NCBI GenBank assembly: GCA_964035545.1
Contig: OZ037767.1
Span: 16,734,581-16,798,580 of the forward strand
Source: Bugula neritina
Taxonomy: Eukaryota; Animalia; Bryozoa
Direction of reading: 5' to 3'
Length of the DNA: 64,000 nt
A program made the translations under genes and the position numbers. Positions 1 to 64,000 of this stretch are shown here, piece by piece. Every line of letters begins with the position of its first letter. The stretch's first letter is position 1. The notes below the pieces were generated by a model. The model worked only from the letters and a program-made list of their open reading frames with translations. It was not told the origin of the DNA and ran no database searches.

Positions 1-959
1 GAGGCAATGTTGACAGTGGTGAACCTCTTTTGTTTTCTACAGGGATACTATTATGTCATTCCATACCAAATCAACCAACTTTCAAGGGGTCCCAAGTCTT
101 TGTGTCTCAGATTTTGCTCATATTTACACTAAATGGACCTACACATGTTCAGATTACCATTCGTGAATATTTCTGGCCTGACACAAAAAAATTTTGAGAA
201 ATTACTACTTTGGTGAACAAAGGTTGGAAAATATTTTGAGGAAAATTTGTGATTTATACTTTTAGACCAATTTATAAGTAATTTAAAATTTGATTAGGCG
301 AGTATTTGAAATTTTTCAAAATTTACAAAGATTTGTTCATATTCAATGACTTTGCATATATGCACACAAAGTATTCTGTAGTATGTGTTGCTACTAGTGC
401 AAATTGATAGGTATTATCAAATCACACAGCAAATTTTAAGGCTAAGTCTAGAAAATTGATTGAGATATAGACGTTTATAGATTAGTCTAAAAGTAGAAAT
501 CACAAATTTTTCTCAAAATCTTTCTCAACCTTTGTCCACAAAAGTAGTCAGTTCTCAAAAAAAATTTGTGTCAGGTCAGAAATACTGAAGAAGAGTACAT
601 GAGGCACAGGTAGGTCTGTTTGGTGTAAACATGAACAAAATCTGAGACGCAAATAGACGCGGGCAATTCGGTGAGCTGGCATGGAATGACCCTACTATAT
701 TGACCTAACTATCTGAACTTGTTATTTAACAGTAGGCATTGTAGAAAAAGAAGGAGTTTTTTAAGATTTAAAAGTTTGAAGTAATTGACATGTAATTATA
801 AAGTAATTGCAAAAATCAATTACATTAGATATGTAATTAATTACAATTACAATTACAATTACATTTTTAAACCTCAATTACAAATTACACTCAATTACTT
901 GAAAAAATGTAATTAATTACAGCCAATTAAAATTACAAATTACAATTACCCCAACCCTG
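1..959. mobile_element. Degenerate copy of the hAT-type non-autonomous element at 38892-39365, interrupted by a MITE; left end lies outside the window
   Basis: ~700-959 aligns with ~39120-39365 and shares the terminus ...caattaccccaaccctg; 4-42 (gcaatgttgacagtggtgaacctcttttgttttctacag) aligns with ~39057-39095. Confidence 0.75.
55..692. mobile_element. MITE / non-autonomous DNA transposon with ~210-bp imperfect terminal inverted repeats
   Basis: gtcattccat (55) pairs with atggaatgac (681-690); internal blocks also pair (tgtctcagattttg/caaaatctgagacg, cctgacacaaa/tttgtgtcagg, aaaatttgtgattt/aaatcacaaatttt); possible degenerate TSD tactattat/tactatatt. Confidence 0.75.
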
Positions 960-2155
960 GCCTATAGTACTTCAATAAATCATTGCACTTCAAGTGACCA
1001 CGAACTCGGTGCTGCTTCAAGCAGTTTTTTTATCTCTATTGCGCGCGTCGCTGCTGAGTAATGACTAATGAGTATTGCAATACTGTTACTTCATTTTAGT
1101 TTAATTTTTTAATGAAAGTGTTGCCTATGTAAATTTGTTCTTTATTTTACAAAAAATCCATCTAAAGATTAAATAACAAAAAAATTGAATATAATTATCA
1201 AAATCGAACCAATTATTGCGGCACATTGTAGAGTTATCTTTTCTTCCCAAAATCTCCTATATGCTTTAGACTTTAGAGTATAGTAGCAGTAATAACAATG
1301 ATTTTCAAATTAGTGAATTTCATGAATATTTAATACAATATTTTGATGAATCAATGTATCTATAGAGCAATGATTCTCACAAGGAAGCCATAGCTGCCAA
1401 ATGTGAAGTAGAGGACAGTATCTATTAAATATAAAAAGCCTAGGCAGAGTGTCACTTGACAGTTTCATTTATTTTTATATACGCTTAGAAAAATATATAC
1501 CTATACGGGCTATATACAAAATATGCTCAACTATAATATATAGTATATGGCTGATTTATTAAACTGCATGTATCAGAATAACTGTTTTTATTTGTAATAT
1601 GGTAAGTAATCAGTATTCACCATCACATTAATGTTGGCATAGCCTAGTATATGAAATGACCATATTTTATGCAACGAGCAAAAAGTAAATGGCAAGTTTG
1701 TGAAAAAAGTTTTGTCTTAAATGTGACTGCTGCATTATTTAATAATAGGCTGTCTAGTGGGCTGTTTGTGTTAATGAAGATGCAATTTCTTCAGGGGAGA
1801 CTACACACTCTCTAGCTAGTGCTTTTTCACCAACATCAAAATAGTTAATCATGATTATTCATTTTGAATATTACATTATATACATACACACACATAGATG
1901 TTTTTTATATTATTCTAACTTGACTGCGAATCTAAAATTGTTTAATAAATATATTGTAAATTCACCAATTAAAAACAGCTTAGTAGTATGTTTTAAGAAA
2001 TATCAAATGATATTAAAGTATATACAGGTATACAGTATACAGGTATACAGTGCACAAGTATAACAAGTATAACACACAAGTATTATTTGTTAAAGTGATG
2101 TTAGATGTTACATGAATATTATGACTAATAGCTGACCATCTCTACACTAAAATCC

Positions 2156-5100
2156 TTATCCAGTAGTAACCAACTGACTGGGAGAATCTCCAGAACTTGT
2201 AGCCTTGGTTCTCCTATCAATTACAGAAGTGTATGTAGTTTGTAGTCTGAGATCAGAACCTAACTGTTCATTAACATTACGGGACGGTGTGCTTGCCCCT
2301 CTCACTGGCTGAATTAAAGCTGACACTTTTTCATGAAGAATACTAGACTCGCCAGTTTTAAGAACTTCAGCTAAATCATAGAATCGGTGGTTATATTCCG
2401 TGAGTTTCCTTTTCAGATCTTCAAGACTACGTGACTGTTCTTCGATAAGATCTCCCTGAGCAAGAAATTGAGGAGACAACTTTGAGCAGGCAAGATAACT
2501 CCAAAAAGAAAGAATGAATTTTAAAAAAATGCAGCAGAGGAAAAGTTTGTGGCAATAGGATGGAAACGAATATTTCAGAATATTTAGAGGTTAGAGAAAA
2601 CTGAATTGAAAATTAGAATCTCACCTGTTTAGTTATGATACGTTCACACTCAGTTACTCTGTCACTCAGAGCATCAGTATGACTGTCAGTACGACTGCGA
2701 GAGTGACTGTCAGTTACAGAGTTACTAGTAGAAGGTGTAGAATGGTCAAATAAAACAAACTTTCTTCTGGAACATTCCACTGCGGGAGACGTTTTCCTTC
2801 TCTTCAGAGCAGATCCAAAGAGTGGAGACATGCTTATTCTTTTTCTAGCTAAAAGGAGTGTATACAGAGGGGTAATTTAGCTAGCTGAAAGGAGTGTATA
2901 CAGAGGGGTAATTATCTAGCTGACATGGAACAAAGGAGTGTATACAGTGAGTGGGACAATTTATCCCTAACTCAGTTTAATATCCATAGCAACAGAGAGA
3001 ACACTGCAGTGGAGTGCAGCAGTAAATTGACAAGTTCTATTGATCAGATATAAGCTCAATGTATTGTCCAGCTCATGATTTCCAGAATTATCTGCTTGTG
3101 TAAGGTTCAAACCTTTATATGTAATACTCACAGAGTCCTGCTTTTAAATAAGAGCGGACACAGTCACATAACCAACAGTCACACACAATGTACAGTACCT
3201 CCACACATAGACTACACACAATGTACAGTACCTCCACACATAGACTACACACAATGTACAGTAGTTACCTCCACACATAGACTACACACAATGTACAGTA
3301 CCTCCACACATAGACTACACACAATGTACAGTAGATACCTCCACACATAGACTACACACAATGTACAGTACCTCCACACATAGACTACACACAAGGTACA
3401 GTAGTTACCTCCACACATAGACTACACACAAGGTACAGTAGTTACCTCCACACATAGACTACACACAAGGTACAGTAGTTACCTCCACACATAGACTACA
3501 CACAAGGTACAGTAGTTACCTCCACACATAGACTACACACAATGTACAGTAGTTACCTCCACACATAGACTACACACAATGTACAGTACCTCCACACATA
3601 GACTACACACAATGTACAGTAGTTACCTCCACACATAGACTACACACAATGTACAGTAGATACCTCCACACATAGACTACACACAATGTACAGTACCTCC
3701 ACACATAGACTACACACAATGTACAGTACCTCCACACATAGACTACACACAATGTACAGTACCTCCACACATAGACTACACACAATGTACAGTACCTCCA
3801 CACATAGACTACACACAATGTACAGTACCTCCACACATAGACTACACACAATGTACAGTAGTTACCTCCACATATAGACTACACACAATGTACAGTAGAT
3901 ACCTACACACATAGACTACACACAATGTACAGTACCTCCACACATAGACTACACACAATGTACAGTAGTTACCTCCACACATAGACTACACACAATGTAC
4001 AGTACCTCCACACATAGACTACACACAATGTACAGTAGTTACCTCCACACATAGACTACACACAATGTACAGTACCTCCACACATAGACTACACACAATG
4101 TACAGTAGATACCTCCACACAGACTACACACAATGTACAGTAGTTACCTCCACACATAGACTACACACAATGTACAGTAGTTACCTCCACACATAGACTG
4201 AGAGCTTAGTTCAGGTTCGGGAATGTCTACAGTCACTCCACCTGGTAGTACAGCCACCCGGTCTTTCAGCAGCTCCTGGTTAGACACGTATTACTATATT
4301 ACTACTATATTATATTATTATGATACTAAAAAAATATATTATACTGTTATATTATATTATGCTATATTGTTGTATTACACTATATTACACTATACTACAC
4401 TATACTATTATATTATATTAATATATTGTTGTATAATACTATATTACTATAGTATTATAATATATTGCCACGTCATTGTGCAATATTAATATATTAATGC
4501 CATATTATTATATTGCTATATAATGAGACAATTTAATATATAATAAAAAACAAATATTATAACATTCAATTCAATCTCACCAGTTTAAGTGTTGGCAATA
4601 TTTTCTCTTCAAAGTGCTCCATAGCCATTGAAGAAATGTCCCTCAGTTCCATGAGCACCTCGTGAGAGCGGGGTGGCTCTTTTATAGTCCGTACCATCCT
4701 CAATACTCTCATTAGTTCATCTAGAACCTGTAAACATACACAATAGGCATAGAGTTTATTATAAAATATACAGACACGCCATGTACTATCTCATTATATT
4801 ATTATTACACTAAAACGCACATTCTGTTGATTAGACATACCAAAACACATATTCTGTTGAATAGACACACCAAAACACATGTGCTGTTGAATAGACGCAC
4901 CAAAACACATGTGCTGTTGAATAGACGCACCAAAACACATGTGCTGTTGAATAGACGCACCAAAACACATGTGCTGTTGAATAGACGCACCAAAACACAT
5001 ATTATGTTGAATAGACACACCAAAACACATATTATGTTGAATAGATACACCAAAACACATATTATGTTGAATAGACACACCAAAACACGTATTCTGACTT

Positions 5101-5549
5101 ACTTTGCCAGGTATGAAGCAGCAGTAGCCAGTCTCGATGTACTTGGCGTACGTAATCTGCAGAAGTGACATCCGGGTTTCTATGGCCGACAGGATGTCCG
5201 CGTGTCTGCAGTACGCATGATCCCGTCTCTCCGACTCGCGACGGGGCAACTTCTTCTTAATCTCTCTCTGAACAACCGTGTAAAAGTTCTCGGCTTGAGT
5301 GAAACCATAGTTTAAGGAAGCCATGCTTAGCTCATTCAACGATTTGGAAACCTGGAAAAAGTTGATAAGAATTCTGTAGAGCTGTAAAAAGCAACTTTGA
5401 CTACTACAGAAAATAGTTCAACTGTTGGCATTTCAATTACTCACCCTTCTCAGTGCGGATACTTCCTCAAAGGACAAGAAAGAGATAACCTTTAGTTTGA
5501 GTTCTTGAGGCAAGTCTAAAAAGCTGAAGGTCGTCTGCTGCTCGCCCAT
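2156..5549 (-). CDS. FBXO28: F-box only protein 28; exons 5549-5445, 5351-5103, 4727-4581, 4275-4185, 2848-2625, 2455-2156
   Basis: F-box FLDLPQELKLKVISFLSFEEVSALRR; LPRRESERRDH, CCFIPGKVLDE and ELRDISSMAMEHFEEKI motifs; all introns GT-AG with consistent phases. Confidence 0.93.
2845..2948 (-). repeat. 2-3 tandem copies of the FBXO28 intron-4 acceptor region
   Basis: Sense ctctgtatacactccttt(t/c)ag|ctag repeated at ~36-bp spacing. Confidence 0.8.
3180..4198 (-). repeat. 33/37-bp minisatellite (~29 copies) spanning the FBXO28 exon 4 donor
   Basis: Sense unit TCTATGTGTGGAG|GTAACTACTGTACATTGTGTGTAG; the first copy is the true exon end. Confidence 0.95.
4810..5096 (-). repeat. 30-bp minisatellite starting just after the FBXO28 intron-2 donor
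   Basis: caaaacacatgtgctgttgaatagacgcac x~9. Confidence 0.95.
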
Positions 5550-7183
5550 TTTTATTACCAAAATCTACAAAACAACACTACTGTAATAGGCTGCCAAAAT
5601 CATGAAATACAACTGTCAAATCTCATTTCTTGTTTATAAAACAAAAAATAAATCTGTAATTTTTTTCTTTTATCATTATGGTGATAGGGTAACACTAAGT
5701 GTGGCAACTTTTCTGTTGTCAATTCAATCCTAAGGCTAATCACTTAATAAATGACAGACATACATTTATAAAGTTTTCATTTTAAGCTGTCGTCTGAGCT
5801 AGTATCAGTACCAGTATGAATATAATTATAAACTTGAAGTGTATCAATATGAATATGAATATGAATATCATTATCAACACATATCAATTATCATAACTCA
5901 CAAGTTTAAGAGTATCCGCAGGACTAAGAGTAAAAGTAAGCCATATTGAAAGAAATATTGATATGAATATCATTATGATTATTCACTTCAAGAGCAATTT
6001 GAAGTTTTATTAAGATTACTACTAACAGTAACAGTAACACTATCAGTATCAGTATTACTATTACTATAGAGTATAGTAATTTACTAACTCTAAGTTAAAG
6101 TAATCAGTAATGGCTAAGAGTAACTCTAATGAGTAATGACTAATCCCAATGTCTAAAATGTCTAAGACGGATTGATAAGCATAATGTTAATATTACTATG
6201 TTATTTTCATTTTGGAATATCCCAATTTACTTGGAATTTTTGAGTAAATTTATACAATGATAGAATTGTGATATTATGAAGGACGTCAGTGCATAACGCT
6301 CTGCAAGGAATACACGACAGTATTTCTATGAATATTGAGATTAGAGGTTCGGGTTTCGTTATAGAAACTAGATTGCAAGTGGACCATGATATTTCCCAAA
6401 AGTACTCGCGCTACAGCATGTTGCGTAATAATAACTCTCGAAGAACTCTATGCATTTCGATGCAAATTTCATGACAAAGATAATTCCGAAGTGACTTTGC
6501 ATAATGGTGAGCAGTGCTATTTTGTATAGATGGGGCATCATATTTTTATTATATTACAGTTATGTTTATTATGTAGTTTCAAAATTGCCATCAAGCTGAA
6601 AATAATAATGTGTAGCTTTGTCAAACAGCTGATTAGTACTATATAGGTCAAGTCTGTGACGTCACGCATCATAATAAAGACAGCTGCATTAATACTTTAA
6701 TATAATCTACTGACTAGCACTAAATCTCTAACTAAACAGTAACTTTTCAGTAATTTCTAGATTGTAATTCAGCATTTAAACCTGTTTATATAAACTAACA
6801 TAACCGAAATTAGGCTATAAAACTCTAGTTAGCAACTAACCGTAAATTGGCGAAGTCAAACTCAAATGGTTCGCATTGTGATTGTCACTGTCGCTGTGAT
6901 TGCCACTTTGAGTTTGTGATTGTCATTGTGAGTGTGACTATTTTTACTTCTGTTCATCACTAATAAAACTATAATTTATGGTTTGTTTTCTGACTCAGAG
7001 CAAACCATAATTTTCTCCTAAGCAAGTCTGGCATCCAGTTCAGAGTCTGAACGTGGAGGTAATTCTCCTCCACCCTGTAAGAGAAGGAGATTTTTTGGTA
7101 GCACTAGCAGTACTGGTTCTAGTTTGACAACACTGACTAGTCCTCCTGGCGCAGCTGCTACTTGTTCAAAACATATAAAAGAA

Positions 7184-10100
7184 ATGCACGAGGGAAATCC
7201 AAATGGGTCAAGTTCAAGCTGTGAAAATCAAAATGGAGACTCAGAAAATGAAATTTCTTCCAAAGGAGACTCTAGCTTAGTAAGGTCAAAATGTGTAAAG
7301 ATGGGTGCCTTTCCTCTGACACACAAAGACAAGGACATAATAAGACTGATTGGACAGTATTTAAAAAACACTGGCTTTGAGTAAGTTTGAAAAATATTAT
7401 GCCTTTTGCCTATGTCTTGCACAATAATAGTAAAATGATTTCAGCTGTGTTTTTATAGAATTTAGAGTTTTCTTCAGGCTTATGTGCTCACAATTTTTTT
7501 AATAGTCGAGTTTTTGGTTGATTTCTATTTATTAATTATTGATGAAATATTCTTCTTATCAGTTATTAATATATGTGTAAGTATAACTCAACTAATGACT
7601 TCATTTGTGAGAGTTACTACTTTGCCTAGTTTAAAGTTGTTGATGAAGTAGGACACTGCAGTTACTGATGTTTAATTGCAGGCAAACAGCGGATAAGCTG
7701 GTGGATGAATCTGGTTTGTATCTCGAGCACCCAGTAGCAACTCAACTCAGATCTCATATTTTGGCTGGCAACTGGACCAAGGTAGTTTTACTTATATAAA
7801 CAACATTAACTGCTCTTACCCTTTAAAGTCTATTACTTACTGATGTAAACTTACATATTCTTTGGTGTTTAGGCTGAGGCTAGTTTGGCAGAACTACACA
7901 AACTCCTTTCATCTGATGAGTCAATGATGAAGGTACGTGTTGGTACTATGATTTGTTACTAAATCGCTGAGTGTTTCTGACACTTACGTTGAAGTGAGAC
8001 TCACACTGATATTTTGGGCTGAGAAACTCTTTGCACTCATGTCAAGTGAGAAGTCATTTACGCAGGTAGAACTCACAGTGATACTGAGTGATAAGGTAGC
8101 AACTCATAGTGATACTGAGTGATAAGGTAGCAACTCATAGTGATACTGAGTGATAAGTTAGCAACTCATAGTGATACTGAGTGATAAGTTAGCAACTCAT
8201 AGTGGTACTGAGTGGTGATCTTGAATTAAAAGTGATGCTGATATTTTAAAGTTCTTACTTTTGATTGGAAATTATTTAACTTTTTGTAGGAGATGAAATT
8301 TAGTGTACTAAAACAGAAGTATTTAGAGATGGTAGAAGACGGTAGATTAATAGAGGCGATACATTGTCTCAGATATGAACTGACCCCTCTCAAGTTCAAC
8401 ACCGGCCAAGTACACAAACTCAGCACGTGAGTATTTATATTCATTGCATACTCGTTATTGCAAGACTCGGCTAGTTTTAAATTATTATTGTGTTCCTTAT
8501 GTAATTTATTAAACCATATTGAAAAGCATTACTCTTCTAAGTTTTCTCAGCTTGAGATTTAGTCATAGTACTGAGTCAGTTTTCTTTGTTAGATACGTAA
8601 TGTATGACAGCTTAGATGAGTTGAAAGAGATGGCAAACTGGGCTGGCAAAGGCTATGCATCACGGCAGAGTTTAATGGAGCATTTACAGAGTAAGTCTTT
8701 TCTACCAACTCATTCACTCTGCTAACTCATTCACTCTACTAACTCATTCACTATACTAACTCATTTACTCTACTAACTCATTCACTCTACTCACTCATTC
8801 ACTCTACTAACTCATTCACTCTTCTAACTTATTCACTCTACTAACTCATTCACTCTACTAACTCATTCACTCTACCAACTCATTCACTCTACTCACTCAT
8901 TTACTCTACTAACTTATTCACTCTACTAATTCATTTACTCTACTAACTCATTCACTCTACTAACTCATTCACTCTCTCATTCATTCACTCTACTAACTCA
9001 TTCACTCTACTCACTCATTCACTCTACTCACTCATTCACTCTACTAACTCATTCACTCTACTAACTCATTCACTCTACTCACTCATTCACTCTACTAACT
9101 CATTCACTCTACCAACTCATTCACCCTACTAACCAATTCACTTTACTAACTCATTCATTCTACTAACTCTTTCACTTTAATAACTATCTAATACTCACTT
9201 ATTATCTTTTGTAGCGTTTTTGCCGATTCACATTGTGTTGCCCCCAAAGCGTCTGGACAAGTTGCTAGACCAAGCTGTGAGTCATCAGATCCACCAATGT
9301 AAATACCACAACAGATCTCTCTCTCCTCATTTATACGATGACTTTTCTCTCCTCACTGATCACATCTGTGCTAAGTAAGTAGTCTATGTGCTAAGTAAGT
9401 AGAGTCCTTGTTAAGTAAGTAACACCTGCAATATACTTACTTGTATTAACTTGTGTGATGTAAATCCATAGTGAAGTCGTGCACGCGAGTATTTTCTTTA
9501 AAGACTGATTAACTCTGTCTAAACAGCAGATGAATAGCAGATGAACTGATCAACAAATTATGTAGTAATACAGCAAACTGACCTAACTGACAAGTTTAGT
9601 ATTTTAACCATTAGACAGTTACTTGTTATGAACAGTGCTATGAATTCTTTGAGGTGACTGTATACTGTACAATGTTATAATGACACGTGACTTCTGCCTT
9701 TAGAGACAGCTTCCCTTCCCGCTGCACACATATATTAACTCAACATGGCGACCAGGTCTGGTTCTGCAGATTCTCTCCAGACGGGTCTCTCCTAGCAACA
9801 GGTAAACAAGTTTCACTTCTATCTTAGCAACAGGTAAACAAGTTTCACTTCTATCTTAGCAACAGGTAAACAAGTTTCGCTGCATCCTCACAGTCTCCTA
9901 GCAATATGTAAACAAGTTTAGCAAACAAAGGATTTGAATGTTTGCTATATGATGATTTTTAGTTACATAGGAGAGGAAAAACAACTCCTAAAACAAAGAA
10001 ATGGATTTGCTCATGTGTGATGTAACTATTTCATTAATTTTTGCTATTATCACTGATATGTTGTTATATTATGATTATTATACGTAAAGTTGTTGGCCCT

Positions 10101-13087
10101 CTAAGACATGACAGTATTACACTGTTTGTCCGACAGGTTCTAAGGACGGGATGATATACGTCTGGTCTATAGATCAGCACACCTATGAGTTCAGTATAAA
10201 GTACAGTCTAGAGGGACACACGTACGGCGTGGCCCACCTAGCCTGGTCTCCTGACAGCAAGCACATCGTAGCCTGTGGTCCAGACGAGTGTGGGGATGTC
10301 TGGATATGGGACATAGAGGTGTGGGCTCCTCAAAACTATCTTCCCATGTTTTAAAGATCTTGTTAGCTAGGGTGTTAGCCGAGTGCTGTTACAAACTACT
10401 TACCCTGATTGCACGTTACATGTTACTCGCCTTCACTGTAAGTACAATTGTACTTACACCGATTGTAAGTCACATACTGTACGTCTGTTTAATAATCTAG
10501 ACGGGAGAATTGAAGGTCCGAATGAGTCATTCAACAGACGACAGTCTGACTAGCGTTTCCTTCCACAAAGATGCACGGAGATTTGTTACGGGAGGAACTA
10601 GAGGTCAATTTTATCACTGTGTAAGTATCGGTGTAGAATGTGTAAGTATAGACATACAGCGTGTAAGTATAGACATACAGTGTGTAAGTATAGACATACA
10701 CTGTGTAAGTATAGACATACACTGTGTAAGTATAGACATACACTGTGTAAATATAGACATGCAGTGTGTAAGTATAGACATACACTGTGTAAATATAGAC
10801 ATACAGTGTGTAAGTATAGACATACACTGTGTAAGTATCGGTGTAGAATGTGTAAGTATAGACATACAGCGTGTAAGTATAGACATACAGTGTGTAAGTA
10901 TAGACATACACTGTGTAAGTATAGACATACACTGTGTAAGTATAGACATACACTGTGTAAATATAGACATGCAGTGTGTAAGTATAGACATACACTGTGT
11001 AAGTATAGACATACACTGTGTAAATATAGACATGCAGTGTGTAAGTATAGACATACACTGTGTAAGTATGCTGTCTCCTACTGCATAATTTTGATGAAAA
11101 TGGGGGTTTCACTTCATTTACTCTCTCATGTACAACCATAACGAAAGTGGACAACTCCTAAATCATTTCATATTCGGTTTTATTTGAAATTTCTAAAAAC
11201 TTTTGCTGCGTTTATGATTGATTTCCTTTTTGTGTTATTAGTATATATTAAATATTTATTATCTTATTGAGTTATTTTAGAACAGTTTTGAGGATGTAAT
11301 AATGAGAAATTATCTGCTCATGCCCATGTTGACAGGATCTGGAAGGTAACGTGTTGGACTCATGGGAAGGGATCAGAGTTCACTGCGTCGGCTGCCTCAA
11401 TGATAACAAAACAGTCCTGGCTGCTGACTCTCACTTTAGACTTCGTTCTTACAACTTTGAGGATCTGAGTGACCAGCACTTGTGAGTACTACTCGGTACA
11501 GTCACTAGTACTACTCAGTACTGTCACTAGTACTACTCGGTACTGTCACTAGTGCTACTCAGTACTGTCACTAGTGCTACTCGGTACTGTCACTAGTGCT
11601 ACTCGGTACTGTCACTAGTACTACTCAGTACTGTCACTAGTACTACTCGGTACTGTCACTAGTGCTACTCAGTACTGTCACTAGTACTACTCAGTACTGT
11701 CACTAGTGCTACTCAGTGCTATCACTAGTACTACTACTACTACTAGTACTACTACTACTATTACTACTGCTACTACTACTGCTACTACTACTAATACTAC
11801 TACTACTACTACTAATACTACTACTACTATTACTACTGCTACTACTACTACTAATACTACTACTACTAGTAATACTACTAGTACGACTATTACTAATGAT
11901 CCTGACTATACTAATAAATATGTTGAGTACAACCTCTACTACGTAGTATTAATTATTATATCATATTCTGCCAGCACTCTTATCTCGACTGTGCTATTGT
12001 AGATTACAGGAAAGTCACTCTATTGTCTCGTTTACCATCAGTGAAGATGGCCGGCTGGTGTTACTCAACATTGACTCAGAGGTTGGTCTATGTTTCTGTA
12101 TTACGTAATTTCTAGCATGACCTAGCAGAATGTTCTCGTGAGATAACTCTGAAATTACACTAATCGTTTCATGATTCTTCAGTATTTATTGTTGAATCGT
12201 CTAAAGATGATGAGATGAAGTTTATATGATCTGTGCAGGCATATCATTTCAACAAATATTTTACTATTAAATTTCAGACTATCTTTTTGCCTAAACTATA
12301 AAAAGATGAAATTTTTCGATATTATATTTAATACATAATCTAATAATATAGCATGAATAACTTGATTTCCAGGGACATTTAGGAAAGAATGCATAAACAA
12401 TTTCAGTCATCACTTGTCATGTGTATGTATCATAGTTCAAGACACACGTTCTAATTATAGCACATTACATAAGATAGCGCTGTCTCTTTCAAGGGTATCC
12501 ACATCTGGGATCTGGAGAACAACTGCATGGTACGAAAGCTGCACGGCCTGAAGCAAGGATACTATGCAATACACTCTAGTTTTGGAGGTGTGAATCAGGA
12601 CTTTGTAGCTAGCGGCAGCGAAGGTCAGTTAAAATTCACTTATTAAGTTGTTATCAGCAACAGTTTATAGAGTCGCTCTTGATAATATTGTTTCAACTGT
12701 ACACTGTGTAATATACTGTGTAGCATATTGTGTTACAGATAACAAGGTGTACATATGGCACATTGAGAAAGAGAGCCCCATTTGTGCTCTGGAAGGACAC
12801 ACTCAGACAGTCAATTGTGTTCACTGGAACCCGGCTAATCCGTCAATGATAGCTAGTGTTTCCGACGACTCTACAATCAGAATATGGGGGCCTGCCATGC
12901 CCGCCACCGATAGTCCATCTACCAGTCGGTCACCGTATACCTCAAGATTACCACAAGGTAGATAGATTGTGTTTGAGGATTTAATATCCAGTACTTATGT
13001 TAGTTACTATTCGTCTAGTTCATGTCGCATGTGTTCACAGGTGGTGACTCATTTGCCAACCTCTCAGGGAGATGTACGCCAGTTTGA
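7184..13087 (+). CDS. WDR26: WD repeat protein 26 (CTLH/GID complex); exons 7184-7380, 7682-7781, 7873-7932, 8290-8426, 8593-8690, 9215-9374, 9704-9801, 10137-10318, 10501-10620, 11336-11481, 12003-12081, 12494-12623, 12739-12957, 13041-13087
   Basis: Lis[17 protein letters not shown]; CTLH LEHP..ILAGNW; [10 protein letters not shown]; WD40 repeats ([42 protein letters not shown]); phases consistent; last exon less certain. Confidence 0.93.
8070..8215 (+). repeat. 31-bp tandem repeat, WDR26 intron 3
   Basis: aactcatagtgatactgagtgataaggtagc x~5. Confidence 0.9.
8701..9178 (+). repeat. 17-bp minisatellite (~28 copies) containing TACTAAC, WDR26 intron 5
   Basis: ctactaactcattcact unit. Confidence 0.95.
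9367..9420 (+). repeat. Triplicated WDR26 exon 6 donor
   Basis: tgtgctaa|gtaagtag, tgtgctaa|gtaagtag, tgttaa|gtaagt. Confidence 0.9.
9793..9878 (+). repeat. 32-bp GT...AG unit triplicating the WDR26 exon 7 donor
   Basis: tagcaacag|gtaaacaagtttcacttctatct x2.7, plus a degenerate copy at ~9895-9920. Confidence 0.92.
10615..11069 (+). repeat. 21-bp minisatellite spanning the WDR26 exon 9 donor, with a 210-bp higher-order duplication
   Basis: cactgt|gtaagtatagacata; GT every 21 bp from 10621 to 11062; variant unit gtaagtatcggtgtagaatgt recurs at 10621 and 10831. Confidence 0.95.
11485..11900 (+). repeat. 22-bp repeat grading into (ACT)n, WDR26 intron 10
   Basis: agtactactcagtactgtcact from intron position +4, then actactact. 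Confidence 0.9.
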
Positions 13088-14033
13088 GTCGGTCTACAGG
13101 TCGAGACGTCTTCTGGAGTCATGTGATCTCCCCGTTTTCTTTGTACCTCAGTCTTAGTGGATCTGACCAATAGGCTGTCAGCTTGCCGGAGTTTTCGTGA
13201 CTCGCTTCTTGGACCTCTTTTATGCTGAGCCAATCACATATGGCAAATTATTCAGCTGAAATTTTGTAGGCAAAACCAATAGGCAGTTTATGATTTTTGC
13301 TAATGACCTTGCGGGTCTGGCTACGAAGCATAGGGCGTATAAAATTAATAAATTTATGCAATTTCTTACTTGAAAAATATTTCTTACTTTAAAAAAATCA
13401 TTATTTCTATTTTTGTGCTAATCAAATTCATACGACTTATTATGTTCATGCAATGACAAGTTAGTCATGTTGAAATTAGTTTTGTAGGTTACGGACGTTC
13501 TGCCTTCTATGTTAATTCAGTCGCTTAATTTAAATAAATTTTCAATGAAAATATCACAATGTTATAATTATGTTGCATTCGTAGTATTTCATGGGGAATT
13601 AAATGCTTTTTCGTCATCAAACTATGTTTATTAAAAATATTTAGGGAAAAATATAACTATAAATGTGTCATTTGATTCAATGTGTACAAGAAATTGTGCA
13701 TATAAATATAATATAATGAAGTGCACATGAACCAAAAACATGAGTGTCTGAGGAATAATATGAAGGTTACTAAGAGCAGGAGAGGTACACATGGATTGCA
13801 ATACGACAAGTGAAGGTATGTTTTTAAGACAGATCTGTTTTTGAGTGTTCTTTAATACCTACAAGACGGAGAGAGATATATTACTAGCAGCAAGGGCTGA
13901 ATACAACAACCTGCATAGACTGACTTCACGCCTCAAGTATGAGAGAAATCACAGGAAATGGTGACAGTCTACCCTGTAGACTCACTTAGCCTCTGGCCCT
14001 GGGGAGCTGCGTGTTGATGAAGGGGTGTAAAGT

Positions 14034-17000
14034 CTACTGCCCCGCATTCTGATCGAAGTGGCGGATGCGTCTATATATGCCATGTCCTTCAACTGCGACA
14101 TTGCACCTCTCCTCTGTATCTGTCCATTCTCCCTCGTAGTCCTCCCTGCCTTCTGCCACGTATTGTCTCCTCCTGCAACAGAGAACATTACAGCACGACG
14201 TGGAGACAACTGACATGTAGAGAACAGCTTCATGAAGAGAGAGAGCACAATAGTCTGACCGAATAACTCAGAATATGAAATAAAATCCTAACAAATTCAA
14301 AAACTAAATGAAAATAAGATGAATGAAACAGAAAAACATGTATAGGGAGAGTGAAAAGCCAAGTACATACTTCTTGAGTGTAAGGTTGGCGAGAGAAAAG
14401 CCCTGAGTAAAAATACACACAGAGAACTGAGTCTAAGACCTGGTAACATGTTTCTAGTTGTTTACATGTAACAGCAGTGAGTGCCAGTCAGTGAGTGTAA
14501 CGGCAGCAGATAGGTGAGCCGCTGACGGCTACTTACCTGTCACCAGGTGACGTCTGCTTTAGAGTCTCCACACCTGTGAATACGACAGCCGATCCTCCGG
14601 TGGCCGTGGGCTTAACATCTCCCTACAGAGTAGAGTATACAGAGTAGAGTACACAGAGTATACAGAGTAGAGTATGCAGAGTAGAGTATACAGAGTAGAG
14701 TAGAGTATACAGAGTAGAGTATACAGAGTAGAGTATACAGAGTAGAGTATACAGAGTAGAGTATACAGAGTAGAGTATACAGAGTAGAGTATACATAGTA
14801 GAGTATACAGAGTAGAGTATACAGTGTAGAGTATACAGAGTAGAGTATACAGAGTAGAGTATACATAGTAGAGTATACATAGTAGAGTATACAGAGTAGA
14901 GTATACAGAGTATACAGTGTAGAGTATACAGAGTAGAGTATACAGAGTAGAGTATACAGAGTAGAGTACACAGAGTATACAGAGTAGAGTACAGAGTATC
15001 CAGGTAAAGTACCTTGACTAATTTAGTCTGCAGGTTGCCCTGTGCGTCAGAGTCCTGCGTAGTCAGTATGTAACGACTAGCTTTGTTTGTGTCCTTCACC
15101 TCCAACTTGCCCACTGACTTCTTGTGTTTCATCTTTGGCTGCAGGACTGTTTCCAGAGGAGCTATAGCCTCAGGCCTGTGGTCTAACCACTTCTCTCCTA
15201 CAGACTTGGATCTCCGGTGATTACGGATGGGTGTCTACACACAGCAATCTTCAGGTTACACATGCTAAGTACAAGGACGTTTACTCACACTAGTCACATG
15301 ACACTAGTCACATGACACCAGTCACATGACATCTCACTAGTCACATGACATCTCACTAGTCACATAACATCTCACTAGTCACATGACATCTCACTAGTCA
15401 CATGACACTAGTCACATGACATCTCACTAGTCACATGACATCTCACTAGTCACATGACATCTCACTAGTCACATGACATCTACTCACAGGACGATGACCT
15501 CCAGCTGAGGGAGACGAAGCTCGCTGTCTCTGAGGCAGCATATTCTTCACTGTAGACCTGGTAGTTGGTCTGCTCGCCCTCTCTGGAGCCCCCTTGGACC
15601 GGCTGGAGGCGGTGGGGGTGGCGTAGCTGGGGGTGGCAGTGGTAGACCTGGCACCTCCTCGCTGAAAGTCAAACGCAGCAAGTCATGGTAATATGTATGT
15701 AGAGAGTGGATATAGCAATATACCCGGGGGGAGGGAAGGAGTGGATATAGGTACATACCAGGGAGAGGGAAGGAGTGGATATAGGTACATACCGGGGGAA
15801 GAGAAGGGGTGGAGCGAGCCAGTTCTCCCGACAGTGACTCGATGTCGCTCTGGTTCACAATGTTCTTGAGGAGGCGGAGTTTCCTGTCCTTGACGGTGAG
15901 GTTTTCCTGAGCTTCCTGTTGGATCCGCTGCTTTTCCTGCTCCAGTTGATGTTCATACTCCACCTCTGCCTGCTCCACCTGCACCACAACAACACAGTGC
16001 ATAGCGGTGACATCATATCATATAATAATGACAAAACCTGAACAGGAGAAAGCGGGGATAGGTGAGAATATAATAAGGACACAACGCAGACCTGCTTCTC
16101 ATACTGAGCACGTAGTTTTTCTCTCTCGTAGTCCGTCTTGTGCAGCGCCATGTTCTTGTTGTGCAGTTTGTCGCCGAGATGGCGGTTGTCTTGCTCCAAG
16201 TGAGACAGTTTCTGTCTGAGTGTCCTCAGCTCCTTCTTCAGCTTGTCAGACTCCCTCTCTCTCTCGGCTATCACCGTGTCTCTGTCGGCTATCACAGTGT
16301 CTCTCTCCGACACGGCGCCACACAGCCTCGTGTTCTCCTCACGCAACGTCTGCAGCTCTTCTTCAACATTCACCAGCAGCTCCCGGAATGACGCCTCTGT
16401 TGGTAATATATTATACTCTGATATAATATACTATAATATACTGTAATATGATGTACTGTAATATAATATATTGTAATATAATACACTGTAATATAATACA
16501 CTGTAATATAATATACCGTAATATAATATACTATAATATAATTTACTGTGATATAATATTAATACTTATAGATATTAGACTATGTACTGTAAAAAGCAGA
16601 TTAATGGATATTAGATTATATAGACATTAGAATATACAGACATTAGGATAAATAGACATTAGATTATATAGACATTAGAATATATAGACATTAGATTATA
16701 TAGACATTAGGATATATAGACATTTGAATATATAGACATTAGATCATATAGATGCTAGACATATAGATGCTAGACTTATAGATGTTAGATTGAAAGGTGA
16801 CATACGCTTTCTCTGAACCACCTCCAGCTCCTTGCGTTTCATTTCATGGATATTGTCTAAATAGTTGGAAAGGGCCACCAGATCAGCATCTGATTCGTCC
16901 ATTGGGTCCATCTGTGAGGGTATATCACAGTGTATTACTACGCAGTGTATTATTACGCAGTGTATTACTATGCAGTGTATCACTACGCAGTGTATCACTA

Positions 17001-20000
17001 CGCAGTGTATTACTACGCAGTGTATCACTACGCAGTGCATCACTACGCAGTGTATCACTATACAGTGTATTACTACGCAGTGTATTACTACGCAGTGTAT
17101 CACTACACAGCGTATCACTACACAGCGTATCACTACGCAGTGTATTAGTACACAGTGTATCACTATACAGTGTATTATTACGCAGTGTATTATTACGCAG
17201 TGTATTACTATGCAGTGTAATACTATGCAGTGTATCACTACGCAGTGTATTACTACGCAGTGTATTACTACGCAGTGTATCACTACGCAGTGTATCATTA
17301 CGCAGTGTATCACTACACATGAATACAATAGTACACCACATAACAGACACAGTCATATTAAGGTTCACATACCGGGAGCTCAGGAAAAGGAGGTAGACTG
17401 TAAATCTCGGAAAGAGGGACGGGGGCGGGCGGCATACGCCCCAAACTGTTCATCTTCTTAGACGGAGGTTGAGACTCGTGGGCGGACACGGCAGCTGGAC
17501 GTCTGCGACTCCTGTGAGTCAGCTGCTGCTCGGCAAACTTTGGTTTATCTTGAGCTCGGTGAACCTGCACTTCCTGTGCGGCCTCGGAGAACCGCATGAC
17601 GTGCTGCAGCAGACGTACAGACAGACGTACAGCTGTGTTGTATCATATAGATATGTTAAACATGAATAAACGAGAAACATGTCCTTTATTTACCTCTTTG
17701 TTTATCCGTAATACTGATTTACTTTGATAAAGTAGTAAACAAAAAAATGTTTCTCGTTTATTTTTTAATTACACGATAAGGATATATTCAATAGATGCAT
17801 TATATTATATTTAGTAATATATCCGTTACATTATATTATATAGATAGTAATATGCATGTTATATTATATTAGATGGAGGTAGTAATATATCCTATTATAT
17901 TATATGAATATGAATACACTCACCACTGTCTCGTCATACTCGGCTGCCTTAGGATTGACACACACAATCATCCTTACTTTCCCTTCTCCATCAAAGTAGT
18001 TCTTGAACAGATGAGTGATCTTCGAGTCTCTGTACGGCACCATCTAAATCACATGACATACCGAGGTGTAAACTACATCACATGACACACCGAGGTGTAA
18101 CTACATCACGTGACCCCTGACCTTGTTATTGGAGCTCTTCTGGTTCTCTCTGAGAATGTCTATGCACTGTCTCAGCACCATGAGACTCTGGTTAATCTGT
18201 CCCGCCTCCTTCAGCCTCTCTCCGGAGCTCTTGGTGCGGTTAGTCCTCTCACTTCCTGCCAGATCGACCAATGAGAGCTGGCTGACAACTACCTTGCTTT
18301 TGTCCTACAGTATGCAGTATACAGTACGTGTAACTTACAGTATACAGTACAGTGTACAGTATACAGTACGTATAACTTACAGTATAAAGTACGTGTAACT
18401 TACAGTATAAAGTACGTGTAACTTACAGTATACAGTACGTGTAACTTACAGTATACAATACGTGTAACTTACAGTATACAGTACGTGTAACTTACAGTAT
18501 ACAGTGCGTGTAACTTACAGTATACAGTATGCAGTACGTGTAACTTACAGTATACAGTACGTGTAACTTACAGTATACAGTACGTGTAACTTACAGTATA
18601 CTCCACTACTTAGAGTAGAGCTGATAGACCGCCATGCAAGACTTACCATCATCAGGTTGTTACCAGACGGATCTAAAGGGGCCTGTACCAGTCTAATGTT
18701 GAACACACTGTGACTCCGACTAGACTCTGCGTTCAGCACTGTGTGGGCTACTTTCCTTCTCTTCTGACCTAGACACAGAGTTACTCTAGCTAGTATGACT
18801 GACAGTAGCAGTTACTCTAGTTAGTATGACTGACAGTAGCAGTTACTCTAGTTAGTATGACTGGCAGTAGCAGTTACTCTAGTTAGTATGACTGGCAGTA
18901 GCAGTTATTCTAGCTAGTATGACTGACAGTAGCAGTTACTCTAGTTAGTATGACTGACAGTAGCAGTTACTCTAGTTAGTATGACTGGCAGTAGCAGTTA
19001 CTCTAGTTAGTATGACTGGCAGTAGCAGTTATTCTAGCTAGTATGACTGACACAAATCGTAACTGTTAGCGCTAAACAACAAACTAATACCACTAGTCAC
19101 TATAATGATAAGTACACAAAGCAGTGAAATCTGTTGGTATTTGAAATGAGCTACTAGAGTTACAATAATGCATTTCATTCTATTATTTTATAATAAATAA
19201 TTCCTACCTTAGGTTATGTTGTTACATTACATCATCTTGTAACATAATGTAATATTATGTTAGGTAACTTTTATCCTATTATATAATATATCATTATATT
19301 ATATTATAATATATTGTTACTATACTATATGTATGCTAGTTTAAGTCACTGTACTGTATTATATTATATTATATTACAACATGTATCAGATCATATTATA
19401 CTACTTGATATTTTAACTATTTTAACTATATTACCTTACACTATATTATATTACAATATATAATATTATATCACATGTAGTACACTAACCTCTCACGAGA
19501 ATATCAAAGGCCTCTTCAGTAGATTTCACTTCCACCTCCGAGACGTTATGTACAAACATCACCCTCGACAAGTCCTCTCTGTATAACGTAGCGGAATATG
19601 TTACATGAGCAGCCGATAGGATGCTACCTTAGTATTATACAGCCAATAGGAAACTACCTTAGTATAGTATAGCCAATAGGAAGCTACCTTAGTATTTTAC
19701 AGCCAATAGGATGCTACCTTAGTATAGTACAGCCAATAAGATGCTACCTTAGTATAGTACAGCCAATAGGAAACTACCTTAGTACTGTACAGCCAATAGG
19801 ATGCTACCTTAGTATAGTACAGCCAATAGGAAACTACCTTAGTATTATACAGCCAATAGGAAACTACCTTAGTATAGTACAGCCAATAGGAAACTACCTT
19901 AGTGTAGTACAGCCAATAGGAAACTACCTTAGTATTTTGCTCTGTGGAGGTTTACTGCCAGTTATGGGGTCGTAGGGTAGCTCCTCTAGCAGGTCGTAGA

Positions 20001-22841
20001 TGTAGTTGTTGTAGATCTCAATGAACGAGACGAACACCGCGTACTGCCCGTCCTTATCAATGTCAAGGACAATGGAGGGGTCTCTTTGTCTATCCGCGTA
20101 GTCCGCTAGTTGTCTGTCCCTGTAACACGGTGAGAGTACAAACAGCAGAGTAAATAGGGGAGTCGTAGACAGTCTAAGTGCCTTCTACAACTATACTACA
20201 CGCTGACTGACCTGAGCTTGCCTTTGCCAGGTAACACTTCCTGTTGCTGCCGCCACAACATGGCGTCCGCTTCCGACTGAATGTTGAACCCGTTCTGCTT
20301 GTCGGGCATAAATACCTGCAATACACACAGTATACTATATACAGTATACTATATACAGTATATAGTATACTGTATATAGTATACTGTATATAGTATACTG
20401 TATACAGTATACTATATACAGTATACTATATACAGTATATAGTATACTGTATATAGTATACTGTATACAGTATACTATATACAGTATACTATATACAGTA
20501 TATAGTATACTGTATATAGTATACTGTATACAGTATACTATATACAGTATACTGTATATAGTATACTGTATACTATATACTGTATACAGTATACTATATA
20601 CAGTATATAGTATACTGTATATAGTATACGGTATATGCTATGTACAGTACATATACTATCACACAGTAGATATACCATCACACAGTGTATAATGCAGAGA
20701 AACTCACGTATTTCATAGCCTGAACTCCTTTGATGCTGTTGAAGACCATATCGAGACAGCGGGGGAGTATCCCCTGATCTTCACCTGAGCCGGCCATTGT
20801 GAATGTCTTACCTGATGAGGTTATTCCATACGTGAAGAGGAGGCCTGAGCAATACAAACACTATACTGTAGTAATACAAACACTATACTACAGTAATGCA
20901 AACACTATACTATAGTAATACAAACACTATACTATAGTAATACAAACACTATACTGTAGTAATACAAACACTATACTGTAGTAATACAAACACTATACTA
21001 TAGTAATACAAACACTATACTGTAGTAATACAAACACTATACTAGAGTAATACCAACACTATACTAGAGTAATACAAACACTATACTGTAGTAATACAAA
21101 CACTACACTATAGTAATACAAACACTATACTAGAGTAATACAAACACTATACTGTAGTAATACAAACACTATACTAGAGTAATACAAACACTATACTATA
21201 GTAATACAAACACTATACTAGAGTAATACAAACACTATACTATAGTAATACAAACACTATACTAGAGTAATACAAACACTATACTGTAGTAATACAAACA
21301 CTATACTGTAGTAATACAAACACTATACTATAGTAATACAAACACTATACTAGAGTAATACAAACACTATACTATAGTAATACAAACACTATACTGTAAT
21401 AATACAAACACTATACTGTAGTAATACCATTTTTCCCTCTCACGAGGTCGTCTATAAGAGGAGCTCCGACGCAGTCAAACAAATGTTTCTGTGAAGTTGT
21501 CTCCCCAAACACTCTGGTAAACTTGTAGTGCATCTGAAACCCAGTAATTATATAGAAAGAGTGGCGGAAACATTCGGCTGAGTGAAGAAATATATTTATA
21601 ACTTCAATAAGTGATTTTGTAAAAGATGATTAAAATAGCTCATTGCGTGATTTCTTTTATAACACAGAAGTGAGTAGGAGTGGTATTGTTAGTGCACACC
21701 ATGTGCGAAGCTGGAAATATTTGAGCGAAACACAAACTAGATAGAACAAGCCAGTCCACACTTACTAGGAGAGAGGGCAACTTCACACTTACTAGGAGAG
21801 AGGACAACTTGTTAGTGCACACCATGTGCGAAGCTGGAAATATTTGAGCGAAACACAAACTAGATAGAACAAGCCAGTCCACACTTACTAGGAGAGAGGG
21901 CAACTTCACACTTACTAGGAGAGAGGACAACTTCACACTCACTAGGAGAGAGGACAACTTCACACTCACTAGGAGAGAGGACAACTTCACACTCACTAGG
22001 AGAGAGGGCAACTTCACACTTACTAGGAGAGAGGACAACTCAACAAAACTATATTATCACAACTAATAGATTGCATTATTAGATAGATTTGCGTGGAAGC
22101 TGAAATTTGTGTGAATCGTGAAAGTCTAGCTTGAGAGAAATAAGAGATAGAAAAGAGAAACATAATATATGACATGTTATATATATTATGTTTGTATTGT
22201 AACACAATATATATAACATAATAAATATATAATATGTGCTATATCGCGAGATTACCAGGGGTGGTGGGTTACTTGGGTTCCAGTATCTCTTCAATGAAGA
22301 ATACAATTAGATGTTATAAAACAGTTACACAGGATATTGTGTGGTACATGTAAGAGTACTAAGTAAGAGTGAGTAGATGGAGTAATGAGCTACATCAACA
22401 GTTGAGTAGAGGGAGTTATATCAACAGTTGAATAGAGAGTATATCAACAGTTGAATAGAGAGTATATCAACAGTTGAGTAGAGAGTATATCAACAGTTGA
22501 ATAGAGAGTATATCAACAGTTGAATAGAGAGTATATCAACAGTTGAGTAGAGAGTATATCAACAGTTGAGTAGAGAGTATATCAACAGTTGAGTAGAGGG
22601 AGTTATATCAACAGTTGAGTAGAGGGAGTTATATCAACAGTTGAACAGAGAGTATATCAACAGTTGAATACAGGGGAAAATACATGAGTTAGACAATTAT
22701 AATATACAATTAAATTGAACAGAAGAGAGGGTTGCACTCAGTTTGCTTACCTCTACTTGAGTCTTTGTCTATAAAACCAAGAAGGAAACATACACTGTAC
22801 ACTGTATGTTGTTTGTGTGTGCGCGTAAGTCATACAGACAC

Positions 22842-22874
<33 letters not shown>

Positions 22875-23907
22875 GAGAGTACTTACATCACAGGGGGAGA
22901 CCTGCACCGTCTGGTCATCCAACATTTTCACACATTTCTCTGCTACATCCAGGGGCCTGATTCTGCAGTAGACCTGCAAGGGGCAGGAGACAATTGACTC
23001 GTTAACTATTATAACTCACTCACTACTATTACTCACTCTACTACTATGACTCACTCTACTACTATGACTCACTCTACTGCTATGACTCACTCTACTACTA
23101 TTACTCACTCTACTACTATGACTCACTCTACTACTATGACTCACTCTACTGCTATGACTCACTCTACTACTATGACTCACTCTACTACTATGTCTCACTC
23201 TACTACTATGACTCACTCACCTCAACAGGGTCAAGGTCAGTGCTGCCGGAGTCAGAATTGTCACTCTTCGGAGCGTGTCTGGAGGGAGTTCTTCCGGGAG
23301 TCTGAGCCTTCCGGGCATTTCCTCTTCTGAAACACACATATGTGGTATACTTAGGTGGTGATATACTTAGCTTATACTTAGCTGGTGATATACTTAGCTG
23401 GTGGTATACTTAGCTGGTAGTATACTTAGGTGGTGGTATACTTAGCTGGTAGTATACTTAGCTGATGGTATACTTAGCTGGTAGTATACTTAGGTGGTGG
23501 TATACTTAGCTTATACTTAAGTGGTGATATACTTAGCTGATGGTATACTTAGGTGGTGGTATACTTAGCTGGTGGTATACTTAGGTGGTGATATACTTAG
23601 CTGGTGGTATACTTACTTGTTAGGTGGTGGTATACTTAGCTGGTGGTATACTTAGCTGGTGATATACTTAGCTGGTGGTATACTTAGCTGGTAGTATACT
23701 TAGCTGGTGGTATACTTAGCTGGTAGTATACTTAGCTGATGGTATACTTAGCTGGTAGTATACTTAGGTGGTGGTATACTTAGCTTATACTTAAGTGGTG
23801 ATATACTTAGCTGATGGTATACTTAGGTGGTGGTATACTTAGCTGGTGGTATACTTAGGTGGTGGTATACTTAGCTGGTAGTATACTTACTTGTTAGGTG
23901 GTTTCAT
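14034..23907 (-). CDS. KIF23: Kinesin-6 KIF23/MKLP1 (centralspindlin); 20 exons: 23907-23891, 23326-23221, 22973-22887, 22768-22751, 21533-21428, 20844-20708, 20315-20212, 20119-19928, 19578-19490, 18768-18647, 18304-18122, 18043-17924, 17603-17373, 16911-16806, 16396-16092, 15978-15793, 15661-15488, 15234-15013, 14622-14537, 14172-14034
   Basis: DPVEVYCRIRP; P-loop YGITSSGKT; [13 protein letters not shown]; [11 protein letters not shown]; LVDLAGSER; [31 protein letters not shown]; coiled coil; [16 protein letters not shown]; C-terminal [16 protein letters not shown]. Confidence 0.95.
14625..14998 (-). repeat. 14-bp repeat filling KIF23 intron 18
   Basis: cagagtagagtata (plus strand) up to the acceptor. 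Confidence 0.95.
15288..15480 (-). repeat. 19-bp repeat with GTCACATGAC core, KIF23 intron 17
   Basis: ctagtcacatgacatctca x~10. Confidence 0.92.
15700..15800 (-). repeat. Triplicated KIF23 exon 16 donor (~34-bp unit)
   Basis: Sense CCCCG|gtatgtacctatatccactccttccctctccctg|gtatgtacctatatccactcc...cgg|gtatattgctatatccact. Confidence 0.88.
16405..16790 (-). repeat. Two adjacent ~15-16-bp repeats, KIF23 intron 14
   Basis: taatataatatactg then tatatagacattaga. Confidence 0.85.
16927..17318 (-). repeat. 15-bp repeat next to the acceptor, KIF23 intron 13
   Basis: cagtgtatcactacg x~26. Confidence 0.95.
18308..18600 (-). repeat. ~23-bp repeat carrying GTAAGT, KIF23 intron 10
   Basis: Sense tgtatactGTAAGTtacacgtac. 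Confidence 0.92.
18779..19051 (-). repeat. 31-bp repeat carrying TACTAAC directly upstream of the acceptor, KIF23 intron 9
   Basis: Sense gctactgccagtcaTACTAACtagagtaact x~9. Confidence 0.93.
19611..19934 (-). repeat. 30-bp GT...AG unit spanning the KIF23 exon 8 donor (11 AAG|GTAG junctions)
   Basis: Sense atactaag|gtagtttcctattggctgtact with exact 30-bp period 19627-19927. Confidence 0.95.
20325..20640. repeat. Self-complementary ~14-bp repeat, KIF23 intron 6
   Basis: cagtatactatata interleaved with its reverse complement tatatagtatactg. Confidence 0.9.
20845..21427 (-). repeat. KIF23 intron 5 composed entirely of a 22-bp repeat
   Basis: Sense (gtattactacagtatagtgttt)x26 + gtattgctcag = 583 nt. 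Confidence 0.93.
21688..22037 (-). repeat. 27-bp repeat plus a ~123-bp duplication, KIF23 intron 4
   Basis: ggacaacttcacact(c/t)actaggagaga; gttagtgcacaccatgtgcgaagctgg block duplicated. Confidence 0.9.
22390..22670 (-). repeat. ~23-bp repeat, KIF23 intron 4
   Basis: atcaacagttga(a/g)tagagagtat x~12. Confidence 0.9.
23016..23220 (-). repeat. 18-bp repeat reiterating GA|GTGAGT from the KIF23 exon 2 donor
   Basis: Sense GAG|gtgagtgagtcatagtagtagagtgag... x~11. Confidence 0.93.
23341..23902 (-). repeat. ~16-bp repeat filling KIF23 intron 1, derived from the exon 1/donor sequence
   Basis: Sense aagtataccaccac/gct; exact copy of accacctaacaa|gtaagtatac at ~23607-23628. Confidence 0.92.
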
Positions 23908-24439
23908 GGTTACTTGTGGAGCCAAAAGTACTTTTACTTTGATGAGGTCACATTCAGCAACTGTTCAAAGATTAAAATATTTTATATTCAAGGAATAAAA
24001 CTCAAATTTTTACCATGTTAGTTTCAGTCTTACAGTAACTCTACTTGGATAAGTAAACTTATATGTTGTTTCTTATAATGATGGTGACTACCAGTAACTC
24101 TAAATCATGTAGTAAATGCAATGTTGTAATAGTAGCTGTAATAGTAATACCAACAATGCTACAGTTATCAACTTGGACTATATATTTATTTTTAATTTGA
24201 ACAGTTAAATGTATAAATTATAGTCTTTATTAAATGGTAATATTAATATTTACGATCGTCATGATCATTACATTAAGTATTTATATTTACTATTATTACC
24301 TACAAGTAAAGTGCTAGTATATAGTTATTCTATATAAGTATAGCTTAATGTAAAACTTCAACAATAACCAATAGTTGTAGCATTAGTAATACTATAGTCT
24401 ATAATTGTACTTATAGTAAATGCAATACAATAAGACTAA

Positions 24440-25373
24440 GTTCTCAGATGAAGTTCAATATAAATAAATGTGAGCATATGACAATTCAACGCTCCACTGT
24501 AAATCCTCTAGTGTCTCAATACAGCATGAATAATGACCCCTTACAATGTGTTGACAAAGTATTATACCTTGGTGTCACGATTGATAATAAACTGTCATTC
24601 GATCAACATATAATAAACATTTGCTCAAAAGCTAATAAATTATTACACATGCTGATGCGCTGTCTAAAAAAGGCTAAAAGTAAAACCAGAGCCATAGCTT
24701 ATAAAACAGTCTGTCGCCCTATACTAGAATTTGCGACCCACACCTGGTCTCCATTTAAATTGAAAAACATCAACATCATAGAAGGTATAAATAGAAAAGC
24801 CTTCAGGTGGACATTCTGTAAGAGAAAACGAGATCATATAACTGAGCTCATGACAAATTCTAATTGGGATAGCCTTGCACAAAGACGTGACAATGCAGAC
24901 CAAAAAATGTACTTTCGTATGCTTTCTGGTAGTGCCGCTATAGACCAAGACCGGTTCTCCCTTCATTTTGCAGAGTCTCACAATACCAGACATGGTGCTA
25001 TTAAGGGCAATATCAATACCAAAACTGCCAAACATTCATATAAACATCGCATCCATAAACTTTTCTAATGATTCTAGCTGCTTTGCCTAACTGATTATAA
25101 GCACTTAACACCGATTCTGCTTTATATCATCTGAAGCTGTGCGGTGCATATTTATTTATTTATTTACTTTTTTTTTCTTTTTCTTTTTTTTTCTTCTGGC
25201 AGTAGCTAGCTATTGAGCTTTGAATCAAAGCATAATTAACTATATTTTTATCTCGTAGACAAAATGGTTTTCTTCCTTACTACTGATAATCTAAACAATT
25301 GTTCATACACCACTGCATCTCGATAAAGGAGCCAAAGCGCTCCGAGTGAGATTAATTAGATGAGATGAGATGA
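24440..25373 (+). mobile_element. 5'-truncated non-LTR retrotransposon (CR1/L2-like): RT C-terminus plus 3' UTR
   Basis: ORF 24448-25068 MKFNINKC..YLGVTIDNKLSFDQHI..AYKTVCRPILEFA..WSP..W.SL..RR is the typical LINE ORF2 tail; ends in simple repeat agatgagatgagatga. Confidence 0.85.
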
Positions 25374-26777
25374 ATAAGTCATAGTCAGTAATGATTATTA
25401 AATTTAACAACTAAGATCATAATGATAATATTGTTGATTTTTTTAAGTAAGTAATAATTATACGTATAGTTAAGAGTATAACTATTAGTATATAAGTTAG
25501 TTTTATTCATACTGAAACTCATAGTTATACTCATGTTAATACTGACAGTAATACCAAGAGTCAGACTAAGATTAAGAATGAGTCTAATACTTATAATAAT
25601 AATTATATAGTTATACTTATAGCTTATACTTATAGGCTCATACTTATAGGTATAGTAAATGTAGTGCTTATAGTTAAAGATTTATACTGATACTTATAGT
25701 AATGGTTATACTGAGAGTGATACTCACACTCAGTCATAGTGATACACTTATATTTACAGTATGACTATGAGTATCAGTATGATTATCATCAATGTCATAC
25801 TGATAGTCAAACTCAATGTCATACTCATAGTAATACTAATAGACAATAGTAATAGTAAATTACTAAAAGTGATACTGATAGCATTGCCATTAGTAATAGT
25901 GATACTCTCACTTTGACTTTTAGTTTCAGTTAAACTTAATCATAATGTCATACTTATACAGTTACTGTTAGTTAAACTTAATGTTATACTGATACTAATA
26001 GTAATAATAAATCACTAAAAGTAAAACTTAATGTAATACTTATTTTTTATTAATATTACCCTAAGTTATTTCTTACAGTTATAGTTTTAGTAATAGTTAA
26101 TAACTATAACTATAAGTTATAGTTACACTTAATCTTATACTTATAGTTATTCTTCATTTTATAAGTATAATAATCACTTTATACTTTAACTTATACTGTT
26201 ATAGTTATAAGTAATATTAATTATTACCATTAAATAAATCATTAAATTTAATATTATATTAATATTTATAATTATTATAAATTAAAATAATTATTAATTC
26301 ATTTATTAATAATTCAAATTGAATAACTTATTCAGTTAATGTTATACTTATTGAGTTAAACTTAAAGTTAATCATAATGTTTAAGGTATACAATAAAGAT
26401 AAACTTAAGCTGTAAAGAAACAAACAACTTGTAACCTATAAATGATTATATTATCGATACATTATTTGATAAAAAAAGTTAACAATTGCAGATAGTACTA
26501 GAAATAATGCTATTGATAGCAGTGATATTTGTAGTTGTCGGTTTTTGGGCATGGCGCTCATTTAGCAATAAACCAATCACAGTCAAGTATGCGAAATTCA
26601 TTTCATTTCGAATAATAGATGTAAACATTTGCGCCGTCAGTTTATTGTATTTTTAAAATTTTAAATAAAATACATATTTTTTTATCAAATTTTAATTTAT
26701 TAAGTATGCGCAAACACTATAAACTTTTGTTGAAAATGGTTTTGTTACCGTTTTGCGGGTAAAAGCCTTTCAGTTTC

Positions 26778-26789
26778 CAAACATGGCGT
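26778..26789 (+). promoter_or_regulatory. YY1-like motif near the vasohibin 5' end (also opens a short upstream ORF)
   Basis: caaacATGGCGt followed by a donor at 26809; splicing to the 27208 acceptor reaches a stop before the main ATG. Confidence 0.35.
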
Positions 26790-27273
26790 CTTATAGTAAA
26801 CACAAAAGGTAAAAATTATGCTTTCTAAAATATATAGTGCTGAAGGCAATTATCTTGATCCCCGTGACTAATACGTTCATTAATTTTCAAGACTTTAAGT
26901 AACTAAAAAATAAACTTATAGCACTATCATGCTTCCACACAACTTCAATTCAGTTTCAACTTTTCAGCTTTGTGGCAGTTTCTAATTTCTAAAAGTAAAT
27001 ATAATTCTATGTCTGTGGCATATCTAATTTTATATTGTTACTCATTATTATTAAAAAGATTTATTGTAAGGTAGATAATGTCTAATATGAAAGTTAGGCT
27101 ACTTTACAGACCTTTGAGTTTTACTTACACTCTGTAAGTTTTTTTTTAAACTAAGGCTCTACAAATGGTTTCTTTTAGAACTTGCCTATTAGATTATACT
27201 TTTGCAGCACAGATAACTAGCTCAAAATGCTAGAAGACATTTCTATTCGTTAAAACAGACAGCTACGGTCACA

Positions 27274-29957
27274 ATGAAGAAGGTCAAGATAGTGAGCAAG
27301 CAATCACCAACAGAGAGTGATACGAATGACGATACAGGAACTGATGGTGTTTTATTTTGGATAAATAAGTCTGGTTTCCCTATTAGTGATCATGTTTGGG
27401 AGCGAATGTTTTCGCATGCATCAAAGCTTCATCCTGGTGGTGAATCAGTTATTAACAATATAAAGAACTGTCAGAATACTACTCCGGTGAGTGAACAACA
27501 GAGAACTCAAATGCACTTTACTCTCATCTTCATGACTATTTCAATGTTATCCAGTTTATAAATTCACTACATGGGAATACTGAATTATTATGCAAAACTT
27601 ATTAATCACTTATTTTTTCACATTTCACAGCATTTGTTGGTTAATTATCTAGTTTTTACAGAGGTGTAAATATACACCATATCTCTTTATTGTTGTTTAA
27701 TAATTCATATTTACTTACGATATACTATGCAAAACTTATTTGCCTACTGCCATTTATTAAAACATGCTGTTCAGCTATTAGATTTTTCATATAAATATTA
27801 TGTATTTTTGCAATAACTACTATGAATGAAGTTTAGAGTTTGATAGAATTTTCTCTCAAATAGAACCACTGCATTTTCAAGCTCAATAGCAATGCATTGT
27901 GTATGTTGTAAGGTTAATATTCCAAAGCCTCCTTCTACTAACGTTTCCATGGTGACAGCTGATCGTAGAGTAGCGCAAGTCCAGCAGTACATGTGTGAGT
28001 TACAGTACAACCACACTGGAACTCAGTTCTTTGATATCAAGAAGTATCGCTCTATGACCAGGTAACTGTGAGTGTATAGTTATTACTCTATGACTAAGTA
28101 ACTGTGAGTTAGTAGTTGATATTACTGAGTAGAAGTTACTAAAAGAACTTACTCATAGCATTGTGTAAACTTAACGGAGTTGGAGGAGCAGAACTGAGGC
28201 TATACTTCTGCAACATCTGACTCACCAGGTGTGATACGCTGTTAGTAGTAATACATGACTAAGTATCCTTTGAGCTACTAGTAATATGATTATTCTACAG
28301 CCAATCAGAAACAGCTAGAGAGATGATAAAAGAGTCTCTTCCAATCAAATGCCTGGAGGCTGTAATACTGGGCATATATTTGACCAATGGAGTGGCCGGG
28401 TTGGAGAGGTACCCTCTGGGGTTCAGGTCGGTGTTCGGCAGCAATGTACACAGACACGTGGTGCTGGTGGTCAGCTGGAACGGCTTGTTCGGAGCTCTGG
28501 GTATGAGTCGTAGAGCTGACCTCATGTACAAGCCTATGCAGTTTTCTGTGAGTCATCAGATATATATGCCTCTCTATCAGTTGTATGTTTGCTTTCTTAC
28601 TTTGACTTCTCTATAAAGTATAAAGTTGTAGTCCTAGTCCATAATTATATCATAGACATCAGTCATGGCTACATATCAATCTGTTATAAACTCTCATAGC
28701 CTCTCGCCATATTAAACTGTGTGACGTGTGCAGGGGTCAAGGTCACTGTTGTAGAGTTTGTCAGATCTAGTCATAGACTTCATAGAGTCATACAACCAGT
28801 ACAGACACAAAGTGAACAAGGTGAAGATAGGTTTCCCCGTGTCACATGACCCGCATGGTCACGAGGCTATACAATGGAAAGGTGAGGGCAGCAGCGTACT
28901 CGTCTCGTATTTTATGTCTGTGTAGTTTAGGATTCTAGGCTATAGTTGGTGGTAATATGATGCATAGTATTGGTTTAATTTAGTTCTCTCATAGTAAATA
29001 GTACAGTGTTGAGTACTTTTGTTAGAGTTGTCTTTGCTTGAGCTGAACTTTTCTATCTATAATGGTATCGATAATAATTATATATTTGTTATTATATACA
29101 AAATTTATGCTAACAATGTACTATAAATAAAATGTTTATTTTTGTGCCACTGCTGAATCTGTCATCATCATACATTTTGTTGTGCTCTGAATCTTCTGCT
29201 TGTTATTGCATGGTTTAGGGTGTGTGGTTAACCCATGTAAAATATCTAAAACTGAGCTGAAACAAGCCGTGGAAAAGCACAGCAAAGATATTAGGGCGTG
29301 GGTTAGACAAGCCCCGTTTGGTTCTACATATGCACCGAGACCACAGGCTAACAGCTACCCTGCCCCTACGCTGTCACATACGTCCCCTACTAAACACAAG
29401 TCTACAAATGATGCTCCTTTAAGGTAAAATCGATGCATATCATAGAATGAGTCATGTCTTCATGTGATGAGTCATGACTTCATGTGATGAGTCGTGTCTT
29501 CATGTGATTAGCCATGACTTCATGTGATTAGTCATGTCTTCATGTAATGAGTCATGTCTTCATGTGATGAGTCATGTCTTCATGTGATGAGTCATGACTT
29601 CATGTGATTAGTCATGTCTTCATAGAATGAGCCTATAACAGTAATAGCTTAGTAGAAACAACAAACCTGCATTGTTGGCTCTTTTCTAATTTCTTATCAT
29701 TTTGCCTGTTTGTCTACTTCCTGTCTACTCAACTTCCTGTTTGTCTACTTCCTGTCTACTCAACTTCCTGTCTACTCTACTTCCTTTTTACTCTACTTCA
29801 TGTTTACTCTATTTCCTGTTTAACCAACAGAGACTCGGCAGTGCACATAGTGGTGGATGAGACCTCCTCACTCAATGCGTCTCAAGACCCGGTCAGCAAG
29901 AGCGCAGCCGGAGGTCACGCTGCTGGCAGCAAACCTAACTTTGAGATGAGAATCTAG
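27274..29957 (+). CDS. VASH: Vasohibin (tubulin detyrosinase); exons 27274-27486, 27913-28061, 28301-28547, 28755-28881, 29219-29422, 29831-29957
   Basis: FWINKSGFP..WERM; LQYNHTGTQFFDIKK; LPIKCLEAVILGIYLTNG (catalytic Cys); HRHVVL; GALGMSRRADL; VSHDPH; C-terminus FEMRI. Confidence 0.93.
29448..29820 (+). repeat. 20-bp CATGTG-containing repeat (29448-29632) and pyrimidine-rich ~16-bp repeat next to the acceptor (29705-29820), VASH intron 5
   Basis: gagtcatgtcttcatgtgat; cttcctgtctactcaa. Confidence 0.88.
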
Positions 29958-30755
29958 TTACCTTCTGATAAAGGAAGATAACTCTTAATAGCAACTCTTT
30001 GCATGATGTATATTATTTTATAGAGTCAGTTATGTAGCAGGGATACTTTCTATATTTTTTATTCTAGATTATTCCTAGACGATTAAAAATTTGTCCAAAA
30101 AATTGTAATATAGAAATCAAGCATGCAGTGCAGTATAAACTTTTCTATGCACTTAATAAAAGACAAAGAAAGTTCTTTTATTTTAATAAGCATACGATTT
30201 TACATTCTGTACTTGACACTGCATTAATACATTTTGCTAAAATATTCCAACAATTATAAAATAAATTTAAGCAATTTATCACATAATGTCATTAACATGC
30301 AAACTATTATAAAAATGTTGGTAATTTAATAATTCTCAGCGAATATTGACTAGATCTGCTAAATCAGCACACACAAAGTAAGCCATTTTAATAGCTCATA
30401 ATATGTTTTAGTTTATTTGTATTTTTGTTTATTGTGCAATACTGCAAGTTGTCTAATTTTGTTGCTTTATGAAGTAACAAGAGTTATCTTCCCTTCTTGT
30501 GGCATAATATTCTAGAATGTGTCTCTGAAATACCTCACATTGTCTTGCTTTTCACCACTTTATGTTATTTTAGAGTTCTTTTAATATTTTTATACTGAAT
30601 AAAGTTTTCTGGATTATTAAGTAAATAATTATTATTAAGCTATATAGTAAGATTTCTTCAGCAATGTAGTTGTGTTTTATCTACTCTCTTAGTGAAATAT
30701 ATAAATACAACAAATGTACTGATAGATATAGTGTACTGGTTCCTCTACACCAGCC

Positions 30756-33700
30756 ATGGAGATGTTTGTTACTAGAGACGTAGTGCCCACAATTAATGTT
30801 GACAAGTCCAACCCAACTGTGTCCAATGTGTCTACAGGTGCTGGGACACCAGGTATACAAGTATAATGTTTATTATATGGTTATGTTTAAATATGCGCAT
30901 GTGAATTTTACCTGCAATCTGCTTTTTGAACCAGGAAATCTATTCCACTAGCAGTAATTCTTGAAATGCCTTTGCCACCAGGGGGCAGTTGTCCTTTCGT
31001 GTTGCAGTAACTATGGCTTATATAGTGATCTACAGTATATCACATGTCAATAGTCAATAGTGTACTATGATGTTTGTATAGTGAGAAGGTGCACAAGTGA
31101 ATAGTATTAGCAAGTACACTTTAAGTTTTACTCTTTGAGGATTGTTAAAATTACGTTAACCAAAGCAGCTCAAAGACTAGTTCATACAGTCATATATAGA
31201 GTATCGTTAGAAGTGCTAAAGCAGCGTCATAATAAAACTTTGTGGATCTGAGTTGTATATAAAGAATTGAGAATTTTATTCAGCATGTAGGTTGTAGAAT
31301 TATCCCCCTTGTCACTATTAACCATAACAACTTTTTGTTACTGTAGAAAACCCTGGGGAGTATTAGCAATTTGAAATAAGTCACCTAATATGTTATATGT
31401 GTATTTCACAGCCACAGGTAAAGTATTTTCATATTCACATATGTATTTCACTGCAGGTATATTTCGTGGATATTACAGGTATATTTTCCAAGAGCAGCGT
31501 GTACTACCCATTCATTATTGGCCTGCTCATTATAATAGCCATCAACATCGCCGTCGCTATAGTCATCCTATCCATGTATATCATAAACCTAATGAGAAAG
31601 AAGAAACAGTCAAAGCCCGTCAGTCTAACTTCCCCCAAGATGCTCAGCAACATCCGGGCTACATTTGGAACCATGCCAAGTACTGCTGGACACACAGTGG
31701 GTGGCCCAGTTTCCTTATTATCCAAACGTAAGGCACTTCGCTGTTATTACATAATCTATGTTTCCATCATTCGGGTTGGACTTTTCATTGGTTTCTGAAA
31801 ACAGTTTCATCAATGAGACAACAAGTTAATACAAACCACAACTACAAATATTAATGTTATATGAGCATCCATTCCCATAACCATGGTAACGCAGTGAATC
31901 ACTCTATATTCTATAGTTCGTGTATATAGTATATAATATGTAAAAACCTGAATCTCCACCTTGCCATGTAAATAAGCAGATAATACAGTAATATGATATA
32001 GTAGGATGCGCAAGTTGCTCAAGAAGTTGTGTTCTCCATATGTGTGTAGAAATAGAAAAGTTCTATCGTAGACCAGTTGAAGTAAGTTTGATAGTTTTAT
32101 ATGAGAATCAAATTAGACTATATAAATTTTAAGCTGTAAGATCTTGCTCTATCACAAGTAATGTCTACCAGACATACAAGTAATGTTTACAGGTAAGTTT
32201 TTACAGGTAGTTGTTTACAGGTGGTTGTTAATATACATGAGGCATATCAGCAGTATAATCTTGAGAAATGCTATTAAATAGTCATATGATCTGTTACAGT
32301 GGATGACAAAACTGGAGAGAAGAAAAGCAGAGAGGGCAGAGCACGTAAACATTCTGTCAAAAATGACGGGAAGAAGTCGAAGAGAAGAGTTTCAATGGAG
32401 CATCATCCAATTGAAGAGCAAGGTTTGTGGTATTGTATCTTGTACACAACTACGGCTATAGCTTAGTGGTATACGAGAATATAATACAATATATAATAAT
32501 AGTAAAGGACAATTCAATGCAAAAATACAATATGATAATATAACAATCAAATAAAGTTATAACGTGATGTTAAAGTAGAATATCATGGAATGCCATAGCG
32601 CAGTATAAAGCAACTAACAGTGTTTTATCATTTGCTTTGTAAAATACTATATATTATTATTTATTTTCTTATGCTGCTTTTAACATTCTAATCATATATT
32701 ATAATTTTTGCATGCAAGAAGTAAGCACATTATTGACGTTAACTGTAAGTATAAGTTGTGTCTTTCGTCTGCACAGGCAAAAGTATGAGTTTAGTCAAAA
32801 GTTTCGAGATTGAAGCCAAAAGAAGTCAAAGGACATTTGACAGGCCAGCTGTGTGTACCCCAGTCATCATTAAATCAGATGAAAATAGTAAGCTTTTCCC
32901 CTTCTTCCTCCCTTCTATCCACCCCTAGTGAGGGGTATACAGCACAAACATGTGTCTGAAATTTGTAAAATAGTTGTTTATATAATGCTTATATTGAACT
33001 GATTATATATTTATTACATACAGCAAATTTTCACTGCATTTTTATTCACTACCATAAATTCTTGTTAGATTTTCATTGAGAGTTTTTCTCTGAAAAATTA
33101 TGTTAAGTTTATACGTTGGCAGCTGCTAAACACTGCATATACACCTAATGCAAGTTCACTCAGCAGTGAGGAGATTGATGGTACAGTTGGTAAAATATGA
33201 CAACGTTGAGAACCAGCTGCAAGGCATGCCGTGGATTGTCTAATTTATATATAGTTGAAAACACTGTAGAATATTTAGCCTTCCAAACTGTCATTTATGT
33301 TTTAGACGCATCGCAGGTTGACCTTGAGGAGGTGAAGAACCACATGCGGAAGACGCATCGACCCAGTATTAACGACAGCTCCCCCATGTCTGGGAGGAGG
33401 TTCTCGTTTAAGGAGAAGGTCCATAGAAGCATTGAGATAATGGACAAACTGGACAGACGAATGAGTTTGATATCAGGTGGGGCATCAGTCACATGATAGT
33501 GTTGTCACATGATAGTGTTGTCACATGACAGTATAGTCACATGACAGTGTAGTCACATATGACAGTGTAGTCACATGACAGTGTAGTCACATGATAGTGT
33601 TGTCACATGACAGTGTAGTCACATGACAGTGTAGTCACATGACAGTGTAGTCACATGATAAGGTTGTCACATGATAGTGTTGTCACATGACAGTGTAGTC

Positions 33701-33855
33701 ACATGACAATGTAGTCACATGACAGTGTAGTCACATGACACTTTAGTTACATGACATAATATGCATTATTGTTTTGTTTATTTGTTTGTATTTCAGGTTC
33801 ATCAGAGAAAGTCAGCAGTATCATATTTAGTAGAAAGTACTCAGTTCTCTCATAA
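30756..33855 (+). CDS. Uncharacterised single-pass membrane protein, paralog A; exons 30756-30852, 31479-31727, 32300-32422, 32777-32887, 33306-33476, 33797-33855
   Basis: Open spliced frame with five phase-1 introns; TM YYPFIIGLLIIIAINIAVAIVILSMYII then RKKK; tail homologous to paralog B. Confidence 0.75.
33487..33756 (+). repeat. 16-bp repeat with GTCACATGA core just after the donor, paralog A intron 5
   Basis: gtcacatgacagtgta x~17. Confidence 0.93.
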
Positions 33856-34502
33856 CTTCCTCAGTTCATTCAGGCTATTAGCAGTACCCCCCCCGCTACA
33901 TGAAGAGGTGCGCACATACTGAGGCTATATACAAGAAACTGTATCGCGAAATTAAATATCCCCTTAGGAAAACAGATTCTCTGTTTCTTCTTATGTTGAG
34001 AAAATAACTCTTCCACGATTTCATACAGGTTTATAATTTATATTCTCGACTGTCAACATAGGAAAACACAATATACAATAAAATTCATATGTATTTATAA
34101 ATATAAACAACAATTGTCATATCATACTTTTTTTCAACAATATGCTTATCATAATTATCATAAAAAAGTCGCAATTATTTTTAACAATGCATTTTGTATT
34201 GAGACAGCATTGTTGGTTACAAAGAAACATGGTGTGCAGTAAATGGTGATGAACCACTCATGTGAGTAAAGATTATTATGTAATGATATTATATTATTCC
34301 TAACCATAACTAAGATATGTATGTATATATGTAATAAATAGTATATCATAATAGATTATCACGCTGAAAGGTTTTATATTTTTGATAAAGTTTCACATAT
34401 GCATAGCATTGTGTTATAGTACGTATAATATATATTGTATTGTGATATTATAACATGTTTTCGTATGCATGTACATTGCAGATTCAACATTACCATTGCA
34501 GT

Positions 34503-34774
34503 ATGTCCAAAATAGAAAACACTACAACATTTACCACACTTCCTGTCTCTAATAACACAGGGGAAACAAGTATGTGATTATAACATATTCTATACAATTA
34601 AATAAAGTTAGCGAGGCTTTGTTCAACATTTTCAATTTCTCTCGTAGGTCTCTACTCTGTCGGTTTTTGTATCAAACTCAAAGTGAAACATACAACATTA
34701 AAGTATTACTCATTCAGTTGTATTTTATTGTACAACTGCTTTGAAAGCACCGTGTGCTCTACGTATTGTGCTAT

Positions 34775-34866
<92 letters not shown>

Positions 34867-34907
34867 CACATATATATATATACACATATATATATATATA
34901 CACATAT

Positions 34908-34970
<63 letters not shown>

Positions 34971-34993
34971 CACATATATATATATATACACAT

Positions 34994-35048
<55 letters not shown>

Positions 35049-37352
35049 TATATATGTATATGTATATGGATTTCAAAGGTACAGAGACGGTCAAAAAGAG
35101 CTACTACCCATTCATCATCGGAGGACTGGTTATAATGTCCCTGAATGTAACCATTGCATTCATCTCTCTTGTTCTCTGCAACCTAAGTAAAAGAATTAAA
35201 AATATAAAGTATTCAAAAGACGGTGCTATAATACCAGATGTCAACATGGAAACTATGGACACAAGAAATTACATAACAATTGGCCCAATCTCCACGTTGA
35301 CAGTCAAAAGTAAGTCTATCCTAAAAGGTCACTTATAGTAGCTGGATACGAAGATTCAATGCTTGTCAAGAAAGCTTTCAGCTATATGAACTTATATAAA
35401 GTATATTTCTGTTTCACCTCCACCATTATTAATTCTCACCACTCCCAAACTAAGGTGTCAAAACTACTCAGTCATGCGTGTTGCAGAGCTAGCTTAGTTT
35501 AGTCTAATATCATCCGGCAACTATAAGCTTTGCATTCAGCATCAGTTTACTGTTTTTCAGGAAAAATCTATAGCAAAAACAATTTAATTAGAAATTAAAC
35601 TGCAAAAAAGATTGATTTTTGATTTTAATGGAAAACCAGCAAATTACTTAGAAATTACTAGTGGTGGGTGCGTTAATATACAAGTATATATGTCTAATAC
35701 CTACCATATCTGTTTTACTCAGCTTATGGCAATCACCCTTGATAGCTATCAAAATACAAACTCACATGGAACTAGTGCTTTCATCATGTCTCACTAAGCT
35801 GCGGGTCCCAAGACCTTAGTTTGTGGCATAGTAGAATACCAGAGTTATGTCAAAGATTTATGTTAGATTTAGTCATTTTCTCTCTATACACACATACATG
35901 TAAGACGTTCATAAGAATTATGAGAGAAATGAACTCGTGAGATTTGGAGGGAGCACTATGTAGTTAATATAAACATCTCACAGTGCATCATATTAGCAAT
36001 TTGAAAGTTCGCTTTTGGAGTTATAATATAGCGTGTGCTTCTTGTGTAGATGAAAAAATAGGTGAACGAAATAGGAGGTATTCAACGAGGAGCTCTAAAA
36101 TAAAGAAGAGACGACTCCTTTCTTTAGATGAATCCATTTTAGACAATTTTGAACCTCTTATGGCAGAAGAAACTAGTAAGCAAAACGGTATAACAGTAAG
36201 CAGTATGTAAGCAGTATGTAAGCAGTATGTAAGCAGTATGTAAGCAGTACGTAGAGCAGTACGTAGAGCAGTACGTAGAGCAGTATGTAAGCAGTATGTA
36301 AGCAGTGTGTAAGCAGTACGTAAGCAGTACGTAAGCAGTACGTAAGCATTACGTAAGCATTACGTAAGCGGTACGTAAGCGGTACGTAAGCAGTACGTAA
36401 GCAATATGTAGAACATGTGCCAGCAACAACTTCATATTTGAGATCGTAGGTTGCAGCTAATGCATTCTAAACAGTTTTACAGTGCTAAAGTCATTTAGTA
36501 GCAAAACCCATGCATTATTTACTTTTTTCATTTCAGCAAAAAATTTGAAAAATACAAAAAGTGACAAAGTTTGTGAAAAAACTGTCGAAAGTAAACTTAT
36601 GCGATACACACCAACAGAAAACTCAGAAAATGGTAAGACTATATGCAACTATAATAACATAAGCTATTCTACATTACTATGCCATACACGACAAAATACA
36701 TGTGAGCTCTAGTGCCATAGCAGTCTATAGGCTAGCTGGAATAATCAATTGTCATCAAAATCTTTTCATCAAATAAACCCAGTAGCAATAGAGGCCTTTC
36801 TCTTGGCAGCGTAATTATTGCTCCTGATTTGTGGAATTCTTCTACAGGGTATTATTGTTTAAACCTGACTCACTATTATTATTATTGTAAAGAGCTACAG
36901 GCTATTGATTCAGAACTAATGCTAAGGTCTGGGTTTGCGTAGATTTGTTGCCAACTGAAATAGAAGAAGCTATGAACTATGCACTAAAAAGTAACAGGCC
37001 TAGTATTGCTGCTAGTTCTGGAAGGAGGATCTCGTGGAAGGAGAAAGTCCAGCTGAGTATGGAACTAATGGATAAATTAGACCAACGGATGAGCACAATA
37101 TCAGGTATACGAAGAGGCTATAACCCCCTAGCTGCTACCCCATAACTCCTTAGCTGCTATTTTATAACCCCTTAGTGCTATCCCATAACTGCTACCCCTT
37201 TATTCCTAAGCTGTTATTCTATTTAACTCTCTGTAATTAAAACTGGCTAGCATTTGAATTCAACTTCTAACAAGTAACATGTTGGTTTTGTAGGCTCTCC
37301 AAAGAAGGTCAGCAGCATAATATTTAGCAAAAAGTTCTCTGCTATATCATAG
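34503..37352 (+). CDS. Uncharacterised single-pass membrane protein, paralog B; exons 34503-34569, 35079-35309, 36050-36175, 36537-36632, 36943-37104, 37294-37352
   Basis: Same 6-exon all-phase-1 layout; [28 protein letters not shown]; [48 protein letters not shown]. Confidence 0.75.
34775..35068. repeat. (TA)n/(TACA) microsatellite next to the paralog B exon 2 acceptor
   Basis: ~290 bp of TA with CA/TG interruptions. Confidence 0.97.
36176..36410 (+). repeat. 11-bp repeat reiterating the GTAAGC donor, paralog B intron 3
   Basis: ACTA|gtaagc...(gtaagcagta(t/c)) x~19. Confidence 0.92.
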
Positions 37353-37615
37353 ATTTTCAGAATTAACCCTGAGTGGCTCTGTGATTTGGAGATTGATGGC
37401 ACTCCATCATGAAATGTACTTTAGAGCATTTCCAGTAACAAAGCTCCAGCGCTGATTTGTCAGTTCAGAACTGTGTATTATATGACATTAATTCAAGTCT
37501 TTATATATGGTGCTTGTTGCTAATAAAGAGTAATATTGTTATTCATATTTGTATTGAATAAAACTTTTTGTTATAAAGATTAAAATTCTGTACAAAGAAC
37601 ATTTAAATATAGGAA

Positions 37616-37963
37616 TCAGTCATCAGTATCCATTCGCTCCGGTGGTGGTCCGCAAGGTTGTATCATACGTTCCAGAAAGTTGAACTTAATTCTTGCTCTA
37701 CTCTCATTTTCTGAGAGAGCAAAGTAGCTGAGCATATCATGCTGTGCCTACAAATACAGCAACCTTTATAGAGGATTGGTTGGGCACTTAACAACAGTTA
37801 CTATTTCTCTAGTGTACTGTGAGTTGCTTACGATGAATAAAGAGTGACTATCTCTATGCTGATTGGTCACCCACTCCCACTTGGTAGTGTCGGAATGGCC
37901 AGTACCAATGTACTTGGACTGCAGATGCTCCAACTGACTGTGGATGTTGTATCTGTCATTCAT
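37616..37963 (-). CDS. SF3B5: Splicing factor 3B subunit 5; exons 37963-37832, 37747-37616 (87 aa)
   Basis: MNDRYNIHSQLEHLQSKYIGTGHSDTTKWEW..NQHRDS..ENESRARIKFNFLERMIQPCGPPPER. Confidence 0.96.
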
Positions 37964-38891
37964 TTTGCTAAACAATGAGAGAGTAAATTCAATAACATAA
38001 TATTTGGAATTTTGGATGTTACTTGGCCTGTTATGAATAGGGAGTGTATAAAAGCACACATTTCAGGCAGCTATATATGCATTATGCTCGATATTTTACA
38101 TGGCTATATGCAACACACAACAATACATTCACAACTCGGCAAAATTTGAGGGTTTCAAAAAGAGACTAAATCTTTTGTAGGCACTTAGCATATACTTATA
38201 TATGCAACTATATACTTGGCAAGAGGCATAAGGTATTTTACAGTGGACATCATGTCAGTTTAACTTAACTATCTAATATCTGAACTCGCCACACAACCAA
38301 ACACACAAATATAAAATATATTAAATAGATTAGCACCAGAAACTGAAGAAGACCATGTGACATGTGTTGGGCTCTGCATCAAAGTTAACAAAACATCACA
38401 TATAAAAGGTTGGTTTATTCTGTGATATCTGTTTCGCTATTTAGAAACATGTCACATTTACTTTTAACATTTGCAAGTTCGACTGAAGCTTGATTTGATA
38501 CATAAAAACTATTCCTAATTACTCAATAGATTTGCCTATAAATCATACTGAATCATATTGATATGCAAATTTACATTAATATTTACATTTACTCCATGAT
38601 TCATATTAATCTGGGCTGAAATTGTTCAGTCATAGTGGTGATAATCATAATGGCAATCTCAGAGATATTGACTCTGATACTCAGTCAGTCTTTCTAATAA
38701 TGATAGTGATACTATTATACTATTATACTATTACTGAATGCTAGGGTTCAATTATATAGATATAGTGATTGTGGCTGCAGAATAATCCTAATAGTCATCT
38801 TCATATTGATACTTAAACTAATACTTATAATTCATAACGGCAAAGTGGCGATCACAATAAGTGAATGACTTACATTTACACTAACTTACAG

Positions 38892-39365
38892 CAAGGTTGG
38901 GGTCAATTACATATGAATGAAACTAGTTACAATTACATGAGAATTTGTCAATTACAATTACAGTTGATATAAATGTATTACAACTACAATTACTTTTGTT
39001 GTCACAGGAGACAAATGAAAGTTATATAATCTCACTTCTGGGGTCCAACTACCCCAGCAATTTTGACAACGGAAAACCATCCTTGTTCTCAACAGTAACA
39101 AATAGGGTGATAAATATGACATAAACTAATCTGGACTTTTTATTAAACAGTAGACAAGGCAGGAAAAATATGAATTTTATAAGATTTAAAAATTTGAAGT
39201 AACTGTTATGTAATTATAAAGTAATTGTAAAATTCAATTACATTAACAATGTAATTAATTACAATTACATTTTTATACATCAATTGCAAATTACATTCAA
39301 TTACTTGAAAAAATGTAATTAATTACAACCAATTATAATTACAAATTACAATTACCCCAACCCTG
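38892..39365. mobile_element. Complete non-autonomous hAT-type DNA transposon (474 bp)
   Basis: TIRs CAAGGTTGGGGT / ACCCCAACCCTG; perfect 8-bp TSD ACTTACAG at 38884-38891 and 39366-39373; subterminal AATTAC repeats. Confidence 0.9.
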
Positions 39366-40470
39366 ACTTACAGTCATACTCATTGTCAAAGTGAATCCCA
39401 TTCACTGACACTAAACTGTGACTGGGTCACAGTTTGAGTGTCGCATTCACTGTGGTCAAACACTAAAGCATTCAAAATTAAAATAACTATAAGTATAACA
39501 CTTACATCAAGTTTAATTATAAGTCAAGCTCAAGGTGATTAGTTTAAGTTTAACTCAGTCTTGGTCTTTCATTTACTTTTAGTTTAGTTTTACAAGTCAC
39601 AAACTGGTTATTGTTAAACAACTTGTATTACAATAAAACTCGAAGTTAGTGACAGTGTTATGCTTATACTTACAATATACTTATAGTCTTATACTACAGT
39701 TTATGTTAGAATAATTGTTATAGTTATACCCTTAGTGCTTACAGTTAGTGTTACACCTACAGTATAACTTAATATTATACTTATAAGTTATAAGTTAAAG
39801 TTATATATAATATTTATAGACTGTGAGTATGTGTATGTGACTATCACTATGTCTATAGTTTAAGTTAAACTTGATGTTGTACTAACGCAACACAGCAAGT
39901 GCAACACTTCAAGTCTAACATTAACAGTTGAGTAACTCTAATTCTAAGCGTAAGAGTAAGACTAAGACTTATGCCTATAGACTATCACTATCACGATGCC
40001 TATCACTATGAGTATCAATATGACTATGAGTGTGAATGTCAGTATGAGACTGAGACTCAGTCTGAGACTGAGTATCAGTATCAGTATGAGTATGAGTATC
40101 ACTATCAGTATCAGTATGGGTATGGTAAAACTAAAAAACTAATACTAATATTAATAGTAATAGTTCATTTTAAAATTATTTCTATTTTAGAATAAATTGA
40201 ATTCACATATGTAACAGTAAAGAAACTAATTTGTTAGCCAATACTATCAGAGCAACATAACTTTTTTAGAAGGTATTCTCTCTAAAGTCGAATACTGATT
40301 TGAAACGAATTTTAATTCAATTTCAATGATGTTCGCTTTGTCACGCCGTATTGGTATGATAGTTTTATTATTGTCTATATCCGAACTATTTAAGGTTGAG
40401 GATTGAAGTTATCTTTAGGTGCCACTACAAAAGTGTCCACGCACAGAGATTCCATTATTTTGTGGAAGGC

Positions 40471-40485
40471 TTTCTCGAATTTTCT
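40471..40485. promoter_or_regulatory. Heat-shock element (3 perfect pentamers) upstream of AHSA1
   Basis: tTTCt-cGAAt-tTTCt; CCAAT at ~40508; AHSA1 is an HSP90 co-chaperone. Confidence 0.7.
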
Positions 40486-41358
40486 TCCGGATATTACATC
40501 TTTGCGTCCAATGAGTAAAATTCATGTGTTGCTGTTGGTGAATTAAATAACTTTGACTACTACACTTTCACTTACACTGTTATATTATAGTTTTTAGTAT
40601 TACTGTAGATTCATGTACATGGATGGCGTTGCATTGATGCTTATAACTCACCAATAAAGTAAAAGTTAATGCTTGTACTTGGTCTTGGTGTTCATGTTGA
40701 TGTTCTGATGATGTTGTAATCCAAATTGAAATTCCATTTCATTATCATTATGATTATTTCATAATCATAATCGTAATGATAATGTCAATGATAATGATAA
40801 TCATATTGTCAATGATTATGATAATCCTAATAATAATAATAGCAATTGTACTATTAATATAACTATAAGTATTGCTAATTTACTAATAGTAATACTAATA
40901 GTAATACTAATAGTAATAGTAATAGTAATACTAATAGTAAATCAAAATGTAATACTTATACTAATTCAAATTGTATTTGTAATACTAATAGTAATACTAA
41001 TGGTATTACTATTAGTATTACTAGTACTAGTAGTAGTACTAGTAGTAGTAATACTAATACTAATAGTAATACTCTAATAGTAATAGTAATACTTATAGTT
41101 ATACTATTAGACATTAGTATTATTTATTATCACCATGCCCCATGGCCATTGGAATTACTCTACTTACAGGCCTAGTGATACTAATAGTAGGGAACTAGTT
41201 CTGCATAGTTTAAAGGTAAAGTCAAAGGGTGAGGCACTGATACTCAGAACTAACCAGCCGGTTTTGGTACAACTAGAAGTAGGATCAGTGGTTATAATTG
41301 CTTTAGTTATTTCCTATTATTTAGTTTTGCTGTAGAGATTCAATCACAGCTAAGTCTG

Positions 41359-42858
41359 ATGGCAAAGTGGGGAGAAGGAGATCCTAGGTGGATTGTAGAA
41401 GAGCGTGCAGATACAAAAAATGTGAACAATTGGCACTGGTAAGGCTCTCAGCTCAAACCTGTAAACCAAGATGAAGCTAAAGTAAATTTATACTTTTACT
41501 GATCTAATGTAGTAAAATCATTTGAGTAAATTGAAAGAGGAATCCTAAATGCTTGGAAAATATATTTGAAGATATGCAACTATAGTAAAGCGAGAAATAT
41601 CCAGATTATTTGACTTTGACACCAAAATTGTAGTGGCGTATGTAAGTTTTGTTTACCTTTCAGTGACAAACACTGATTTCGTATTTAGTCTGATTGCAAG
41701 ACTAGTATTAGATATGGGCTGAATGTTGGTATTTCCTATATTGTTTAGGACTGAGAAAAATGCTAACAACTGGTCTAAGGATAAACTCAAGTCACTACTA
41801 ACAGGTTTAAAAATAGACGGAGCAGCTGGAGTAGTAGAACTGAAAGACTTCATTTCTATCAATGGAGAAGCTTCAGCCAGTAACAGGAAAGGAAAACTCA
41901 TCTTCTTCTATGAATGGGAATTAAAAATCAATTGGACAGGTGAGATAAACTTTAAAATTGATTATTTGAGTTGTTAACCGTTTTTATCAGAAGCATATTG
42001 CCAGATTGTCTTCATACTAGATATAAAAGACTTTCTAACAGTATTGTGCAAGTAACTCCAATAATCTTTATTTGAATCCTACCCTTGTTACCAAGTATGT
42101 TGCAGTCAGGATGCTGGGTGTATGCTTTATGCGCAATATTTGTAGTATGCATATGGTATAGTGTAGTGTGGTATAGTAGATGTATATTATAGTATGGTAG
42201 ATGTATAGTATAGTATGGTAGATGTATAGTATAGTATAGTAGATGTATAGTATAGTATGGTAGATGTATAGTATGGTAGATGTATAGTATAGTATAGTAG
42301 ATGTATAGTATAGTATGGTAGATGTATAGTATGCATATGGTAGGCGTATAGTATAGTATGGTAGATGTATAGTATAGTATGGTAGATGTATAGTATAGTA
42401 TGGTAGATGTATAGTATAGTATGGTAGATGTATAGTATAGTATGGTAGATGTATAGTATGGTAGATGTATAGTATAGTATAGTAGATGTATAGTATAGTA
42501 TGGTAGATGTATAGTATAGTATGGTAGATGTATAATATAGTATGGTAGATGTATAGTATAGTGTGGTAGATGTATAGTATAGTATGGTAGATGTATAGTA
42601 TAGTATGGTAGATGTATAGTATAGTATGATAGATGTATAGTATAGTATGGTAGATGTATAGTATAGTATGGTAGATGTATAGTATAGTATGGTAGATGTA
42701 TAGCAGACATGTTTGTTTATAGGAAGAGTAAATACAGAAGACATGGAGGAGGTTTCTGGGACTATAGAAATACCAAATCTTAGTGAGGAGCAAGATATAT
42801 GTGATATAGAGGTAGACCACTACTAGTACTATTACTAGTCCTACCACTACTACTACTG

Positions 42859-42905
<47 letters not shown>

Positions 42906-45322
42906 GCTACTACTACTACTACTACTACTACTACTGGTGCTACTACTGCTACTGCTATTACTGCTGCTGCTGCTGCTGCTACTACTGCTGCTGCTACTAC
43001 TGCTGCTGCTACTACTGCTACTACTGCTAGTACTGCTACTACTGCTAGTACTGCTACTACTGCTAGTACTACTACTACTGCTAGTACTACTACTGCTACT
43101 ACTGCTACTGCTACTACTACTGCTAGTACTACTACTACTACTAGTACTACTGCTGTATACTCTTTTATAAATACCTACTGCTTTTGTTAGGTGATGGTGA
43201 CAGTGAAAGATAAAACGTCAGGTGCAGACGCAATAAAAGAGATGATACGTGTGAAGGGGGCAGAGATCATTCGAGAGAGACTAGCAAACTACATAGACAC
43301 TCTAAAGATTGGTAAGTTTTTCTGTACTTTTTTACTACTCACTGCATGTATTACTACTCACTGTATGTATTACTACTCACTATACGTATTACTACTCACT
43401 GTACGTATTACTACTCACTGTACGTATTACTACTCACTGTATGTATTACTACTCACTGTACGTATTACTACTCACTGCGCGTATTACTACTCACTGTATG
43501 TATTACTACTCACTGTACGTATTACTACTCACTGTACGTATTACTACTCACTGTACGTATTACTACTCTAGTCTATAGATATATTTCACTTCTGCAGAGT
43601 TTAGTCAAGGAATGATTCTTCCCACCACCAAAGGTCAAACTCCACCTACCAAGCCGACGTCGGCATCAGCCAACCTTGCCAATGAGTTCAAACAAACCAG
43701 CATCAGCAGCAACAGCAGCAGTGCCCCGGCATCAAAACCGGTTAAAATAGAAACTAAGAAAATCAGTCTGAAGGAAGAGTTTATGTGCAGCAAAGAGGAG
43801 CTGTACAGAGCCTTGACCGAACAGAACGTAAGCTTCTCCACGATTCCGTCTATTCACTCAATTCTAAAATAGATAGGTGAAATTATTTCTCAGTTCTTTC
43901 TCTCTTGAGTTTACCCGGAGCTGGAACTCTGTGTTGTAGATGGTGCAGGCATTCACCAGGTCAGTGGCGAACCCATTTGAAGTGGAAGTTGGCGGCAAGT
44001 TTGTGTTATTCAATGGAATGATATCTGGCGAGTTCCAACAGTTGGTGAGTGACTTGTACCTACACAGTAATACTCTTACTACTGACTAGTACACAGTACT
44101 ACTCTTACTACTGACTAGTACACAGTACTACTCTTACTACTGACTAGTACACAGTACTACTCTTACTACTGACTAGTACACAGTACTACTCTTACTACTG
44201 ACTAGTATACAGTACTACTCTTACTACTGACTAGTACACAGTACTACTCTTACTACTGACTAGTACACAGTACTACTCTTACTACTGACTAGTACACAGT
44301 ACTACTCTTACTACTGACTAGTACACAGTACTACTCTTACTACTGACTAGTACACAGTACTACTCTTACTACTGACTAGTACACAGTACTACTCTTACTA
44401 CTAACTAGTACACAATACCACTCTTACTACTGACTAGTACACAGTACTACTCTTACTACTAACTAGTACACAATACTACTCTTACTACTGACTAGTACAC
44501 AGTACTACTCTTACTACTAACTAGTACACAGTACTACTCTTACTACTGACTAGTACACAGTACTACTCTTACTACTGACTAGTACACAGTACTACTCTTA
44601 CTACTGACTAGTACACAGTACTACTCTTACTACTAACTAGTACACAATACCACTCTTACTACTGACTAGTACACAGTACTACTCTTACTACTAACTAGTA
44701 CACAATACTACTCTTACTACTAACTAGTACACAGTACTATTCTTACTACTGACTAGTATACAGTACTACTCTTACTACTGACTAGTACACAGTACTACTC
44801 TTACTACTGACTAGTATACAATACTACTCTTACTACTAACTAGTACACAATACTACTCTTACTACTAACTAGTACACAATACTACTCTTACTACTGACTA
44901 GTATACAGTAATACTCTTACTACTAACTAGTATACAGTAATACTCTTACTACTAACTAGTATACAGTACTACTCTTACTACTAACTAGTACACAGTACTA
45001 CTCTTACTACTGACTAGTACACAGTACTACTCTTACTACTGACTACTACAGCTATTCCTGTAAGTCTTATGTTAATGAACTGATTGCTATTTCACAGGCA
45101 CCTCACGACACTCTAGTTCAAAGGTGGCGCATGAAACATTGGCCTGAAGGTCATTTCTCGATCGTCACCATAAAGTTAAGCCAATCATCAAACTGCACAA
45201 CTCTCTCTCTGTCTCAGACCGGAGTGCCATCGGCCGAGGCTGACAGGACGAAGGAGGGCTGGAAGAACTACTACTGGAATAGCATTAGACAAACATTCGG
45301 ATACGCTGTCAATATATTCTAG
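41359..45322 (+). CDS. AHSA1: Activator of HSP90 ATPase 1; exons 41359-41438, 41749-41939, 42723-42811, 43191-43311, 43598-43827, 43940-44044, 45098-45322
   Basis: MAKWGEGDPRWIVEERAD..NVNNWHWTEKNA; GEASASNRKGKLIFFYEW; IEIPNLSEE; EFSQGMILPT; WPEGHFS; GWKNYYW..IRQTFGY. Confidence 0.96.
42150..42702 (+). repeat. 21/16-bp repeat, AHSA1 intron 2
   Basis: tatagtatagtatggtagatg. Confidence 0.95.
42818..43155 (+). repeat. (CTA/CTG)n repeat, AHSA1 intron 3
   Basis: Trinucleotide run from just after the donor. Confidence 0.95.
43330..43570 (+). repeat. 19-bp repeat containing TACTCAC, AHSA1 intron 4
   Basis: tattactactcactgtacg x~12. Confidence 0.93.
44062..45050 (+). repeat. 29-bp minisatellite (~34 copies) containing TACTGAC/TACTAAC followed by AG, AHSA1 intron 6
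   Basis: tactactgactagtacacagtactactct. Confidence 0.95.
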
Positions 45323-45765
45323 CTACTCCATTACTCTGATTTTAGGAAATGTTTGCTACACTCTATGTACAGGGGGTATACTATACACGGTGTATACTCT
45401 ACATAATCTATACTCTACAGTCTACTCTGTATTTTGATATGTTCATATGCCTTGTCAACATAAGTGCATGTGTTATCGATAGTGTATAATATGTCATATG
45501 TTTCGTCTCATTGTCATTTGGTCTTTTACAAATTTATTAACAAGAGATAATCTAAACAGGAGTGATTTCATGTTAAGTTCACAATAACTGAATTATTGTT
45601 CTCTCATTACTATAAGTAGTATTAAGGCGTTTCACTTTGCAGTTCTCTCTCTCTTCCTGGTAAACTGTATCTATACGTATTCCTTAGAACTTTATCAAAT
45701 ATCATTAATAAATTTGAACATCACAGCAATTAGTCCTGTTATTGTAAGTTATTAAAGGGTAAAGG

Positions 45766-48700
45766 TCATGGGAAGTCAACTTCGCAGGCGTATGGTATGA
45801 ATGTGAGACAGTTGAAGTAGCGAATGCTGCCAGTAATGCTGGGTTGAGTGACGTAGAACAGGTAGGTTAGTATGGAGGTGAACACAATGAGACTGATGCC
45901 ACTCGCTACTCGTAGTGCTATCATGCATACTCTGTGTCGCTGAGTAAACGGGATATACGGCATCAGCAGCACAGAGCAGGGCACTCCAAATAGAGCCCCG
46001 GCCATGTTGGTAAACTGATTCACCTACAAGTAAGATAACCATCTGTAATGATGCAAAAATTATAGGCTTTTTTGTAAATTTTAGCAACTTTTAAAATATG
46101 TTTCTAGTGAACTATTTCATAAATTTGAAATTTCTGACCACTTTTTCTACCGCTAAGAATATAAAGACGGATGGGTGCATAGAGAAACAAGTCATATGAA
46201 ATTTGTGCACAGCTCATGTCATTTTGTCGGGTCTTGGTGTAGGCACATGCTGTGTGAAAGTATTACAACCTATCTTACATTAGAAGTATTTATCACCCAG
46301 AAGCAGGGCTTTCCTAGTAGCCGTACGACTACACATGTCTACCAATATTATTCTTATTTAAATCAATTGTATAAAATTGATTGAACAAAAATTAATAATC
46401 TGTCACTAAAATTTAAGCAAGGAAATAATTTGTTTTCATAATTTTGCAATAAAGCGTTCAGGATTTAATTTCTATTTATAAAAAAAATATTTGTGCAACT
46501 CGCACAGATTAATGCTGGATCACTAAGAAAAGCCAACAGTAAGTCGATTTCAAAGTCTAAATAAGACTGAATCAATTTATTTGCATGTGTTCATCGCATG
46601 GTGCTGCAATGGTTGACATTTACATGTTCCACTATGAGCATAGGCATACCTAACCTCTGTTTTCATACAATATAGCAGCACACAGGCTGTTTTCATATAC
46701 TATACAATTAATTGATTATAGCCCAGTACTACTCACCCCAGGTAGTAGTCCCAGTCCTAGAATAATTGTGTAAAGTAGAACCACTCTGGCTACAGCCTTC
46801 AACTTGTTCTCTACTAAAGGCCATGACTGTAATAGCTCAATGGTGTGTATAGATATTAGACCTGATATCGCTCCTCCTGAACCTAAGTTCGGTATGTAGG
46901 GTATGATCACCGACCCCAACAGCAATCCACCAGTACCACACAACTAAAACAGACACCACCGCACTATACTGTGTTAGCTAAATATAATAGATATAGGTCT
47001 CTGGTATTTCAACCTAGGATTTTACAGCTATGTGCATACTGTTAAATATGTTGTGATTGGGTAATAACCAAAGAAAGGACAGCTGGGCACATAAGTTATG
47101 TTTTCTACCTAAAGTCGTATTGGTGACATTGAACTACACTGATACTGCAGCAACTAGTTTCTTCGTTGCCCATAGCAACATACCCTAGGAGCCACTGCGT
47201 GTAGACTGTAGAAGAACATTATCATCATAGCAAATATGACAAGTTTAGATGCATTATTTATTCTCAGGAATATTACCAACACTATAGGAAGATACACATC
47301 TACTTTGAAGTTGTCTGCATTCTAAACCTTCAAGTAGTGGAATTGGCCCTTTTACACAGATGCATTTTTATATCTCTAAAATCTAAGTGCCGTAAAACTT
47401 ATGTTAGCTAGTGAACAGTGAACTAACTGATGGTGCATTGTGGTATAGACAGTAACTTACGAAATACATGGCAGCCATTTTGAGCCAGCCAGCAACCTTT
47501 TCTATCTTAATGCCAATATAGCACTGCAGTATGGCAAACAGCACCATGTGTATTATACCTTCGTGGTATATCAGAGATAGAGGAATTCTCCAGAACTGGG
47601 AACCTGATTTCTCTTCCTCCTGTTGAGAAATATTTATTTTACTCACCAGTTAAATTCAAAACAAGCTTATCTTCAGAGTTTTCATATAATTTTACAAACT
47701 GGAGATTTTAAAACATTCTTCAATTAAGTAGGGTTTTGCTGACCTCAAGCTCAGCCAATTTAATGGATGAACAGAAATATTATACAGCCATACCTAAACA
47801 ACACTATCTTCAGTTATGAAACAATGCCCAGTAAATTTGGTAATACTGGTGCTATTCTCAGGAATGTTCAGCAAGTCAATACTTGACTTGTATTGCCTTT
47901 CCACACGCTAGTTACCTATCTAGGGAACAGCCGTGGTCTAGAGGTTAGAGCATTGGTTTAGTAAACACAAAGTCATGGGTTCCAACCCGACAAAAGGCCA
48001 TTGGTGATGTTAGGAAGAGCATCCAGTCATAATTGCTCTTGTGTCACATATGAATAAGTCCTTAGCCTGATTTAAAAAAACCATTTCCATCAAGGTTTCT
48101 CACAGGGATAGTGACTATAAACTTGTGTGAATTTTTAATTACAAGCACATTTAGCAGTTACACTAGTTACCACGTAGATATGAATCCAGACAGGGCAAAC
48201 TCCCTCCGACAAGCGAGACTCACCGAGTGCACTCCGCCGTCGTCCTGAGGGCTGCAGATGTCATGGCCGCACCTTGCCTGACTGCAATGCTCGAGACCGG
48301 AGATGTGCCAGGTACCGCCCAGTATTACACAGTGCTTGTGACTCACCAAGATACACTGCCCTCTCCCTCCGAGACAGCAGGGCTTGAAGTCATGTCTTAC
48401 GTACACCTGTTAGCAGTACAAACAATTAACTCCTTTATGGTAGAGAGTGAGTGTGGAGCATATGCAAGTCTTTGACAGTTAACATGTAGTGACAAGTGTA
48501 ATAGCATTCTAATATTTAAAATATGAAGAAACATACAAAAGCAGCTTTTTATGGAAAAAAATTCAAATGAATTCTTTAATTGTAACCATAGAGCTTGTAG
48601 CAACTGAAGTATTTTATTAGTAGAAAGATCTGTCACGTTGATGTGAAAGAACTTGCTCATTTAGAGCACAACTCCAAATCTAATAGGAGTGTCGGCTAAT

Positions 48701-51700
48701 TCATGTTTACAATAATCTTTCACATTAAAATCAAATCAGATGGACTAACCCCAGTGCTTTTCGTTCTTTTACTGCACGTCACATTCTTCCACTGAATTTC
48801 TCTGACTTCAAACAGGTTTTGGATTTCTTCACATTCTTGTTGAGTTGTGGTCCCTTGAACACAGGGTTTAGAAGTGAGACAACTCTTAATAATAAGCTAA
48901 CCATATGGATTAGCTGTACTATATTTTAAACACTTTTACAATTTTCTGTTTATAGCAAAATACTATAAAGTTACAAAATACTATAAAGGACCTTTGCCAA
49001 GAGAATAAGTTATAAAAAATATTCACTTTATCAATTATCACGTAATCAAGCGTCCTAAAATTGTTTAAAAAACGTATCCATGAAGTTAAATCAAGCAAAG
49101 AACTTTCACTCCAACTTTCAGCGTTATGAAATCATGTGACTGACTATGAAATCACGTGACTGATTTTTTAGTCATGTGACTGACCTGCGCCTCTTCCGGT
49201 AGCCTCACAGCAGCCCAACTCTGATTCTTTTGCACTATACAGTGCATCTCTGTAAAGGAACATGCAGAGAGTTTGTGTTAAGTATATAAAACATAATAGT
49301 AGGTAATCATATATGTATATTTGCTATATACTACATCTGTTTGAGGCACCTCCCAATAAACCGAGACATGCAACATAAGAAAATGTAAGGAAACATTCTA
49401 ATAAGATGAGAATACAGTATCATGACATGTACCTTAGTAGGAAATGTTTGTCATTTCTCAAACAAGGAGCGTATAAAGCACCCCCTTTGACTAGTTTCTC
49501 CCGCGAAGGCCCCGCCCACATGTTGGGTGGTACGAAGTGCTCTATTGTTCTCACTCCACTCCAAGTTACAATCTCCTCTGAATCAGAAGAAAACAAACTC
49601 AAAACGTACAACACTGACATTGCTACTGGGGCTCAACACGAGACCTCTGGCTTGCAAGCAGGTGTGTTAACCATTACACCACAGGGACTACTGAGTAAAG
49701 TCAACACTAAGCTACAGTATACCACACCACAGAGGATATAAACTAAGCTTGTAGACTAATCTCTGACTCACCTACTAGCAGTCTCTCTGACGCGAGTCGG
49801 GGAGGGACAACTCCAGATGAAGCGCAGAGCATAGCGATGGCTATAGCCTGTATAACTGTGATGGTGTGAATAAACCACGGGGTGTACACAGGTAGGGCCT
49901 CCAACTTCTGTCTTATATCAGCTCGGCTAAATCCTTTCTGTAGAATCTTTGGTCCTGAAAAATACGTACCACATTGTAAATCCTGAATGGCTTGTGTACA
50001 TACTGACAATTAGCCCTGTCCACCTACACACAGTGGTCAGGGTGGAGGGTCACAAGGATACGAACTTTCCTCATTCAATTACATCTCCTTGTGCATATTC
50101 CTTGTACTTACTATTTTTACATACTTTATATACAGAATCTATGTACAAGTTTACTTCATATACTTACTCTATGTACTTACTTCATGTACTTACTTCGTGT
50201 ACTTACTTCATGTACTTACTCTATGTACTTACTTTATGTACTTATTTCATGTACTTACTCTATGTACTTACTCTATGTACTTACTTTATGTACTTATTTC
50301 ATATACTTACTTCATGTACTTACTCTATGTACTTACTTCATGTACTTAATTCGTATACTTACTTCATGTACTTACTCCATGTACTTACTTCGTATACTTA
50401 CTTCATGTACTTACTCCATGTACTTACTTCATGTACTTACTTTACTCACCTGTATATACAGCATCAGTGAGATAATCTTTTATTCTCTGAAATCTTTCGT
50501 GTAGAGACTTCTTTGGCTCATACTGAGAGGAATAATATTCTAAAAGATAGCCTTAGTTTTAGTAATAGCTTTGGAGCCGCCAGACTATATAAATTATTAG
50601 TTATTAGAGTCCTATCTTATGCACCAAGGCTACCAAAAAATTATCTACATAAAAATATTTCATTGCAGATTGTACATTCAAAATACAAGTAAATTGAAGG
50701 TGCAGTGCAAATTTGGAAAAGCCTGTAATTTTTATGAAAAACACTACAAAAGAAGTTATAGTCTCGTGAAATTTTTCAATTTGAGCTTTAAACCAAAATT
50801 TATGAAGACAATTAAAAGCTTGGGCCATTGAAATTTTTCTTTTAACGTACCCCAGTGGTACTTTGCTAAAACAGTTTTTTCTATACAAGACGAATTCACT
50901 TGTACAGATAAAAAGCTGTGAATAATCAGACATGACATCTACAGACAGGAAATGACACCTTTTGCCTTATACAGCGCGTCATCAATACGGTCCCTCTTCT
51001 CTATCAGCCTCTGTCTGAGTAGAGAGATCTGAGGCTCTATTTCCTCTTTCTCTAGTCTATCCAACTGCCTCTTGTTAGATAGGTACAGCTGGTAGGCCTC
51101 CTTCCCGTACACAAAGTCACTCGGGTTGACAGTTTTAGGGAGTTTCACAGTCGGCAGGTAGAAGCTGGCATCTTGTCTACAAATAGAGAAAGGCTTGTGT
51201 ACGCTGAATTTTAAAAAATAGTTTTAGGAAAACATGTAAGCAGCTGAATAACAATAAGTAGGACTTCTAACTACAAAATCAACATTTAAGAAAACCTCAA
51301 TCAACATGGCGACACATTTCTATCAAGGCTATGAAATATTCTCAGGCAAATATATTACAATATATAAGTTTAGTTAACTATATTAAGTAACAACTTAATA
51401 TATAGAAACACAGATCGTCTTAATGTTCCAGTATCCTATCAGTAGAAGTTCTTGTGGTAATTGAGATAAAATAATGAAAATTTTACCCGATTTGCAAAAC
51501 TAAGAGGCAAAGTTTCACTTTCACCACTATACTTATATACTGAGCATATCTACTAATGGTTAAAACCTTTAGATACAAAACAAGGTGCTATATAATATAA
51601 CCTTAGATAATAGCATATATCCACTGCTACACTCTACCACATATATAATAGTTAGTACAACTTACCCTGTGTGGTGCTCATCTGTCTGCTTAGAACTTTT

Positions 51701-53967
51701 CTCTATATTCTCAGCTGATATACAAATACAAAGAATTTGATTACCACATAAACATATTATTATAGTATTAGTATTAGCAGATCTGGTTTGCTTTAGTGAA
51801 AGTGAATTAAAAGACTTCAGACAAGTTTTTACAAGCTTTTTGCCCTTTGAATCACAGCATATGCTATTATACGATACAGCTTTTCAATATGGCATCACAA
51901 TGTAGCATCATATCTACACAGAATCTGCAGTATGATACTATAGCTATATTATTATACTGTCTCTAAGAACTCTGCGTATTGATATAAAAACTTAAACTAC
52001 ATCTTATACTAAATATAATGTATTCCCTGTACTTACACACATAACATTCTACACAACGCACTACACAATGTACTACACAACGCACTACACAATGTACTAC
52101 ACAACGCACTACACAATGTACTACACAATGTACTACACAACGCACTACACAATGTACTACACAACGTACTACACAACATACTCCCATACACTGGTTCCGA
52201 ATACACAGGATTCTGCTGCCCTCTGCTCTGCACATTCAATTTAGCCTCTTCTTCAAAATTCAGCAGACGTGTGGCGGCCCCTCGCACATCCTTGACCTGC
52301 TTCCTCTGCAGCACTTTCTCTGTAACCAACTCCTTCGCATCCCATTTCTCTGCATCTGAATTCATCTGAAAGAAATTTCTATCAACTTTTGGAACTACTT
52401 TACAGATTAGCAGCTTTATTCAGTTTTAAAACATACAGCTTGAGGGAGAATATGGGCAAGAGGGAAAGTTGATTGCTCTAAGGTACACTAAATACTATAC
52501 AGTGTCTGTAGAGTATGCATGTGGACAGCACATTTAAAATAGACAAAACTTATTAATAGCTAAAATAAAATTTTTATATCTTCTTTCAAACATTATGATC
52601 ACTCTTAACGTGAAACTGTTGCAAAAAGAATAAATTTATGGCAGTAGTCACGATAACTGAACAATTTCTGGATAATTAATTTACTACACAGCAGCAGAAA
52701 GTCAGCAAATCTAACTGTATAATAAATATACTGGATTAAATCCAAATACATGCATGTCGGAGTTCTTAATCAGCTATATATTATTACATTATATTATATA
52801 TTACACTATTATATTATATTTTACTATATTATATATCATTATAATTATTATAATATATTTTATTATAATATGTCATATTTTATTATATCATATTATATAA
52901 TATCATATTATATTATATTATATTAATTAACTCAGCCTGAGGGTTAAGCTGACACAAACACTGCTCACCTGAGGGTCAGATCTGGAACTCTTAGCCGGTT
53001 TCCTGGAGCTGGTGGCAGCGGCGTTTGACATGTCGGTGAAAGTGATGTGTTCGTCATCTTTCTCCAGGAAGGGCGTGGCTAGAGTGAAGTAGAACAGATC
53101 GTCATCATGGTCAGAGTTGTCTTCTTCCTTCAGAAACATCTCCCTCCAAGTATTAGTACAATAGTATATCGCCATTGCATGCGCGAGAGTAGTATATATG
53201 GTATAGCAAGAGCTGTATACTGTATCATACTCTAGTACACTATAATATTATGTGCTATAGCATACCCTAGTATGGTATAATTATATATGCTATAGCATAT
53301 AAGAGTATACTATAATAGTATGTGCTATAGCATATAAGAGTATACTATAATAGTGTACGCTATAGCTTATTCTAGTATACTATTATAATACATGCTATAG
53401 CATATCCCGGTATACTGTAATAGTATACTTACTCTACATCACTGTGTAGACTGAGGAACTTACTCTACATCACTGTGTAGACTGAGATACTCTACATCAC
53501 TGTGTAGACTGAGTACTTACTCTACATCACTGTGTAGACTGAGGTACTTACTCTACATCACTGTGTAGACTGAGATCATCCACCGCACTATTCTTTCTAC
53601 CAAACAACTTCCTGTTGCTCCTCATTGCCTGCAGTCTGTTGGATGAGGTGACATTTGACCTTGACATTCTCGGCGAGGTCGACAAAGCCAGCGCCTGTAA
53701 CTGCACCAACGTAAATACTATACAGTTACACTCTACTGAGTTATACTATACAGTTATACTTTTGACTATATACAGTGATACTATTCACTATAATATACAG
53801 TTGTACTATTGACTATATACAGTGATACTATTCACTATAATATACAGTTACACTATTGACTATATACAGTTGTACTATAGTCTACCGGTTTTGAAACTCC
53901 TTGCAAATCCTTTTCAGTTAATCTTCTTGCTGCTTCGGACAGCTCATTGTATAAAAGGGAAGGCTCC
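45766..53967 (-). CDS. Inactive rhomboid (iRhom/RHBDF-like) pseudoprotease, about 15 exons; 5' end uncertain (possible ATG at 54420)
   Basis: Long cytosolic N-terminus; IRQKLEALPVYTPWFIHTITVIQ first TM; Cys-rich iRhom homology domain (CCLGGRGQC..HCSQARC); QFWRIPLSLIYHEGIIH; IEKVAGW; LGSGGAISGL; LGLLPGVNQFTNMAGALFG. Confidence 0.8.
47923..48122 (+). mobile_element. tRNA-derived SINE in an iRhom intron
   Basis: Pol III A box tggtctagagg and B box ggttccaaccc at tRNA spacing, followed by non-tRNA body ggccattggtgatgttaggaagagcatcc. Confidence 0.6.
50150..50449 (-). repeat. 13-bp repeat reiterating A|GTAAGT directly after an iRhom donor
   Basis: Sense ACAG|gtgagtaaagtaagtacatgaagtaagtacatggagtaagt... 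x~23. Confidence 0.93.
52045..52181 (-). repeat. 12-bp repeat starting at an iRhom donor
   Basis: Sense GGGA|gtatgttgtgta gtacgttgtgta gtgcgttgtgta... Confidence 0.9.
53427..53574 (-). repeat. Five copies of an iRhom exon end plus donor (27-31 bp)
   Basis: Sense ctcagtctacacagtgatgtaga|gtaagt. Confidence 0.92.
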
Positions 53968-55133
53968 TGTATAGAATATAAAGTAGCAGTAATAATATCT
54001 ACAACAGTGTACGATACTATATTATGTTGTATATTACTTCAATGACTGTAACTAATATTGTATTATATATACGCATAGTTGATATATTATACTGCATTGC
54101 GAGAATATCACATCACGGTGTATTCATCAGGTAAACTAAGAGGGTGGAGGTGGGTTTAACAAACCTTCAGTTAAACAATCGTCGTGAAATTTTCTAAAAA
54201 TAATTCAAAACTTACCAAAAATGAAACAAAAAACTGAAACTCAAATCATAAATTTACCAACCGTTGATCTTCTGTAATAAAATATCAATGTTCTCATGAA
54301 ACAGTGTAAAGGTTTTAAGTATAATTATAATAAAGACAACTATGTAGAAATCTTGTATAGAATATATATAAATTCAGTTTACCTGGTTCTTTTGTGTTTA
54401 GACTTGGGCGAGGAAGACATGTTGAAATGTAGTGCAACTTCACACAAGTTTCATATTAAATATCCAAAACTATTTATCCCAAGCGCTACACACATCTGCT
54501 GTACTGAACAGATGGACTTCTTCCCCTTATAGCTGCCACAAGACTGTACATACTGTACAAGTTACTGTCACAGCGTACTGGCGTTACGTAATACTCCATG
54601 AGTTTTGCATTGTCTATTAAATTCTACAACTATGTTTGTCCTCAGCATATCTATTTCAAAGTATTGAGATTCAAAACTATATTTACACGAACATCACTGG
54701 CAAAAATCACTGATATAAAAAACCCGCTAATAATAAAAAGTTCTTAAAATACTTTATCTGATAACAGACACATAATATTTCAACAGACACATTAGATGCA
54801 ATGCAGCTCTAATGTACAATATACACGATACTATACAATATACATCAATCATGATAGTACTGTGCATTATACATACCTCATGTATAACCATTAGACTAAC
54901 TAACTACACTAACCAGATGGTGCAGATTAAACACCAGAATGTCTGTCTAGGAGTCACTAAACTCCTCTGAGACCTCTACACAGCCTCTTTCTACTACTCA
55001 AGATGAGTTTCACATTAACGAATGAGTGGATTAAATTAGCTATAGAATAGGCACTGTATGTACACTATATAACATTAGCTAGCAGTTGGTAAGTCATTGT
55101 GTATGTCTGTAAATAACTACACGTATCTAAATG

Positions 55134-55487
55134 TTACATCATAGAATCCAGGTAGCTCTGTAGACCTCGAATTGCGTCACTCGGCTCAATTCTATTACAG
55201 GACAGAGTCATCACGGCATTCAGTAGCAGAGAAAACGATTTTTTATCTCTTTTCTTGCAACATTTCTTAAAGGCCTACAAAATTTGAAAGAATTATTGTG
55301 CATTGTGTTACCACAATTACTAATGCTGGTATTACCACTACTACTACCACTACTACTGATACTAATACTACTACTACCACTACCACTACCACTAATACCA
55401 CCATTACCACTACCACTATTACTACCACTACCACTACTACCACTACTACTACTATTACCACTACTACCACTACTACCACTACCACTA

Positions 55488-55547
<60 letters not shown>

Positions 55548-58500
55548 ATACTACTACTACTATTACTACTAATACTACTAGCACTACCACTACTACTAAC
55601 ATACCTTTGAATTATTTTGACACGCCAACTGACAAATATCCCGGATTGATTCCTCGTCTGTTATTTTGTTAAACTGACCAGAAGAGAGGGCGGAGGAGAT
55701 GGAAAACTCGCTGTCTTCTACACGCTGCCTGAGCACCTGACAGAGAGACCAATCAGTTGAATACACAGAGTATTTCAACAGACAACTAACTGTTCTATAT
55801 TTGTACTGCTACTGTGACTGGTAAAGATCTTATTCTGTGAGTGACAGTGTATAACTAATACTGAGAGTGACAGTGTATACCTAATACTAAGAGTAACAGT
55901 ATATAACTAATACTGAGAGTGACAGTAATTTAACTAATACTGAGAGTGACTAGTGATGACTAATTAAACTCACCGCTCTGCTAGACAGAAGAGTTATCTG
56001 CCCACTAAACACAGCAGACCAAAGTTCAACCAAGTCTTTCACCAACACCTTCCTATAAGTAAAACAGTCTATATAAATTCCCGATGTGGTAAAGGACAAG
56101 AGATTAGACTCTGTCTGTCATAGATAAGCAACACATTGTACTACATCTCACTTGAGCTAGCTGTGAAAACGCTTAGTCTAAGTTCTTAGGCTACGAGATG
56201 ACACTATTACTACAGAAATCAGATAGCATATCATTGATATCTAGAGTTGCTAAAAATTTTAGCGCCCTACGTATGTGTACTGAACCAGAGTAGAGGTCAA
56301 ACTAATAAAGAAAACATCATCCTGTGAGGCGTGTAAGAGATGACAACTTCTATTATGCAACAGAAGTTTGGACATACTCTAGTTCAGTACACTGCAGTGA
56401 CACTGCAGTGTACTGTATTGACATAATATTATATTATATAACATAATATATCATAATCATAAAACACAATTCACTAAACACACCTTAGCAAGTCCTCCTC
56501 AGTGATCTTCAAATCCCCTGCCAGTTTCAACACATTATCATAGAGGAAGTCGTACATAGACTTGCTCACTGTCTCCGGTTCTAAGGAGCTGAGGCTTAAC
56601 ATCTCCATCAGTATGCAGTGTAGACCGAGCTCCTAACAGTATGATAATATATAAATTCATAGATACAATATAGATAATATATATATATATTTAGATACAG
56701 TAAGATAATAATTATATAGGTACAACAAGATAATATATAGACACAATAAAATAATATATAGATATAAGGAAGTGTAATACTAACCATGAGTATCCCAACA
56801 TGCTCAGCTGAGAGACCATATCCCAGAAGTCTCTGCACTGTGAGTGGGCGGAGCTCAGGAAGCTGAGCCCTAATCTCTTCAATACTCAACGTGTGGGGGC
56901 TAGTGGAACGCCCCTCCTCAAGGACTATAGGAGGGAGATTTGGCTCAGCCATGAATCTGTAGTCCTGTAGTCTCTCCTTATCCCTCATGGGCACAGTACA
57001 CCTGGTGGGATAGCAAGCAGTACTGAATACACGCCTAGTTTGTCAAGTCAATAATGTGTGTAATTGGTTTTCAACTGCTTTTATTCCAAATGCTTCATAT
57101 TAAAAAATAATATTGTAATAACATTCATTTTGAATTAAAATCTTTATTCAATACATTTCAAATAAAAAAGGTGGCTACTAAATAAATTTTTATTTATTTA
57201 TTAATTAAATGATTTTATTACACAAAGCATTAATGTGAATTATAAATTCATATAGAAAAGACAACTCTTAGAGTAACAATTATTTAAAGGAATGAATAAT
57301 CAACAGCCACTAGTGACAGCTACTAGTGACAGCTAGGAGTGACAGCTAGGAGTGACAGCTATAAGGGACAGCTATAAGTGACAGCTATAAGTGACAGCTA
57401 TACGTGACAGCTATGAGTGACAGCTATGAGTGACAGCTAGGAGTGACAGCCAGGAGTGACAGCTAGGAGTGACAGCTATAAGTGACAGCTATAAGTGACA
57501 GCTACTAGTGACAGCTATGAGTGACAGCTAGGAGTGACAGCTAGGAGTGAGAGTACCTGTTTGTGGTGTCAAAGGACATGGTCTCATTCTCTACTTTCCC
57601 TCCGCTTACAACTAAATTCTTCTGTCTCTCCACCTCATAATCTACAGTACACAAAGTCTATACAACACAATGTCAACTCTTACAGAATTTACTGTTTGTT
57701 TGGACTTGGAAAACAGAAAGTGAGACAACTCCAAGATAGAGAATTGTTTCATATATTATACATATGCGCATTGTACAGATGTTGTGAGGGTAGACAACTT
57801 CAAAATAAAATTGATGACAACAAACCTATTGCCTGCTGCACTGCCTTTAAGCTGTTGAGATTCTTCACCTCAGTTCTCACTCCGTACGGTTCTCCTGGTA
57901 CGTGTACCGATACATTGGCATCCACTCTTAAAGCCCCCTCTACACAATATTAACAGGCTACAGCGTGTAACTTATGGGTACACTGTCTATGTTATATAAC
58001 ATAGTGAGACATGGAACTAGAAAACCGAGCATTGAAGCTGCCCAGCAGCGAATAATCTAATTGATATCTATGGGTGTGCGTGCCTAGCTTACAGGCTCTA
58101 GCTTCATCATCTCAACAATCCAGTAAGAAGAGGCCAAATTCAACTTTATAGTATCTGCACTTTTAAATTAATTATTGTCTAATTCTAAACTGATAGAAAA
58201 ATAAACATTTGATTGAAAGTGCCATTGAATAAATTACCATGTGGAACTGGCTATTCTGTGTAATTACATTACGATGTGCTATGCTACGGCTAGGCAGCTA
58301 AAAAGTCTTTTTGACAACAATAAAACAGCAAAAAAGGAGAATAGGGTAGAGTGGAAGTGCAGGTAGAAATGAGGGTAGAAGTAGTGGTAAAGGAGATAAT
58401 GAAGGTGAGGTAGAAAGAAGAGATGGAAGTGGGGGTATAAGTAGATGTAGAAGTAGAAGGAGAGAATAGAAGGAGGGGTGATACTCACGCTCCATCTTCC

Positions 58501-59670
58501 CAGTGCAAGTATTGACGAGCCGAAGCATCTGCTGCACCTCCCTGACGAAAGCTGCAGCTTGTTCTCCGTTAGTAAAGTCAGGTTTGGTTACTATCTCCAT
58601 GAGTCCTATACCTAGACAAACAGACATGTTAAGCATTACACATCGCAGGTAATGCATCTCACTCACTCACTCACTAACTTACTCACTCACTCGCTCGCTC
58701 ACTCACTCACTCACTCACTCACTCACTCACTCACTCACTCACTCACTATCTCGCTCACTCACTCACTCACTAACTTACTCACTCACTCGCTCGCTCACTC
58801 ACTCACTCACTCACTCACTCACTCACTCACTCACTCACTCACTATCTCACTCCCTCACTCACTTACTCACTCCCTCACTCACTCACTCGCTCACTCGCTC
58901 ACTCGCTCACTCGCTCACTCGCTCACCCACTCACTCACTCACTCGCTCACTCATTTACTCACTCACTCACTCACTCACTCACTCACTCACTCACTCACTC
59001 ACTCACTCAACTTACCAGCGCGATTGAGATCCACTAAACTCCTGTTGTTCACAGCATCATGTAGACTTTTGCCACTGTCTTGTTCCAGTTGAATCTGATG
59101 GAGACGAGCCTTGTGAAAGAGAGCTTTTTTGTGCCTACAAGAGAAGCCAAATTTAGAAAATGTCTATCCAGCCCTTTTCATCCAAACTATAATGCACAAT
59201 TGAGATAATAGAATGTATAACAAGAAAACCAACCTGCCTCTAACATATATAATATAGTCAATTTCTCCGCCCACTGCTATCGGTTTCCTGTATTGTGTAA
59301 TCTGGTATCCTGCAGGCATATCAGCATAGAAATAGTGTTTCCTGTCAAATGTTGACACTCTATTGACATGGCAACCAAATGCAAGTGCTGTTTTCACCGC
59401 AGCCTTGACGCAGTATTTATTGAGAACCTAATGAATATAATACACACATATTTAGGTTAGCATTACAGTAAATTGATAATTTCAGTTAATCAAACCAGCA
59501 TTGTAATGAATACTCACTGGCAATGTTCCAGGTAACGCAGCATCAAAATATGAGACGCAGGAGTTGGGAGAACTGCCATATTCTGTAGAGGCTCCAGAAA
59601 ACAGTTTTGACTTTGAGTTTATTTGAGCATGAATTTCTAGACCAATCACAGCTGCCAAATTTTTTCTCAT
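55134..59670 (-). CDS. GATB: Mitochondrial glutamyl-tRNA amidotransferase subunit B, about 11 exons seen; true start (transit peptide exon) not located
   Basis: [18 protein letters not shown]; [10 protein letters not shown]; [19 protein letters not shown]; [11 protein letters not shown]; DLNRAG; LMEIVTKPD; [11 protein letters not shown]; RTEVKNLNS; [20 protein letters not shown]. Confidence 0.93.
55333..55598. repeat. (CTA/CCA)n repeat, GATB last intron
   Basis: Trinucleotide run next to the donor. Confidence 0.95.
57305..57550 (-). repeat. 13-bp repeat starting at a GATB donor
   Basis: gtgacagctagga / gtgacagctataa. Confidence 0.93.
58658..59008 (-). repeat. (GAGT)n filling a GATB intron, giving overlapping GTGAGT hexamers
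   Basis: Sense GCTG|gtaagttgagtgagtgagtgag... Confidence 0.95.
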
Positions 59671-62600
59671 TATTTCTCTACTACATAGACATAATATATC
59701 AAACTTGCAAACGTCGATTCATGGGAATTCAAGATTACAATTCATGAATACAAGCTATTTACAATTCCTATAAATCTCATAGCTATGTTTTGAATATAAA
59801 GCAAGGGTCAGCAGCTAAACAAAAATATAAGACTACAGCTGACAGAATAGCTGAAACTAAGCTTGGCTTTCACTATAGGTACAAATATCAAATTTTACAA
59901 TTCTATTGAAATTAATTTATATTAAAAATGTTTAAAGACTTATATTGCATAAAATATTAATATGATTTCTAGTTATATGATATTTTGATTTACTTTAGTC
60001 ATCATTTATTGCTCTATGTAGTATTATACAATCATTGAATGTGAAGTGAACCATCAGGCATCTTATAATGCAGATAACAAACTAAAAACTAAAAAGTCAA
60101 GCATTATAAGTATATACTATAGTATATAAATATATTGTATTTGCTGTTCATTTCCAACCGCCACATCAAAAAAAAATAAGACAGTTCTGTTTTGCCGGTC
60201 TTTTGCTTTAAAAAAATAAGAACTAAAGTGTGTTCATATAATTTCAAGAATGAGTGAAACGCCTACACAAAAAGAACAAGTGATAAATAATACTATAAGT
60301 CTTAGTTCATACGGCAATCATAAGCTACTTTAAACCTATTGTAATTATTATTATCATTATGAATACCATTATGAAAATGAAGATAATACCTATGTTGACA
60401 TGCAGATTGGGTGATGCAGTAACTGTAAGTGAGTATGAGTATCAGTTCGATATAGATTGAGTTGTACGTTATTATTATATTTAAAATCTTATTGAATTTA
60501 ATGAGTATAACTCTAACTGCCTTGGACTTACTCTTAGGTTATACTTATATAAACTCAAACTCCTGGTCCAATATCAACATGAATATTTAAATCCACGCCA
60601 TTATCATTGTGATTGACTTTGAGTTTCATTCTGAAAGTAAATTTTAATTTTATATTAACTTTAAGTTTAAGCCTTAAGCCTAAGGTATTACTATTACTAT
60701 CAGTATTAGTATTACTATTAGTATTAGTATTATTTATAAATTAATATTATAATTATCATTCTGATTCTCAGAGTGATTCATTATAATATTCAATATCATC
60801 ATTATGATAATGATGATTATCATTATCATATTCATATTCATTTATTCTTAATATTAGTTATTGATTATTGCTCATGATAATCACTTCTAGTTGATTTTCA
60901 TAGTTCTGGTTCATGCTGTTGCACTTAAAGTTGATTTGTTCATAATATTAATCATAATCAATATCATAATGATAATTCATATGATAATCATAATGATTAT
61001 GATAATCATAATCATAATGATAATCTGATTATCATAATCATAATCATAATGATAATGTTAATGTAGCTAGGTTTAAACTAAAACTGCAAATAAATATGTG
61101 CAATTACCTGTTGTCATATTGTAGTGTATTTTTTAAGAAACAAGTATTGCTGTAGCACTTGATTTGGTGTTGCTTGGGCGTTAAGTTCAACAGGTTTTTA
61201 AAGTTGGTGGCGTAGTTTATACAAACATAACCACGCCTTCTAGATGAGGCTGCCATTTTTAAGTGTAGACAATAGCTCGCCGCTACAAATGGTTATGTTC
61301 ATTATATTTAAAACGATCTGCAAACAGCGCAAGGAAGTGCTAAACTTTAACTTGTAGATGCCACATACAGACTGTTCAGAAATTTGTTTACATCCGTTTG
61401 TACATGCAATGTGATGAAAGTGTTCGAGTTGCGACTTTATTTCATTGGCTTGTGTGCTAAATTTAAATTAGCACCAAATAATAACACTGTATTACTATAT
61501 AAATGTATTTAGATTCTTGTCATCAATGTTGAGCACTAGTTTGAACTTCTTTGATAAATAAATAAAAGGTATGTTAATATTAATGTCAGAATCAGACTCA
61601 GTTTGAGTTACTCAGACTCAGTTAGTGAGTTACACTTAGACTTACTGCTACTGTTAGCGTTAGACTTAGTGTTACTGTGTTAGTCTTACTGTTAGTGTTA
61701 CTGTTAGTGTAACACTTCTGACTTAATCTTACACTTACAGACTGAGACTACAGTACTATACTCGACTCTCAAGTACTACTACTAGCAGTACAATCACTCA
61801 ATCAGTAGTACTACTACTACTAGTACTAGTTACTAGTACTCAACTACTGACTAGTACTGTAGTAGTAAAATTAGATTACAATTTTAATTTACACCATGGT
61901 CAAATGATCTATGTGAATGTCAATATGAAATTATGATTATCATTATAAGTGATCTGTGATCATGATATTCAATTTGAATATCATGATCATAGTCATTATG
62001 ATTATCATTATGATAGTGATTATGATTATCATTATCACCATCATTATGATTATGACTATCATACTGATGTTGATAATGATAGTGATATTCTAATTCATAG
62101 TGATAGTGACTGCGATACTCATACTCATAGCTACTGATAGTGATAGTGATAGTCATTATGATTATTTCATAGATAGGGATACAAATAGTAATACTAATAG
62201 ACTTAGATTAGCTTACCAAATCTGACGAATGGCAACTTACCCTGATGACTGATACTCATGGCCATGTTATGAACGTTAACACAGTTTGAGTATGAGTATA
62301 GTGTAAGTATATACTAATACTAGTAATAGCGCTGACGGCCTGTTATTTTGTTTGATCAGTTTGATGGCTAGTTTAACATAATTAGTATTACATATATTTA
62401 TAATTCAAAGTTTGTTGTACAATATAGGGGTGGCCAATATAGTTTTGCTCTAATAAACGCGCTTCATTTATAGTTTAAGTAGTAGTACTGTCGGTAGGCA
62501 TAGTATATTAGTATTAGGACTTAATTAATAAACTAAATTAATAAAAGCTTCAGTTTCATCAAATTTAGATTAATTATACATAAAGCAGTTTTGTTTGTTT

Positions 62601-62702
62601 TAACAGACGTTTTTAATAGACCAACAGAGTATTATTACTTCAGATAAATATATTATTTACTTTATATTTATAAAGTTATTCTTGCAGTTTCACAATCTAG
62701 CC

Positions 62703-64000
62703 ATGAGCTCTCGCAGAGCAAGAATATCTATTAAACCAAACGTTTCTCGGGGAGCAAGGGGTTCCGCTGTTCCTCCAGCTGTTCCTGCCTCAGCTTCTCT
62801 CTCTACCGCAGCAGGTTAGGGCTTTAGTTTCTCACCTGTAGTAAAACAACCTGTTTAACATTCTTAGCATGAATAGTTTTTTCAGTTTTCTGTTTTGCTT
62901 ATGGCAAATTTTAATTGAAAGTTATGTGGACTACTTTTTTTGTGCTTTTAAACTTTTAAACTGCGACTGGTTAGTAGCTTTGGGCTTTAGTCTCTGAGAG
63001 AATTGGTGATGATTTACTGTTTGAATTTGCATATAGTTGATGGAGAAGTAAGCTCTGCAAACACTCAGTCTAATAATAACGAGGTGAATGGACATGAAGG
63101 CAATGTCAAGGTCAATGTGAGTGAAGTCAAGGTCAAGGAGAGTGAAAGCAAGGTCAATGAGAGTAATGTCAAGGCCAAGGAGAGTGAAGGCAATGTCAAG
63201 GTCAATGAGAGCCAGCCTGTTAATGAGCCGAACACTGCACCTGTCGTCAAAGATCCGGAAATGCCCAAGAAACGTGAGTTCCTTTGCTGTCAGCAGCCAA
63301 GACTGCAGTTAAGTAGTCAATATAGTCAGTAGTGTGATGCTTTTTAATTTTAATACAAAGTTTTTTTTACCTGATTTGTTAGGTTTATCAACTCATGCAT
63401 TGCATATTGCTCAATCTCTTTTATTATTATTTGATTAGCCCCGGCAAGGCGAGCTAAAATACAAGTCCGGCCTTCTCTGATCAGAAAACCACGTCAAGCT
63501 GCTGCAACCACTGCTACAGCTGAACAGGAAAGTGGCATTGCTACTGCATCTTCACATGAGTGTGATACAACATCTGCTGGTGACAATGTTACTGCGTCTT
63601 CACATGACATTGATGAAGTGTTACCTGATAACATCATTACACCTTCACCAAGTCTTGGTATTGTGTCACCACCACAGAAGAGTGATATTGCTTCTTCCCA
63701 AAAGTCTCCTGATGAAGGCCAGATTAAGGTCAGTGGTGTATCTTTTACTTACATTTGAGTTTTATATGAAATTTGAAACTTGTAGTTTTAACACAAGTTT
63801 GGATATTTCTTGTTTTGTTAAACTTATTAGCATTTATCCTTGAGATGTCAAGAGTCTGAAGTATACAAGATATGTTGTATCTGTGCATTGTTAGGGGTCT
63901 AGTTCCAATCTCTCGACCTCCAATCTGGTCTCACACGTTGCCCCGCCCGCTGAAGGAGGAGCTCACACTGAAGGAACTGAGGCTGAGTTGGTCAAGACTC
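62703..64000 (+). CDS. BDP1: Probable TFIIIB subunit B double prime (BDP1-like), 5' exons 62703-62814, ~63037-63273, ~63439-63728, ~63895-; continues past the window
   Basis: N-terminus MSSRRARISIKPNVSRG resembles BDP1 MFRRARLSVKPNV; related motif RRAKIQVRPSL; SANT domain not within the window. Confidence 0.55.

Follow-up and report, generated by a model that had tools for sequence, protein, structure and literature searches.

Private intronic minisatellites in Bugula neritina, a genome-wide instance of "mirage" arrays that cover donors more often than acceptors

Tandem repeats whose unit spans an exon-intron boundary have been described in amphioxus, where such "mirage" minisatellites occur in Adh3, the globin genes BflGb6 and BflGb9, TnC and PGBD5 and leave splicing undisturbed (PMC3087553, PMC3902484). 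Intron 7 of the human F7 gene carries a 37-bp VNTR that presents five to nine identical donors, the most upstream of which is the only one used (Borensztajn et al. 2006, PMC1557585). In the Rogers model, as cited in PMC3087553, introns are gained when an AG|GT proto-splice site is duplicated in tandem. On a larger scale, minisatellite-filled introns and high recombination characterize the mouse pseudoautosomal region (bioRxiv 10.1101/2022.03.26.485930), and VNTRs are enriched in human subtelomeric regions (PMC7608644). Our literature searches on bryozoan intronic repeats returned nothing relevant. The arrays described here are a genome-wide instance of known mirage or F7-type minisatellites and not a new system.

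The window, i.e., the whole 64,000-nucleotide stretch analyzed, is located at G000:C3:16,734,581-16,798,580 in a 216-Mb assembly of Bugula neritina. Its gene models were curated (12 genes with 83 GT-AG introns), with reading-frame phase checked for each exon. A Pfam search carried out exon by exon supported WD40, Vasohibin, Aha1_N, Rhomboid, GatB_N and SF3b10 domains, and the KIF23-like gene was matched by the kinesin family profile; the names FBXO28, WDR26, KIF23 and BDP1 are putative. A gene finder trained on the window (70 of 83 introns exact and 10 false when one gene at a time was left out) was applied to an independent sample of 20 kinesin loci on six contigs, picked by gene family and therefore non-random, where its predictions took in 68 of 69 kinesin HMM hits and comprised 187 introns, 60 of them with arrays. 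The combined set of 270 introns (83 curated from the window and 187 predicted from the 20 other loci) contained 99 arrays.

The arrays are genuine and occur throughout the genome, and each is private to its intron. An earlier sequence-only reading of the window had proposed that many introns carry a local array of their own and that coding exons are largely free of them, and both statements held: 44 of the 83 curated introns contain an array, and arrays account for 42% of the intronic sequence, 2% of the exonic sequence and 13% of everything else. Almost all window units (32 of 33) lack a near-copy within 262 kb, and three units searched over 216 Mb occur only at their own locus. A dispersed repeat or transposon family was rejected on these grounds. 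The WDR26 arrays are also present in short-read contigs of three samples, which argues against an assembly artifact, a possibility that the earlier reading had wished to see checked. The units show purine/pyrimidine alternation (0.64 versus 0.51), lack A/T runs and prefer the words ACAG, AGTA, CTAC, AGTG, GTGA and ACTC.

The earlier reading cited eight arrays that copy the exon end plus the GT donor. All eight exist, along with others such as the 274-nt duplication in KIF23. Window arrays that cover a splice junction include the following.

2845..2921, minus strand: 36-nt unit, 2.2 copies, over the proposed acceptor 2848/2849, one of only three arrays of this kind.
3181..4199, minus strand: intron 4 of the FBXO28-like gene, 33/37-nt unit, 29 copies, the first with 15 exon bases and the donor at 4184; the first identical decoy causes a frame shift.
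9367..9420, plus strand: WDR26 intron 6, three copies of TAA|gtaagta.
9786..9878, plus strand: WDR26 intron 7, 32-nt unit, 2.9 copies, 16 exon bases and three CAG|gtaaaca.
10615..11069, plus strand: WDR26 intron 9, 21-nt unit, 21.7 copies, 6 exon bases.
15704..15813, minus strand: KIF23 intron 16, 34-nt unit, 3.2 copies, 21 exon bases and the donor at 15792.
19610..19935, minus strand: KIF23 intron 8, 30-nt unit, 10.9 copies, 8 exon bases and the donor at 19927, with a stop after the first copy.
23342..23902, minus strand: KIF23 intron 1, 16-nt array (GT changed to CT in its unit) within a 274-nt duplication that copies the end of exon 1 and the donor, the copy being at 23616; missing from the earlier list.
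28045..28115, plus strand: intron 2 of the Vasohibin gene, 36-nt two-copy duplication of exon end and donor (28062 and 28098).
53426..53575, minus strand: 31-nt unit, five copies, 24 exon bases and the donor at 53551; GT is kept in four of five units, and the three GT decoys all lead to stops where checked.

Copy numbers at the cited junction arrays are low in places (three at 9367, two at 28045). The suggestion that the spliceosome faces up to about 29 near-identical decoys was right about the array at 3181 to 4199 and too high in its count, as only 11 of the 28 downstream copies match the real donor GAG|gtaacta, with 13 weak copies reading GAG|gtactgt and four reading gtatcta. Of two proposed acceptor arrays, the one at 2845 does cover the proposed acceptor, and the one at 31405 is not a TRF array.

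In both amphioxus and the bryozoan, the tandem unit spans the exon-intron boundary (13 of the 99 arrays here copy at least 5 exon bases together with the donor, and three array-spanned boundaries were confirmed by WDR26 RNA joints), AG/GT is kept in many but not all units (12 strong, 13 weak and 4 intermediate at 3181), splicing is normal (first-donor joints in RNA contigs for three WDR26 introns), and unit sizes overlap (10 to 72 bp in amphioxus Adh3). The differences are that mirages were reported from few genes in amphioxus, compared to hundreds of loci in the bryozoan, and that both boundary types were reported there, whereas a donor-over-acceptor asymmetry is measured here.

To see whether the link to junctions exceeds chance, every array was collapsed to one unit and placed at random, and splice-site cover was counted. 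Across the 270 introns, the donor GT was covered by 18 of 99 arrays, against 18.0 expected, and the acceptor AG by 3 of 99, against the same expectation of 18.0 (binomial p=0.0015); the ratio of donor to acceptor cover was 10:2 in the window and 8:1 in the 20 loci. Arrays copying at least 5 exon bases numbered 13 at donors (14 expected) and 1 at acceptors. Under five nulls, the expected donor cover ranged from 8.6 to 16.7; the acceptor deficit was significant in all five, and a donor excess only under the length-weighted array-free-intron null (18 versus 8.6, 2-fold, p=0.002). Copies of an intron's own donor junction were found in 7 to 8 window introns, compared with 0.1 to 0.6 for permuted junctions, and copies of the own acceptor junction in one. 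Arrays often reach within a few bases of the AG and rarely cross it (edge crossing 15:34 at donors and 2:25 at acceptors; Fisher p=0.02). Genome-wide, triples of words 8 to 36 nt apart numbered 3,470 for AG|GTRAGT (about seven matches per locus among the matches listed, which extrapolates to roughly 490 loci), 583 for the one-base control AGCTRAGT and 106 for TTTKYAG|G, even though this acceptor class is the commoner among sampled splice sites (18 versus 10 of 270). Because arrays avoid T-runs and the acceptor pattern includes one, selection is overstated by the 3,470:106 ratio. The acceptor deficit may therefore be partly compositional; the edge-crossing test is free of this problem.

These figures are best explained, and in our judgment probably so, by ordinary intronic minisatellites born in array-prone regions and then filtered by splicing, which leaves a donor-biased set of mirages. 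A 10-to-40-nt piece of intron would be duplicated via slippage or repair and the array expanded by unequal exchange, probably in regions of high recombination, giving the units described above, which are locus-private, with purine/pyrimidine-alternating words and few A/T runs. Exon end and GT are included in the unit at the chance rate given by the nulls above because the non-repeat part of the introns is short. The choice of a 3' splice site favors the first suitable AG past the branch point, so that an upstream copy of AG plus exon start would compete with the real acceptor; the depletion suggests that such copies are purged by selection. Donor arrays, on the other hand, would be tolerated because the spliceosome takes the most upstream donor and leaves the extra copies intronic, a mechanism taken from the F7 work for which first-donor use was observed here in three introns. 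We consider them mirage arrays with no demonstrated function.

Array starts were nevertheless in excess near donors, with 49 lying within 25 nt in all introns against 36 expected (p=0.0003), although the split was uneven (29 versus 18.6 in the window; 20 versus 17.4, not significant, in the loci). In addition, about 15 introns collapse to 26 to 72 nt once their arrays are reduced, that is, below the shortest credible array-free introns (at least 78 to 83 nt); unique DNA has thus probably been lost and the null inflated, and in some introns it appears that unique sequence has given way to the array. Both observations fit arrays that fill the space between fixed signals. They could also be read as duplication biased to exon edges, in which strand invasion between divergent alleles starts from the conserved exon and slips in the intron, with selection removing the acceptor copies. 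Where the non-repeat part of an intron reaches 200 nt or more, arrays gather at both ends (first fifth, 20; second, 0; last, 13) and 13 starts lie within 25 nt of the donor against 6.0 expected (p=0.003), and one sequencing run carries two haplotypes that often differ in introns. Yet a later insertion of unique DNA in mid-intron would yield identical clustering, the independent loci alone give 7 versus 4.0 (p=0.09, not significant), and small duplications near the ends of array-free introns are not in excess (9, 9 and 6 of 113), so we consider this reading unlikely. Equally doubtful is the wider proposal that new minisatellites arise most readily at 5' splice sites or directly downstream of them, by a process linked to exon edges or to co-transcriptional donor recognition, and then replace intron bodies, leaving some introns dependent on their array for minimum length.

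Other window arrays lie beside splice sites or away from them, and several of these had been taken as evidence that splicing signals are reiterated on the sense strand.

8701..9185, plus strand: WDR26 intron 5, 17-nt unit, 28.6 copies, beginning at +10 from the donor, with 16 TACTAAC words and donor-like words also on the antisense strand; the unit is found in other samples too.
20851..21427, minus strand: KIF23 intron 5, 22-nt unit, 26 copies, extending from the GT until 6 nt short of the AG; the intron collapses to about 30 nt when the array is reduced.
23005..23218, minus strand: KIF23 intron 2, 18-nt unit derived from the donor GTGAGT, 11.9 copies, beginning at +2.
36196..36403, plus strand: donor-like 11-nt unit, 18.6 copies, 20 nt past the donor at 36176, which it resembles at the 97th percentile.
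43332..43568, plus strand: AHSA1 intron 4, 19-nt unit, 12.5 copies, an array whose antisense strand carries 12 donor-like GTGAGTA words.
44061..45050, plus strand: AHSA1 intron 6, 29-nt unit, 34 copies, beginning at +16, with 34 CTRAC words and touching no splice site.
50103..50444, minus strand: 5' part of the rhomboid-domain gene, 13-nt unit, 22.5 copies, GTAAGTA words, just past the probable donor 50449, in an intron outside the curated set.
58658..59009, minus strand: GATB intron 3, (TGAG)n microsatellite, 88 copies, beginning at +6 past a GTAAGT donor.

The claimed strand bias was absent from the 72 arrays off splice sites, which gave sense and antisense counts of 4 and 6 for GTRAG, 8 and 14 for YTRAY and 46 and 53 for YAG. 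Sense GTRAG was enriched only in donor-covering arrays (8 versus 1), because these originate from the donor. AHSA1 intron 4 is a counterexample. The impression of the earlier reading is accounted for by the preferred unit words, which resemble splice signals whichever strand is read. Its branch-point arrays fared no better, as CTRAC at -45 to -12 of array-free introns was not enriched (11, versus 9 near the donor and 10 antisense) and no branch-point consensus was detectable in these introns. Donors under arrays were no stronger than others, and the periods of donor arrays were not biased to multiples of 3 (4/13 versus 24/79).

The earlier reading had also inferred duplication coupled to transcription or splicing at junctions, which at the 5' splice site might act through pausing or R-loops. 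The donor-proximal excess of starts in the window points that way, as do the arrays starting at +3 to +25, 7 of 30 of which exceed the 90th percentile in similarity to their own donor (p=0.05). Against it, four of the five nulls put donor cover at chance level, arrays away from junctions have no sense bias, and array density ranges from 0 to 67% with chromosome position although all loci are spliced genes, which makes this origin very unlikely. As a whole, a system that multiplies splice signals, by duplication aimed at junctions or by retention of signal-bearing units, is not supported: donor cover matches the short-intron null (18 versus 16.7 to 18), acceptors are depleted and there is largely no strand-specific enrichment over the level that short introns would give.

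Donor use was followed in contigs of RNA run X7 (depth of about 470 to 495 over 7600-11484), in which rare isoforms are lost. Their GT-AG joints agree with all eight curated introns of this region and, in the three WDR26 donor arrays, run from 9374 to 9704 (intron 6), 9801 to 10137 (intron 7) and 10620 to 11336 (intron 9), each time from the first copy. Joints at downstream donor copies of these introns were sought in the X7 contigs, where rare forms would escape, and none was found. The expected strict commitment to one donor is thus borne out for three WDR26 introns. As in F7, where the first unit also lies across the exon-intron boundary and the most upstream donor is used even with in-frame decoys, intron 9 is joined at 10620 despite 17 in-frame open decoys, in RNA from a related genotype. 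Two of these decoys outscore the real donor and the frame stays open to 11086 in the window genotype, across the whole array, so that transcript decay is an unlikely cause of the missing alternatives. The F7 case differs in being one human locus studied with 50 constructs, compared to three introns in RNA contigs and putative decoys here.

The 17 open decoys, the GT kept in many decoys and the introns that now need their array for length would suit units retained for a function, such as regulated alternative donors, peptide inserts or U1 recruitment. However, the RNA contigs show first-donor joints only, there is no frame bias, decoys are decaying (weak in 13 of 29 copies at 3181; GT to CT in the 23342 unit) and each intron has a private unit, and we find this reading extremely improbable. 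The duplications over AG|GT-like junctions recall the Rogers model, but the copies sit inside introns whose 3' ends lie outside the copied junction. A new intron between duplicated AG|GT copies was sought in the WDR26 RNA joints and none was seen; every joint linked the first donor with an acceptor located outside the array. Nor did any example of intron gain or sliding turn up.

DNA contigs of X4, the same sample as X7, contain the WDR26 arrays. This genotype diverges from that of the window by about 4 to 5% in exons and about 10% in introns, and since the arrays are common to X2 and X4, they are older than the divergence between X4 and the window. Contigs of X1, X2 and X4 show skips of 149 to 322 nt inside arrays, none bridging a long array, and X1 depth at 9380 is 4,777 compared with about 50 to 140 for single-copy sequence, which together hint at length variation.

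Although the kind is already known, its scale has a use. With several hundred natural loci offering 2 to 30 near-identical donors at 12-to-40-nt spacing, RNA-seq by itself would allow a genome-wide test of the F7 rule that the most upstream donor wins, and the asymmetry between donors and acceptors shows at population scale which splice-site duplications are tolerated. Within such arrays, donors are liable to be misplaced by gene prediction and read alignment software.

Array cover among the 20 kinesin loci varied with chromosome position (rho -0.48, p=0.03), density being highest at chromosome ends; two loci 0.10 to 0.14 Mb from contig ends were 60% and 67% array. Repeat-filled introns, GC-richer exons and enrichment towards chromosome ends are shared with the high-recombination minisatellites of mouse and human, whereas the mouse pseudoautosomal repeats belong mostly to one family (mo-2), compared to per-intron units here and a small shift in flanking-exon GC3 (0.51 for array introns versus 0.47). 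This difference exists between genes only, with no link within genes (p=0.24). (TTAGGG)8, sought because telomere repeats close to the window could mark an internal chromosome end, was found nowhere in the assembly, so this marker is uninformative. The window itself lies mid-chromosome, yet is array-rich.

Introns that consist almost entirely of array, such as window 20845-21427 and similar ones at three kinesin loci sampled outside it (L013:673-878, L014:7525-7744 and L007:4978-5902), shrink to 26-43 nt once each array is reduced to one repeat unit, which is less than the shortest credible array-free intron. The E-box-like word TCACATGA was found in 5 of 91 independent units (window 15287, 18044, 29447 and 33487, and L011:4273), against 0.15 expected, and is possibly a core common to unstable units. 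Another TCACATGA was spotted by eye at window 49125.

The degenerate, hexamer-periodic low-complexity tracts of the window (TATGAA, TACTAA and TCATAA types) are intergenic, for the most part upstream of 5' ends, and form a class distinct from the intronic arrays. They are listed here with the other repeats and gene features.

Additional features of the window
5800-6150, 25480-26300, 39945-40125, 40700-41110, 60400-62300: hexamer-periodic tracts
760-960 and 39180-39365: (AATTAC)-rich element present twice in similar form; it is probably a non-autonomous, dispersed repeat
24480-25070 (+): open frame whose end lies near a T/A-rich tract; judged only by eye, it resembles what is left of the C-terminus of a non-LTR retrotransposon reverse transcriptase
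30756-33830 and 35085-37327 (+): a tandem pair of paralogues with a predicted hydrophobic segment; their last exons resemble each other
22751-22768 (-): probable 18-nt in-frame microexon predicted in the KIF23-like gene, flanked by AG and GTAAG
32175-32229 (+): reiterated ACAG|GT words, ACAGGTAAGT among them, in mid-intron; they look like a recursive splice site or a tiny exon

Long arrays also occur near the middle of the 32-36-Mb contigs of the assembly (C1:16.6 Mb and C3:16.7-17.6 Mb), about one small-chromosome length from the contig start, and might be traces of chromosome ends that fused or were joined; the assembly contains no (TTAGGG)8, so telomere repeats are uninformative on such joins.

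Over window 7600-11484, sequencing run X1 contains two haplotypes that differ in depth (about 50 against about 80); the window matches one of them. Runs X2, X4 and X7 (the last two being DNA and RNA from one sample) represent a more distant genotype, possibly that of a sibling species.

Kinesin matches on small contigs of the assembly (C48, C58, C60, C108, C148, C165, C170-172, C182, C207, C208, C230, C233, C256, C272, C306, C309 and C318) lack introns and are broken almost only by TAA/TAG. This is a ciliate-type genetic code, and these contigs are therefore probably contaminant or epibiont DNA.
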